From contig CALQYY010000002.1 of assembly GCA_943349075.1 (NCBI GenBank), forward strand, positions 1 through 42,993: DNA of 42,993 bases, written 5' to 3'. Shown in pieces: positions 1 to 42,993 of this stretch; within the stretch, counting starts at the first letter, position 1, and the number at the start of each line of letters is the position of its first letter. Both the position numbers and the translations under genes were made by a program. This stretch comes from Candidatus Magasanikiibacteriota bacterium (lineage in GTDB: Bacteria > Patescibacteriota > Patescibacteriia > Magasanikbacterales > 2-02-FULL-50-9b). Under the pieces are notes generated by a model that saw only the letters and a list, made by a program, of their open reading frames with translations, made no database searches and was not told the DNA's origin.

Positions 1-2343
1 ACAATTGCAACAACAGATCTTAAGAACGTTAAGCTCAATGTTGCAGGTATTCAGTATGGTGCAACTCAGGATCTTGGTGCAGACAACACTCTCTCATTTG
101 ATTTCTCAGGTGCAGCAGATGGTGGTCTCAAGCTCCTTGCTGGTCAGACCAAGTTTTTGGATCTCGTTGGTGATATTGCTGGTGGTACAAACCGCACATT
201 CGCTTTCAGCATCCAGAACCAGGAAGATGTGCAAGCTTATGACAATGCATACAAGGTATTCGTACCAGTATATGCATGGTCTTCAGACGCTTTCACAATC
301 CAAACTCTTGCAAACACAACTGTAAATACAGGTAATCTTACAACATCAATTGCAGTAGGCGCTCCAAATGGTAACGTTGCACTTAACGCTTCAAGCGTAA
401 CAGTTGCTCGTTTCAACTTGTCAGCAGCTGGCGAAAATGTGAAGATTACAGGTCTTACAGTTACTTCAACAGCATCTTCATCAACGATTCCATTCAAGAA
501 TGTTAAGTTGATGCTCGACGGCACTCAGGTTGGTTCAACTGTTGCATCTCTTGCTTCAGGACTTCCAACTTCTTACACTTTCAGTAATAACTTTACAGTT
601 AAGGTTGGAACTCCAAGTGTTCTTGAAATCGTTGTTGATTTGAATGATTCTGAACTTGTACTTAATGGTGCAAATAAGACATTCTCATTCGGACTTGTAG
701 TAGGTTCATCTAATGCACAGGGCATTATCTCACTTACTTCAATGTCAACAGGTGCAGTTAATGGTAACACTTTGACTCTCAAGTCAGGTGCTCCAACCGT
801 ATCTCAGAACACAGCATTGGTTAACGCATCAACTTCTACACCAAGTGGTGTAATTAATGACACTGATGTTAAAATTGGTTCATTCGTTATCTCAGCAGGT
901 GCAGGCGAAGGTACTAAGATCACTTCACTTTCACTTCAGGACAACTCTGTTGCTTTGAATGGCCTCTTCAGCAATCTCCGCATCCGTGGTTTGAATGCTG
1001 CTGGTCAGTACGGCGACCTTGCTCCTGGTGTAGGTAACTTGAGCGGTTCAGGATCAACATACTCATTCTCATTGCCAACTGCACTTACTCTTACAAAGGG
1101 TCAGCAGTACGTAATGGACGTTGTTGCTAATGTTCTCTCAACAACTTCATCTTCAGCACTTGACATGGCTAATACAGCTGTTATCAAGGTTAAGGATGCT
1201 TCAGTTGCATACCAGACACTCGAAACAGCACAGAGCAATACAATTGCGACTGGTGCGACAGGACAGGTTGTATACCTTGTTTCAAAGGGCTCACTTGCAG
1301 CAGCAGTTTCAGCAGATACCCCAGTTGCACAGCAGCTCGTTATGGGTGCAACAAACCAGCCTATCTTGAAGTTCAAGCTTACAGCTGGTAAGTCAGAAGA
1401 TTTGTCAGTATCTGAACTTGCAGCAGCGGTTACAATCATGGCTTCAACAACTCCAACAGGTATTCTTTCGAATATCCGTTTGCTTGATGGTGACGCACAG
1501 GTTGGAAATGCAGTTGCTTCACTTACAGCATCTGACGCTTCAGCAACACCTGCAACTTCAACTGCATATGCGAAGTTCTCAGCATTGTCAATCACAGTGC
1601 CAAAGAATACTTCAAAGACATATACATTGGTTGCGGACGTAGCAGCATCTCCAGACATCTACTCAGGTCTTAATTTCACTGCATACTTGGTGAATAGCTA
1701 CGATCAGTCAGGAAGTTTGGCAATCATTGCAAAGGGTGCAAAGAGTGGTGCAGCAATTACAGCAACAGGTGTAGTTGCGGGCCATAATTCTTCAACTGTA
1801 CGTGGTAACTTGCTTACTGTGTACAAGACAAAGCTTACTGTTGCTCACGCTGCAAATGCTCCATCTGGCGCATCTTCAAAGAGTGCAACACAAGTAGTAG
1901 CTAAGTTTGTAGTTTCAAACTCAGCAAATGTGAACAACCAGGCTGCAGATATCTCGTCAATGGACTTGACCGTTGCAACTTCAATTTCACAGGTTGGAGA
2001 TGTTGTAGTAACTCTCTATAAGACGGAATCACGTACAACAGCAAACTCACTCATCACAACAACTTTGACGGGTGCAGGTGGTCAGACTGTATTACTCGGT
2101 TCGTTACGTTCTGAGACTACTGATCCAATGTTTACCATTGGAACACATACATTTACCGCGGTTTCAATTGAATCTGGTACATCTCAGACATTCACTGTAG
2201 AGATGGACACAAGCGATGCATCAGCTAACAACACCCTTACTGTGGGTCTTGCAGCTGGTGACCTTGGTTGGTCAGATGGCTACTCAGCACGTCTTACTTC
2301 AGTTGACAGCTTGCCACTTACTGGCAAGACACTTACTTACTAG
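1..2343 (+). CDS. Large modular Ser/Thr/Ala/Val/Asn-rich secreted surface protein (S-layer/adhesin-like, family not recognised); 5' end lies outside the window
   Basis: Frame 1 is open from nt 1 (TIATTDLKNVKLNVAGIQYG...) and runs into the listed 157..2343 ORF, ending at TAG 2341-2343. There is no Cys in the visible 780 aa. It contains repeated modules. Codon choice is strongly biased (ggt, gca/gct, act/aca, tca, gtt/gta), unlike the neighbouring genes. A strong terminator follows. Confidence 0.8.
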   Translation, partial: TIATTDLKNVKLNVAGIQYGATQDLGADNTLSFDFSGAADGGLKLLAGQTKFLDLVGDIAGGTNRTFAFSIQNQEDVQAYDNAYKVFVPVYAWSSDAFTIQTLANTTVNTGNLTTSIAVGAPNGNVALNASSVTVARFNLSAAGENVKITGLTVTSTASSSTIPFKNVKLMLDGTQVGSTVASLASGLPTSYTFSNNFTVKVGTPSVLEIVVDLNDSELVLNGANKTFSFGLVVGSSNAQGIISLTSMSTGAVNGNTLTLKSGAPTVSQNTALVNASTSTPSGVINDTDVKIGSFVISAGAGEGTKITSLSLQDNSVALNGLFSNLRIRGLNAAGQYGDLAPGVGNLSGSGSTYSFSLPTALTLTKGQQYVMDVVANVLSTTSSSALDMANTAVIKVKDASVAYQTLETAQSNTIATGATGQVVYLVSKGSLAAAVSADTPVAQQLVMGATNQPILKFKLTAGKSEDLSVSELAAAVTIMASTTPTGILSNIRLLDGDAQVGNAVASLTASDASATPATSTAYAKFSALSITVPKNTSKTYTLVADVAASPDIYSGLNFTAYLVNSYDQSGSLAIIAKGAKSGAAITATGVVAGHNSSTVRGNLLTVYKTKLTVAHAANAPSGASSKSATQVVAKFVVSNSANVNNQAADISSMDLTVATSISQVGDVVVTLYKTESRTTANSLITTTLTGAGGQTVLLGSLRSETTDPMFTIGTHTFTAVSIESGTSQTFTVEMDTSDASANNTLTVGLAAGDLGWSDGYSARLTSVDSLPLTGKTLTY
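19..2050 (+). repeat. At least 4 divergent tandem protein modules of ~160-180 aa inside the surface protein
   Basis: Motif B recurs as KNVKLNVAGIQYG (nt ~19), FKNVKLMLDGTQVGSTVASL (~493), FSNLRIRGLNAAGQYG (~967) and LSNIRLLDGDAQVGNAVASL (~1468). Motif A recurs as ARFNLSAAGENVKITGLTV (~398), IGSFVISAGAGEGTKITSLSL (~865), ILKFKLTAGKSEDLSVSEL (~1357) and VAKFVVSNSANVNNQAADISSMDL (~1893). The period is ~470-540 nt. The repeat is visible at protein level only. Confidence 0.6.
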
Positions 2344-2379
2344 TTCTCTAGTTTGTAACGTCTTCTGTAGAAGAAATGG

Positions 2380-2408
2380 AGCCGCCCTTCGGGGCGGCTT
2401 TGTTTTTT
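2380..2408 (+). terminator. Rho-independent terminator of the surface-protein gene
   Basis: AGCCGCCC-TTCG-GGGCGGCT forms an 8-bp GC-rich stem with a TTCG tetraloop, followed by TTGTTTTTT. Confidence 0.85.
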
Positions 2409-2428
2409 GCTAGACTTAGCGTTTAATA

Positions 2429-2457
2429 TTGACAATTTTTTAAATTTGTAGTATAGT
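2429..2457 (+). promoter_or_regulatory. Sigma70-type promoter for the Cys-repeat lipoprotein gene
   Basis: TTGACA (2429-2434), a 17-nt spacer, then TATAGT (2452-2457). A GGGAGG Shine-Dalgarno at 2505-2510 sits 6 nt before ATG 2517. Confidence 0.65.
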
Positions 2458-2516
2458 TTTTAGTCGCGTTTGTAGAGTTACTGCGCGAGTAGTCGATCTT
2501 TTTCGGGAGGTTAGTC

Positions 2517-4193
2517 ATGGGCCGTATTTCTTTGTTACTTCTGGCGTTTGTGTTTGTGCTCGTTGGCTGTATGGAAGAGGAGAAGGAATTATCCTCGAAG
2601 CAGATGGCCGGTGAGGTCCAGCCGCCGGATAGTGGCGGAGCAGATATCTCGGTGGCGGAGGTGTCGCAAGGCACCGACGCTGCGATCGAGGAGGATGCGA
2701 CCGATGCGGTCGATGCGGCGGAAGTCGCCGCTGACGTTGAGATCGCGAGTCTCGACACTGAAGAGGTGTCGGACGCGATGGACGCTGAGATGGTCGACGA
2801 AGTTGCCGCTGAGGTCGCCGATGTTTCGGATACGACCGAGGTTACTGAAACGGTCGATGATACAGAGGTTTCAGTCAGTGATGCTGACGCCGCAGTTGAC
2901 GCAACAGAAACCCAGGGTGCACAAGATGTTCCGGATGTTTCAGTCGAAGACACAGATTCTGTGATTGAGATCGCGGGAGATGTGTCTGTGGTGATTGACG
3001 CGGATGACACCTCTGACGTCGTTGCTGATACTGCTGAAGTGCTTGAAGAAGTTACGGGTGGTGACGCTGTGGTAGATGTCCAGCAGGACATTGCGCCGGA
3101 TGCGCCACCCGATGTGACGTCTCAGGACATTCCGGGGGAGACTTCGCCCGATGTTCCGCCTCCGGATCCTTGTCTCACACTCAACTGTGACGACAAGAAT
3201 CCATGCACGCTGGATTCGTGCAGCAAGACTCTTGGTTGCAGCAATGCGCCGACGGTCGTGATGTGCGAGGATGGGAATGCGTGCACTGTTGGCGATGTTT
3301 GCATCTCAGGCACGTGTACGGCTGGGGCGCCAACAAAGTGCAACGACGGCAATCCCTGCACCACTGACAGTTGCGATCCGAAGTTTGGCTGCTTTTTTGC
3401 GCCAAACTCGCTTGCGTGCGAGGATGGCGACATCTGCACCGAAGGCGAGAAGTGCTCAAGCGGCAGCTGCACGGCAGGACAGACCAAGAACTGCAGCGAC
3501 GGCAACGTATGCACGAGCGATGCGTGCGACTCGGTTAAGGGGTGTGAGAACAAACCGATGACTGGGGTATGCAGCGACGGCAATGCATGTACAGAAAGCG
3601 ACTTCTGCTCTGCGGGGTCATGTTTTTCAGGGACAGCGAAGGCGTGCGACGACGGAAATGCGTGCACCAGTAACGTGTGCGACCAGGCCAAGGGGTGTGT
3701 GAACGCTCCGAACTGGGTGTTTTATGACTTGGAGGACGCTAAACTACCGCTGAACTGGACACTTGGCGGGAATATGCAAGTCACGTGCAGTTTTGGTAAC
3801 GAATTCAAAACTAAATGTGTCTTTCTGGTTCCGCAAGGAGCTCCGGCGTACACAACCTCATTTGCGGAGCTCGATCTGGATAAGGTCCGTGCGAGCTACA
3901 AGATGGGGGAGAGTGATCTAAATATTCGGCTTTGGAGCGGCAGGTTCCAATTCGTGAACAATATGGATACCATGATGTCGTCTATCGTGGACGGTGCTGG
4001 TAAAAACATTCTCTCCAAAGTACTCGACGGAGCTACGGGAACCGCTGTTTTACAGAAGTTCATTGTCCCGAAATCGGGTTTGCTACTTCGCCTTATGCTT
4101 GTGCTGACGGAGAAGCCACTCCTGACAGGTCCGGCAGTCTGGGGCAGGGTTCTGATCGCTCCGGTTGAGTGCACGCCACCCGTGACTCCTTAA
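2517..4193 (+). CDS. Secreted lipoprotein with a polyacidic low-complexity stalk, seven cysteine-rich CxDGNxCTxDxC-type repeats and an unknown ~160-aa C-terminal domain
   Basis: The lipobox is MGRISLLLLAFVFVLVG-C. Residues ~40-218 are almost only D/E/A/V/T/S. The Cys repeats lie at 3171-3710. The gene has a strong SD, promoter and terminator. G+C is visibly higher than in its neighbours. Confidence 0.8.
   Translation: MGRISLLLLAFVFVLVGCMEEEKELSSKQMAGEVQPPDSGGADISVAEVSQGTDAAIEEDATDAVDAAEVAADVEIASLDTEEVSDAMDAEMVDEVAAEVADVSDTTEVTETVDDTEVSVSDADAAVDATETQGAQDVPDVSVEDTDSVIEIAGDVSVVIDADDTSDVVADTAEVLEEVTGGDAVVDVQQDIAPDAPPDVTSQDIPGETSPDVPPPDPCLTLNCDDKNPCTLDSCSKTLGCSNAPTVVMCEDGNACTVGDVCISGTCTAGAPTKCNDGNPCTTDSCDPKFGCFFAPNSLACEDGDICTEGEKCSSGSCTAGQTKNCSDGNVCTSDACDSVKGCENKPMTGVCSDGNACTESDFCSAGSCFSGTAKACDDGNACTSNVCDQAKGCVNAPNWVFYDLEDAKLPLNWTLGGNMQVTCSFGNEFKTKCVFLVPQGAPAYTTSFAELDLDKVRASYKMGESDLNIRLWSGRFQFVNNMDTMMSSIVDGAGKNILSKVLDGATGTAVLQKFIVPKSGLLLRLMLVLTEKPLLTGPAVWGRVLIAPVECTPPVTP
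3171..3710 (+). repeat. Seven ~24-27 aa cysteine repeats alternating between two subtypes
   Basis: Type A units: CDDKNPCTLDSCSKTLGC, CNDGNPCTTDSCDPKFGC, CSDGNVCTSDACDSVKGC, CDDGNACTSNVCDQAKGC. Type B units: CEDGNACTVGDVCISGTC, CEDGDICTEGEKCSSGSC, CSDGNACTESDFCSAGSC. From memory these resemble the Dictyostelium CTDC repeat (Pfam Dicty_CTDC). This has not been verified. Confidence 0.6.
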
Positions 4194-4199
4194 CAACTA

Positions 4200-4260
4200 G
4201 ACCGGCAAGTTTCGCTTGAGCAGTTTTTGGCTCGCGACACTTGCCGGTCGGTTTTTTTTT
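4200..4260 (+). terminator. Rho-independent terminator of the lipoprotein gene
   Basis: GACCGGCAAGT (4200-4210) pairs with ACTTGCCGGTC (4239-4249) over 11 bp, around a partly self-paired insert. A run of nine T follows at 4252-4260. Confidence 0.75.
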
Positions 4261-4269
4261 CGCTAAACT
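4241..4269 (+). promoter_or_regulatory. Possible promoter giving a (near-)leaderless transcript for the first Wzy_C-TPR gene
   Basis: TTGCCG (4241-4246, inside the terminator's 3' arm), a 17-nt spacer, then TAAACT (4264-4269). ATG 4279 is only 9 nt downstream and has no SD. Confidence 0.35.
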
Positions 4270-4278
4270 AGGCATACT

Positions 4279-6189
4279 ATGAAATTGAACTCTCAAATAT
4301 TTTTGGCCTCTCTGTGTCTTTTGCTCGCGACCCCATTTTTGGTTGTGGAAGGGCTTCAGTTTCCTTACCAAACAACTCGAATTATTGCGTTTTCTGTTGC
4401 AATGGTTGGCTTGCTTGGGGCAACACTTTGGCGCGTACGGGAAGAGAAAAGTTTTCGCGAGCGAATTTCAGAGGTCGTTTCACATCCCATCGCAATCATA
4501 TATGGGCTCTATATTGGATGGCTTTTTGTTCGAACGCTGCCAGTTTTTTCCGCAGAAGCTTTGTGGGGAACGTGGTTTCGTTTTGATGGAATTTTGTTTG
4601 AAACGGCTTTTTTGTGCGCGATAATTGCAATTGCTGCGTGGTCTGCTGAGTTTGAATTTCGAGGAATCCAAAAGAAATCGTATGTTATTTTTGGAATGGC
4701 TGCGATATTTTCTCTTATAGTTTTTCCTGCATTGTCGCTCGATCGATATGTAGGACTTCTTCCTGAGGGGCGTTTTAATGGATCCGTTGGTAACCCTCTT
4801 TTTTTGGCTGGGTTGCTTTTGTTTTTTCCACTGTTTGCATCTCACTTTAAGAATCAAACACTAACAGCTATTATTTCTGTCGTGAGTCTTGGGTTTTTGT
4901 ATGCAACTGGAACGCGTGGAGCATTTCTTGCGGCATTTGTTGGGGTGCTCGTGCTTGTATGGGAGTCGAAAAAAATTCAGAAATCGGTGCGTGTTGGAGT
5001 GGTGAGTGTCGCACTTACGTTGGTTCTTGTTGCAGGTGTGTTGGTTTTAACAAACAAGATTTCAATTTCTCGAAGTGTAACAATTGCAACGCGTTTTGAA
5101 ATGTGGAAATCGGGCGCGCGCGAACTACTGCATCAGCCGCTCATCGGATTTGGAATGGGTGAGTATCGAAACAATATTGATCGCGGCTCGGCGAATTTGA
5201 GCGAGGTTTCATATGGCGAGATTTCGGACTCAACGCATTCGGCATATCTCGATATTGCGCTGAAGGGCGGCGTCATTGCACTTCTCATCTATGTTTTGTG
5301 GATTGGGGTAGTGTACCGTTCAATTGCAGGAGAAGACAAAGCGCTCGCGCGAGCAACGGTGGCAGCTTATTCTGCACTACTTGTAACATCTCCATGGATG
5401 GCGTGGACCGCGATACCACTTATTTTTGTGATTGCAGGTCACATTGGACGCAAAAAAAGTTTGCCGTTTATTAATTATTCGTTCATTGCTTTGAGCTGTC
5501 TTGTTATATTTTTGTCTGCGCTCACCGCTGTTTTTGCTACGCAAAGCGCTCGATATCTTGATCGTGTGGCAGATGCGATGGCTGTGCAGAAGTTTGTGGC
5601 GTTTCCGGAGGGAATGCTTGCGACGAATAAGTTCCTACCCTTTTCGAGTGATTTTGGGGTTGAGCTTTTGCGACTCACCATGCCAACAGGAACTTTCGCA
5701 GTTTCACCAAGTTTTGGAAGTTATATCAAGGGGAAAGTGTTGCCTGTATTTTCTGCGGTGGAGCTACGCACACTTCATCCTGATAGCCTCAATGTCGCTG
5801 CAACCTGGGCAAGCTCGTATGCGTCGGCAGGTCTTACAGGTGAGCATAATGTGTGGTTCGAGCGATCGCTCAGTTTGCAAAAACGGGCGCTTGCAATCAA
5901 TCCAGAGCGGCCAGCAGCGGTTTTTCAGGCAGCAGATTCGCTGAGAGAAATGGGACATATGTCAGAGGCAATATCGATGCTCAAGGACTTTGCGGATAAG
6001 CACCCAACACTTCCTGAGGCTCATTTTTATCACGCCTTGATGGTTGATATCTCAGGAGATGTGCACGGCGCGTATATGATTGAACAGCAAATCAAAAAAG
6101 ATTTCCCTAATTATGGATGGAAGGAAAGTTTAGCTGGGTGGTTCACCAGTATCGAAGCGCGCGCTCAGAAATTGCCTGCTTCAAAATAG
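4279..6189 (+). CDS. O-antigen-ligase-like (Wzy_C) polytopic membrane protein with a C-terminal TPR-like domain, paralogue 1
   Basis: It has many hydrophobic spans. Shared motifs are GTRGAFLAAFVG, GFGMGEYRN and DSTHSAYLDIALKGG. The C-terminal ~200 aa is helical-repeat (…ALAINPERPAAVFQAADSLREMGHMSEAISML…). The N-terminal P-F-L-V-V…F-P-Y segment is shared with the other three paralogues. Confidence 0.75.
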   Translation: MKLNSQIFLASLCLLLATPFLVVEGLQFPYQTTRIIAFSVAMVGLLGATLWRVREEKSFRERISEVVSHPIAIIYGLYIGWLFVRTLPVFSAEALWGTWFRFDGILFETAFLCAIIAIAAWSAEFEFRGIQKKSYVIFGMAAIFSLIVFPALSLDRYVGLLPEGRFNGSVGNPLFLAGLLLFFPLFASHFKNQTLTAIISVVSLGFLYATGTRGAFLAAFVGVLVLVWESKKIQKSVRVGVVSVALTLVLVAGVLVLTNKISISRSVTIATRFEMWKSGARELLHQPLIGFGMGEYRNNIDRGSANLSEVSYGEISDSTHSAYLDIALKGGVIALLIYVLWIGVVYRSIAGEDKALARATVAAYSALLVTSPWMAWTAIPLIFVIAGHIGRKKSLPFINYSFIALSCLVIFLSALTAVFATQSARYLDRVADAMAVQKFVAFPEGMLATNKFLPFSSDFGVELLRLTMPTGTFAVSPSFGSYIKGKVLPVFSAVELRTLHPDSLNVAATWASSYASAGLTGEHNVWFERSLSLQKRALAINPERPAAVFQAADSLREMGHMSEAISMLKDFADKHPTLPEAHFYHALMVDISGDVHGAYMIEQQIKKDFPNYGWKESLAGWFTSIEARAQKLPASK

Positions 6190-8147
6190 AGTCGGAATTT
6201 TTCTGCTTCCGATGGCATTGAGTTATCCAATAGTTGGTTGTAAATATAATTTGCAACTTGAGGTGGTTTAAATTCGTACCGTGCGGTCATGAGGAAGGAA
6301 AGTTCTTCCCAGGCGGATGCGTGTTTTTTGAGTGCAAACAACGTCAATGCTCGTTGCCAGTGTGGCGTTGTGAATTCGGGATTTAATTTGATCGCCGCAT
6401 CAAAATACGACAGTGCTTTTCCGGGGTTATTTTGCAATAGTGCAAGTTGGCCGAGTTGCAAAATAGGTTCTTGTCTTTGTGGTGAAAGCTCGGCGTATTC
6501 GGCGAATAGTTTTTCGGCGAGCTTTGCGTCATCACTATTTTTCGTCAGAGAAAGTAATTGGTAGGCGCTATTTGCGAGAGATGATTTCCATGCCCCACTA
6601 TTTGAATATTTGTTGTTGAACTCTGAAATTGTTGATCGCAACCACGAAAGATCTTCTAGGTGGAGCTGTCGTTCTTTTTGCGATAGCGCGGCATATCCAG
6701 CTGGGTTTTGCCAGTACTGCCCAACAATTCCGTGAGATAGCACTGTGAAATAATCAAGAGGAAATGGCGTTGATGTCAGATTATTTTGAAGCGCTTGTAT
6801 TGACCTGTGCTCGACTTCGTAAGTTGTATTTAATTTGATTGTTGCAAGCAGTTCTGATGAGTCTTTGACAATTGGAACGGTAGCCTGTGTGATAATAAGA
6901 AAAATGCTGAGTGTGAGAGCTGAAAATAGTGGCAGCTGAATTTTTTTAGCCTTGATTGATTTGAGATGTGAGCTTAGGAGGGAAAGTGTAAAAATGAAAA
7001 CGATCACACTTCCGTGTGTTTCAAACGAAGAAAGATTTTGTGTTGCAGCTGCTACAAGTATTCCAAGAAGAATTGAGAATTGATGTGGTGCAAATTTTGT
7101 CATCAGCACCGCATTAAACGTGGTGAGTAATAAAAAAAGATACGCGAGAAGTCCAACAAGTCCAGAGGTAACAGCAATTTCGAGAAAATAGTTATGCGGT
7201 TTGTCAGCGTGAGTTTCGGCGATTGTGTATTCGGTGAGTTTCGGTGCGAAATATTTGTCTGCTGCGAGGCTGTAATTTTCTGGACCCCAACCGAGAACTG
7301 GCTTGTCTTTAAAACCGTTTGACGCCATGCTCCAATTGTACAGACGTGTTGTGATGGTTGTTGGGGTGATGATGTTTTTGTTGAATGCGATGAATGCGAA
7401 GGCGGCTGCAAGGGCGCAGATAGAAACAAATCCAATGAGGATAGCTCGTTTATACGGTTTTGTTTTGTAGAAGTAATCGGTTAGAGCAACAAGGATTCCT
7501 GCAAATAGTCCGAGAAGTGGGCCGCGTGTTTGTGTGAAAAAAAGTGAGATTCCAGCGAGAATAACTGAAGCTCCTGAAACAAACCACCAAGAGGAATATT
7601 TTTTTTCTTCAAAAAGTTTTATCGCGATGATGCCGATGCTGAGCGTTAGGTAGGATCCGTAGAAAATTGCATTACCGAGGGTGCCACCGATTCGAGCGCC
7701 TGAAAATGTTTGTGAAAATCCAGGAAGAAGTTTTTGAAGAATTCCCCAGAGTGCTGCAGTTGCAACGGTTAAAGCAAAAAAACGAAATAAAAAAGTTTTA
7801 TTCTCTTCTCTTGTTAAAGCCTGTTTCAATCCAAAATATGCAACAAGAAGTGTTGGCCAGAGAGAAAATGCAAAGCTTCGTTCGAGTGAACCCCATATAC
7901 TGTGTGTGCGGTCGACGCTGAAAATTGTGCTGAGCCCGAGCGCGAGGACAAAAAGAACGAATGCGATGTCTAGTCGAGTGAGGGGGCTTATGGTTTTTTT
8001 AACAACATCTCGAACAAGCAGAGCTGACCAGAAAGCACAGAGAATCGTAATAAAAATCCATCGGGGTAGTGTATAAGGAAATGGGAGGTTTGTGAGAACT
8101 ACGAGGGGGGATACAAGAAAAAGCGCCGCAAAAATTCGATGGAGCAT
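6165..8147 (-). CDS. O-antigen-ligase-like (Wzy_C) membrane protein with a C-terminal TPR domain, paralogue 2
   Basis: Motifs are QTRGPLLGLFAG, GWGPENYSLAADKYF and DKPHNYFLEIAVTSGLVG. The TPR-like tail reads …AELSPQRQEPILQLGQLALLQNNPGKALSYFDAAIKLNPEF…. It converges on paralogue 1 and overlaps it by 25 nt. Confidence 0.78.
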   Translation of the reverse strand: MLHRIFAALFLVSPLVVLTNLPFPYTLPRWIFITILCAFWSALLVRDVVKKTISPLTRLDIAFVLFVLALGLSTIFSVDRTHSIWGSLERSFAFSLWPTLLVAYFGLKQALTREENKTFLFRFFALTVATAALWGILQKLLPGFSQTFSGARIGGTLGNAIFYGSYLTLSIGIIAIKLFEEKKYSSWWFVSGASVILAGISLFFTQTRGPLLGLFAGILVALTDYFYKTKPYKRAILIGFVSICALAAAFAFIAFNKNIITPTTITTRLYNWSMASNGFKDKPVLGWGPENYSLAADKYFAPKLTEYTIAETHADKPHNYFLEIAVTSGLVGLLAYLFLLLTTFNAVLMTKFAPHQFSILLGILVAAATQNLSSFETHGSVIVFIFTLSLLSSHLKSIKAKKIQLPLFSALTLSIFLIITQATVPIVKDSSELLATIKLNTTYEVEHRSIQALQNNLTSTPFPLDYFTVLSHGIVGQYWQNPAGYAALSQKERQLHLEDLSWLRSTISEFNNKYSNSGAWKSSLANSAYQLLSLTKNSDDAKLAEKLFAEYAELSPQRQEPILQLGQLALLQNNPGKALSYFDAAIKLNPEFTTPHWQRALTLFALKKHASAWEELSFLMTARYEFKPPQVANYIYNQLLDNSMPSEAEKFRLYFEAGNF

Positions 8148-8157
8148 ATTGGTTAAA

Positions 8158-8187
8158 AGTATACGGTGTCGCGGTGCGTGGGGTCAA
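8158..8187 (-). promoter_or_regulatory. Minus-strand promoter for paralogue 2
   Basis: On the minus strand: TTGACC (8187-8182), an 18-nt spacer, then TATACT (8163-8158). The ATG (8147-8145) is 10 nt downstream, so the leader would be very short with no SD. Confidence 0.5.
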
Positions 8188-8194
8188 TATTGAG

Positions 8195-8223
8195 TTGATT
8201 TTTTTGTCTTAATAAGGTAGACT
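8195..8223 (+). promoter_or_regulatory. Plus-strand promoter for paralogues 3-4 and the downstream GT operon
   Basis: TTGATT (8195-8200), a 17-nt spacer, then TAGACT (8218-8223). The implied TSS near 8230 lies downstream of the GTG at 8226, which favours ATG 8241 as the start. Confidence 0.5.
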
Positions 8224-8240
8224 CAGTGCCAGAAATATCT

Positions 8241-10370
8241 ATGCAATTAGCGAAAAAAATATCGCAGATTTCGATGATTTTGGTCTTGCTTACGCCGCTT
8301 GTTGTATATTCTGGCGTACAATTTTCATTTTCGATTCCACGGTGGGTTTGGCTGCTTGGGACCGTTTCTGTTTTTTTTGTGGCGTCGCTTGCTGCGGGAC
8401 ACGGATCTGATAAATGGAAAATCACAAAAATCGATCTCGTATATAGCGCGCTCATATTACTTATGTGCGCATCGCTTTTTGTAACAACAGACATTCGCCA
8501 AACGCTCTGGAGTAGTGCAGCGCGGACAACCGGTCTCGTATTGTATGTTCTTGGTTTTTTGTGGTTTGTTGGTGCGCGCATGCAAAATTTTTCGGCAGAG
8601 GCATGGAGAAGATATTTTTTGATCGTAGTTGGTGTTGCAGGGTTTGCATCGATGTGGGGAATTTTTGATATGTTCGTGCTGAAAGATGCGGGAATGGTGG
8701 CGGGTCAAGGACGCCTCAGCATTCCTGCGGGTAATGCGCTCATTTTTGCAACATATCTTGCGCCGATTCTTTTTATTGCAGCGTTTTTGTTTGCCGAGCG
8801 CGCGAAAGCAAATTTTGCGAAGTGGCAATATATTTTGGTTGGTGTTGGCTCTGTGTTTATCGCAGTTGCGGTAGGTCTTACATATTCTCGCTCATCTTAT
8901 ATAGGTGTGGTGGCTGGGGTACTTATTGGACTGATCGGCTACGGCACCACTATACTTCGGTCTAATAATCGCGTTGCATCGCGTCGTTTAGTGGCGGCAG
9001 CGTTAATTATTTTTTTGGGTACAGGATCTTTTTATACATACGCCGTGCAGGCAAATTTGGGCGGAGGTCGTTTGAAGATCACGTCAGATTCTTTTTTAAC
9101 GCTCCGAACCCGATTTATTAATTGGAAGATCGCGTTTCGATCGATTCAGGAACATCCAGTTGTTGGAGTTGGTTGGGAAAATTATCGATCAGCAGTCGAT
9201 CGTTTATTTGATCCATCGCTTTCAACATATTCATATTATGAAACGCGCATCGATAAACCTCACAATGTGATTCTTGAGGTTTGGGCAACATTGGGGACTG
9301 TTGGTCTTCTCGTTTATTTGGCGTTGATTTATGCGACGATTTTGGCTGCGTGGAGACTTTTCATGCAAAAAAAGATAACGCTGCTTGGTTTTTGGTCGCT
9401 TATCGGGTTTGTTGTTGCATATCATGTTCAAAATCTGTTTGCGTTTGATTCACCACAAACAATTTTTACACAAACTCTTGTTTTGGTATTTTTATCTTCG
9501 CAGGATGACTCGGTTCGTGAGGCATCAGTTAGATTTTTTCCAAAAATACGCACAGGACTTGTAATTATTTGTGCGCTGCTTCTGGGCAGCTTGTTTGTGT
9601 ATGGAGGCTTTGCGCCGCTGCGCACGATGTGGTACATAAATAGAGGGCTTGTCGCAGCTCAGGCGCGTGATTTTGATGTCGTTCACTCTTCAATGAAAAA
9701 AGCTTTTGCTGGTGTGCAAGGGCCATACTATTTTGAGACATGGCGATGGTTTGCGGAGTCATTGCTCAAAAATTACGCAAGTGGACAGCAAAAATTATCT
9801 GATTTGTCACCAGAACAGCGCGTGCGATGGGAGGAAGATGTTTTGCAGATTGCGCACCTTACAGAAAAATATGGGAATGAAAATCCTGATTCGTTTGAGT
9901 GGCAAACATTTGCTGGAAAAGTTTCGTATTTTCTTGCGATTGCAAAAAATGATGTAGAGTATCTTGCGCAGGCGAAAAAATATTTTTTGCGTGCATTTGA
10001 GATTTCAAAGGTTCGCCAAGAGCCGCCAATTCTTTTGAGCTATGTTTACGCGCTCGAGGGGAATAATGCTGCAGCTACTGAGTGGTATACGACAGCGGTT
10101 AAACTCTCGGCAACAATAGAGACGGCGAGCGCTTTGGATTGGCTCGTAAACCGGTTTGCGAATGAAAAGGATGTAGCAAACGCAATTTTAGTACTTGAAA
10201 ACACCGTCGAGAGTGCGCCAAACGCAACTGATTATGCACGTCTTGCTGCGGCATATGCAGATGCGTCGCGTTTTGATGATGCGACAAAGGCAGTGCATAA
10301 AGCAGTTGAATTAGATTCAACGTTTGCCGAAGAAGCGGAAAAATTTATTTCAGGATTTACGAAAAAATAA
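8241..10370 (+). CDS. O-antigen-ligase-like (Wzy_C) membrane protein with a C-terminal TPR domain, paralogue 3
   Basis: Motifs are YSRSSYIGVVAG, GVGWENYRSAVDRLF and DKPHNVILEVWATLGTVG. The TPR-like tail reads …FEISKVRQEPPILLSYVYALEGNNAAATEWYTTAVKL…. The ORF track begins at GTG 8226; ATG 8241 is preferred because of the promoter position. Confidence 0.78.
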   Translation: MQLAKKISQISMILVLLTPLVVYSGVQFSFSIPRWVWLLGTVSVFFVASLAAGHGSDKWKITKIDLVYSALILLMCASLFVTTDIRQTLWSSAARTTGLVLYVLGFLWFVGARMQNFSAEAWRRYFLIVVGVAGFASMWGIFDMFVLKDAGMVAGQGRLSIPAGNALIFATYLAPILFIAAFLFAERAKANFAKWQYILVGVGSVFIAVAVGLTYSRSSYIGVVAGVLIGLIGYGTTILRSNNRVASRRLVAAALIIFLGTGSFYTYAVQANLGGGRLKITSDSFLTLRTRFINWKIAFRSIQEHPVVGVGWENYRSAVDRLFDPSLSTYSYYETRIDKPHNVILEVWATLGTVGLLVYLALIYATILAAWRLFMQKKITLLGFWSLIGFVVAYHVQNLFAFDSPQTIFTQTLVLVFLSSQDDSVREASVRFFPKIRTGLVIICALLLGSLFVYGGFAPLRTMWYINRGLVAAQARDFDVVHSSMKKAFAGVQGPYYFETWRWFAESLLKNYASGQQKLSDLSPEQRVRWEEDVLQIAHLTEKYGNENPDSFEWQTFAGKVSYFLAIAKNDVEYLAQAKKYFLRAFEISKVRQEPPILLSYVYALEGNNAAATEWYTTAVKLSATIETASALDWLVNRFANEKDVANAILVLENTVESAPNATDYARLAAAYADASRFDDATKAVHKAVELDSTFAEEAEKFISGFTKK

Positions 10371-10373
10371 CGT

Positions 10374-12593
10374 ATGGCAACGATTGTACCAAAAAAAGAA
10401 TTTCGAGAATCTGTCGCGCAGGTTTTGTTATATGCGGCGCTCATAACTCCGCTCATTGTTGGATCATCGTTTTCAATTTTCCCATTTATTTTTCCGAAAG
10501 TAATGTACTTTGAAATTGTTGCGGGTCTTCTTGCGGCAGTTTTGACTCCAATTATTTTGAAAAAGAAGTTGTACAGTGTGACGAATATATATGCATACGC
10601 AATGGGTACCTATGCGGTTGTTTTAGGGATTTCGGGTATCACTGCGTTTGATTCGAGTCGCGCATTTTGGAGTAATTTTGAGCGAATGACCGGAATCGTT
10701 TTTATTTGGTTTGCTATATTGTTTTCAGTTTTAGTAACTGCATATTTCAGCGCAAATATTAATAAACTTCGTGGATTTCTCTCGTATCTTGTCGGAATTT
10801 CCGTAGTTGTTGCGTTTTCAGGCATTATTCAGCGGTTTGATTCTACATTTTTGATGCATCAAGGAACGCGCGTTGCGGGAACTTTTGGTAACCCAATTTA
10901 TCTCGGTGGGTTTTGTGCTCAGCTTGCGCTTATTGCGGGATATTTGGCCTACATAAATCGAGATAAAGCTGTGAAGTGGTGGTATCTTTTTGCAGTACTT
11001 GCTAATTCGATTGCAATTTATTTGAGCGGAACACGCAGTGCTCTTGTTGGTTTGTTTGGTGCGCTTGTGATCATTGGAATGTATGGCGGCAGTAGGTTAT
11101 GGATGCACGGGAAAAAACAGCTTGTGGTTTCACTTCTTATTGGTATCGGTGCTGTTGTTGGAATATTATTTGCACTTCCACACTATATTCCATCGCTCCA
11201 AGGAACGATGCTTGAACGCATGACTAATGTTTCTAGTGCGCTGAGCACAACAGGCTCAACACGTCTTATCGCGTGGAAAATCGCGATTAAAGGATTTTTG
11301 GAGAGACCTGTATTTGGTTGGGGACCTGAGAATTTCTTTTTTGTTTTCAATAAATACTACGACCCAAAGTCGTTGTTGCATGGAAGCTATGAAACTTGGT
11401 TTGATCATGCACACAACGCTGTTTTTGATGTACTGGTAACACAAGGTTTTGTTGGATTTGCGGTCTATCTTTTTCAGTACGGACTTATTCTGTGGATGTG
11501 TTATAAAACAAGAAGTGCTGATGAAAATGAAAATATTTTGTCGGTAGTTTTGGCTGGTATTTTTGTACTGCATTTCATTCACAATTTTTTTGTGTTCGAT
11601 CATCCAGGCTCGTATGTTGAGTTTTATGCGCTCGGTGCGATTGTTGCTGCGCGATATGTTGTGATGAAACGGACGCAGGTATTAAATACCAATGAACCGC
11701 AGATAAGAAATGTTGGCGAAGCCGCGGGGCATATGGTGAGTGTTGCTGCGATTTTGCTCACAGTATATGTTGTTGTGCCATCGTTTCGCCAAAACTATTT
11801 AGATTTAAAGGCGCAAGTTGCGGCTGGGACGGATTTGAATGTGACGCAGAAATATTTTAAGGAGGCCCTCGCGGTGAATGGACCTCACATGACGGATGTT
11901 TTAATGGATGTTGGTCGAATTGGTCAAAGAATTCCGCTCGTTGTTAATGGAGGACAATCGTTTTTAAGCATTCCGATGTTCAAAAATTATTACGATTTTA
12001 CTTTTCAATCACTCGATCAAGTGATTAGTAAATATGAGCCGGGTAATGTTTTGGCGGCAATTATGAAGGGGCAACTCCTCATGAATGTTGCGCAGACGGG
12101 GAATGTTGCAGCAATTGAGGAGGGAAGCGCGGCATTTAAATATGCGACGTCGCTCAGTCCTGATCGTCAACAGATTGCATACTCATGGGCACACCTTTTG
12201 CTCATGAAAAACGATGTAGCGGGTGCAAAAAAATTGCTTGAAGGAGTGAACGCAAAAGAACCAGGAATTGGTATTGGGCATTGGTATCTTGCTCTCATTT
12301 ATATCGATACTGAGCCAGAGAAAGCAGCAGACGAGGTTGATCTCGCCTTAAAAAATGGGCATAATATTACAGCGCCAGAAAATCGATTACTTGCGGGGTT
12401 AGCATACAAGCGTGCGGGCCGCACACAAAAAGCTGTCGAGTTGTTTACACTCGGAATAAATGATGCGGCAACGCGAAATTGGAATGCCGAGCTTGTGCTT
12501 GCGGCAGACAGTACATTCGCTGAGATGAAACTTGTAGAAGAACAAAAAAAGTTACGCGCTTTGTTTCCCGAAGTTTTTAAAATAAAAAAATAG
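10374..12593 (+). CDS. O-antigen-ligase-like (Wzy_C) membrane protein with a C-terminal TPR domain, paralogue 4
   Basis: Motifs are GTRSALVGLFGA, GWGPENFFFVFNKYY and DHAHNAVFDVLVTQGFVG. The TPR-like tail reads …SLSPDRQQIAYSWAHLLLMKNDVAGAKKLLEG…. It starts 3 nt after the stop of paralogue 3. Confidence 0.78.
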   Translation: MATIVPKKEFRESVAQVLLYAALITPLIVGSSFSIFPFIFPKVMYFEIVAGLLAAVLTPIILKKKLYSVTNIYAYAMGTYAVVLGISGITAFDSSRAFWSNFERMTGIVFIWFAILFSVLVTAYFSANINKLRGFLSYLVGISVVVAFSGIIQRFDSTFLMHQGTRVAGTFGNPIYLGGFCAQLALIAGYLAYINRDKAVKWWYLFAVLANSIAIYLSGTRSALVGLFGALVIIGMYGGSRLWMHGKKQLVVSLLIGIGAVVGILFALPHYIPSLQGTMLERMTNVSSALSTTGSTRLIAWKIAIKGFLERPVFGWGPENFFFVFNKYYDPKSLLHGSYETWFDHAHNAVFDVLVTQGFVGFAVYLFQYGLILWMCYKTRSADENENILSVVLAGIFVLHFIHNFFVFDHPGSYVEFYALGAIVAARYVVMKRTQVLNTNEPQIRNVGEAAGHMVSVAAILLTVYVVVPSFRQNYLDLKAQVAAGTDLNVTQKYFKEALAVNGPHMTDVLMDVGRIGQRIPLVVNGGQSFLSIPMFKNYYDFTFQSLDQVISKYEPGNVLAAIMKGQLLMNVAQTGNVAAIEEGSAAFKYATSLSPDRQQIAYSWAHLLLMKNDVAGAKKLLEGVNAKEPGIGIGHWYLALIYIDTEPEKAADEVDLALKNGHNITAPENRLLAGLAYKRAGRTQKAVELFTLGINDAATRNWNAELVLAADSTFAEMKLVEEQKKLRALFPEVFKIKK

Positions 12594-12597
12594 AAAC

Positions 12598-13737
12598 ATG
12601 AAAAATCTTACTGATACGCGGCCGCATATAGTTATTGCAACAACTGCGTTTGCACCGTTTATTGGTGGTGCTGAAGTGGCAGTTCAGGAAATTATTAAAA
12701 GAACGAGCGATTCGTTTCGATATACTGTTGTGACAGCTCGGATGGATGCTGCATTGTCGGCGCGTGAAACATGGAATGATGTCGATGTCGTGAGAGTTGG
12801 ATGGGGAACGCCACTTGATAAGCTATGGCTCATTGTAATTTTTCCCTGGTACGCGCGAAAGCTGCAGCCGAAACTTGTGTGGGCTGTGATGGCAAGCTAC
12901 GCGGGAGCTGCGGCGTGTTTCAATAAAATTATCAGCGGAAGCTCATACGTGCTCACGCTACAAGAAGGGGATGATTTGAATCGTATCGAACATCGTCTTC
13001 GTTTTGTGATGCTACTCTTCAAGCAGATTTTTACGCGAGCAGAAAGCGTACAAACGATTGCTCATTTTTTGGCGGTGTGGGCAAAAAAAATGGGGGCAAC
13101 GTCGGAGCTAGTCGTTGTTCCGAATGGTGTTTCCTGTGATGCGTTTTTTTTGGAGAATGAGAAAAAACTGGAATACCGGACGGAAGTTCGTGAAGAAAAT
13201 AAAATTCCAGACAGTGCTTTTGTTATTTTATCGGTTTCACGTTTAGTTGAAAAGAATGGTATCAGTGATTTAATTGAAGCGCTTAAAGTGTTGCCCGAAA
13301 TGCACCTACTTTTGGTTGGCGATGGGAATTTGCGGCAAGCGCTTGAAGCGCAGGCAGTATCAATTCAAAACCGCGTTCATTTTTTGGGAACTCAACAGCA
13401 GAGTGAGTTGAAACAGATTGCAGCTGCAGCGGATGTTTTTTGTCGGCCAGCACATTCAGAGGGGCAAGGAATCGCATTTCTTGAAGCTCTTTGTATGGGT
13501 CTTCCGGTTGTTGCGACCAATGTAGGAGGAATCCCTGAGATTATCGAGCACGATGTTCATGGGCTTCTTGTGGAGCCATATCGTATTGAGCAGCTGGCCC
13601 AGGCGCTTGCTACGGTTCAGGGTGATCAGGCTCGCCGCACTCAGATGGTCACCGTAGGCTCAAATCATGTTAAGCAATTTTCGTGGGATTTGCTGGTGCC
13701 ACAAATTAAAAATTGGCTTAGCTCAAATATAAAATAA
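12598..13737 (+). CDS. Glycosyltransferase family 4 (GT-B, Glycos_transf_1)
   Basis: The C-terminal EX7E-type signature is HSEGQGIAFLEALCMGLPVVATNVGGIPEIIEHDVHGLLVEP. It starts 4 nt after the previous stop. Confidence 0.85.
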   Translation: MKNLTDTRPHIVIATTAFAPFIGGAEVAVQEIIKRTSDSFRYTVVTARMDAALSARETWNDVDVVRVGWGTPLDKLWLIVIFPWYARKLQPKLVWAVMASYAGAAACFNKIISGSSYVLTLQEGDDLNRIEHRLRFVMLLFKQIFTRAESVQTIAHFLAVWAKKMGATSELVVVPNGVSCDAFFLENEKKLEYRTEVREENKIPDSAFVILSVSRLVEKNGISDLIEALKVLPEMHLLLVGDGNLRQALEAQAVSIQNRVHFLGTQQQSELKQIAAAADVFCRPAHSEGQGIAFLEALCMGLPVVATNVGGIPEIIEHDVHGLLVEPYRIEQLAQALATVQGDQARRTQMVTVGSNHVKQFSWDLLVPQIKNWLSSNIK

Positions 13738-13799
13738 AAAAGTTGTCTTGACATCTCCGATTGGCTTTTGTTATTGTTAGCAACATATTGTACAAATTT

Positions 13800-14597
13800 A
13801 TGGCAAAAAAATTCGTAATTGGTATCATGGGAGTCGGCATGGTTGGGGGAGCAACAAAGCGCTATTTTGAAACAACAGGACATGAGGTGGTGTCGTACGA
13901 CCCATTTAAAGGTTTTGATGACGCGTCGGTTTTGGAGAGAGCGGATTATATTTTTATCTGTGTTCCAACACCATACCTCGTTGATAACGGGGGTTTTGAT
14001 TTGAGTTTTGTAAAAACTGCAATGGATTTGATTCCAGAAAATAAGGTTGTAGTAATTAAATCAACAGTGCTTCCTGGAACAACTGTTGCGCTTCAGGCTG
14101 AATATCCAAAACTCAAAGTTTTGTTTAATCCAGAATTTTTGACTGAAGAAAGTGCTGATCAGGACATGCGATTTCCTGATCGCCAACTTGTTGGCTATAC
14201 AAAAGAAAGTTACACAGCATCAGCAGATCTCATCATGCTTTTACCGGCAGCACCGTTTGAGCGCGTTTTGCCTGCAACTGAAGCTGAAATGGTGAAGTAT
14301 TTTGGAAACACATGGTTTGCGGTGAAAGTTGTGTTTGCAAACCAGATGTATGATGTGTGTGACAAGCTTGGACTTGATTATGACATGGTTCGCGACGCAG
14401 CAGCAGCTGACAAGCGTATTGGCCGCTCACATCTCGAAATTTTCCACAAAGGTGCTCGTGGATATGGAGGAAAATGCTTGCCAAAAGATACACGCGCGAT
14501 GATTCAGCTTGGTGAGCGTCTTGGTTTATCTCTTGATCTTCTTAAGACAACTGACGCAATCAACAATAAACTTGTTGAAGGCAGCAATAAAAAGTAG
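13800..14597 (+). CDS. UDP-glucose/GDP-mannose dehydrogenase-family protein lacking the C-terminal UDP-sugar-binding domain (265 aa)
   Basis: The Rossmann motif is IGIMGVGMVGGA. Other family motifs are NPEFLTEESADQDMRFPDRQLVG and the catalytic-Cys motif GGKCLPKD. The ORF ends ~30 aa after that Cys. ATG 13800 (MAKKFVIG…) is preferred over the listed 13761 start. Confidence 0.7.
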   Translation: MAKKFVIGIMGVGMVGGATKRYFETTGHEVVSYDPFKGFDDASVLERADYIFICVPTPYLVDNGGFDLSFVKTAMDLIPENKVVVIKSTVLPGTTVALQAEYPKLKVLFNPEFLTEESADQDMRFPDRQLVGYTKESYTASADLIMLLPAAPFERVLPATEAEMVKYFGNTWFAVKVVFANQMYDVCDKLGLDYDMVRDAAAADKRIGRSHLEIFHKGARGYGGKCLPKDTRAMIQLGERLGLSLDLLKTTDAINNKLVEGSNKK

Positions 14598-14598
14598 T

Positions 14599-15972
14599 CT
14601 ATCGACCCTTCCCGTATAAAATTACGTGAAGCGTCTTCAATATAATCGTGATATCGAGCATGAGCGACCTGTTCTTAATATAGAACAGGTCGTATTGAAA
14701 TTTGGTGAGTTGCTGCTCGGTTGTTTCAGCGTATGGGTAGTTGATCTGCGCCCAACCTGTGAGACCTGGTTTAACTAAATTTCGAACGGTGTAGTAGGGC
14801 ATGTGCTTTTCGAACTGCTCAACAAATTGTGGGCGTTCAGGACGTGGGCCAATGATCGACATTTCGCCTTTTAAGACGTTGATGACTTGGGGGAGTTCGT
14901 CGATACGAAGTGAGCGAATAATTTTTCCAATTTTCGTGATGCGAGGATCGTCCTGTGTTGTGAATTGCGCGCCTGAAAGTTCTGCGCCACCGTCTTTTTC
15001 AAGAGCGTGCATGGTGCGAAATTTGATAACTTTAAAGCGGCGACCACTTTTGCCGATGCGCTCTTGCAAATAGAAGAGAGGTCCTGGTGATTGGATCTTT
15101 GTCGCAAGTGCAACAAAAGGGGTTAGCAGTAGAAGTGCTAAGAGACCAAGTGTTGCAAAAACGTAGTCCGCGGCGCGCTGAAAAACCTCGTAAACAGTTG
15201 CGTGGTTTGGTTGCAGGTTTTCGAAAAACCACGAATCTTGGAGTGATGCAAATGAAATTCTGCCGGAGAGCGACTCGAAAAATGCATCTGCTGGCATTGT
15301 ATAGACGTCCCAAAAGAGGAGTTCGTAGAGCTCGCCGTAAAGCTTTGCTGCGCTCGCCTCAGTGTTGAATGGCATAACAATCAGGCCAACGTGGTGTTCG
15401 GAAACAATCGCGCGAATCGGAGTTTTTGTTGAGAATGTTTGGAGACCGTGCTGCTCCTGTTTTTCGTCATCGGAAATAATGCCGATTATTTGATAACCAA
15501 GCTGTGGGTTTTTTTGGAGCGTTGTCAGGAGTGTAATAAGCTCGCTGTTTGGGTTGATAGCGAGTACACGAACACTCGCTCGAACGCTTGAGCTGATAAT
15601 GAAGCGCCAGAGTACAAACATTGCTGCAAAAACAATGCTGAGAATGAACAGGTTGGTTCTCGGTGTAATGTTAAAAATCGGAACAAGATAGAAGAGGGTG
15701 ACTGCGGCACCGACAGCAATAAGCCAGCTTTCGGTGAAGCGACGAAGAAACGCGAGTGAGACTTTTATGTTGAGGAGGTCGTAGAGCCCGTTTACGTAGA
15801 AAATGATGAGCCAAAAAACGAAAATGAGACCCATTGGGAAAAGATGGAGGTTCAGTTGGTGCGCAAAATCTGCCACTCCATAGCGAGCAAGGAGTGTAAT
15901 GGCGAGAGATATGTATAAAACCACGAGATCACCCGTAAGTAAGACGATTTGTCTTGCTTTGACAGCGCGCAT
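14599..15972 (-). CDS. Initiating polyprenyl-phosphate sugar-phosphate transferase (WbaP/EpsB-type 'bacterial sugar transferase')
   Basis: It has N-terminal TM helices. The conserved C-terminal core reads PLFYLQERIGKSGRRFKVIKFRTM…DDPRITKIGKIIRSLRIDELPQ…GEMSIIGPRPERP…KPGLTGWAQI. Confidence 0.88.
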   Translation of the reverse strand: MRAVKARQIVLLTGDLVVLYISLAITLLARYGVADFAHQLNLHLFPMGLIFVFWLIIFYVNGLYDLLNIKVSLAFLRRFTESWLIAVGAAVTLFYLVPIFNITPRTNLFILSIVFAAMFVLWRFIISSSVRASVRVLAINPNSELITLLTTLQKNPQLGYQIIGIISDDEKQEQHGLQTFSTKTPIRAIVSEHHVGLIVMPFNTEASAAKLYGELYELLFWDVYTMPADAFFESLSGRISFASLQDSWFFENLQPNHATVYEVFQRAADYVFATLGLLALLLLTPFVALATKIQSPGPLFYLQERIGKSGRRFKVIKFRTMHALEKDGGAELSGAQFTTQDDPRITKIGKIIRSLRIDELPQVINVLKGEMSIIGPRPERPQFVEQFEKHMPYYTVRNLVKPGLTGWAQINYPYAETTEQQLTKFQYDLFYIKNRSLMLDITIILKTLHVILYGKGR

Positions 15973-15988
15973 ATAAATTCGTTATAAT
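15959..15988 (+). promoter_or_regulatory. Promoter for the TPR/S8-protease/UXS/GT operon
   Basis: TTGACA (15959-15964), an 18-nt spacer, then TATAAT (15983-15988). The -35 and spacer overlap the first codons of the divergent sugar-transferase gene. Confidence 0.55.
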
Positions 15989-15995
15989 TGTGCCT

Positions 15996-16024
15996 GTTAT
16001 ACCAGAAAACTCCATAAATTTCAA
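15996..16024 (-). promoter_or_regulatory. Minus-strand promoter for the sugar-transferase gene
   Basis: On the minus strand: TTGAAA (16024-16019), a 17-nt spacer, then TATAAC (16001-15996). The ATG at 15972 is 23 nt downstream. Confidence 0.5.
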
Positions 16025-16030
16025 GCGACT

Positions 16031-16729
16031 ATGAAGGTCACGCAAAAACAGGCTATTTTGATTGTTGTAGGGCTTTTAATCTGCGCGAGCCTCGGCTTTT
16101 GTGGATACAAATTTTTTAATCGCAGTGTTTCGGTTCCAGACAAGGCTGCACTTGATGGAAAATCAGATTTGCAAGTTGCCTATGACCGCGCCGTTAAGTA
16201 TGAAGCGCTTGTTACGGAAAAACCAACGGAAATACAAAACTATTTAGCAGCAGCATCTGCGTGGAAATTAATCGGTGACGCAACACATGATGACGTCTGG
16301 TACGAGCTCTCGCTTCAGGCATATGAGCGTGGCATAACGATTACGAAACGAAAAAATTCGTTGTTTCTTTCAAATGCAGGTCAGATTGAGGAGCAGATGG
16401 GAAACTATTCGAAAGCAAAATCATACTATTTGGAGTCAATTGATTTGTCACCGGGTGATACAAGTTACCACCTCATGCATATCAATTTGCTGCGCTACAA
16501 ATACAAAGCAGATCCAAGCGAAATTCTTGCAGCGTACGAACTTGGTATGAACCGTGTGCTCGGTGGTGCGGACTTAATTTCAAGCCGGTCGCAATATTTT
16601 AAGGCGATTGGCCGATATGCTGATGCACGTCGCGATCTTGAATTATTGCTCACCAATAATGTGATAACTCAACAGCAGATGGACAGTGAATTGCTTGAGA
16701 TGAAAAATTTGGAAGAGGCGGCTAATTAA
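16031..16729 (+). CDS. Membrane-anchored TPR-repeat protein
   Basis: The single N-terminal TM helix is ILIVVGLLICASLGFCGY. TPR-like repeats follow (…NAGQIEEQMGNYSKAKSYYLESIDLSPGDTSYHL…). Confidence 0.7.
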   Translation: MKVTQKQAILIVVGLLICASLGFCGYKFFNRSVSVPDKAALDGKSDLQVAYDRAVKYEALVTEKPTEIQNYLAAASAWKLIGDATHDDVWYELSLQAYERGITITKRKNSLFLSNAGQIEEQMGNYSKAKSYYLESIDLSPGDTSYHLMHINLLRYKYKADPSEILAAYELGMNRVLGGADLISSRSQYFKAIGRYADARRDLELLLTNNVITQQQMDSELLEMKNLEEAAN

Positions 16730-16746
16730 AACTAACGAAAACGAGT

Positions 16747-18744
16747 GTGAAACGATCTTTTATTGGAACGACTGCCGTTGTTGTACAGATGTGTGCGCTC
16801 TTTTTGTCACCGAGCGTTGTTTTAGCGCTTGTTCCAAATGATCCGCAGCTCAATTTGAAGGGTGGTGTTGAATCATTGCAGTTGCCACAAGCATGGGATA
16901 TTACGCAAGGATCGAGCGATGTTATTGTTGCGGTGATTGATGCGGGCGTTGATATTTCAAATTCCGATTTAACAGAAAATATTTGGTTGAATCCAAAAGA
17001 ACAGTCCGATGGGGTTGATAATGATGGAAACGGTTTGATTGATGATGTTCGTGGGTGGAATTTTGTAAAAAATAATGGAGATGTTCGTCCAATTGCGTCA
17101 GCTGGAGAGACAAGTAGAATTGGTTTAAATCATGGAAGTGTCATTGCAGGCATTATCGGAGCTGTTGGAAATAATGGTGTCGGTGGTGCGGGAGTTAATT
17201 GGCGCGTTAAGATTTTGCCGCTGAAAATTTTAGATGAGCGCGGTGAAGGAGATACAGATCTTGCGGTGAAGGCAATTGATTATGCAATTCAGAAAAAAGC
17301 ATCAATCATTAATTTGAGTTTTGTTGGGCCAACACCAAGTTTGGATTTTATCCAGGCTGTCCGTCGCGCATATCGTGCAGGAATTTTGGTAATCGCAGCA
17401 GCTGGGAATGCTCCTGAAGGTCAGAGCGGAACAAATCTCAATGATCAGCCACAATATCCGGTTTGTTTTGACGATCCGTTAAAAGAAGAGAATTGGGTGA
17501 TCGGTGTTGCAGCGCTTTCAGAAGACGGACAGCTCGCGCCATTTTCTAATTACGGTAGCAAGTGTATCGATATTTCTGCGCCAGGGGCACGCATTCCTTC
17601 AACTGTATTGTTTGATCCAGCGTCAGGAAACAATGAAATCTATGGAGGCGGCTGGTCGGGTACATCAATTGCTGCGCCGTTTGTGTCGGGGGTTGCGGCG
17701 CTTGTTAAGAGTATTCAGCCAAAATGGGGTCCTGATGAAATTCGCAAGGCGTTGCTCGATACAGTTGATCCGGTTCCAGGAAATACCACGCGTGCTGCAG
17801 GACTTGGTTCCGTTAATGCATACAAGGCAGTTCGCTATGCAGAGCATGGTGGCGACGGCGGACTTGAGAGTGGTTTTTATATAGCACCTGTCAAGACGGC
17901 TCGTGGAGTTGTGGCGCATGTGCTCGATACACAATTTAAACAAACAAAATCTTTTGTTGTGGCGCCAGCAGGAACTGTTGACGTTCAACTAACAACAGGT
18001 GATGTTCAGGCATCGGGAGTTTCGCAGATTATTGCTGCAACATCAAACTCAAAAGGTTCACTCGTTCGAATTTTTCAGCGTGACGGAAAATTGATGAAAG
18101 AATTTCGACCGTTTGATAATAAAGAGCGCGGAGCTTTGTCGGTATTCTCAGCTGATTTAGATGGAAACGGATCTGACGAAACAATTGTCGGCTCGAGCAA
18201 ACTCAAACGTGTTTCAATCTACGAAGGAACGGGAAAACTTCGTGGCACCATTAATATTCCGGAAACAAAAGGTTCGGTATATGTAGTTGCCGATCGTCTA
18301 ATTGACCGTACCGTCGTGCTCACAGCAGTCCAGCAAGGAAAGCAAGTTGTTGTCTATGTGTGGGATCAGTTTGGAACATACTTGTCGGATTTTGTTATCC
18401 CGCTTGAGACCGCAAACCCAATTAGCATTGGATTCGCGCCAGGTGAAAACGGATCACAACGGTTTTACGTTGCGCAGCAAACGAGCAAAAACGTAAAAAT
18501 TTATTTCAGCACGTTGGATGGTCTTGTAACCCAGGTTATTTCAGCAGTTCCACCTGCGGGAAAACTCTATGGATTTACATTTGGTAAAAATCAGGATGGC
18601 GAAAATTCGCAGCTTATTTTAGGGGTATCAAATGGCACGTCGTCGCTGTTTGAAACTGTTAATGCGCTCGGCGAAATTTCTGGTGTCAGCAAGATTGATG
18701 CGCTTAAATCATTAAAATTCACTGGTCTTTATTTCGGAAAATAA
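16747..18744 (+). CDS. Secreted subtilisin-like serine protease (peptidase S8) with a C-terminal FG-GAP/VCBS-like beta-propeller region
   Basis: It starts at a GTG and has a signal-like N-terminus. The catalytic triad contexts are VAVIDAGVD (Asp), HGSVIAGIIGA (His) and GTSIAAPFVSG (Ser). The C-terminal half contains FSADLDGNGSDETIVGS and a repeated beta-strand pattern. Confidence 0.85.
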   Translation: MKRSFIGTTAVVVQMCALFLSPSVVLALVPNDPQLNLKGGVESLQLPQAWDITQGSSDVIVAVIDAGVDISNSDLTENIWLNPKEQSDGVDNDGNGLIDDVRGWNFVKNNGDVRPIASAGETSRIGLNHGSVIAGIIGAVGNNGVGGAGVNWRVKILPLKILDERGEGDTDLAVKAIDYAIQKKASIINLSFVGPTPSLDFIQAVRRAYRAGILVIAAAGNAPEGQSGTNLNDQPQYPVCFDDPLKEENWVIGVAALSEDGQLAPFSNYGSKCIDISAPGARIPSTVLFDPASGNNEIYGGGWSGTSIAAPFVSGVAALVKSIQPKWGPDEIRKALLDTVDPVPGNTTRAAGLGSVNAYKAVRYAEHGGDGGLESGFYIAPVKTARGVVAHVLDTQFKQTKSFVVAPAGTVDVQLTTGDVQASGVSQIIAATSNSKGSLVRIFQRDGKLMKEFRPFDNKERGALSVFSADLDGNGSDETIVGSSKLKRVSIYEGTGKLRGTINIPETKGSVYVVADRLIDRTVVLTAVQQGKQVVVYVWDQFGTYLSDFVIPLETANPISIGFAPGENGSQRFYVAQQTSKNVKIYFSTLDGLVTQVISAVPPAGKLYGFTFGKNQDGENSQLILGVSNGTSSLFETVNALGEISGVSKIDALKSLKFTGLYFGK

Positions 18745-18747
18745 CCT

Positions 18748-19764
18748 ATGGCAAACTCAACGGAATTTCAAAAAAAGAATTCAATCGTAACAGGCGGTGC
18801 AGGATTTATTGGCTCTCATTTGTGTGAGGCGCTTCTTGCGGAGGGTCGTGTGATTTGTATTGATAATTTGAGCAATGCTTCAACCGACAATATTGAACCA
18901 ATGCTTTCAAACCCTGATTTCGTTTTCATCAAGCATGATGTGTGTCAGCCGCTTGATCTTGAGTCGCTTCCAGAGCTTGAGCGTTTTCGCATCTCAGTTC
19001 AGGGTATACAAGAAGTTTTTCATCTTGCGTGTCCAATGAGTGTGCAGAATTTTAATCTCAATCGTATCGCAATTCTTGATGCAAACAGTGCTGCGGTTAA
19101 AACAACGCTTGATTGGGCGGTGAAATATAAAGCGCGTTACGTCTTCGCATCAAGTGCATGCGTATATGGTCCACGCGTTTCAGACCTTCCGGTCAAAGAA
19201 AATACACTCGGGATTTTGGATCATATGACCATGCGTGCAGCGTATGATGAAGGTAAGCGATTTGCCGAGACAATGATTTCAACGTACGCGGATATTATGG
19301 GAGTCGATGCACGTGTTGCACGAATTTTCCGTACCTATGGGCCACGTCTTAAAATGCATGATGCTCAGATGATTACTGATTTTGTGGTGAGCGCACTTGA
19401 TAATGCACCGATGGTTGTGTACGGCGCTGAGACAATGAAAACAACTCTTTTGTATGTGACGGATGCGGTTTCGGCTCTTATGAAATTAGCAAAAGTACAA
19501 AGTGGTGTAGGGCCAATGAATATTGGAAGTGAGCAAGAATATACGTTTGCTGAGATTGCAGGGAAGGTGAAGGAGATTATCAAATCAGAATCAACGGTTG
19601 CGCACGAAGAACCACTCGAATTTTTGTCAGAGCATGTGATTCCAGATATCACGTATGCAAAACAGGTGCTTGGTTGGATGCCAATGGTTCGACTCGAAAA
19701 TGGTCTCGATCATTTGGCGGATTATGTGAGTGCTAACCGAAACAAATTAACGTATTCTGTATGA
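18748..19764 (+). CDS. NAD-dependent UDP-glucuronate decarboxylase (UDP-xylose synthase-like SDR)
   Basis: Motifs are VTGGAGFIGSHLCEALL, the YxxxK context YDEGKRFAE, and RIFRTYGPRL. All are typical of UXS/ArnA-C-type decarboxylases. Confidence 0.78.
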   Translation: MANSTEFQKKNSIVTGGAGFIGSHLCEALLAEGRVICIDNLSNASTDNIEPMLSNPDFVFIKHDVCQPLDLESLPELERFRISVQGIQEVFHLACPMSVQNFNLNRIAILDANSAAVKTTLDWAVKYKARYVFASSACVYGPRVSDLPVKENTLGILDHMTMRAAYDEGKRFAETMISTYADIMGVDARVARIFRTYGPRLKMHDAQMITDFVVSALDNAPMVVYGAETMKTTLLYVTDAVSALMKLAKVQSGVGPMNIGSEQEYTFAEIAGKVKEIIKSESTVAHEEPLEFLSEHVIPDITYAKQVLGWMPMVRLENGLDHLADYVSANRNKLTYSV

Positions 19765-20420
19765 AGATCTTAGTCGTTGTACCTGCGTACAACGAAGCAA
19801 CAACAATTGAGGGTGTACTGCGAGCGATGCAGGGAGTGCACGATGTTGTTGTAATTGACGATGGTTCAACCGATAACACAGGAGAGGTTGCGCGCGCATC
19901 GGGAGCTCTGACGCTTCGGCACGTGGTAAATCGAGGGCTTGGAGCGGCGCTGCGTACAGGGTTTGCCTATGCGCTGTCGCGAGGCGATACGTATGATGCT
20001 GTCATCACGCTTGATGCTGATGGGCAACATAATCCAGCCGAGATTGAAAATTTCATTGCAGCACTTGATGCTGGTGCTGAAGTTGTGATCGGTCGCCGCG
20101 AATTTTCAGATATGCCGCGCATTCGTCAGGCATATAATGCCGCGGGAGCGATTATTACCTCAGCACTGTTCGGTGGTCCGTTCACTGATTCGCAATCCGG
20201 TTTTCGCGCATTTCAGGTCACCAAATTACGCGATTTTCGACTGATGACATCGCGCATGGAAATTTCATCAGAAATTATTGCTGAGGCATATCGCGTCGGC
20301 GCAAAAATCCAGCAAATCCCAATCTCCATTGCGTATACTGAATATTCAATGAGCAAAGGGCAGGGGTTTTTTGAGGGACTTCGAACTTTGTGGCGTCTCG
20401 TATTAAAAAGTTTTGCGTGA
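19761..20420 (+). CDS. Glycosyltransferase family 2, small polyprenol-phosphate glycosyltransferase type (DPM1/GtrB-like)
   Basis: Motifs are VVPAYNEATTIEGVL, VVVIDDGSTDNT and the DxD-type LDADGQH. It is 219 aa. It shares an ATGA overlap with the preceding gene. Confidence 0.82.
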   Translation: MKILVVVPAYNEATTIEGVLRAMQGVHDVVVIDDGSTDNTGEVARASGALTLRHVVNRGLGAALRTGFAYALSRGDTYDAVITLDADGQHNPAEIENFIAALDAGAEVVIGRREFSDMPRIRQAYNAAGAIITSALFGGPFTDSQSGFRAFQVTKLRDFRLMTSRMEISSEIIAEAYRVGAKIQQIPISIAYTEYSMSKGQGFFEGLRTLWRLVLKSFA

Positions 20421-20424
20421 TTTT

Positions 20425-20778
20425 ATGAATACACAACCGCTTGTAATGCAGATAATCCTAACGATGATAGCGATGCTCGGACTTGAGCGCATCGTGAGTC
20501 GACTTCGAGCTCGTCAAATGGGGCTTGGAATTGTTGGAATTTGGTTTTTTGGAACTGCTATTTTTCTCCTTTTTGTTTGGCGCCCAGAACTCTCGACGCG
20601 TTTTTCGCAGATGATTGGTATCGGACGTGGTGTTGATGCTGCTGTATATATTGCTGTTGCAATTTTATTTTACGCAATGCTTCGAATGTTGCTCCGACTT
20701 GAACGACAGGAAAATTTGATTACACGTTTGGTGAGCGAAATTGCGCTACTAAAAAACGATATCGAACAAAAAAAATAA
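20425..20778 (+). CDS. Small membrane protein, DUF2304-like (usual partner of GT2 enzymes)
   Basis: It has 3-4 TM helices followed by an amphipathic tail (RLERQENLITRLVSEIALLKNDI). The layout matches my memory of DUF2304. ATG 20425 is preferred over the TTG at 20413. Confidence 0.6.
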   Translation: MNTQPLVMQIILTMIAMLGLERIVSRLRARQMGLGIVGIWFFGTAIFLLFVWRPELSTRFSQMIGIGRGVDAAVYIAVAILFYAMLRMLLRLERQENLITRLVSEIALLKNDIEQKK

Positions 20779-20781
20779 CAT

Positions 20782-21879
20782 ATGCGAATTGCATTTGTTT
20801 CGGCTGTTTTTCCTCCAACGCGTGGAGGAATGTGCACGGTCGCTGCTGCGGAGGCGATTGAGCTCGCGAAAAAACATGTAGTAACGGTATTTACGCTACG
20901 AACTGACAACCCGCGGAAAGATTTACTCATCGATCGCGCGCACGATTTTGAGACCGTTCGTCTTCAGGGGTTGCCGCGTATTTCGCTCGGTGGATTCGTG
21001 CCGCAGCTTTTATGGCACCTACGCTCATTCGACGCGGTTTATGCGCATTTGCCGGCATATGGATTCATGGAGGTTTTGATTTTGTGGAAACTCATGACAC
21101 GCCGGAAATTGGTGGTGACGGTTCATATGGATCCGATTGGTTCGGGGCTTTTTAAGCTCATTTTTAAACTCGAGCGGTTTGTGTTGCGTGCAGTGATTTC
21201 GCGCACAGACTCTATTCGAATTTCAACAGAACATTTTTCGCGCGACAGTTTATTTGGTGGAATTTCTCAGAATAAAATTTCAATTATTCCATTTGGAATT
21301 GATGTAAACAAATTCAATCCGGTGGAGGGTGAAAAAAAGACTGTGTTTTTATTTGTGGGGAGGTTGAGTCGAACACATTATTTTAAAGGTGTTGAATTGT
21401 TGCTTCGTGCATTTAAATCTGTGCTGGAAAAGAATGGTGGTGCGGAGCTGTTAATTGTTGGTGATGGTGATGAGAGAAAAAATTATGAACGCGTGGCGGA
21501 GAAGCTCCATCTTTCTCGGCATGTAACATTTTTAGGTGCAGTTTCTGATGAGGAATTGCCGGGTGTTTATTCGCGTGCGTCGTGTTTTGTTTTGCCGTCG
21601 ACAGATACGTCGGAAACATTTGGTCTTGTGCTCTTGGAAGCTATGGCAAGTGGGGTTCCAGTTATCGCAAGCCGGTTGCCGGGCGTTGATTCGGTTGTGT
21701 CAGACGGTTATTCGGGCCGCCTTATCGAACCGGGAAATGAAACAGAGCTTGTGAATGCGATGAATGATGCGGCAGTGCGAAAAAATGAGTGGAAAAATTT
21801 TGGTGTGAATGCGCGAGCACGCGCTTTGGAGTATGGCGATTGGAAAGGCATTGCGGCGAAAATTGATTCTCTGATATAA
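20782..21879 (+). CDS. Glycosyltransferase family 4
   Basis: The signature is VLPSTDTSETFGLVLLEAMASGVPVIASRLPGVDSVVSDGYSGRLIEPGN. Confidence 0.85.
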   Translation: MRIAFVSAVFPPTRGGMCTVAAAEAIELAKKHVVTVFTLRTDNPRKDLLIDRAHDFETVRLQGLPRISLGGFVPQLLWHLRSFDAVYAHLPAYGFMEVLILWKLMTRRKLVVTVHMDPIGSGLFKLIFKLERFVLRAVISRTDSIRISTEHFSRDSLFGGISQNKISIIPFGIDVNKFNPVEGEKKTVFLFVGRLSRTHYFKGVELLLRAFKSVLEKNGGAELLIVGDGDERKNYERVAEKLHLSRHVTFLGAVSDEELPGVYSRASCFVLPSTDTSETFGLVLLEAMASGVPVIASRLPGVDSVVSDGYSGRLIEPGNETELVNAMNDAAVRKNEWKNFGVNARARALEYGDWKGIAAKIDSLI

Positions 21880-21917
21880 TACGCCAGATTAAAAAACTAA
21901 TCAGCAATTTTATACGT

Positions 21918-22661
21918 ATGCAAGAAAATAATGAATCATGGGTGAATTCAGTTCCGCCAAAAACAATGTTTATCGGCGGTATCGTTGGTGGAGTTTTGGT
22001 TTTATGTACGATTGGATTTTTTATTTTACTCGGCATGAAACTTAGCGGACCATCAAATGTTGCGCTCGCACCATCAGCTGCGGTTCCTCAGGGCGATGAG
22101 GCGCCAGCACCTGTTGGAAAACCAGCTGACGTAACATCTGACGATCACGTTCTCGGACCAAACAATGCAAAAGTAACATTGATCGCATATTCAGATTTTC
22201 AGTGTCCATTTTGCCAGCGATTTCATCCAACAGCTTTGAAGCTTGTGAACGACTACAAAGGAAAGGTTCGCTTGGTATTTCGCTCATTTCCTTTGAGCTC
22301 AATTCATCCTCAGGCACAAAAAGCATCAGAAGCTGCTGAATGTGTTGCAAGCTTGAAAGGTAACGATGCTTTTTGGAAATATGCAGACGCACTCTTTCAG
22401 AATCAGGATACTTTGAGCGAAACATTGTTTGCTGACCTTGCGGTTAAAGCGGGTGTGAACAAGGGTGCGTTCCAGAGCTGTTTGTCGTCAGGAAAGTTTG
22501 CAGCAAAAGTGAATGCTTCAGAAGCTGAGGGCGCAAGCGCAGGCGTTCAGGGAACTCCAGCAACATTTGTAATCGCACCTGACGGCTCAGCTGAGCTCAT
22601 GGGCGGTGCACTTCCATACGAACAGGCAAAAACATATATTGAGCGTGCGCTCCAGAAGTAA
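21918..22661 (+). CDS. Membrane-anchored DsbA-family thiol:disulfide oxidoreductase
   Basis: It has an N-terminal TM helix, the thioredoxin-fold active site FQCPFCQRF, and a DsbA-like tail (GVQGTPATFVI). Confidence 0.82.
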   Translation: MQENNESWVNSVPPKTMFIGGIVGGVLVLCTIGFFILLGMKLSGPSNVALAPSAAVPQGDEAPAPVGKPADVTSDDHVLGPNNAKVTLIAYSDFQCPFCQRFHPTALKLVNDYKGKVRLVFRSFPLSSIHPQAQKASEAAECVASLKGNDAFWKYADALFQNQDTLSETLFADLAVKAGVNKGAFQSCLSSGKFAAKVNASEAEGASAGVQGTPATFVIAPDGSAELMGGALPYEQAKTYIERALQK

Positions 22662-22706
22662 AATTCTCGAGTTATCCAGTTATCCCCGTGCATAATGTGC
22701 GGATAC

Positions 22707-22737
22707 AAAACCCTTGCTAAATGCAGGGGTTTTTGTT
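22707..22737 (+). terminator. Rho-independent terminator ending the glycan operon
   Basis: AAAA-CCCTTGC-TAAAT-GCAGGGG-TTTTTGTT forms a 7-bp stem (one G:U pair) followed by a T-tract. Confidence 0.7.
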
Positions 22738-22815
22738 ACGGTACAGGTGCTCCAAAACACTTTGATATACGCCGATAATCACAATTTTGTGTATGGTGTG
22801 AGATACGAAGGAGGG

Positions 22816-22917
22816 GAGCTGTCTGACGATATAATTATCGCCACGTCGCCGAGACGACGTGCATGGAACCTTTGGCAAGGAGGGGGACCCGAGCGGGAGG
22901 TACCCTGGGGACAGCTT
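22816..22917 (+). ncRNA. Candidate structured RNA core (class unknown) in the 344-nt non-coding gap
   Basis: A closing helix pairs GAGCTGTC (22816-22823) with GACAGCTT (22910-22917). It encloses three hairpins: CGATA-TAAT-TATCG (22827-22840), CACGTCG-CCGAGA-CGACGTG (22842-22861) and CCTT-TGGC-AAGG (22869-22880). A GC-rich segment follows. The sequence AGGAGGG(G) occurs three times. Confidence 0.35.
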
Positions 22918-22958
22918 AAAATGAGGAGGGCGTTCTCGCAGCAACAATTACAGAGTTT

Positions 22959-22987
22959 AGCCCTGAGATCTAGAAAATCTCAGGGCT
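22959..22987 (+). other. Perfect 11-bp hairpin closing the structured region (weak terminator or attenuator)
   Basis: AGCCCTGAGAT-CTAGAAA-ATCTCAGGGCT is followed by TTGCGCT, a poor U-tract. Confidence 0.5.
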
Positions 22988-22999
22988 TTGCGCTATAAT
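22971..22999 (+). promoter_or_regulatory. Possible promoter giving a leaderless GT4 transcript
   Basis: TAGAAA (22971-22976, in the hairpin loop), a 17-nt spacer, then consensus TATAAT (22994-22999). ATG 23006 is the 7th nt after the -10 and has no SD. Confidence 0.35.
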
Positions 23000-23005
23000 C
23001 GTGGT

Positions 23006-24133
23006 ATGAAAATTTTAATGGTAATTACCGAGGGAGATTTAGGTGGTGCGCAGCGCCATGTACTTGATATTTCGCGGGAGCTCAGTAAACGTGGGCACGA
23101 ACTTTTAATTGCAATTGGTGGCGATTTTACGGAACTGTCTGATGCTGCTGCGAGTAGTATTTTGCCGATTGAGACTGTTCGACTCCAAAATGTTGGTCGT
23201 GAGATTAAACCAGCAAAAGATCTTCGTGGACTGCTTGAAATCTATAAGCTGATTCGAACGTGGAAACCGGATATAGTTCATTGTCACAGTTCAAAAGTAG
23301 GTGTTTTGGCATCGATCGCAGGGCGAGTTGCGGGGGCGAAGGTTGTGTATACAGCGCACGGTTTTGTTTTTTGTGAGGAATTGCCAATTGTAACTCGACT
23401 CGTGTATTTGTTAGCTGAAAAAATCTCTACACTTTTCCGTCATAAAGTTATTGCGGTTTCGCAAAGTGATGCAGATGCTGCACGCAAAAACTTTATTGTT
23501 AGTTCAAAAAAGTTAACGATAATACCAAACGGACTTGATTTAAGCATTGAAGATCGTTTGCTTGATGTAAAATCTGCGCGCGAAATGATTTCGGCATGGG
23601 CAGGAGCAGATGTGTCAGATGCAAAAATTGTCCTTTCGATTGCAAATTTCTACCCAGCAAAAAATCTTTCTCTGTTGGTGCAATCATTTGAGTCGGTTCT
23701 TGCGCGTATTCCAGAAGCTCGTCTTGTTTTGGTTGGTGATGGTAAAGAGCGACACGTGTGTGAGCGTCTTGTAGAACAAAATCCAAAGTTACACGAAAAA
23801 GTTTTCTTCACCGGAAAGCGTGCGGATGCATTTCAAGTTCTGCGTGGTGCTGATGTTGTTGCGCTCTCATCGACAAAAGAGGGAATGCCATACGTTGTGC
23901 TTGAAGCGAAATTTGCCGGAACTCCCGTTGTTGCAACGCGTGTAGGAGGAATTCCAGAGATGGGCGAAGGCTCAGATTTAAAATTAGTCGTTCCGCATTC
24001 GCCAGAAATGTTGTCTGAAGCATTGGTTCAGATGCTGAGGACTGAAAAGCAGGCGCGTGGACATTTGCCATGGCAATTTACTTTAACAGGAATGGTTGAT
24101 GCAATTGAGGCGGTCTACCACGAAATCGTTTAG
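23006..24133 (+). CDS. Glycosyltransferase family 4
   Basis: The N-terminus is MKILMVITEGDLGGAQRHV. The C-terminal signature is LSSTKEGMPYVVLEAKFAGTPVVATRVGGIPEM. ATG 23006 is preferred over the TTG at 22988. Confidence 0.85.
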   Translation: MKILMVITEGDLGGAQRHVLDISRELSKRGHELLIAIGGDFTELSDAAASSILPIETVRLQNVGREIKPAKDLRGLLEIYKLIRTWKPDIVHCHSSKVGVLASIAGRVAGAKVVYTAHGFVFCEELPIVTRLVYLLAEKISTLFRHKVIAVSQSDADAARKNFIVSSKKLTIIPNGLDLSIEDRLLDVKSAREMISAWAGADVSDAKIVLSIANFYPAKNLSLLVQSFESVLARIPEARLVLVGDGKERHVCERLVEQNPKLHEKVFFTGKRADAFQVLRGADVVALSSTKEGMPYVVLEAKFAGTPVVATRVGGIPEMGEGSDLKLVVPHSPEMLSEALVQMLRTEKQARGHLPWQFTLTGMVDAIEAVYHEIV

Positions 24134-24786
24134 TAGATTTCAAAATGAATGGCGGTTTTTTCAACGCCGGCAGCGATCAGTTGCGCACGAACTTCCGAAA
24201 CCATCTCAGGATTTCCACACATGTACCATGCTGCGTTTGGGTGTTCTGAAATGAGGGCTTCTGTATGCGCTGTTACACGGCCTTTCAAGCCTTCCCATGA
24301 TTCTGATGGTTGAGAAAGAGTGATCAAAGAATTTTTTGGCAAGCGATCTGCCCAAAATATATCCTCTTCGTGTCGTACGCCAAAAATTGTTGTATGCGGT
24401 GCCGTCGCAATATTTTTTGAATTGAAAAAACTTACAATTGGAGCAAGACCGGTGCCTGTTGCAACAAAAACACGGTCGGTGTCGGCTGGATTTAATACAA
24501 AACGACCAACGGGAGCTCCTGTTTCAATAATAGCGCCAAGTTCTGCGGTCGCGAGAAACCCAGAAACATGGCCGACGGGATTGTGTTTCATGATAAAAAC
24601 GATGTCGTCAGAATCCTTTTCTGAGACAATTGAAAAAGCGCGCGCACATTTTTGTTCGGCGCCAACCTGTTTAAGCATAACGAACTGACCCGGCTCGAAA
24701 ATAAATGGAAGCTCAGGTTTGAATGTGTAGCTTTTCACCGTTGGGGTGAGATCTGTTTTTTTTATGAGTGTGAGTTGCATGTCCAC
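24130..24786 (-). CDS. FNR-like FAD/NAD(P)H oxidoreductase (ferredoxin-NADP reductase family)
   Basis: Motifs are the RxYS-type FAD motif RAFSIVS, the NAD(P) motif VATGTGLAPI, and the C-terminal YMCGNPEM. Its stop codon overlaps the stop of the convergent GT4 gene. Confidence 0.75.
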   Translation of the reverse strand: MDMQLTLIKKTDLTPTVKSYTFKPELPFIFEPGQFVMLKQVGAEQKCARAFSIVSEKDSDDIVFIMKHNPVGHVSGFLATAELGAIIETGAPVGRFVLNPADTDRVFVATGTGLAPIVSFFNSKNIATAPHTTIFGVRHEEDIFWADRLPKNSLITLSQPSESWEGLKGRVTAHTEALISEHPNAAWYMCGNPEMVSEVRAQLIAAGVEKTAIHFEIY

Positions 24787-24835
24787 AATTTAACCACACT
24801 TGACGTTTTTTGGAAATGGGGGCACCCAGTGGAGT

Positions 24836-24852
24836 ATCACCAAACTGGTGAT
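24836..24852. promoter_or_regulatory. Perfect palindrome upstream of the Cys-rich ORFan (operator or 5' hairpin candidate)
   Basis: ATCACCA-AAC-TGGTGAT lies 15 nt before ATG 24868, just upstream of the GAGAGGA SD. Confidence 0.35.
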
Positions 24853-24867
24853 TAACGAGAGGATACC

Positions 24868-25458
24868 ATGGATGGCAGCTATCTGAGCTCGGCTGAGCAA
24901 ACGCGAATTTTAGATGTCCGAGCGGCCCAGGCGCGTGTTTTGTGGAACCATGGCTGGGGCCGCGGCAGGTATACAACGTTTGAGGGCTACCTCAGCACGA
25001 TTCCTCAAATTTCACGTCCCCCGTGGGATTCGCGGTTTTCGACGCCTGTTCTTGTTGATACTGCAACGCGTCTTTGCGATGCGTGTCGACTGACAGGTAT
25101 TTCGTTTGGTGGCGACGAATCGATTTTCACGATTCCGCCGTCACGAGCGCCTGATGCCGAAGTCTATTGGATTTGGGTGTGCAGCCGTCCAACCAACGCA
25201 GGCATGGCTCCATTTCATGCTGTTCAGCTCCACAACAACTTCGAAAAGACGCTCATTGCCTACGAGGGGGTCGCATACCTCATTCAATACCCCATGGCGC
25301 TTTCAGGAGGCGTTAAGCTCTGCTTTGCAGGCTCGCGGCTCTGTAGTTTTCCCGCATACTGTGCGTGCCTCTTGGAGACCGAAGAGGGGCCCGCGCTTGG
25401 GGTGACTGAATTCTGCAAGGCCGACAGTGAGCAGGAAACTCTGCTTCGTTGGGGGTAA
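24868..25458 (+). CDS. Hypothetical cytoplasmic Cys/Trp/Arg-rich protein (196 aa), no family recognised
   Basis: It has a good SD (GAGAGGA, 6 nt spacing) and contains 8 Cys, including CDAC and C-x6-C-x5-C-x-C. G+C is elevated. An 11-bp hairpin follows. Confidence 0.6.
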   Translation: MDGSYLSSAEQTRILDVRAAQARVLWNHGWGRGRYTTFEGYLSTIPQISRPPWDSRFSTPVLVDTATRLCDACRLTGISFGGDESIFTIPPSRAPDAEVYWIWVCSRPTNAGMAPFHAVQLHNNFEKTLIAYEGVAYLIQYPMALSGGVKLCFAGSRLCSFPAYCACLLETEEGPALGVTEFCKADSEQETLLRWG

Positions 25459-25470
25459 ATTCGTGCACAT

Positions 25471-25500
25471 ACCCTGGGAAATCGAGAGGTTTCCCAGGGT
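25471..25500 (+). terminator. Hairpin after the ORFan (terminator-like, weak U-tract)
   Basis: ACCCTGGGAAA-TCGAGAGG-TTTCCCAGGGT forms an 11-bp stem, followed by ATTATCA. Confidence 0.5.
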
Positions 25501-25511
25501 ATTATCATACC

Positions 25512-25540
25512 TTGACAGTCTGATATAAACTTGATACTAT
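25512..25540 (+). promoter_or_regulatory. Promoter of the Rrf2-nifS-nifU-fdx operon
   Basis: TTGACA (25512-25517), a 17-nt spacer, then TACTAT (25535-25540). Confidence 0.65.
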
Positions 25541-25542
25541 TC

Positions 25543-25561
25543 GCATACCTTAGCGGTATGC
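25543..25561. promoter_or_regulatory. Inverted repeat at the predicted transcription start (candidate Rrf2 operator)
   Basis: GCATACC-TTAGC-GGTATGC lies between the -10 and the start codon. Confidence 0.4.
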
Positions 25562-25564
25562 TTT

Positions 25565-25981
25565 ATGGCAATGACCTTGAATCGACAAACTGATTACGCG
25601 CTGCAATTTTTGTCAGCATTAGCACGCCTTCCAGAAGGCGAGAGTTTGCCGTTGTCAGTTTTTGCAAAAAAGAGCCGAGTATCTTTTCTGTTCTTGCAGC
25701 GAATCGTTGGAAAGCTTCGCGCGACCGGACTTGTTCAGGCATGCAAAGGTCGCTCGGGAGGTTATCGTTTGGCGCGCGCGATTGTCGACATTACCGTGCT
25801 TGATGTCGCACAAGCGCTCGAGGGAGAGCTCGCAGTTGTTCCGTGTCTGAAAGATGCGGATTCAAGCTGCCCACACCAAGCTGTTTGTATGACACGAACA
25901 AACTTTCATACGATCAATGCATATATTCAACAATATTTAAAATCAATCACCTTGGCGCAGCTTATCGGAAAAAACGTATGA
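25565..25981 (+). CDS. Rrf2-family transcriptional regulator (IscR/NsrR-like)
   Basis: The N-terminal wHTH is (MA)MTLNRQTDYALQFLSALA…FLFLQRIVGKLRATGLVQACKGRSGGYRLAR. Three Cys lie in the C-terminal half (C-x6-C-x5-C: VPCLKDADSSCPHQAVC). ATG 25571 is an alternative start. Confidence 0.85.
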   Translation: MAMTLNRQTDYALQFLSALARLPEGESLPLSVFAKKSRVSFLFLQRIVGKLRATGLVQACKGRSGGYRLARAIVDITVLDVAQALEGELAVVPCLKDADSSCPHQAVCMTRTNFHTINAYIQQYLKSITLAQLIGKNV

Positions 25982-27276
25982 CACCACTTCCAGATATCGA
26001 AAAACGAATTGTCTATTTAGATCATGCTGCAACAACCGCGACAGATCCTCGCGTGGTTTCGGCGATGCTTCCGTATTTCACGGAAATTTTTGGAAATCCA
26101 AGCGGTTTGTATTCGATCTCGCGTGACGCAGGTGATGCGCTCACCGATGCGCGCGCCAGAATCGCAAAAATAATTAACTCGCGCCCTGAGGACATTATTT
26201 TTACGGGCGGTGGAACAGAAAGCGACAATCTTGCGATCTTTGGTGTCGCGCGTAAATACGGAAACAACCCAAAGTGGGGCAAGCACGTGATCGTGTCTCA
26301 GATCGAACACCATGCAGTACTTCTTCCAACTGAGGTTTTGAAAAAAGAAGGTTTTGAGATTACAGAAATGGGTGTGAACGAACATGCCGAAGTTTCGGCT
26401 GATGCAGTTATCGCGGCGCTCCGACCCGAGACAGTTTTGGTTTCAATCATGTATGCAAATAATGAGGTTGGAACGATTCAGCCAATTGCAGAAATCGGTC
26501 GTGGAATTGCGAAATGGAAAAAAGAGCAGGGTCGCGGACCGATGGATCCGCCATTTTTGCACACCGACGCGTGTCAGGCAGCGGGTGCGCTCAGTCTTGA
26601 TGTTGCAGCGCTCCACGTTGACCTCATGACAATCAACGGAAGCAAAATTTATGGTCCAAAAGGAGTTGGTTTGTTATATGTTCGTCGCGGTGTGCAGCTT
26701 CAGCCACAGATTGTTGGAGGCGGGCAGGAAAATCGCATTCGTTCGGGAACTGAAAATCTTCCGGGAATTATTGGGCTTGCAACGGCGCTCGAACTCGTTA
26801 CAGAAAATCGAGATGCGGAAAATCGTCGCTTAACTGACCTGCGCGAATATTTCTGGAAAGAAATTCAGGCACGTGTTCCAAAACTCGTGATTAATGGCCA
26901 TCCAACAAATCGCTTGCCAAACAATTTGAACTTTACGATTCTCGACGTTGAGGGCGAAGCTGTTTTGCTTTATCTCGATGAATATGGAATTTCGTGTTCA
27001 ACGGGGAGTGCGTGCACGAGCACATCGCTTGATCCGTCACATGTGATTCTTGCGATGGGGAAGCCATATGAATACGCCCATGGCTCGCTCCGATTCACAC
27101 TTGGTCACTCGACGACGCGGGAAGATATTGATCATGCGTTACTCGTTATTCCACCGGTTATTGAATTGCTTCGCTCGATTTCGCCGGTACATCTCTCGCT
27201 CGACCAAAAACAAGATGAAATTGCAGCTCGAAGCGCATTTGTAGAAGATGGAACTCCTCACTGGATGAAAAAATAA
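25978..27276 (+). CDS. nifS: Cysteine desulfurase, NifS/IscS class (PLP-dependent)
   Basis: The start is at the ATGA overlap with the Rrf2 stop (MTPLPDIEKRIVYLDHAATT). The PLP-Lys region is DLMTINGSKIYGPKGVG. The active-site loop is STGSACTS. The upstream 45 codons of the listed ORF overlap Rrf2 and are not used. Confidence 0.9.
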   Translation: MTPLPDIEKRIVYLDHAATTATDPRVVSAMLPYFTEIFGNPSGLYSISRDAGDALTDARARIAKIINSRPEDIIFTGGGTESDNLAIFGVARKYGNNPKWGKHVIVSQIEHHAVLLPTEVLKKEGFEITEMGVNEHAEVSADAVIAALRPETVLVSIMYANNEVGTIQPIAEIGRGIAKWKKEQGRGPMDPPFLHTDACQAAGALSLDVAALHVDLMTINGSKIYGPKGVGLLYVRRGVQLQPQIVGGGQENRIRSGTENLPGIIGLATALELVTENRDAENRRLTDLREYFWKEIQARVPKLVINGHPTNRLPNNLNFTILDVEGEAVLLYLDEYGISCSTGSACTSTSLDPSHVILAMGKPYEYAHGSLRFTLGHSTTREDIDHALLVIPPVIELLRSISPVHLSLDQKQDEIAARSAFVEDGTPHWMKK

Positions 27277-27279
27277 TAT

Positions 27280-27957
27280 ATGTCAGACACAACTCCAATT
27301 AAAACAAGCGATTTAGAAAAGTCTGACGTCGTAAACAAAACGACGGGGCAGAAATGGGTGTATTCTCCAATTGTGAAGGAGCACTTTTTTCATCCAAAAA
27401 ATATTCTTCTCGAAGAACCTGCTGAGGGTCAGTTTGATGCGCGCGGAACTGTAGGTTCGCCTGCGTGTGGAGATGTTATGGATATTTGGATTAAAGTCGA
27501 TCCAACAACCGAACGTGTCGTTGATTTGAAATGGAAAACATTCGGTTGTGGAAGCGCGATTGCTGCGACGTCAATGTTTAGTGTGATGGTAACGGAAAAT
27601 GGGGGGCTCACCATCGAAGATGCAATGAAGATCAAGCCGCAGGATATTATGGAGCGCCTCGGTGGCCTTCCAAATCGCAAAATTCATTGCAGCGTTCTTG
27701 CCGACAAAGCGTTTCGCAAGGCGGTGAATAACTATTTCCACGCAGTTGGCAAACACGATCGTGTTGAGGTTGAGGGCGCGCGCGTTGTTGATAAGAATTT
27801 GAATATTACAGACAAAGATATCGAGGAAGCAGTGCTTGAAGGCGCGCAAACGCTCGATGAAGTTCAAAAGAAACTCAAAGTTGGTGTTGGCGATCCAGAA
27901 GCGATTCCAGAGATTGAGCAGTTGATTCGATTTTACTCAGAAAAATATTACGGGTAG
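27280..27957 (+). CDS. nifU: NifU-like Fe-S scaffold: IscU-type N-domain plus a Cys-less BFD-like C-terminal segment
   Basis: The three scaffold Cys contexts are GSPACGDVM, FGCGSAIA and KIHCSVLA. The tail ITDKDIEEAVLEGAQTLDEVQKKLKVGVG resembles a BFD-like [2Fe-2S] domain but has no Cys. Confidence 0.85.
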   Translation: MSDTTPIKTSDLEKSDVVNKTTGQKWVYSPIVKEHFFHPKNILLEEPAEGQFDARGTVGSPACGDVMDIWIKVDPTTERVVDLKWKTFGCGSAIAATSMFSVMVTENGGLTIEDAMKIKPQDIMERLGGLPNRKIHCSVLADKAFRKAVNNYFHAVGKHDRVEVEGARVVDKNLNITDKDIEEAVLEGAQTLDEVQKKLKVGVGDPEAIPEIEQLIRFYSEKYYG

Positions 27958-27968
27958 AATGTAAACAT

Positions 27969-28205
27969 ATGGAAGAACCAAAAAAGAATCGAATCGCAAA
28001 AATTATTGTAGATCGCGAAGGATGCATCGGCGCAGCGAGCTGTGTTGCAGTTGCGGGGCGCACTTATTACATGGACGACGAAAACAAAGCTGTTGTTATT
28101 GAACCATGGGGTGATGACGACGAAATGGTATTGCTCTCGGCGCAAGCATGTCCAACACTCGCCATCAGATTGATCGACGTCGATGGGAATCAGATTTATC
28201 CGTAA
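27969..28205 (+). CDS. Small single-cluster ferredoxin (3-Cys, [3Fe-4S]/[4Fe-4S]-type)
   Basis: It is 78 aa and has exactly three Cys, at DREGCIGAASCVAV…ACPTLAI (C-x5-C…CP). Confidence 0.7.
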   Translation: MEEPKKNRIAKIIVDREGCIGAASCVAVAGRTYYMDDENKAVVIEPWGDDDEMVLLSAQACPTLAIRLIDVDGNQIYP

Positions 28206-28209
28206 AACT

Positions 28210-28238
28210 TTGACCAAGAGCCAAAAAAAATGTATTAT
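28210..28238 (+). promoter_or_regulatory. Promoter for the membrane-protein/rsmI unit
   Basis: TTGACC (28210-28215), a 17-nt spacer, then TATTAT (28233-28238). Confidence 0.55.
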
Positions 28239-28259
28239 GTCAGCATAATACATTTTTTT
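28223..28259. terminator. AT-rich palindromic hairpin after the ferredoxin gene (bidirectional-terminator-like)
   Basis: AAAAAAA-ATGTATTATG-TCAG-CATAATACAT-TTTTTT has a 10-bp core stem flanked by complementary A and T runs. It overlaps the promoter spacer and -10. Confidence 0.55.
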
Positions 28260-28264
28260 ATTGT

Positions 28265-28903
28265 ATGCTCAAGAAGTTTTTTGCAACGTCGGCAATCGCA
28301 TTACTCATGCTCGCTCCACTTTCGGCTTCAGCTCAAACAACAGGCATCGCAGAAGAGCCTCAGGCTGCATATGCAAATGTAACGGGAGAGCAGGTTGATT
28401 TTGGTTCATTTGGTAAAGAAAGCCCTTTTGGTCAACAGGGGGGCAATGAAGATGGTTATGGTTATGGACCTAATCCTCTTGCAAATATTTTCGCCTCAAT
28501 AATGGGGATTTTGCTGATCGTTGCAATTCCATTTATTGGAGTTCTTGTCTACCTTTTGATTGCATTCATTAAAATCGCACAAAAAACTCACACACCAAAT
28601 GGATGGTTAGTAATCACATTGTTTGCAATTCCATTTAAAATTGCAAAATTCGCAGGTCTTTCATATTGGTTTGGACTTATTGCATTTGCATCACTTCCAT
28701 TCTATTTGATTGATGAGCGTCTCGCGTCGGTTGTTGCGCTTGGTGTAACTGGATTTTTTACCTATCTCTGGATGCGTGTTTGCAAGCGCCTTGGATTCTC
28801 GCAGTGGCTCGGTCTTCTCATGATTGTTCCAATTGCGAACCTCGTATTGCCAGGCGTTCTCGCGTTCTCAAAAAATCAGTTGGTTGAAAATACTCAGTTC
28901 TAA
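28265..28903 (+). CDS. Hypothetical secreted/polytopic membrane protein
   Basis: The signal peptide is MLKKFFATSAIALLMLAPLSASA-QT. It has at least 4 hydrophobic spans. The C-terminal motif RLGFSQWLGLLMIVPIANLVLPG is present. Confidence 0.6.
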   Translation: MLKKFFATSAIALLMLAPLSASAQTTGIAEEPQAAYANVTGEQVDFGSFGKESPFGQQGGNEDGYGYGPNPLANIFASIMGILLIVAIPFIGVLVYLLIAFIKIAQKTHTPNGWLVITLFAIPFKIAKFAGLSYWFGLIAFASLPFYLIDERLASVVALGVTGFFTYLWMRVCKRLGFSQWLGLLMIVPIANLVLPGVLAFSKNQLVENTQF

Positions 28904-28905
28904 TT

Positions 28906-29220
28906 ATGACAAAAACGCACAAAGCCTTAGCATGGGGTTGTTTGCCGGGAGTTCTCATGATCGCAAACTTAATGCTCTACGGACTTGTAAATTTTTTGGG
29001 ATCAAGTTTTGCACAGCAGACTGCTGAAGCCACACAAAATGGATATGGAACAAAATCGTCTGTTGAAATTATTGTTGGAATAATTCGTATAATTCAGAGC
29101 TTTGCAGGCATTGCACTCATGATTCTTATTCCGGTTGGAATCGTAATGGCAATTGTAATTGCAACAAAAGAGGATGAAGTGCCAACCACACCAGCTCAGC
29201 CTCCACAACAAAACCAATGA
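28906..29220 (+). CDS. Hypothetical small membrane protein with a Pro/Gln-rich tail
   Basis: It has two or three hydrophobic spans. It starts 2 nt after the previous stop and shares an ATGA overlap with rsmI. Confidence 0.5.
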   Translation: MTKTHKALAWGCLPGVLMIANLMLYGLVNFLGSSFAQQTAEATQNGYGTKSSVEIIVGIIRIIQSFAGIALMILIPVGIVMAIVIATKEDEVPTTPAQPPQQNQ

Positions 29221-29885
29221 AACTTTTCATCGTCGCAACTCCGATTGGCAACTTACAAGACCTCACCGCTCGCGGGCGTGAGGTCTTGTCTGGTGTCAAA
29301 TTGGTTTTTGCGGAAGACACGCGCGTTGCGGCGAAACTTCTCGCGCACATCGGCGCAACGCCGCGGGTGATCGCGCTTCACCACCATACCGAAGGTGCGG
29401 CGATGGCAAAGGCGATTGCTGAGCTCGAATCAGCAGGGGAAGCAGCGCTTGTGTCGGACGCAGGAACACCGGGAATTTCAGATCCGGGCAATCAGTTTAT
29501 CCGCGAGCTTCTGGATCGCGCTATGGATGTTGAAATTACGCCAATCCCAGGGCCATCAAGTATTACTGCAGCACTTTCGATTTGCGGCTATCCAACGGAC
29601 CGTTTTCGCGTTCTTGGATTTCCGCCGCACAAAAATAAGCGCAACAAGTATTTTGATGAGGTTGCGGCGACCGAGGAAACAGTTGTGGTTCTCGAATCGG
29701 TACATCGCATCAAAAAAACATTACAGGATTTGAATCGCGTAATGCCCGATCGTCAGATGATGGTCGCGCGCGAGCTCACAAAAATGTTTGAAACCATCTA
29801 TCGGGGAACTGCATCGGAAATCGACTCGCAAATTTCTGATAGCGAAACGCGCGGTGAATTTGTTATAATTATTACAGCTAAATAA
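29217..29885 (+). CDS. rsmI: 16S rRNA (cytidine1402-2'-O)-methyltransferase RsmI (tetrapyrrole-methylase fold)
   Basis: Motifs are LFIVATPIGNLQDLTARGREVL, FAEDTR and ALVSDAGTPGISDPG. The rsmI-metG-tatD neighbourhood is conserved. Confidence 0.85.
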   Translation: MKLFIVATPIGNLQDLTARGREVLSGVKLVFAEDTRVAAKLLAHIGATPRVIALHHHTEGAAMAKAIAELESAGEAALVSDAGTPGISDPGNQFIRELLDRAMDVEITPIPGPSSITAALSICGYPTDRFRVLGFPPHKNKRNKYFDEVAATEETVVVLESVHRIKKTLQDLNRVMPDRQMMVARELTKMFETIYRGTASEIDSQISDSETRGEFVIIITAK

Positions 29886-29892
29886 TTTTTAT

Positions 29893-30078
29893 ATGTCAGG
29901 ACATGGTGGCGGAGGCGGAAAACCAAAAAAACCAGCAGGCGGCGGACACGGAGGTGGGCACGGCGATAGCGGCTCAATTTCGGGTTGGCAGCTCGCTATT
30001 CTCGGAATAATCGCCATTGTGTTGCTCGTGATGTTCTATACAGGCCAAATTGGTCCGTCCACGCCGGTTCAATATTAG
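29893..30078 (+). CDS. Hypothetical 61-aa membrane micro-protein with a Gly/His/Lys-rich N-terminus
   Basis: The sequence is MSGHGGGGGKPKKPAGGGHGGGHGDSGS followed by one TM helix (WQLAILGIIAIVLLVMFY). No clear SD is present. Confidence 0.4.
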   Translation: MSGHGGGGGKPKKPAGGGHGGGHGDSGSISGWQLAILGIIAIVLLVMFYTGQIGPSTPVQY

Positions 30079-30118
30079 GTTTGCTTCGCAGCTTTTTTTC
30101 TGTTAATGTCTGATTACT

Positions 30119-31627
30119 ATGCCAAAACGCGAAGACCACTATTACGTTACGACGCCGATTTATTATGTTAATGCTGCGGCTCACATCGGGCACGCTTACA
30201 CGTCGATTGCGGCGGATATTATGGCGCGTTTTCAGCGGTTGCTCGGAAAGCAGGTTAATTTTTTGACCGGCACCGACGAACATGGTCAGAAAATTGCGCG
30301 TGCGGCTGAGGCGAAAGGTGTTGGGCCACAAACATTTGTCGATGAAATTTCGGAAGGGTTTCGTGATTTGCATAAAGTTTTGAATGCAAGCAATACCGAT
30401 TTTATTCGCACAAGCGAGCCGCGCCACATCGCGGGCGCGCAAAAATTTTGGGAAGTAGCGAATGCTTCGGGTGATATTTACAAAAAATCATACGAAGGAT
30501 TGTATTGCGTTGGGTGTGAACAATATTTTGTCGAAAAAGATTTGATTGATGGACTCTGTCCAATTCACAAAAAAGCACCAGAGATGCTTTCTGAGGAAAA
30601 CTATTTTTTCCGATTGTCGCGCTACACCGAGCCTCTCAAAAAATATTTTGATGAGCATCCACAATTTGTTTTTCCGCAGAATCGTCAAAAAGAAATGCGC
30701 CAGATTCTTGAGGAAGGACTCGATGATATTTCGATTTCTCGTAGTACGGAAAAACTTTCGTGGGGAATTCCGGTTCCGGGCGATGATTCGCAGGTGATGT
30801 ATGTGTGGTTTGATGCGCTCACGAATTATGTGACCGCAATTGGATACGGAACTGACGAAAAGTTTTTTGGTGATTGGTGGCCAGCGGACGCGCACGTGAT
30901 GGCAAAGGAAATCAACCGCTTCCATTCATTGCTCTGGCCAGCGATGCTCATGTCAGCAAAGCTCGAAGTTCCAAAGCAAATCGTTGTGCACGGATGGCTC
31001 ACAGTTGATGGCGAGAAAATGTCGAAGTCGCTCGGCAACGTTGTGAATCCATACGACATTGTTTCGAGATACGGCATCGACGCGTTTCGATTCTTTATGT
31101 TCCGCGAAATGTCGTTCGGCAGCGATGGAGATTTTTCATACACAAAACTTGATCAGCGATATCGCGCAGATCTCAGCAATGACCTTGGAAATTTGCTCAT
31201 GCGCACGATTGCGATGACGCACAAATTTTGTGAAGGCCGTGTGCCGCTCGAAACAAAGGGTGAGCATCAAGAATTTTGGGATCGCTATAGCGCACACATG
31301 AACGCGTGGGAATTCCAGAAGGCGCTTGAAGTTGTGTGGGACTATGTTCGCGGCCTCAACCAACTCATCGATCGTGAAAAGCCATGGACCGCAAACAAAG
31401 AGGGACGCACCGAAGATGTTGCGCGAACGCTGTACACATTGCTCGAAGGTCTTCGCCAAATTGCAATTGCGATTCAGCCGTTCATGCCAGAGACGAGTGA
31501 AAAAATGCTTCGCCAGCTTGGGTTTGAATTTTTTGAACCAAACTTTAGCAACTTAGTTGAATGGGGACTCTTGAAATCGGGCGCAGAGCTCGCGCAGCCT
31601 GAGGCACTATTCCCACACATCGAATAA
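30119..31627 (+). CDS. metG: Methionyl-tRNA synthetase (short form, without the C-terminal tRNA-binding appendix)
   Basis: The HIGH motif is AAHIGHAYT and the KMSKS motif is GEKMSKSLGN. One Cys knuckle is present (CVGCEQ…CPIHKK). Confidence 0.95.
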   Translation: MPKREDHYYVTTPIYYVNAAAHIGHAYTSIAADIMARFQRLLGKQVNFLTGTDEHGQKIARAAEAKGVGPQTFVDEISEGFRDLHKVLNASNTDFIRTSEPRHIAGAQKFWEVANASGDIYKKSYEGLYCVGCEQYFVEKDLIDGLCPIHKKAPEMLSEENYFFRLSRYTEPLKKYFDEHPQFVFPQNRQKEMRQILEEGLDDISISRSTEKLSWGIPVPGDDSQVMYVWFDALTNYVTAIGYGTDEKFFGDWWPADAHVMAKEINRFHSLLWPAMLMSAKLEVPKQIVVHGWLTVDGEKMSKSLGNVVNPYDIVSRYGIDAFRFFMFREMSFGSDGDFSYTKLDQRYRADLSNDLGNLLMRTIAMTHKFCEGRVPLETKGEHQEFWDRYSAHMNAWEFQKALEVVWDYVRGLNQLIDREKPWTANKEGRTEDVARTLYTLLEGLRQIAIAIQPFMPETSEKMLRQLGFEFFEPNFSNLVEWGLLKSGAELAQPEALFPHIE

Positions 31628-31628
31628 T

Positions 31629-32144
31629 ATGTCAGCACTCGACGTCGGCCTTCTTATATACATGCTCGTGCACACGCTTTCGGGCATCAAGCGCGGGCTC
31701 ATCCATGTAATTGGTTCGCTCATCGGTATGATCGCGGGTGCGTATATTGCGCTTCATTATAGTTTGAATATCGCACAATGGTTTGCGAAGGTTACCGGAT
31801 TTGATATTCAGCAGCTTGGAAAGTGGGTGATGTTTTTGATTGTGTTCATTGTCATCTCGCAGCTCATCGGATTTATGTTTTGGATCGGCGAGCGTGCACT
31901 TGGATTTATGGTGCATCTGCCGTTCATTAGTTCAATCAATCATTTGCTCGGTGGCCTCCTCGCATTTTTCGAAGGCGCATTTCTCGTTGGACTTGCACTC
32001 TACTACGCAAAATTTTTGCCGGTTCCTGGACTCGACACAGCAATGGCAGTTTCAAAACTAACGCCATGGTTCATAAAAATATCGCAAATTTTTATGCCGC
32101 TCATTCCTGAGTTTATCAAAACAGCAATGAAGGGGATCGTATGA
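31629..32144 (+). CDS. cvpA: CvpA-family membrane protein
   Basis: It is a 4-TM protein with a CvpA-like N-terminus (LDVGLLIYMLVHTLSGIKRGLIHVIGSLIGMIAGAYIA). Confidence 0.65.
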   Translation: MSALDVGLLIYMLVHTLSGIKRGLIHVIGSLIGMIAGAYIALHYSLNIAQWFAKVTGFDIQQLGKWVMFLIVFIVISQLIGFMFWIGERALGFMVHLPFISSINHLLGGLLAFFEGAFLVGLALYYAKFLPVPGLDTAMAVSKLTPWFIKISQIFMPLIPEFIKTAMKGIV

Positions 32145-33001
32145 TGAGTGGTTTAACATACATTGACACGCATTGTCATGTTCATTTTGATGTTTTTAAA
32201 AATGATGTTGCGGATGTTTTGATTCGTGCGCGCGAGGCGGGTGTTGGTATGGTCGTTGTTGGCACGCTTCAAAAAACGAGCCGCGAAGCAGCTCTGTTTG
32301 CGCGCGAACACGAAAACGTTTGGGCGGCTGTCGGGCTTCATCCAAATAACATTCATTTTATTGTACCGTCGGACGATGAAGGGTCGGGACGAGAAGATTT
32401 TGATTATAATTTTTACCTTGATTTGGCGCGCGCGCCTGAGGTTGTTGCAATTGGCGAAACTGGAATGGATGCGTATCGAATTCCAGACGGTTTTGAGCGC
32501 GAGGAAGTTTTGAAAGAACAGGAGCGAGTTTTCCGTTTGCATTTGGATTTGTGTGAGGAACTCGGCAAGCCCGTGATTATTCACGTGCGCGATGCGCATG
32601 AGGAGGTGACGCGTGTGCTCGCTGAATATGTGAGCGTCGGAAAGTTGGCGCGCCGTGGAATTATGCACTGCTTTACAGGCACGCCTGAGCAGGCGCGTGC
32701 GTATGTGGAGCTCGGCATGTACATCTCGATCCCGGGAATTATTACGTTTCCACCAAAAAAAGGGGAGACGGAAAATTCTTTGGTCGCAGCACTTCGCGTT
32801 GTTCCGCGCGATCGATTGCTCGTTGAAACCGATAGTCCGTATCTTGCGCCTGTGCCACATCGGGGTGTGCGCAATGAACCGGCGTATGTTGTTTCGACAG
32901 CTGAGAAGGTTGCGGAATTTTTAGGCATGGACCCTGGGGAGTGCGCGGAAATGCTTATTGCAAATGCACGGCGCGCGTATGCGCTTGACGCGGGCGACTA
33001 G
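32141..33001 (+). CDS. tatD: TatD-family metal-dependent hydrolase/DNase
   Basis: Motifs are YIDTHCHVHF, AIGETGMD, VIIHVRDA, IMHCFTG and ETDSPYLAP. It shares an ATGA overlap with cvpA. Confidence 0.9.
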   Translation: MMSGLTYIDTHCHVHFDVFKNDVADVLIRAREAGVGMVVVGTLQKTSREAALFAREHENVWAAVGLHPNNIHFIVPSDDEGSGREDFDYNFYLDLARAPEVVAIGETGMDAYRIPDGFEREEVLKEQERVFRLHLDLCEELGKPVIIHVRDAHEEVTRVLAEYVSVGKLARRGIMHCFTGTPEQARAYVELGMYISIPGIITFPPKKGETENSLVAALRVVPRDRLLVETDSPYLAPVPHRGVRNEPAYVVSTAEKVAEFLGMDPGECAEMLIANARRAYALDAGD

Positions 33002-33043
33002 GTTTGTTACGGTTGCAAAATCATTCTGGTAAAGGAGGTTCAG

Positions 33044-33364
33044 ATGAGTGACCGCATTGGTGAAAGTCAGGTAAAGCTTGGGTGTCTGCTTCAGGACCTT
33101 GGCAACCAATGTGCTGAGGCTGAAAAAGAAAAAGAAAAAACCGTGCGTCAGATGTTGGACATTGAGTACGAACAAAGAAAGCTTGGAATTAGAGTTGACG
33201 ATCTCAAGCTTCAAGGCAAATCTGGTTCGGATGAGATGCGGTTGATCGAAGGTGAGCAAAAGAAGCTTGGCGGAGAGCTTGATGTACTTAAGCGAGTTCT
33301 TGGGGGTCAGACCGATGTACTTCAGCAGCTCACGGACCAGCTCGCCAGAGCGCAAGCAGGGTAG
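33044..33364 (+). CDS. Hypothetical 106-aa coiled-coil protein
   Basis: A consensus SD (AAAGGAGG) lies 6 nt before the ATG. The sequence is heptad-like and charged, with recurring K-L-G. A strong terminator follows. Confidence 0.6.
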   Translation: MSDRIGESQVKLGCLLQDLGNQCAEAEKEKEKTVRQMLDIEYEQRKLGIRVDDLKLQGKSGSDEMRLIEGEQKKLGGELDVLKRVLGGQTDVLQQLTDQLARAQAG

Positions 33365-33386
33365 CGACAAACAATCGTCGCCCACG

Positions 33387-33429
33387 CCGCCGAACCCGCA
33401 CAAACGCGGGTCGGCGGTCTATTTTTTTA
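33387..33429 (+). terminator. Rho-independent terminator
   Basis: CCGCCGAACCCGC pairs with GCGGGTCGGCGG over 12 bp with one bulged A and a 6-nt loop. It is followed by TCTATTTTTTT. Confidence 0.85.
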
Positions 33430-33434
33430 TATCC

Positions 33435-33463
33435 TTGACCTGCTCAAAAAAAACGTGTATTAT
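33435..33463 (+). promoter_or_regulatory. Promoter of the atp operon
   Basis: TTGACC (33435-33440), a 17-nt spacer, then TATTAT (33458-33463). The listed GTG start at 33455 lies inside this promoter, which favours ATG 33485. Confidence 0.65.
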
Positions 33464-33484
33464 TCGAACGTCATTTGTAATCAT

Positions 33485-33754
33485 ATGCCACTCTCGGAAG
33501 ACGAACGACGATCATATCTACTCGGGATGAAAATCATGGGAGATTTTGGTGCGGCAATCGCAATACCTGTTGTTGCGTTCGTACTTGTGGGTAAGTGGTT
33601 GCAAACAAAATATGGCTTCGAGCCATTTGGTATAATAGGTGGGTTCTTGTTCGCCTTAATTACCAGCACAATCACGATTCGAAAAAAAGTGAAATGGTAC
33701 GCAGCAGAATACGCATCACTTAAAACTCCCGAATCACTTTCCAAGAAAAAATAA
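33485..33754 (+). CDS. AtpZ/AtpI-like small membrane protein preceding the F0 genes
   Basis: It has two TM helices (FGAAIAIPVVAFVLVGKWL…FGIIGGFLFALITSTITI) and sits immediately upstream of atpB. Confidence 0.55.
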   Translation: MPLSEDERRSYLLGMKIMGDFGAAIAIPVVAFVLVGKWLQTKYGFEPFGIIGGFLFALITSTITIRKKVKWYAAEYASLKTPESLSKKK

Positions 33755-33756
33755 AT

Positions 33757-34572
33757 ATGGTTCCACTCGCTGCTGAAACAATCGCACATATCGGATCGTT
33801 TGCTGTAACAAACTCTTTGCTGAACGCATGGATCGCTGCAGTAATTTTGATTGTTGGCGCTGGAATTCTTCGCTTAAATTTAAAATCACGTCCAGGAAGG
33901 TTTCAGAATTTGATTGAAATGCTTTTTGAATTTTTGATCAAAACATTTGATAGTGTAACGCATGACCGAAGCCGCAGCAAAAAGTTCTTCCCACTCGTAA
34001 CAACACTTTTTTTGTTTATCCTTCTCAGCAACTGGCTCGGTCAACTTCCAGGAACCGGTTCAATTGGTGTGTGGGAATATATGCACGGAAAGCTCGAGCT
34101 TGTGCCAATTTTCCGCCCAGCAACTGCTGATTTGAATTTGACGCTTGCACTTGGTTTGTTCTCAATTCTCGCGACTCACATTGCAGGTATCGCAACGCTC
34201 GGCTTTTTCCGTCACGGAAACAAGTTCATTCAAATCGGAAGCTTGCTTAAATCGTTTAAGAAAGGACCGATTGCAATCATGACAGCGTGCGTTGAGTTTG
34301 CAGCGGGCTTAATTGAGACTGCAGGTGAAGTTGCTCGCGCGATCTCGCTTTCTTTGCGTTTATTTGGTAACATCTTCGCGGGTGAGGTTTTGATCACCGT
34401 TATGCTTGGTCTTGCAGCGTTTGTTGTACCACTTCCGTTTCAGGCGCTTGAGCTTTTGGTTGGAGTGATCCAGGCTACCGTTTTTTCTTTGCTTGTGTTA
34501 GTATTTTTGACGCTAGCAACGGAAAAGCCACATGGCGAGCATGCAGAGGCAGCTGCCGGCGAACATCATTGA
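33757..34572 (+). CDS. atpB: F0F1 ATP synthase subunit a
   Basis: The essential-Arg context is LSLRLFGNIFAGEVL. It is polytopic and in operon position. Confidence 0.9.
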   Translation: MVPLAAETIAHIGSFAVTNSLLNAWIAAVILIVGAGILRLNLKSRPGRFQNLIEMLFEFLIKTFDSVTHDRSRSKKFFPLVTTLFLFILLSNWLGQLPGTGSIGVWEYMHGKLELVPIFRPATADLNLTLALGLFSILATHIAGIATLGFFRHGNKFIQIGSLLKSFKKGPIAIMTACVEFAAGLIETAGEVARAISLSLRLFGNIFAGEVLITVMLGLAAFVVPLPFQALELLVGVIQATVFSLLVLVFLTLATEKPHGEHAEAAAGEHH

Positions 34573-34634
34573 TAGTTCGAATGCGTTCCGCTTCGTTTGA
34601 GAAGGGGATCGCTGAGATTCATTAATGAATTTGT

Positions 34635-34853
34635 ATGGATGCAGAATTGGTAAAAATCCTCACAAAAGGTCTTACAATCGCACTCGGTGGTGTAGTACCA
34701 GCTTGGGCAATTGGAAACATTGTCGGTAAGGCAATGGAAGCAATCGGTCGAAATCCTGAAGCAAGCGACAAAGTTTTTGTTCCTATGCTTTTGGGTGCAG
34801 CGTTCGCGGAAGCTATCGCTATTTACGCGCTCGTTGTCGTGTTCGTGCTTTAA
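34635..34853 (+). CDS. atpE: F0F1 ATP synthase subunit c
   Basis: It is a 72-aa hairpin protein with the loop GRNPEA and the carboxylate context AFAEAIAIYALVV. Confidence 0.9.
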   Translation: MDAELVKILTKGLTIALGGVVPAWAIGNIVGKAMEAIGRNPEASDKVFVPMLLGAAFAEAIAIYALVVVFVL

Positions 34854-34860
34854 TTTACAG

Positions 34861-34908
34861 CTTTCGGGAGGGCGCGCTGACTTATTCAGTTTGCTCGCCC
34901 CCTGAAAG
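34861..34908 (+). other. Strong intra-operon stem-loop between atpE and atpF (no U-tract)
   Basis: CTTTCGGG(A)GGGCG (34861-34874) pairs with CGCCCCCTGAAAG (34896-34908) over 13 bp, with one G:U pair and one bulged A. Confidence 0.55.
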
Positions 34909-34927
34909 ATGAGGCTCCTTTCTTTCT

Positions 34928-35476
34928 ATGGCAACATCAAACTACAACTCAGAAACAGGTGTAGCAGCAGAAGCTCCAGCAGGTATTGTTGGAACATTGG
35001 GCTTGAAAACCGATATTTTTGTTGCGCAACTCGTTAACTTTCTCATCATTCTTTTGGTACTTTGGCGCTGGGCTTATAAGCCACTCATCAAAGTTCTCGA
35101 AGATCGTGAAGCTCGAATTAAAAAAGGGCTAGAGGATGCAGATTCGGTTGCGGTTCGTTTGTCAGACATTGAAAAAGAGCATGCAGCAGTTTTGCGCACA
35201 GCGCGCGAGGAAGCATCTCAGGTTATCAAAGAGGCGCACGGCCTTGGCGAGATAAAGCGTGAGGAAATGCTTGCGAAATCTCGTGATGAGATCAGCAAAC
35301 TCGTGACCGATGCTCGCAAGAAGATTGCAGAAGAACGTCAGGAAGCTGCAGATCAGCTCAAAAAGGAAATTAGCGCGCTTGTTATTACAACAGCTGAAAT
35401 GGTTTTGAGCGAAAAAATTGATGCAAAAAAAGATTTTGCACTCATGGATAAGGCTGTAAAGAAGGCAAAGAAATAA
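34928..35476 (+). CDS. atpF: F0F1 ATP synthase subunit b
   Basis: It has one N-terminal TM helix (FVAQLVNFLIILLVLW) followed by a long charged helix. It is in operon position. Confidence 0.82.
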   Translation: MATSNYNSETGVAAEAPAGIVGTLGLKTDIFVAQLVNFLIILLVLWRWAYKPLIKVLEDREARIKKGLEDADSVAVRLSDIEKEHAAVLRTAREEASQVIKEAHGLGEIKREEMLAKSRDEISKLVTDARKKIAEERQEAADQLKKEISALVITTAEMVLSEKIDAKKDFALMDKAVKKAKK

Positions 35477-35500
35477 TTAGGGTGATACGATTCGGATGAT

Positions 35501-35878
35501 ATGAAACGATTGACTGCTCGGCAGTGGGCAACTGCGCTCGCTCACATTACGCAAGATGCAAAAGAGTCAGAAATTCCGCACAAAACAAAAACATTTGTGC
35601 AGATTTTGCGTAAGTCACGAGCAAGTTCATTGTTGCCACGCATCATCGCGCTTTTTGGCGAAATTCACGACAAGGAAAATGGTGTTGTTCGTGTTTCAAC
35701 AACAGCAACACGCGAATTATCAAAAGAAGTTACCAAAGAATTACAAGAGTTGGGACGCGAGGTAATCATTGATCATACGATCGATCCACACGTTATTGGA
35801 GGCGTGAAAATTCAGATGGATGGTGTGATCATTGATGGCACGGTAGCCACTCGATTGAAAAAAATCTATGAAAGCTAA
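35501..35878 (+). CDS. atpH: F0F1 ATP synthase subunit delta (OSCP), unusually short at 125 aa
   Basis: The C-terminal signature is [29 protein letters not shown]. It lies between atpF and atpA. Confidence 0.7.
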
Positions 35879-37376
35879 CATGCGAGATTACGTAATTGAA
35901 ACAATAACAAAGCAGGTACAGTCAATGTCTGACGAGCCTGAGGTTTCTGAAGTTGGTACCGTGATTGAAGTGGGTGATGGTATCGCGAAAATTTCAGGAC
36001 TTCGCAAATGTCAGTCATCTGAAATGTTGGAATTTCCAGGTGGAACAATCGGTGTTGCGCTTAACCTTGAAGAAGACACGGTTGGTGCGATTATTTTGGG
36101 TGCATATCGCCACATTAAAGAAGGTGACACCGTAAAGCGAACCGGCAAGATTTTGTCGATTCCGGTTGGTCCTGGCTTTATTGGTCGCGTAATTGATCCG
36201 CTCGGTAATCCAATCGATGGTAAGGGTCCAATTAAGGCGGCTAGTGTTTACCCAATTGAAAAAATTGCGCCAGGCGTACTCGCTCGTCAGCCAGTTGAAC
36301 AGCCAGTGCAGACAGGTATCAAAGCGATTGATGCGATGATTCCAATTGGCCGTGGTCAGCGTGAACTTATCATCGGTGATCGTCAGACAGGTAAGACTGC
36401 GGTTGCGATCGATGCCATTATCAACCAGAAAGGTCAGAACATGACCTGTATCTATGTTGCGATCGGCCAGAAGGAATCGAAAGTTGCACGTCTCGTTGCA
36501 AAACTTGAGGAAATGGGCGCGATGGAATATACAATTGTGGTTGTTGCAGGTGCTTCGTCGTCTGCTGCGCTTCAGTATATTGCGCCGTTTGCGGGTGCAT
36601 CGCTCGGTGAATACTTCATGGACAACAAAGGCCACGCGCTCGTTGTATACGATGATTTGTCAAAGCACGCGTGGGCATATCGTGAAATTTCGCTCTTGCT
36701 TCGCCGTCCACCAGGTCGTGAAGCATATCCAGGTGATGTGTTTTACTTGCACTCACGTCTTTTGGAGCGCGCTGCAAAACTTTCAGATGAAAATGGTGGT
36801 GGTTCATTGACCGCACTTCCAATCATTGAAACTCAGGCAGGTGATGTGTCTGCATATATTCCAACCAACGTAATTTCGATTACTGATGGTCAGATTTTCT
36901 TGGAATCGGATTTGTTCTATAAAGGTATCCGCCCAGCTTTGAACGTAGGTATCTCGGTTTCTCGTGTGGGTGGTGCGGCTCAGATCAAATCAATGAAGAA
37001 GGTTTCAGGTAAGATTCGTCTCGACCTCGCGCAGTTCCGTGAACTCGAAGCGTTCTCACAGTTCGCATCAGATCTCGATGAAACAACTCGCAAGCAGATC
37101 GAACGCGGACGCCGAACTGTTGAAGTTTTGAAGCAGCCACAGTTTGCGCCGCTTTCAGTTGAGCACCAGGTTATTGCGATTTACGCAGTAACGAATGGCT
37201 ACTTCGACAAAACTCCGGTTGATTCAGTTCAGGCAACAGAAGTTGCGCTTCACGCACATATCGACGAATCACATGTTGATTTGATCGATATGATGAAGAA
37301 AGACAAGTCGCTCAGTGGCGACATCGAAGCGCGCATCAAGGAAATTTTGACCACATTCTTCGCATCACGCGCATAA
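35868..37376 (+). CDS. atpA: F0F1 ATP synthase subunit alpha
   Basis: The P-loop is GDRQTGKT. Other motifs are [45 protein letters not shown] 35880 is an alternative, non-overlapping start. Confidence 0.97.
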
Positions 37377-37381
37377 ATCAT

Positions 37382-38344
37382 ATGGCACTCTCGGGACGAC
37401 TCATTCGCTCGCGCATCAAATCGGTGAAAAACACCAAGAAGATCACTAAGGCTATGGAACTTGTTTCTGCAGCCAAGATGCGTCGTACCGTAGCGAGCGC
37501 CCTGCAGTCGCGCCAATATGCGAAGTATGCGTGGGAGCTCTTGCTTCGCTTGAAGCAGAGCGGCAACGAAGCACTTGCGGCAGAACATCCTTTGCTTGTG
37601 ATGCGCCCGGTGAACAAAATCTTGCTCATCGCGATTACATCAAATCGAGGTTTGGCTGGTGCGTTCAACTCGAACGTCATTAAAAAAGCTGTCGAGCAGA
37701 TCAAAAATCCATATCAAATCGCGCGCAATCGCTCGGGTGCTGTGTGGGTTGAACCTGCAACGCCAGAACCACAGATTGATTTTGTGATTGTTGGAAAGCG
37801 CGGCGAAGGTGTGATTCGTAAGTTTACGAAAAACATCGTCGCGAGTTTTATCGATTTTCCTGATGTTCCAAAGTTTTCGGATGCAGAGCCTTTGATTAAA
37901 CTTGCAACCGAAAGCTATAAGAAAGGGGAATACGATAAGGTTGCGCTCGTGTACACGGATTTTGTTTCGGCGCTCGTACAGAAGCCAAAGATTCGTCAGA
38001 TTTTGCCAGTGTCTGAAGTGGACATTGAGAAAACATTGTTTCCAGAGGGCGAGAGCCTTCCGGAGGACACTGCTGCAACACTCGACGACTCAGCGGTTTT
38101 TGAACCGTCGGTGAATGAAATTATTAATATGGCAGTGACGCGGCTGATTGAATCGCAAGTGTATCAAGCGGTTCTTGAGTCGTCTGCATCAGAACACTCC
38201 GCTCGCATGATGGCGATGCGACAGGCAACTGATGCGGCGACCGAGATGATTGATACGCTCACACTTGTGTTTAATCAGGCGCGCCAAGCAAGCATTACGC
38301 GTGAGATTTCGGAAATCAGTGCGGGTAAGGCAGCGCTCGAATAG
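37382..38344 (+). CDS. atpG: F0F1 ATP synthase subunit gamma
   Basis: The N-terminus is RIKSVKNTKKITKAMELVSAAKMRR. The C-terminus is EHSARMMAMRQATDAATEMIDTLTLVFNQARQASITREISEI. Confidence 0.92.
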   Translation: MALSGRLIRSRIKSVKNTKKITKAMELVSAAKMRRTVASALQSRQYAKYAWELLLRLKQSGNEALAAEHPLLVMRPVNKILLIAITSNRGLAGAFNSNVIKKAVEQIKNPYQIARNRSGAVWVEPATPEPQIDFVIVGKRGEGVIRKFTKNIVASFIDFPDVPKFSDAEPLIKLATESYKKGEYDKVALVYTDFVSALVQKPKIRQILPVSEVDIEKTLFPEGESLPEDTAATLDDSAVFEPSVNEIINMAVTRLIESQVYQAVLESSASEHSARMMAMRQATDAATEMIDTLTLVFNQARQASITREISEISAGKAALE

Positions 38345-38367
38345 TCGTTTCAAGAGATTCTTTACAT

Positions 38368-38419
38368 AAAAAAACAAGCCCCGCGACGCATTCCTCAGGT
38401 TGAGGTTTGCGCGGCGGGG
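38368..38419 (-). terminator. Intrinsic terminator of the antisense lipoprotein gene (read on the minus strand)
   Basis: A long imperfect GC hairpin forms: CCCCGC..CGCA pairs with TGCG..GCGGGG, with an inner CCTCA-GGT-TGAGG stem. On the minus strand it is followed by TTGTTTTTTT. On the plus strand it has no U-tract. Confidence 0.65.
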
Positions 38420-38426
38420 GCAAGGG

Positions 38427-38855
38427 TTATTGGTTCGTCCGGACGTGCCAGCAGCGATCCGGGCGGGTTGTACGACCGTACCCGTCCGTTCCATACATTG
38501 CCGGTCGTGGCGGGGTGTCACTCAGTCTGTACTGGTTATATTGGTCTTTAAACACCCTCTGAGCCATGTAGTACATGGCGGAGCCGTCTGGGTTGTAAAC
38601 CCAACCACCGCAGCTGTACCAACCTGACCCAGGAATCATCGCTTGTTCTCCATGGCTTTTGATCTCGGGAGAGACCCTCGCGACCATCGCGTCAGGTTCC
38701 ACCGGTGGATCCCGGATTGTGAAGAGCTTGACACCGACGGCGTAGCCCCGGTTATAGCCCATGGTCGGGTTGTTGTCGTAGATATACGGCTGCGCGATGC
38801 AGCCGGAAAAAAGAAACGAAACAACGAACAGGCTGAGAGCGAAAAAACGGTTCAT
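38427..38855 (-). CDS. Hypothetical GC-rich lipoprotein (142 aa) encoded antisense inside the atp operon
   Basis: The lipobox is MNRFFALSLFVVSFLFSG-C. A GGAGGG SD is present. The gene has its own consensus promoter and terminator. The protein is rich in Tyr/Gly/Pro/Arg/Trp. Confidence 0.7.
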   Translation of the reverse strand: MNRFFALSLFVVSFLFSGCIAQPYIYDNNPTMGYNRGYAVGVKLFTIRDPPVEPDAMVARVSPEIKSHGEQAMIPGSGWYSCGGWVYNPDGSAMYYMAQRVFKDQYNQYRLSDTPPRPAMYGTDGYGRTTRPDRCWHVRTNQ

Positions 38856-38923
38856 GGTACCCTCCGTGTCAAAGACCTTCGTCGACCCGAAACTGCACAG
38901 CGCAGCTCATAATCGAACAAATT

Positions 38924-38952
38924 AATATAGCATAAACGCACGTAATTGTCAA
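38924..38952 (-). promoter_or_regulatory. Consensus minus-strand promoter of the antisense lipoprotein gene
   Basis: On the minus strand: TTGACA (38952-38947), a 17-nt spacer, then TATATT (38929-38924). The -35 lies only 23 nt upstream of the atpD start codon on the opposite strand. Confidence 0.65.
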
Positions 38953-38962
38953 GCCTCACTAG

Positions 38963-40345
<1,383 letters not shown>

Positions 40346-40357
40346 TCCCGGACTCCT

Positions 40358-40792
40358 ATGATTCATGTTTCACTCATCACTCCCGAGAAAGTTCACTTTC
40401 AGGGCGATGCCGATTCAATCAGCATTCCAACATCGAGTGGACAGATTCAGGTTCTCGATCATCACATGCCGCTCGTTACCATTTTGGAACCGGGCGAACT
40501 TAAAATCGTTGCAGGCGGAGAGACGACATATCTCGCGGTTTCTGGCGGATACGTTGAAGTTCGACCTGGCAACAAAATTGTGGTGCTTGCAAATAGCGCC
40601 GAAGTTGCAACCGAAATCGATCTCGATCGTGCAGAGGCTGCACGCGCTCGTGCACGTGAGCTTTTGAAGGGCCGCATCCAGTCGGAAGAGGAATATGCAA
40701 CAGTCGTTGCAATGATCCAAAAAGAATGGGCGCGCGTCAACGTTGGACGCAAACACGTGTCGCATCGCAGAACACAAATTGGAGAAGAATAA
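40358..40792 (+). CDS. atpC: F0F1 ATP synthase subunit epsilon
   Basis: The N-terminal beta-sandwich pattern is (V)SLITPEKVHFQGDADSISIPTSSGQIQVLDHHMPLVT. A C-terminal helical hairpin follows. It lies directly after atpD. Confidence 0.85.
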   Translation: MIHVSLITPEKVHFQGDADSISIPTSSGQIQVLDHHMPLVTILEPGELKIVAGGETTYLAVSGGYVEVRPGNKIVVLANSAEVATEIDLDRAEAARARARELLKGRIQSEEEYATVVAMIQKEWARVNVGRKHVSHRRTQIGEE

Positions 40793-40819
40793 AAAGAGCC
40801 CCGACGAGGGGCTCTTTTT
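40791..40819. terminator. Bidirectional rho-independent terminator shared by atpC and the convergent pseudouridine synthase gene
   Basis: AAAAAGAGCCCC-GACGA-GGGGCTCTTTTT forms a perfect 12-bp stem including the A/T arms. It overlaps both stop codons. Confidence 0.85.
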
Positions 40820-41549
40820 ATTCTTCTACATCAATCTCATCCGATGTTGTTTGGTCTTGCGCGTCGAGTGTTGCTTTGAGTTTTTCTAAATCGTCCGCTG
40901 GAATATCTTTCCATTTTCCTAAATCGAGATCGCCAATCAACACATTCATGATGCGGATGCGGTGGAGCTGTTTGACTTTGAAGCCGAGTGCTTCGGTCAT
41001 GCGGCGGATCTGGCGGTTTTTTCCTTCGGTCAAAACAATTGAGAACCATGTGTCGCTGAGGCGCGTGAGTTTGCATGGCTTGGTCTTGTAGTCGCCGATG
41101 TCGACGCCTGACGCCATGTCTTTCAAAAAAGAATCCGGGTAGGGCGCATTGACCTCGACCTCGTATTCTTTTTCGTGGCCGTATTGCGCACGCAAAATTT
41201 TGTTCACGATGTCGCCGTCGTTGGTGAGGAAAATGAGACCGGTCGACGCTTTGTCGAGGCGGCCGATAGGGAAGACACGCAGCGGGTGTTTGATTTCGTC
41301 AACAATGTTGCGCGGGGTTTCGCGATCGGTTGTGCAGGTTACGCCAAACGGCTTGTTGTACATAACGTACACGCGTTTGCCGCGGGTTGTTAGTTTGTTG
41401 CCGTCGATGGTGACGTTGTCGGTTTCCTCGACTTTATCGCCCAAAACCGCCTTGCGCCCGTTAATTTTAACGCGGCCGGCTTCGATAAGTCGGTCTGCCT
41501 CGCGGCGTGAGCAGTAGCCCCGGTCCGTAAAATACTTGTTGATGCGCAT
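40818..41549 (-). CDS. rRNA pseudouridine synthase, RsuA/RluB/RluF family, with an N-terminal S4 domain
   Basis: The S4 motif is MRINKYFTDRGYCSRREADRLIEAGRVKINGR. The catalytic-Asp context is FPIGRLDKASTGLIFLTNDG. GKNRQIRRM is also present. Confidence 0.9.
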   Translation of the reverse strand: MRINKYFTDRGYCSRREADRLIEAGRVKINGRKAVLGDKVEETDNVTIDGNKLTTRGKRVYVMYNKPFGVTCTTDRETPRNIVDEIKHPLRVFPIGRLDKASTGLIFLTNDGDIVNKILRAQYGHEKEYEVEVNAPYPDSFLKDMASGVDIGDYKTKPCKLTRLSDTWFSIVLTEGKNRQIRRMTEALGFKVKQLHRIRIMNVLIGDLDLGKWKDIPADDLEKLKATLDAQDQTTSDEIDVEE

Positions 41550-41597
41550 ATTAGGGCTATTCTAGGGGATTTTTGGGGAAATGTAAAGGATGGTGGG

Positions 41598-41626
41598 TTG
41601 ACAAAACGTTGTTTTTATGTTATTAT
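41598..41626 (+). promoter_or_regulatory. Consensus promoter of the 246-aa ORFan
   Basis: TTGACA (41598-41603), a 17-nt spacer, then TATTAT (41621-41626). Confidence 0.65.
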
Positions 41627-41630
41627 TTCT

Positions 41631-41743
41631 GGTCTGGTTGCGAAATCAGGCGTTTGACCGGGGGTTAGCACCGCTGTGGTGCGTTCCGCCTCCAATTTGC
41701 TGGGCACAGCCCAGTTGTCCGGGAGACCGGAAACAAGGGAAAA
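41631..41743 (+). promoter_or_regulatory. ~110-nt GC-rich structured 5' leader (candidate cis-regulatory RNA, class unknown)
   Basis: Two hairpins are present: GCACC-GCTGT-GGTGC (41668-41682) and CTGGGC-ACA-GCCCAG (41700-41714). The 5' GGTCT (41631-41635) can pair with AGACC (41724-41728), just upstream of the AAGGGA SD. AGGCG (41648-41652) can pair with CGCCT (41687-41691). Confidence 0.35.
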
Positions 41744-42484
41744 ATGAGCAAGAATTTTGTTGCCGAAACGCTTTCGTCGGCCCGCAAGCTTCGTTACGCT
41801 GGTCGCGGTCGCGGCAAGCTCTCACCGGTTCATCCGGCAATCGAGGACCTTTGCGTGCTCGTTGAGAACTTGGGGCGTAATCGTGCCCAGAAGCTGATCA
41901 AAGCCTGCGAAACTCAGGCGTCGATCCTCGCGGACATTGTTCCGCCCAGGGAGTATGACGAGTGGTACGGGTTCGTCGGAATCCGCAACAACCTCATCTA
42001 CCGATTCGCTAGAGCGTCTACTGTGGAGGTGGACGAGTTCGATTGGAGTGTCGAGAACATTCTTTACTTTCTCGGCTGTGACCGAGAGCTTGTCGAGGAA
42101 ACTCTCGACAATCAAGATGCCCCGAAACCTTGGCATGTCTGGATGAGCTCGCTCGGTCGGAGCCGCTCATCAGTGCGCCCATGGCGACAGAAGGGCGTCA
42201 ACAACAAAGACGCTGATGACTCCGCATGGTTTCTTGATGCGGAAGTTGTCATTGCAAATCTCGCAGCAACGAGGGAAAGTGGTGAACTGTCGGGACACAC
42301 CACGCTCAGAGTCGTCCGTTATACAGATTTCGGACAAAACTGGGAGATCCTCCATGAGGAGAAAAAATACATGTGGTCGGATTATGGTGAAAAACCCGTT
42401 TCGACCGAACTTCCCATGACCGACTATGGGCAGGCGTGGGTTGACTGGATCGGCCGAAAGACAGATGTCATGCCGAGAGTCTAG
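41744..42484 (+). CDS. Hypothetical 246-aa cytoplasmic protein, GC-rich, no family recognised
   Basis: It is a long intact ORF behind a consensus promoter, with an AAGGGA SD 4 nt upstream. It is Trp/Arg/Asp/Glu-rich and has no signal peptide or TM helix. Confidence 0.6.
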   Translation: MSKNFVAETLSSARKLRYAGRGRGKLSPVHPAIEDLCVLVENLGRNRAQKLIKACETQASILADIVPPREYDEWYGFVGIRNNLIYRFARASTVEVDEFDWSVENILYFLGCDRELVEETLDNQDAPKPWHVWMSSLGRSRSSVRPWRQKGVNNKDADDSAWFLDAEVVIANLAATRESGELSGHTTLRVVRYTDFGQNWEILHEEKKYMWSDYGEKPVSTELPMTDYGQAWVDWIGRKTDVMPRV

Positions 42485-42646
42485 AACGTCGGCCCCACCG
42501 CTCCACCCACAAAATACCCTATCCTTTGATCGCAGACATTCGCGATTGGGAGACGGGTTTTTTTATTTTACAACTGTTTTCAAAAATACAACCTCAGGAT
42601 TGACAAAATCCTGAATTTGCTGTAGGTTTGCACAACGGAGGTCCTC

Positions 42647-42993
42647 ATGAATAGCGGAGTTTTGTTTGTTGTCGGGCGAGAAATTGGTACCAATATAGAG
42701 CTTGAAACCAATGTTGCCAGTATCTGGGGCACGGAAACGGAAAAGCGCTGTTTAAAAGCGCTGAAGGAGTGGAAAGAGGGCGAATATGAATGGCTCCTCG
42801 TTACTGCGCTCGAGTACGAGCCTGGCGGTGGGTCGTCTGTGTCGGCGAGCGCATCGATGGCTGAGTGGTTCGTTAGGTATGGCGTCCGCCGCGATCACAT
42901 CATCGTAGAGAGTTGCGCACGCGATATCTATGACAATGTCCAATTGGGCTACGCGGCTTTGCGAAAGCGGGGTTTGCACGACATGCCGCTCAC
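42647..42993 (+). CDS. DUF218 (YdcF/SanA/ElyC-like) domain protein, 3'-truncated by the window edge
   Basis: This is not in the ORF track because no stop falls within the window. GGAGG (42637-42641) lies 5 nt before ATG 42647. Translation reads MNSGVLFVVGREIGT…EWLLVTALEYEPGGGSSVSASASMAEWFVRYGVRRDHIIVESCARDIYDNVQLGYAALRKRG…, which looks DUF218-like from memory. Confidence 0.5.
   Translation, partial: MNSGVLFVVGREIGTNIELETNVASIWGTETEKRCLKALKEWKEGEYEWLLVTALEYEPGGGSSVSASASMAEWFVRYGVRRDHIIVESCARDIYDNVQLGYAALRKRGLHDMPL

Follow-up and report, generated by a model that had tools for sequence, protein, structure and literature searches.

The 42,993-nucleotide stretch analyzed here (the window) comes from an uncultured, small-genome, Magasanikbacteria-like bacterium of the CPR/Patescibacteria. 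Pfam and NCBIfam scans took in all open reading frames (ORFs) of at least 100 amino acids (aa) of this 43-kb window. A giant surface-protein gene is followed by genes for four WaaL-like TPR membrane enzymes and for sugar-chain assembly. This block is truncated by the left edge of the window; it is best explained as a conserved island of cell-surface genes in CPR, of which the downstream two-thirds are in view.

Gene content of the island

The block begins with the C-terminal 780 aa of a secreted surface protein of about 1,230 aa (1 to 2343, + strand), the candidate glycan acceptor. As first described, it is rich in serine and threonine and free of cysteine (25% Ser plus Thr and 0 Cys in the fragment). 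The structure model of the fragment (pLDDT 85, all-beta) shows Ig-like beta-sandwich domains in tandem; tandem Ig-like domains are also what it matches best in the PDB, namely, those of PrgB, integrin legs, and antigen I/II. Since no known S-layer protein structure was matched in the PDB structure comparison, the protein may be an adhesin. The 140 homologues found are mostly 1,100 to 1,300 aa long and, wherever named, all belong to Patescibacteria; the full-length ones begin with an N-terminal signal peptide, and PF01471 (PG_binding_1) is present in distant ones.

An intrinsic terminator (AGCCGCCC-ttcg-GGGCGGCT, then a T-run; 2380 to 2409, +) closes this gene. The lipoprotein encoded next (2517 to 4193, +) has the lipobox LVGC, an acidic linker, 33 cysteines, and Dicty_CTDC-type Cys-rich repeats, and its homologues adjoin the surface gene in three relatives (L019, L020, and L022). 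It is likely an accessory surface protein and a client of the membrane-anchored DsbA-like thiol-disulfide oxidoreductase (DsbA/Thioredoxin_4) encoded at 21918 to 22661 (+); given that the surface protein lacks cysteine, the 33-Cys lipoprotein is the most plausible substrate of this DsbA. Four proteins with Wzy_C and C-terminal TPR domains, recognized previously and borne out by the scans, follow: W1 (4279 to 6189, +), W2 (6165 to 8147, −), W3 (8226 to 10370, +), and W4 (10374 to 12593, +), the most conserved of the four.

The initiator of glycan synthesis is a WbaP/WcaJ-type polyprenyl-phosphate hexose-1-phosphate transferase (14599 to 15972, −; Bac_transf 4e-62, CoA_binding_3), and a TIGR03025 score of 356.7 bits against a cut-off of 295.55 upholds its earlier assignment as WbaP type. 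Three GT4 genes had been counted within positions 1 to 22661 and a fourth beyond; the scans yielded two inside (12598 to 13737, +, presumably for cytoplasmic chain extension; 20782 to 21879, +) and, just past the block as expected, a third and last in the window (22988 to 24133, +), the likely start of which is the ATG at 23006. Of two proposed UDP-sugar-modifying enzymes, the SDR nucleotide-sugar epimerase/dehydratase (18748 to 19764, +) stands. The other (13761 to 14597, +; likely start at the ATG at 13800) is a short nucleotide-sugar-dehydrogenase-like protein in which the NAD-binding domain, the central domain, and the Cys motif GYGGKCLPKD are kept but the C-terminal UDP-binding domain is missing. 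This short form also occurs in L001, L024, L105, and L106, and lengths of 255 to 295 aa prevail among the best 150 cluster representatives; the short form of this UDP-glucose-dehydrogenase-like gene is, by sequence comparison, conserved.

The remaining genes include a membrane-anchored, 232-aa, WsaA-like accessory TPR protein (16031 to 16729, +), which, like the lipoprotein, was absent from the preliminary description. It is kept in L001 (51% identity), and TPR proteins of comparable size occur in L024 (240 aa) and L110 (211 aa). The subtilisin-type (S8) protease (16747 to 18744, +), secreted or membrane anchored, shares 65% identity with its L001 counterpart and is possibly a maturase of the surface protein. 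The family scans agree with the earlier calls for this protease and for DsbA; both, together with the TPR protein, may be accessories of envelope maturation. The GT2/DUF2304 pair noted before was likewise recovered as overlapping genes: a small GT2 of the PpgS/GacI/AglJ type, a polyprenyl-monophosphate-sugar synthase (19761 to 20420, +; NF058614 PpgS 2.1e-39, under the equivalog cut-off; AglJ 5e-26), and a small DUF2304 membrane protein (20413 to 20778, +), a GacJ/Rv3632-type activator of GT2.

In total number, promoter-like and terminator-like sites show no excess in the window over shuffled controls. Among three promoters predicted earlier, the one at 15959 is a perfect sigma-70 consensus (TTGACA-18-TATAAT; 15959 to 15988, +) before the gene run from the TPR protein to DsbA, and that at 22971 is a 10/12 match (TAGAAA-17-TATAAT; 22971 to 22999) right before the likely start of the third GT4. 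None was found on the + strand at 8195, near which a 10/12 promoter-like site lies on the − strand (8187 to 8158). A further sigma-70-like match, by consensus only (TTGACA-17-TATAGT, 11/12; 2429 to 2457, +), precedes the lipoprotein and W1 genes, and a terminator-like hairpin was seen by eye 3′ of the DsbA stop codon, in the 22662-to-22988 spacer.

Wzy_C-TPR proteins

The W1 model (pLDDT 80, pTM 0.80) contains a WaaL-like membrane domain of 13 helices, the best structural match of which is the O-antigen ligase WaaL (7TPG); the comparison with the cryo-EM chain 7tpg_B gave a target TM-score of 0.55 over 440 columns with a probability of 1.0. By sequence, no similarity of the Wzy_C-TPR enzyme to PDB chains was detectable by phmmer. 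W1 shares the catalytic triad of WaaL: an Arg/Arg/His triad (R213, R272, and H320) is invariant across the four paralogues and their orthologues, and its order and spacing resemble those of WaaL R215/R288/H338 and PglL R224/R298/H349 (PMC3643930). W1 differs from WaaL in an additional transmembrane helix and the TPR domain, and the lipid A-core pathway that WaaL serves is not in view. CPR bacteria are generally regarded as lacking LPS.

By the positive-inside rule, the 13 helices and the positively charged loops of W1 (RVREEKSFRER, ESKKIQKSVR, RSIAGEDK, and RKKS) put both its catalytic loop and its TPR domain at the cell exterior. TPR domains fused or adjacent to Wzy_C transferases have precedents in WsfB, PglL, and WsaA (PMC2943079). 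Sequence cannot sort Wzy_C enzymes into O-oligosaccharyltransferases (O-OTases), ligases, and polymerases (PMC3643930). The four proteins share about 25% identity with one another, and these ancient paralogues probably divide labor; some may differ in the acceptor site or the glycan that they serve, and one could be a polymerase.

Conservation across relatives

Ten loci with surface-protein homologues (28 to 86% identity) were informative: the window, L019, L020, L022, L023, L024, L105, L106, L108, and L110. Wzy_C genes lie immediately downstream of the surface gene in seven of them (the window, L019, L020, L022, L024, L105, and L110), which are not independent events because the compared loci are phylogenetically related. 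L106 and L108 carry GT4 and sugar-modification genes at this position, bringing the loci with glycan-synthesis genes to 9/10, with L023 the sole exception. The earlier link of the island to the protein at 1 to 2343 has the support of synteny that persists down to 28% identity. Downstream Wzy_C genes are seen both with the Magasanik-type N-terminal domain and with PG_binding_1 (L110), and the PG_binding_1-type homologue of L108 is likewise followed by glycan genes. This association across N-terminal anchor types argues against a polymer required by one anchor type only.

Between the window and L019, the surface protein is 81% identical and W1 to W3 are 46 to 53% identical; the corresponding values for L105 are 46% and, for the Wzy_C-TPR orthologues, 26 to 32%. 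The Wzy_C-TPR proteins therefore outpace the surface protein in divergence, which is typical behavior of genes for glycan specificity.

Single-copy Wzy_C-TPR genes of other CPR classes were retrieved with W4 as the query. A homologue of this surface protein was nearby in none of these 17 loci (L002 to L018), which indicates that the family is not tied to this single acceptor. In these classes the Wzy_C-TPR gene adjoins secA, a DedA-family gene, a thioredoxin gene, and dsbB, a setting that fits a link with protein export.

Relation to known systems

The preliminary description placed the block among S-layer glycosylation (slg)-like systems, and its parts list does match in detail the published logic of the slg clusters of Geobacillus stearothermophilus NRS 2004/3a and Paenibacillus alvei CCM 2051T. 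Common to both are a WbaP-type initiator (as WsaP/WsfP), cytoplasmic glycosyltransferases, a position beside a large surface-protein gene, Wzy_C with fused TPR (as WsfB), a separate small TPR protein (as WsaA), and a polyprenyl-monophosphate-sugar branch without a cluster flippase (as P. alvei WsfH/WsfD) (PMC2943079). The likeness is, however, partial. The island has neither a Wzm/Wzt ABC exporter nor rml genes, its candidate flippase being, to judge from relatives, of the Wzx type and outside the island; its Wzy_C paralogues number four or five, against a single enzyme (WsaB/WsfB) in those clusters; its host is a CPR bacterium rather than a Geobacillus-type Gram-positive; and its surface protein, at most a putative lattice former, is unrelated to SgsE/SpaA.

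The PglL/TfpO O-OTase systems of Gram-negative bacteria have in common with the island Wzy_C with the Arg/Arg/His triad on an extracytoplasmic loop, presumably a Wzx-flipped Und-PP oligosaccharide donor, and a position next to the presumed target gene; such adjacency is common for O-OTase genes, with 21 of 31 PglL homologues adjoining their target (PMC3643930). They differ in that the PglL-specific PglL_A motif (PF15864) had no match in Pfam scans of the window ORFs, in that a 1,230-aa Ig-repeat protein takes the place of a pilin as candidate acceptor, and in the multiple ancient paralogues and the large structured TPR domain past the 13th helix of the W1 model. In eukaryotes, TMTC1-4 are protein O-mannosyltransferases with a GT-C fold and TPR that act on cadherin domains. 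They offer (compare PMC7801869) only an analogy, that of paralogous membrane glycosyltransferases with lumenal or extracytoplasmic TPR and a tandem beta-sandwich protein partner; they belong to the PMT clan rather than Wzy_C and use Dol-P-Man, and homology is not claimed.

The GT2/DUF2304 pair resembles the polyprenyl-phosphate-HexNAc synthase modules GacI/GacJ of Streptococcus pyogenes and PpgS/Rv3632 of Mycobacterium tuberculosis, in which a small GT2 gene is likewise followed by an overlapping DUF2304 gene; PpgS is the best NCBIfam match of the island GT2, and activation of GT2 is the described function of DUF2304 (bioRxiv 10.1101/180810). The assignment of the pair is established at the level of sequence family. 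In contrast to those modules, the partner flippase (GacK) and GT-C transferase (GacL/Rv3779) are missing from the window, and no enzyme consuming a lipid-monophosphate-sugar donor was found within it.

Proposed function

Most likely, the island belongs to a known general type of system for protein glycosylation, here in an unstudied lineage; it is slg-like and probably protein O-glycosylating, and it probably draws on a flippase encoded outside it. Its likeliest function, to which we give an even chance, is to O-glycosylate the giant surface protein with Ig-like repeats whose gene heads the island. The WbaP-type transferase, the family of which is clear, would put hexose-1-phosphate on a polyprenyl-phosphate carrier at the cytoplasmic face. 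In model bacteria this carrier is undecaprenyl phosphate (Und-P). The three GT4s would then lengthen the Und-PP oligosaccharide with sugars from the SDR enzyme and the short dehydrogenase-like protein, and a Wzx-type flippase from outside the island may flip it. Once it is on the outer face, WaaL-fold Wzy_C enzymes would transfer the glycan to Ser/Thr of the emerging surface protein. In a side branch, the GT2/DUF2304 pair could make a lipid-monophosphate-linked sugar of the Und-P-HexNAc type, a donor for extracytoplasmic decoration. Synteny and the TPR domain point to a protein acceptor, and we infer from them that the surface protein is glycosylated.

Conserved synteny would also be in keeping with a wall polymer as the glycan, co-functioning with the surface protein. 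The island might then make a Wzx/Wzy-dependent cell-wall glycopolymer or capsule-like layer and no protein-linked glycan, which we consider rather unlikely. The Wzy_C-TPR proteins would polymerize repeat units, ligate the glycan to a lipid or wall acceptor, or both, and the surface protein would be a neighbor residing, for example, on or in the polymer, much as S-layer proteins of Firmicutes bind secondary cell-wall polymers. The WbaP-type initiator, GT4s, and Wzy_C form the classic kit for repeat-unit polysaccharides; W4 weakly matches the repeat-unit polymerase model TIGR04370 (1.3e-7, under the cut-off); relatives hold upstream another short, TPR-less Wzy_C and three GT4s; the Wzy_C-TPR genes of other classes occur without this surface protein; and clustering of envelope genes is frequent. 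However, a chain-length regulator and an LCP-type wall ligase are absent from the window and the listed flanks, four or five Wzy_C paralogues per locus far exceed the need of a polymer pathway, the fused outward-facing TPR suggests a protein partner, and the association survives the anchor-domain swap to PG_binding_1.

Improbable, by our assessment, is a general O-glycosylation of many targets such as pilins, lipoproteins, and other exported proteins, in which the surface protein would be one substrate or a non-preferred one and the four paralogues would be O-OTases for separate protein classes. The neighbors of Wzy_C-TPR genes in other classes, which are secA, dsbB, and thioredoxin genes and not a particular substrate gene, speak for it, as do the Cys-rich lipoprotein, a second exported protein encoded between the surface gene and W1, and the broad spectrum of PglL-type enzymes in Neisseria (PMC3643930). 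Such a system would not need tight, long-conserved adjacency to one protein family, and the family scans revealed no pilin gene in the window.

Export of the glycan

Consistent with the earlier observation that a Wzx flippase, an ABC exporter, and a chain-length regulator are missing from the window, no Wzx/MurJ-type flippase, ABC-2 exporter, GtrA-type flippase, or Wzz-type regulator was among the listed family matches of the 43 kb. Only two small membrane proteins (28265 to 28903 and 28906 to 29220) had no family match in this check. The flanks of the relatives' island loci also contained no Wzx, ABC exporter, or chain-length regulator.

It had been proposed that export is encoded elsewhere or handled by a Wzy_C paralogue, and the comparative data favor the former, with nothing pointing to the latter. 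In five loci of other CPR classes (L003, L005, L007, L014, and L017), a Polysacc_synt (Wzx) gene directly neighbors the Wzy_C-TPR gene in divergent orientation. One island-bearing relative encodes a Wzx (L058) about 230 kb from its island (L020) on the same 533,918-bp contig, in a glycan locus of its own with a PMT_2 GT-C, a GT47-like protein, and a GT2, which it may serve exclusively. On these comparisons, another part of the genome probably supplies the island flippase. To our knowledge, no Wzy_C-family protein has been demonstrated to act as a flippase. Translocation of the lipid-linked glycan by a Wzy_C paralogue itself, with no separate flippase, would account for a window and flanks devoid of exporters and recalls the multifunctional role, including translocation, that has been proposed, though not proven, for the TPR-bearing pilin transferase TfpW (bioRxiv 10.1101/2020.04.19.049825), but it is highly implausible in view of the WaaL fold and transferase triad retained in the paralogues, the dedicated Wzx paired with Wzy_C-TPR genes in related CPR bacteria, and the Wzx encoded away from the island in its relative.

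The Wzy_C-TPR island and its gene content

The unusual feature of this island is that four to five ancient Wzy_C(-TPR) paralogues stand in a conserved array beside one giant Ig-repeat protein in CPR bacteria, an arrangement for which no description was found in the searchable literature. A Pfam scan of all ORFs of at least 100 aa in the 43-kb window and an NCBIfam scan of selected ORFs placed 16 genes in the block 1-22661. The block opens with a fragment of the surface protein (1-2343, +; 780 aa, no Cys, 25% Ser+Thr), whose gene is closed by a textbook terminator (2380-2409) followed by a near-consensus promoter. A lipoprotein with 33 Cys and Dicty_CTDC repeats (2517-4193, +) precedes the four proteins that combine Wzy_C with a C-terminal TPR, namely, W1 (4279-6189, +), W2 (6165-8147, −), W3 (8226-10370, +), and W4 (10374-12593, +). 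These are followed by a GT4 (12598-13737, +), a short nucleotide-sugar-dehydrogenase-like protein (13761-14597, likely start 13800, +), a WbaP/WcaJ-type phosphoglycosyltransferase (14599-15972, −; Bac_transf 4e-62, TIGR03025 above cut-off), a membrane-anchored TPR protein of 232 aa (16031-16729, +), an S8 protease (16747-18744, +), an SDR epimerase/dehydratase (18748-19764, +), a small GT2 (19761-20420, +; NF058614 2.1e-39, below the equivalog cut-off), a DUF2304 protein that overlaps it by 8 bases (20413-20778, +; DUF2304 3.4e-19), a second GT4 (20782-21879, +), and a DsbA-like protein (21918-22661, +). A third GT4 (22988/23006-24133) lies beyond the block, and housekeeping genes come after it (FNR-like protein, Rrf2, IscS, NifU, MetRS, TatD, and the ATP synthase operon). 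Besides the terminator at 2380-2409, the predicted operon boundaries are a terminator after 22661 and promoters at 2429, 15959, and 22971. The inventory in the preliminary description was sound overall, except that it counted three GT4 genes in the block where Pfam finds two, left out the lipoprotein and the TPR protein, and did not remark on the missing C-terminal domain of the dehydrogenase-like protein.

The only nucleotide-sugar genes of the block are those for the SDR epimerase/dehydratase and the short dehydrogenase-like protein; no rml set (rmlABCD) was found among the Pfam/NCBIfam matches of the window, and no LPS genes were found in its 43 kb. The dehydrogenase-like protein (about 255 to 295 aa) retains the Rossmann domain, the central domain, and the catalytic Cys motif GYGGKCLPKD but is devoid of the whole C-terminal UDP-binding domain. 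The short form recurs in relatives (L001, 4765-5568; L024, 17777-18556; L105, 23028 to the end; L106, 18002-18829). It represents a distinct family and not a pseudogene, given that the same short length is seen in the majority of the 150 best cluster representatives from a library of 1.8 billion proteins.

Predicted structure and topology of the Wzy_C-TPR proteins

W1 to W4 share only about 25% identity with one another, which indicates that the paralogues are ancient and not recent duplicates. The AlphaFold model of W1 (pLDDT 80, pTM 0.80) consists of 13 long helices and, after them, a TPR solenoid. Its best non-TPR match in the PDB by Foldseek is the O-antigen ligase WaaL (7tpg_B; target TM-score 0.55, probability 1.0, 440 columns), with which W1 would share its membrane fold. 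A phmmer comparison of W4 with PDB chains gave no meaningful match, so the relationship with WaaL is drawn from the structure model and Foldseek. An alignment of 17 sequences, among them all four paralogues and orthologues, shows no variation at R213, R272, and H320 (W1 numbering). Compared with the catalytic residues of WaaL and PglL (PMC3643930), this conserved Arg/Arg/His set in the Wzy_C domain resembles their triads in order and spacing, not by structural superposition.

The positively charged loops of W1 alternate as expected for an N-in, C-out topology, which would put the catalytic loop (258-325) on the outer side of the membrane together with the TPR domain. In the model, the TPR is brought to the outside by an additional, 13th helix, which WaaL lacks. 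A transferase of the WaaL type with a fused protein-interaction domain that faces outward would fit a protein acceptor. TPRs are found in WsfB and, according to a review, also in PglL, and WsaB has the TPR protein WsaA as its neighbor (PMC2943079). Nevertheless, O-oligosaccharyltransferases (O-OTases), ligases, and polymerases are inseparable by sequence (PMC3643930), and the PglL_A motif (PF15864), which separates PglL from WaaL, had no Pfam match at E <= 0.01 in any of W1 to W4. These proteins are candidates for trial in glycoengineering as new O-linking oligosaccharyltransferases.

The surface protein

The surface-protein family comprises 140 detected proteins, mostly of 1,100 to 1,300 aa, and every named one is from Patescibacteria. 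Full-length homologues carry a signal peptide at the N terminus, contain few Cys or none, and have 21 to 29% Ser+Thr; in distant homologues, PG_binding_1 takes the place of the N-terminal domain. The 780-aa fragment is modeled (pLDDT 85) as beta-sandwich domains arranged in a chain, and its best PDB matches are the tandem Ig-like domains of PrgB, integrin legs, and antigen I/II. Structure comparison with the PDB revealed no resemblance to solved S-layer proteins, and for this reason "S-layer" is used here as a label and not as a result.

The C terminus is conserved among the closer homologues (P0001 to P0057) as W[ST]DG...[DN][ST]LPL[TS]GKTL[TS]Y-stop, at 2290-2340 of the window. Its LPLTG-like motif was ruled out as a sortase signal, as neither a hydrophobic segment nor a charged tail comes after it. 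The conserved motif may form a terminal beta-strand or serve as a recognition site, possibly for the S8 protease.

In most relatives, genes for an ECF-type sigma factor and a DUF5667 anti-sigma factor lie directly upstream of the surface gene (L019, 8280-9828; L020, 8038-9833; L022, 7666-9503; L024, 7539-9641; L105, 8240-9813; L106, 8464-9711), a position that falls off the left edge of the window. This is a hint of envelope-stress-type control over the surface protein.

Conservation of the association and rates of divergence

Genomic context was retrieved for ten homologues with 28 to 81% identity to the window fragment; L109 was uninformative, as the contig ends there, and L021 is a duplicate of L020. 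The comparison across relatives proposed in the preliminary description came out mainly in its favor. One to four Wzy_C(-TPR) genes lie downstream of the surface gene in L019, L020, L022, L024, L105, and L110, as in the window; L106 and L108 have runs of GT4 and sugar-modifying genes with no Wzy_C within 10 kb, and L023 has neither Wzy_C nor glycan genes. These loci are related by descent and are therefore not independent trials. Synteny conserved down to 28% identity is nonetheless strong evidence, of a comparative kind, for functional coupling of the surface protein and the enzymes. Further upstream, close relatives have three additional GT4 genes and a short Wzy_C that lacks TPR, which shows that the island extends past the left edge of the window. 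On that side, an exact-product look-up with the lipoprotein gave no match, and W1 led to one JGI contig reaching just 657 bp farther.

The main rival to a glycosylated surface protein is a polymer of the wall or capsule that functions jointly with this protein. Had glycan genes occurred only with surface proteins that lack the PG_binding_1 anchor, an anchoring polymer would have been favored. This pattern is ruled out by L110, a homologue of the PG_binding_1 type whose gene is directly followed by two Wzy_C genes and a TPR gene, and by L108, with its run of GT4 genes. Because the association holds for this type of homologue, the simplest version of the rival, in which the glycan is the ligand of one anchor type, is removed.

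The closest genomic relative of W4 is in a Candidatus Magasanikiibacteriota MAG (L001, 47% identity), which is syntenic with the window from W3 to DsbA with per-gene identities of 44 to 78%. The remaining W4 matches are all from Saccharibacteria, Zambryskibacteria, or Parcubacteria. Since the relatives of W4 are all CPR, the host is a member of the CPR/Patescibacteria and not a classical Gram-positive. No surface-protein homologue was found beside the Wzy_C-TPR genes of other CPR classes in L002 to L018.

The identity between the window and L019 is 81% for the surface protein and 53, 46, 51, and 67% for W1, W2, W3, and W4, respectively; for L105, the values are 46% and 26, 32, 29, and 40%. The positional orthologues of W1 to W3 are thus far more diverged than the adjoining surface protein, and W4 is more conserved. 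Several W1 orthologues match a surface-protein homologue in the length of their longest contig, by which a shared contig is suggested but not proven; in these pairs, the surface protein is 81 to 84% identical to that of the window and W1 is 53 to 78% identical. Conservation within the L001 locus is lowest for the Wzy_C genes (44 to 47%, versus 50 to 78% for the rest). From the comparisons with L019, L105, and L001, the Wzy_C-TPR enzymes evolve faster than their presumed substrate. Such a difference would be typical of glycan-specificity genes, and it suggests that the transferases may be under diversifying evolution or allelic replacement.

Export of the presumed lipid-linked glycan

The preliminary description had recognized no Wzx, Wzm/Wzt, or chain-length regulator in the window, and the Pfam/NCBIfam scan confirmed this: no flippase, ABC exporter, or chain-length regulator (Wzz/PCP) family is among the matches in the 43 kb. 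ABC-transporter families are also missing from the Pfam families listed for the relatives' flanks, and Wzx is absent from window and flanks.

The Wzy_C-TPR gene that W4 retrieves from Saccharibacteria, Zambryskibacteria, and Parcubacteria has a Polysacc_synt (Wzx) gene of about 420 aa as its divergently oriented neighbor. This adjacency was confirmed by Pfam in five loci, and more loci of the same layout supplied a Wzx alignment. A search of genome contigs with this alignment led to L058, which, judged by length and sample name, is on the same contig as L020 (JBBTQS010000001.1, 533,918 bp, H41-bin251_1). L020 holds a 43%-identical surface protein and three Wzy_C-TPR genes at 283,956-307,654, and the L058 Wzx lies at about 53.5 to 54.7 kb, roughly 230 kb from this island. 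It belongs to another, second glycan locus, which also encodes two epimerase/dehydratases, a methyltransferase, a GT47-like protein, a PMT_2 GT-C, and a GT2. With the L058 Wzx as query, the search for further Wzx in the island-bearing clade returned only its own gene and one close relative.

The five-locus adjacency together with L058 indicates that CPR Wzy_C-TPR enzymes would normally work beside a Wzx and that the two are probably unlinked in this clade. We infer that the L058 Wzx serves the island. The missing exporter is thus ordinary, the flippase being just not clustered in this clade. Of the two options raised previously, export encoded elsewhere is favored by this distant Wzx and by the adjacency in other classes, and nothing seen in the analysis supports a Wzy_C paralogue as exporter.

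Two small membrane proteins (28265-28903, 212 aa with about 4 to 5 hydrophobic segments; 28906-29220, 104 aa with about 2 to 3) were considered as hidden flippases; they have no Pfam/NCBIfam match even at E <= 10. Their surroundings are Fe-S and housekeeping genes, with nifU on one side and a gene of the tetrapyrrole-methylase family on the other.

On its other side, the Wzy_C-TPR gene of the other CPR classes is followed by secA, a DedA/VTT gene, a thioredoxin gene, and dsbB, as annotated in L014. The conserved order at 8722-19469 of L014 is glycan genes, Wzx (−), Wzy_C-TPR (+), SecA, DedA/VTT, thioredoxin, DsbB, MYG1, Obg, and GatB. The same pattern of ORF sizes is repeated in seven more loci (L003, L005, L007, L010, L012, L015, and L017), spanning Saccharibacteria, Zambryskibacteria, and Parcubacteria. 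The WaaL-like transferase of these classes therefore adjoins the protein-export motor, SecA. The DedA/VTT family is implicated in lipid-carrier recycling.

A predicted second donor branch

By NCBIfam, the small GT2 is closest to PpgS and AglJ. The DUF2304 proteins GacJ and Rv3632 bind and activate a polyprenyl-phosphate-HexNAc synthase (bioRxiv 10.1101/180810), and the DUF2304 protein of the window probably corresponds to them. As the GT2/DUF2304 pair is of the polyprenyl-phosphate-sugar synthase type, the island would make two kinds of lipid-linked donor. It shares with the GacI/GacJ and PpgS/Rv3632 modules a PpgS/GacI-type GT2 with an adjacent DUF2304 protein but lacks, within the window, the cognate GT-C transferase and flippase for a monophosphate-linked sugar (no PMT_2, YfhO, GT-C, or GtrA match). 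At the corresponding position, L024 carries two GtrA genes, and PMT_2 genes are found in distant glycan loci of relatives.

Comparison with known systems

The island shares with S-layer glycosylation (slg) clusters a WsaP/WbaP-type initiator (14599-15972, −) and, as far as sequence allows, a WsaB/WsfB-type Wzy_C enzyme with a fused or neighboring TPR, present here as four Wzy_C-TPR proteins and the 232-aa TPR protein. Where slg clusters are linked to an S-layer structural gene, the island adjoins the syntenic gene of a secreted Ig-repeat protein of about 1,230 aa, which is unlike known S-layer proteins. The Wzm/Wzt ABC exporter of slg clusters is missing from the window and the relatives' flanks, and rmlABCD or other dedicated nucleotide-sugar genes are likewise lacking; for want of the exporter and the rml genes, we do not file the island as a member of the slg family. 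Unlike Wzx/Wzy-dependent loci, it has neither Wzx nor Wzz/PCP among the matches in the window. Judged from gene content, it would work like an slg cluster but by a Wzx-type route. The slg-like reading is reasonable and is backed by comparative genomics, the structure model, and the topology, with the glycosylated acceptor as the part that we infer.

It is conceivable, though on balance improbable, that the array of four or five Wzy_C-TPR proteins is a division-of-labor machine for protein O-glycosylation dedicated to one giant Ig-repeat envelope protein. The outward TPR of each paralogue would recognize a different domain, site, or glycan, which would make the array a bacterial analogue, built on Wzy_C, of the TMTC1-4/cadherin system of eukaryotes. 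Were this so, the fast-evolving enzymes would generate strain-specific surface glycoforms on a slowly evolving scaffold.

CPR/Patescibacteria account for a large part of the diversity of bacteria and live attached to other cells. To our knowledge, their envelopes are almost unstudied biochemically, and no prior description of an O-antigen ligase or oligosaccharyltransferase in CPR/Saccharibacteria was found in the literature. The island ties the main candidate surface protein to multi-paralogue, WaaL-like, TPR-bearing transferases and so offers a testable handle on how CPR build and vary their surface, with candidate acceptor, enzymes, donor pathway, and predicted promoters all defined in the window.

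Other features of the window

Rfam and tRNA scans of the window gave no match. The 327-bp noncoding spacer between dsbA and the third GT4 (22662-22988) begins with a terminator-like hairpin and includes several GGAGG/GGGGA purine runs (fold z-score −1.86, no Rfam match). In the ATP synthase operon, a gap of about 630 bp between the gamma and beta subunit genes (38344-38975) has as its sole content a 142-aa minus-strand ORF without a family match.

The lipoprotein combines an extended acidic linker, rich in Asp/Glu/Val/Ala, with about eight repeats rich in Cys (CxDGNxCTxDxC; Pfam Dicty_CTDC), and GC is noticeably higher in this region of the window (about 0.50 to 0.52, versus about 0.42 to 0.47 over most of the island). 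Homologues adjoin the surface gene in relatives (L019, 13831-15570; L020, ~647-2329; L022, 22153 to the end). This lipoprotein would be the obvious client of the island's DsbA.

Follow-up and report, generated by a model that had tools for sequence, protein, structure and literature searches.

The window analysed here, a 42,993-nt stretch of an uncultured Patescibacteria (Magasanikbacteria) genome, carries four neighbouring genes at positions 4279-12593 (W1 to W4) whose products are predicted, from their sequences, to be glycosyltransferases that span the membrane many times and share the fold of O-antigen ligases (Wzy_C, WaaL-like), each extended by a C-terminal TPR domain. The most likely function, proposed for W4 with moderate confidence, is the transfer of an undecaprenyl-diphosphate-linked glycan onto the giant surface protein encoded upstream.

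Organization of the array and the glycan-assembly island

All four ORFs, of 636-739 aa, that an earlier note on this DNA had described were recovered at the coordinates it gave, as was every motif string quoted for them (Table 1). The note presented them as adjacent genes with one shared plan; the plan is indeed common to all four, but W2 lies on the minus strand, such that W1 and W2 are convergent, with 3' ends overlapping by 25 nt, and W2 and W3 are divergent. The true start of W3 is probably the ATG at 8241, giving a protein of 709 aa, the same length as its orthologue in the relative L001.

Table 1. Features of the window discussed in the text (nucleotide positions)
Feature	Position	Strand	Remarks
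Giant secreted surface protein, C-terminal 780 aa	1-2343	+	Cut by window edge; frame open from base 1
Cys-rich putative lipoprotein, between giant protein gene and array	2517-4193	+	Dicty_CTDC repeats, 86.5 bits
W1	4279-6189	+	636 aa; Wzy_C match nt 4873-5295; TPR tail nt 5551-6186
W2	6165-8147	-	660 aa; Wzy_C match nt 7137-7568; TPR tail nt 6168-6863
W3	8226-10370	+	714 aa; Wzy_C match nt 8850-9320; TPR tail nt 9621-10367
W4	10374-12593	+	739 aa; Wzy_C match nt 10992-11471; TPR tail nt 11793-12590
W4 Arg221 codon (GTRSAL)	11034-11036	+	WaaL R191; conserved in 107/109 family ORFs
W4 Arg297 codon (STRLIAW)	11262-11264	+	WaaL R265; conserved in 109/109 family ORFs
W4 His347 codon (DHAHN)	11412-11414	+	WaaL H313; conserved in 109/109 family ORFs
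GT4 glycosyltransferase, directly 3' of array	12598-13737	+	Glycos_transf_1, 130.9 bits
Initiating phosphoglycosyl transferase, WbaP-like	14599-15972	-	Bac_transf, 209.4 bits, and CoA_binding_3
Membrane-anchored 232-aa TPR protein	16031-16729	+	TPR_2, 29 bits; N-terminal hydrophobic anchor
Subtilase S8	16747-18744	+	Peptidase_S8, 164 bits
Epimerase/dehydratase, GT2 + DUF2304, GT4, DsbA-like protein, GT4	18748-24133	+	Pfam matches

The putative lipoprotein, the N-terminus of which ends in a lipobox-like LVGC, is encoded only in the close relatives L001, L005 and L006 and is absent from L007. Beyond the array, the genes for the phosphoglycosyl transferase, the 232-aa TPR protein and the subtilase are each conserved in L001 and L002, and the gene order from 18748 to 24133 is identical in both. 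The phosphoglycosyl transferase, as a member of the WbaP-like family, would presumably make a polyprenyl-diphosphate-linked donor. A Pfam search found no flippase, chain-length regulator or exporter in the 43-kb window, and no Wzx, Wzz or LCP-type ligase in the island.

The Wzy_C core and membrane topology

The Wzy_C (PF04932) domain scores 66.9, 78.2, 67.4 and 77.4 bits in W1 to W4, respectively (E 1e-18 to 1e-22), well over the curated Pfam cut-off of 31.7 bits, and the assignment made in the earlier note is therefore not a matter of chance. A profile of the membrane part matches WaaL (7TPG) with E 3e-16, and the profile alignment places R221, R297 and H347 of W4 on R191, R265 and H313 of the ligase, along with W301, P312, G315 and G317 on W269, P280, G283 and G285; the conserved Arg and His residues thus align with the WaaL catalytic positions. 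This Arg/Arg/His triad is retained in each of the four proteins, and the WaaL-matching residues are invariant or nearly so across 109 family ORFs and in every paralogue clade. Among six genomes, the W1, W2 and W3 clades retain R104, R166, N173, R221, R297, D344 and H347 (all six W1 orthologues bear the catalytic residues), with partial exception of R221, replaced by Thr in two of the six W2 rows, probably through an alignment shift. The PglL_A and Wzy_C_2 domains were absent or sub-threshold in W1-W4 by Pfam search, Wzy_C_2 reaching 14.7 bits, sub-threshold, in W1 only; these are marks of PglL and PglS, and this observation speaks against W4 as an O-oligosaccharyltransferase.

The AlphaFold model of W4 (pLDDT 93.4, pTM 0.91) displays 13 membrane helices, where 10-12 hydrophobic spans had been counted earlier, followed by approximately 14 tail helices. 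Its best PDB match is again WaaL (7tpg_B; E 5.9e-6, target-normalised TM-score 0.67), and a single additional helix lies C-terminal to the WaaL-equivalent core. The architecture of W1-W4 is a 12-helix WaaL-type core bearing the Arg/Arg/His residues, one added helix and a C-terminal TPR domain. Given the 13th membrane helix, the tail should emerge on the outer side, next to the catalytic loop. The short predicted cytoplasmic loops are rich in Lys and Arg, and in all four proteins these include the one that precedes the final helix; together with the homology to WaaL, this loop charge would place the TPR tail as well as the catalytic loop outside the cytoplasmic membrane, on the same face, as the reading in the earlier note requires.

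The TPR tails

The tails, of 210-270 aa added after the 13th helix, reach only sub-threshold Pfam TPR scores as single sequences (13-22 bits). Profiles settle their identity: that of the family matches consensus TPR and OGT TPR structures with E 1e-45 to 1e-223, and orthologue profiles match OGT TPR for the W1 tail (E 2.6e-22) and consensus TPR for those of W2 (E 8e-43) and W3 (E 2.6e-48). What had been called TPR-like repeats are true TPR domains. The P-x-R-(Q/P) element said to be common to the tails corresponds to an ordinary inter-repeat turn, P-x-R-Q aligning with the usual 'LDPRSAEA' turn of consensus TPRs, but in W3 of this window Lys replaces its Pro (SKVRQE). The step from a TPR tail to a protein acceptor was overstated in the earlier note: TPR domains are also described as scaffolds of polysaccharide export (reference cited in PMC2943079), and a TPR tail alone is therefore no sign of a protein acceptor.

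Distribution and divergence of the paralogues

Relatives with the Wzy_C-TPR fusion were found in no fewer than 590 species-level genomes, almost all of them from Patescibacteria, and make up about 987 clusters (50% identity; matches with E<=1e-30), already annotated as 'O-antigen ligase/TPR repeat protein'. With this annotation and this breadth the fusion is not unusual, and it has a precedent in WsfB, discussed below. The fourfold amplification arose by expansion within a single Magasanikbacteria clade. Pairwise, W1-W4 share 21-27% identity over the membrane part and 14-23% over the tail, W1 being the most divergent. In a neighbour-joining tree W3 is sister to W2, whose orthologues are confined to Magasanikbacteria, with bit scores dropping from 326 to 137. 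W1-W3 are Magasanikbacteria-only paralogues with intact catalytic residues. The dN/dS values of W1 (0.21, against L001), W2 (0.15) and W3 (0.13), within a four-gene range of 0.12-0.21, point to purifying selection on all four, although these values are rough as dS is saturated (1.5-2.0).

The giant surface protein and its linkage to the W4 clade

The full-length orthologue of the giant protein, P0122, comprises 1233 aa with a signal peptide, is rich in Thr, Ser, Ala and Val and contains almost no Cys. The AlphaFold model of the giant protein is all-beta (pLDDT 87.6), and in the PDB it most resembles Ig-like surface proteins, among them PrgB and the Haloferax S-layer protein. Its N-terminal wall-binding module varies between lineages, being PG_binding_1 in some, among them distant homologues, and an unassigned domain in Magasanikbacteria.

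In a distant genome, a Wzy_C-TPR gene of 30% identity is preceded by a gene whose product is 28% identical over 647 aa (E 1e-34) to the giant protein of the window. Among 84 sources searched (83 loci and the window), 40 have a homologue immediately before a Wzy_C-TPR gene, and the pairing tracks one clade of the enzyme tree, the one including W4, which clusters with linked single-copy genes from other Patescibacteria (neighbour-joining tree). Of the 63 loci where the upstream flank reaches 4 kb or more, 33, from many Patescibacteria lineages, have a W4-clade gene directly following such a homologue, mostly with a gap below 500 bp, and the co-occurrence of the array with this protein family envisaged in the earlier note was thereby borne out for W4. 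GT4 homologues are present at 32 of 36 other loci linked to the giant protein, versus 10 of 41 non-linked loci. The linkage covers the W4 clade only, and W1-W3 have no link to a particular acceptor. Anchoring of the giant protein to the wall through the glycan would likewise lead to such adjacency with the enzyme.

Proposed mechanism and relation to known systems

In the proposed mechanism, an oligosaccharide would be assembled on polyprenyl diphosphate on the cytoplasmic side by the island's WbaP-like phosphoglycosyl transferase and GT4 enzymes, and then carried across by a flippase encoded outside this window. The conserved arginines of the Wzy_C core would bind the diphosphate and the conserved His would act as base, the glycan being transferred en bloc to an acceptor hydroxyl while the TPR tail holds the acceptor. 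For W4, this acceptor would most likely be the giant wall protein of the adjoining upstream gene, with its signal peptide and Ig-like repeats, making W4 a putative dedicated protein O-oligosaccharyltransferase like WsfB/WsaB of S-layers, or like TfpO, TfpM and PglS, which act on substrates encoded beside them. As old Magasanikbacteria-specific duplicates with strongly diverged tails, W1-W3 probably serve other sites, acceptors or glycans, and one of them may have a polymerase role.

WaaL of Cupriavidus metallidurans (7TPG/7TPJ), the best PDB match of the family by both profile and fold, shares with W1-W4 the Arg/Arg/His positions and a large outer loop, and its donor is polyprenyl-diphosphate-linked. 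Unlike W1-W4, it stops at 12 membrane helices and lacks a C-terminal domain, and its acceptor is the lipid A-core, which is not expected in Patescibacteria. Wzy polymerases of O-antigen and capsule belong to the same Pfam superfamily, but their systems differ from the island in its lack of a Wzx or Wzz partner, and classical Wzy polymerases are not known to carry a TPR tail. TfpW of P. aeruginosa and the eukaryotic TMTC proteins are likewise polytopic membrane transferases with a non-cytoplasmic C-terminal TPR domain, the placement being predicted in W1-W4 and supported by reporter fusions in TfpW, which modifies a pilin encoded next to it; however, these have an ArnT-like fold, a DDX motif and polyprenyl-monophosphate sugars, and the likeness is analogous, not homologous.

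The described architecture of W1-W4, Wzy_C with C-terminal TPR, is that of WsfB from Paenibacillus alvei, a predicted S-layer O-oligosaccharyltransferase (2010 review, PMC2943079). In Geobacillus stearothermophilus a small separate TPR protein, WsaA, is encoded alongside WsaB, likewise a predicted S-layer O-oligosaccharyltransferase (PMC2943079), and the window also encodes a separate TPR protein. Both systems belong to organisms with one membrane, are encoded in glycan islands that also supply glycosyltransferases and a WbaP-like initiating enzyme, and target a large surface-layer protein (PMC2943079), to which the giant surface protein would correspond here. They differ in having one enzyme instead of four and in an S-layer gene transcribed independently of the glycan cluster, whereas the candidate acceptor gene here is immediately upstream. 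A Wzy_C core is also common to PglL, PglS, TfpO/PilO and TfpM, the known substrates of which are Gram-negative pilins or periplasmic proteins. For TfpO, TfpM and PglS, the substrate is often encoded beside the enzyme (PMC12645811). PglS crosses the membrane with 13 helices and ends in a periplasmic domain, and alignment to 7TPG/7TPJ assigns its arginines to the pyrophosphate and its His as base (PMC12800693); W4 is predicted to match it in helix number, Arg/His roles and an extracytoplasmic C-terminal domain, although in W1-W4 that domain is a TPR and the PglL/PglS marker domains are absent or sub-threshold.

Alternative functions

The main rival, possible but on balance unlikely, has W1-W4 acting on a cell-wall glycopolymer, not a protein. 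At least one would be a Wzy-type polymerase or ligase that joins polyprenyl-diphosphate-linked units together, to a lipid anchor or to peptidoglycan, with the outside TPR tail guiding the growing chain, and the protein encoded next door would attach to the glycan at the surface and be anchored by it, akin to S-layers on secondary wall polymers or O-antigen. The superfamily and conserved residues are equally compatible with this. Wzy_C alone does not distinguish ligases, polymerases and O-oligosaccharyltransferases (PMC12645811), and computation cannot separate protein O-glycosylation from wall-glycan ligation or polymerisation for W1-W4. W4 weakly matches TIGR04370, a model of repeat-unit polymerases (30.9 bits; cut-off 40), which would suit a polymerase, and polymerase and ligase roles could be split among four paralogues, but the nearest solved structure by profile and fold is a ligase (few polymerase structures exist), and the island holds no Wzx, Wzz, LCP-type ligase or exporter. 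While the export-scaffold role of TPR domains accommodates the tail, PglS, a characterised O-oligosaccharyltransferase, also carries, beyond an additional helix, a C-terminal domain outside the cytoplasm. The lineage-variable N-terminal module of the giant protein fits anchoring to differing wall components, and O-antigen-mediated S-layer anchoring has known precedent (PMC6978808); tight gene pairing with a single protein over deep divergence is, however, the pattern seen with dedicated O-oligosaccharyltransferases and their substrates.

It is improbable that W4 is the sole active enzyme, with W1-W3 degenerating or non-catalytic, for example as regulatory or structural subunits of a hetero-oligomer. 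W1-W3 do evolve faster (60-69% identity to their L001 orthologues, versus 76% for W4), score lower against the family profile and lie on long branches of the tree, but their clades keep the catalytic positions apart from the two W2 rows, their dN/dS is 0.13-0.21, and both the array and the order of its genes persist in relatives whose W4 is as little as 40% identical. Least credible is that W1-W4 are IctB-like transporters (a family annotated 'putative bicarbonate transporter') and not glycan transferases: the match of W2 to TIGR00947 (IctB family), at 29.6 bits, is far under the 366-bit cut-off, and although one distant homologue is labelled 'putative inorganic carbon transporter' by its source, the genes sit inside a glycan-assembly island and conserve the WaaL triad.

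Glycan transfer onto the giant surface protein remains the preferred reading. What is new is that a Patescibacteria-wide clade of Wzy_C-TPR enzymes, to which W4 belongs, is encoded immediately downstream of the gene for a secreted Ig-like-repeat protein of about 1,200 aa (33 of the 63 loci with sufficient flank), and is usually followed in turn by GT4 genes.

The array and its family membership

The four large ORFs that make up the array, W1-W4, each encoding a membrane core with a C-terminal TPR tail, are all present where the earlier note placed them (see the table), and every motif string quoted in that note occurs in their products. Membership of the Wzy_C family, also proposed there, is borne out by Pfam (PF04932), with scores of 66.9, 78.2, 67.4 and 77.4 bits for W1, W2, W3 and W4, respectively, against a curated gathering cut-off of 31.7 bits; all of the defining features tested were found, and W1-W4 are members of the Wzy_C superfamily. 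W2 is encoded on the strand opposite to the other three, which the earlier note left unstated, and is convergent with W1 (25-nt overlap) and divergent from W3. The start of W3 is more likely the ATG at 8241, giving a protein of 709 aa, the length of the W3 orthologue. The four are old paralogues, sharing 21-27% identity in their membrane parts and 14-23% in their tails. Between positions 2300 and 13000, promoter-like sites show no excess (15, compared to 15.2 in shuffled sequence), terminator-like sites (18, compared to 13.5) were likewise counted as showing none, and Rfam and tRNA searches of the window returned no match.

Coordinates and order of the features discussed
Feature	Position	Strand	Length	Remark
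Giant-protein gene, C-terminal part	1-2343		780 aa
Putative lipoprotein	2517-4193		558 aa	between giant-protein gene and array
W1	4279-6189	+	636 aa
W2	6165-8147	-	660 aa
W3	8226-10370	+	714 aa	as ORF
W4	10374-12593	+	739 aa
Island gene 1, GT4				directly downstream of array
Island gene 2, UDP-glucose/GDP-mannose dehydrogenase-like	13761-14597		278 aa	short form
Island gene 3, WbaP-like initiating phosphoglycosyl transferase		-
Island genes 4-5, membrane-anchored TPR protein, then subtilase S8	16031-18744		232 aa; 665 aa
Island gene 6, epimerase/dehydratase
Island gene 7, GT2 overlapping DUF2304 small membrane protein	19761-20778		219 aa (GT2)
Island gene 8, GT4
Island gene 9, DsbA-like	21918-22661
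Island gene 10, another GT4
ORFs in housekeeping part	24868-25458, 28265-28903, 41744-42484		196-246 aa	no Pfam match

Fold and active site

A single-sequence search of PDB sequences with W4 gave no useful match, and with the full-length family profile TPR matches swamped the result, WaaL being recovered by the membrane-part profile only. The sole solved structure matched by this latter profile is that of the Cupriavidus metallidurans WaaL ligase (7TPG/7TPJ; E 3e-16). The WaaL-like fold result is that of W4, the sole member of W1-W4 modelled: its AlphaFold model (pLDDT 93.4, pTM 0.91) has WaaL chain 7tpg_B as the top PDB match in Foldseek (E 5.9e-6, TM-score 0.67 over the 403-residue target), followed by matches of the tail to consensus TPR (CTPR), OGT-TPR, Tom70 and MamA.

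In W4 numbering, used throughout, residues R104, N173, R221, R297, W301, P312, G315, G317, D344, H347 and G358 are invariant in a 69-member family alignment. Counted along the profile alignment with 7TPG, R221, R297, W301, P312, G315, G317 and H347 correspond to R191, R265, W269, P280, G283, G285 and H313 of WaaL, respectively, among which R191, R265 and H313 are taken here to be the diphosphate-binding and catalytic residues. A 2025 study of PglS, also by alignment with 7TPG, assigns the arginines to the pyrophosphate and the His as the base (PMC12800693). R221, R297 and H347 are kept in 107-109 of the 109 family ORFs, and the active-site residues are also kept in each of the orthologue groups of W1, W2 and W3.

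TPR tails and membrane topology

Taken as single sequences, the tails score below the Pfam threshold for TPR. With the family profile, E values between 1e-45 and 1e-223 are obtained against the OGT TPR domain and consensus TPR proteins, and tail profiles built from six genomes each match TPR structures at E 2.6e-22 (W1), 8e-43 (W2) and 2.6e-48 (W3). The TPR tails described from sequence are thus real, being significant with profiles in all four proteins and recognizable by fold in W4 as well; in the alignment, the P-x-R-Q element named in the earlier note falls on the turn that ordinarily joins the repeats of consensus TPRs.

Of the 13 long hydrophobic helices in the W4 model, helices 1-12 are counterparts of those of WaaL, and the thirteenth spans residues 449-483. 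Both termini of WaaL are cytoplasmic, and the thirteenth helix would therefore carry the TPR tail outside. The short loops predicted inside are rich in Lys and Arg, among them, in each of the four proteins, the loop that precedes the final helix (RKK, KAKK, R..R..KIR and KR..R), a charge distribution that agrees with an outward-facing tail. All invariant residues lie in loops predicted outside. By homology with WaaL and by loop charge, then, the tails should face outside.

A lineage-specific expansion of a widespread fusion

Candidatus Magasanikbacteria supplies the closest named relatives of W4. Full-length relatives at a greater distance (25-30% identity) with clear TPR Pfam matches occur in many Patescibacteria lineages, several already annotated as 'O-antigen ligase/TPR repeat protein'. 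When one genome per species was scanned, at least 590 contained a relative; the titles of nearly all these records point to Patescibacteria groups, with a few automated ones differing. The W4 membrane part alone retrieves 987 clusters (50% identity) at E<=1e-30, and nearly all of the best 150 of these are 650-800 aa in length and therefore carry a tail. An enzyme of the same described architecture, a Wzy_C core with C-terminal TPR, is WsfB of Paenibacillus alvei, a predicted S-layer O-oligosaccharyltransferase (2010 review, PMC2943079). Given these widespread and already annotated relatives and the WsfB precedent, the fusion is neither rare nor unprecedented. Literature searches found no paper on a Wzy_C-TPR fusion in Patescibacteria, and none linking Patescibacteria to O-antigen-ligase-like enzymes.

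Five related Magasanikbacteria loci share the four-gene array with its order and orientation (+,-,+,+) unchanged, their W4 orthologues being from 76% down to 40% identical; in a sixth, L002, a contig edge falls inside the W3-like gene, leaving W3 and W4 alone visible. Other Patescibacteria loci carry one (70 loci), two (7) or three (1) copies within 10 kb. In a neighbour-joining tree W4 clusters with the single-copy genes of other lineages, and W1, W2 and W3 form separate long-branched clades, each composed solely of six Magasanikbacteria genomes. A direct search with W2, in which orthologues score at least 326 bits and all others at most 137 bits, bears this out. All four genes evolve under purifying selection, with dN/dS of 0.12-0.21 relative to the 76%-identity relative, values that are rough because dS is saturated. 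The array represents the expansion of a family whose architecture is common and already annotated, and no new kind of system. Independent tandem expansions to two or three copies were also observed in other Patescibacteria (L009, L019, L020, L025, L039, L061 and L069), and repeated duplication therefore seems a general tendency of the enzyme.

The giant surface protein and its linkage to W4

The ORF at the left edge of the window encodes the C-terminal part of a giant secreted protein, the rest of which lies beyond the edge; its orthologue comprises 1233 aa and bears a signal peptide (…TAHA/AP). The composition is high in Ala, Thr, Ser, Val and Gly, with almost no Cys. The AlphaFold model is all-beta (pLDDT 87.6), and its best fold matches are the strings of Ig-like domains of PrgB, antigen I/II, the Haloferax S-layer protein and pilins. 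Close homologues contain no Pfam domain and distant ones an N-terminal peptidoglycan-binding domain (PG_binding_1); the N-terminal domain of the giant protein itself has no significant match in Pfam or the PDB. Members of the family (the window ORF and L003, L007 and L009-L072) are secreted Ig-like-repeat proteins of ~1,100-1,500 aa from Patescibacteria, annotated as 'hypothetical' only. Many end in the motif [LM]P[LIV]xG[KRN][TS][LV][TSV][YF]-COOH, with Tyr at the end in 51 of 117 full-length sequences. A sortase signal at the C-terminus (LPLTGKTLTY) was considered and rejected, as its Thr lacks conservation and the sequence continues into no hydrophobic tail. The family is a candidate surface-layer or coat protein.

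In a distant genome with a single Wzy_C-TPR gene, 30% identical to W4, a homologue of the giant protein (28% identity over 647 aa, E 1e-34) is encoded immediately upstream. More broadly, 40 of the 84 sources searched (83 loci and the window) encode a homologue of 1,200-1,500 aa upstream and in the same orientation, and among the 63 loci with at least 4 kb of upstream flank it is the directly upstream gene in 33, with gaps mostly below 500 bp; co-occurrence with this protein family, the check proposed in the earlier note, is thus positive for the W4 clade. The 30 loci without such a neighbour fall in another clade of the enzyme tree, and five rounds of jackhmmer detected no homologue near their Wzy_C-TPR genes, so the linkage is specific to one enzyme clade. 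GT4 genes are present at 32 of the 36 other linked loci compared to 10 of 41 non-linked ones.

The non-linked clade (L028-L083) has neighbours of its own, identified by reading the sequences: secA lies immediately downstream in 15 of 30 loci, and an ABC exporter (10 loci), GDP-mannose dehydratase (9), murB (8), an ABC-2 permease (6) and a NeuB-like sugar synthase (5) also recur.

The glycan-assembly island

The order of the island genes downstream of the array is conserved in relatives. The dehydrogenase-like protein retains N-terminal and central domains and gives no Pfam match for the C-terminal domain; the short form is kept in L001 and L002 (265 aa), and local truncation is therefore not the explanation. 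The TPR protein, with its N-terminal membrane anchor, and the subtilase, which might process the surface protein, are also kept downstream of the array in these two loci. The overlapping GT2 and DUF2304 genes presumably resemble GacI/GacJ-type pairs that make polyprenyl-monophosphate sugars, and the island would in that case also need an outside transferase for that donor, none being evident within the window. Neither a flippase, chain-length regulator or exporter within the 43-kb window nor a Wzx or Wzz domain among its ORFs was found.

Upstream of the array, the putative lipoprotein contains Cys-rich Dicty_CTDC repeats (86.5 bits) and an extended acidic region of low complexity, together with a lipobox-like LVGC, and occurs only in the closest relatives (L001, L005 and L006). 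The DsbA-like gene belongs to the same island as this Cys-rich lipoprotein region.

Relation to known systems

Classical WaaL has twelve membrane helices and no extra domain, whereas W4 has 13 helices and a TPR tail predicted outside. Patescibacteria are not known to have LPS, and a lipid A-core is not expected in the source organism. By the extra helix, the tail and the absence of an expected lipid A-core, W1-W4 are not classical WaaL enzymes. The PglL/PglS class is marked by PglL_A and/or Wzy_C_2 beside Wzy_C (PMC12645811). Assignment to it was rejected, both marker domains being missing: Pfam finds no PglL_A in W1-W4, and Wzy_C_2 reaches 14.7 bits in W1 (cut-off 28.5) with no match in W2-W4. 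Substrates of dedicated O-oligosaccharyltransferases of the TfpO, TfpM and PglS type are often encoded next door (PMC12645811). The giant surface protein, encoded directly upstream of many W4-clade genes, is a candidate acceptor. WsaA, a small TPR protein encoded beside WsaB in Geobacillus (PMC2943079), is paralleled by the separate TPR protein of the island.

Proposed function and alternatives

The array enzymes combine a core of WaaL fold, its Arg/Arg/His set intact, with one extra helix and a TPR tail, and their genes lie in a glycan-assembly island; W4 is further distinguished by its deep, clade-specific pairing with the giant secreted Ig-like-repeat protein. In the mechanism proposed here, the island enzymes would build an oligosaccharide on polyprenyl diphosphate, which would be flipped and then passed en bloc by the Wzy_C core to an acceptor bound to the TPR tail outside. 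W4 would act like an S-layer or pilin O-oligosaccharyltransferase, with the giant surface protein as its acceptor, and W1-W3 may serve other sites, acceptors or glycans. Such glycan transfer to a TPR-held acceptor, the giant protein in the case of W4, is on balance probable.

The main alternative, considered rather unlikely, is a role of W1-W4 in polymerising or ligating a wall glycan, the surface protein being anchored by that glycan. Scaffolding of polysaccharide export is a further role of TPR domains, and Wzy_C by itself cannot separate these activities; the Wzy polymerase model TIGR04370 is matched by W4 only, at 30.9 bits and below its cut-off of 40. That W1-W3 are inactive duplicates is poorly supported, the conservation of their residues and the dN/dS values speaking against it, as is an IctB-like role in bicarbonate transport, rejected on a score of 29.6 bits that is far under the model cut-off of 366.

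Transfer of glycans to the giant protein admits a broader and improbable version, in which this protein is the long-sought S-layer or coat protein of many Patescibacteria, the W4-clade enzyme its dedicated O-oligosaccharyltransferase, and the pair together with GT4 a phylum-wide glycosylation cassette, the enzyme having multiplied in Magasanikbacteria into four specialised transferases with diverged TPR tails that would read different repeats or acceptors. These episymbionts would thereby gain a coat of combinatorial glycans, useful in attaching to hosts or evading phage.

Implications for Patescibacteria

Patescibacteria account for a large share of bacterial diversity and are mostly uncultured and attached to other cells, and their envelope proteins and glycans are almost unknown. 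The recurrent Patescibacteria cassette of a giant Ig-like-repeat protein, a WaaL-fold enzyme with a predicted outside TPR tail and a GT4 is a more useful result than the array itself, and no prior description of it was found. Some records that carry it are titled 'uncultured Gammaproteobacteria', 'Planctomycetota' or 'Legionellaceae' (L010, L011, L013, L017, L018, L047, L078 and others), which may reflect placeholder or mis-binned taxonomy, or real occurrence beyond Patescibacteria. With a concrete cassette and named residues to mutate, surface make-up and glycosylation in this group become testable by heterologous expression. Should the enzymes prove to be protein O-oligosaccharyltransferases, they would widen the set available for glycoconjugate engineering.
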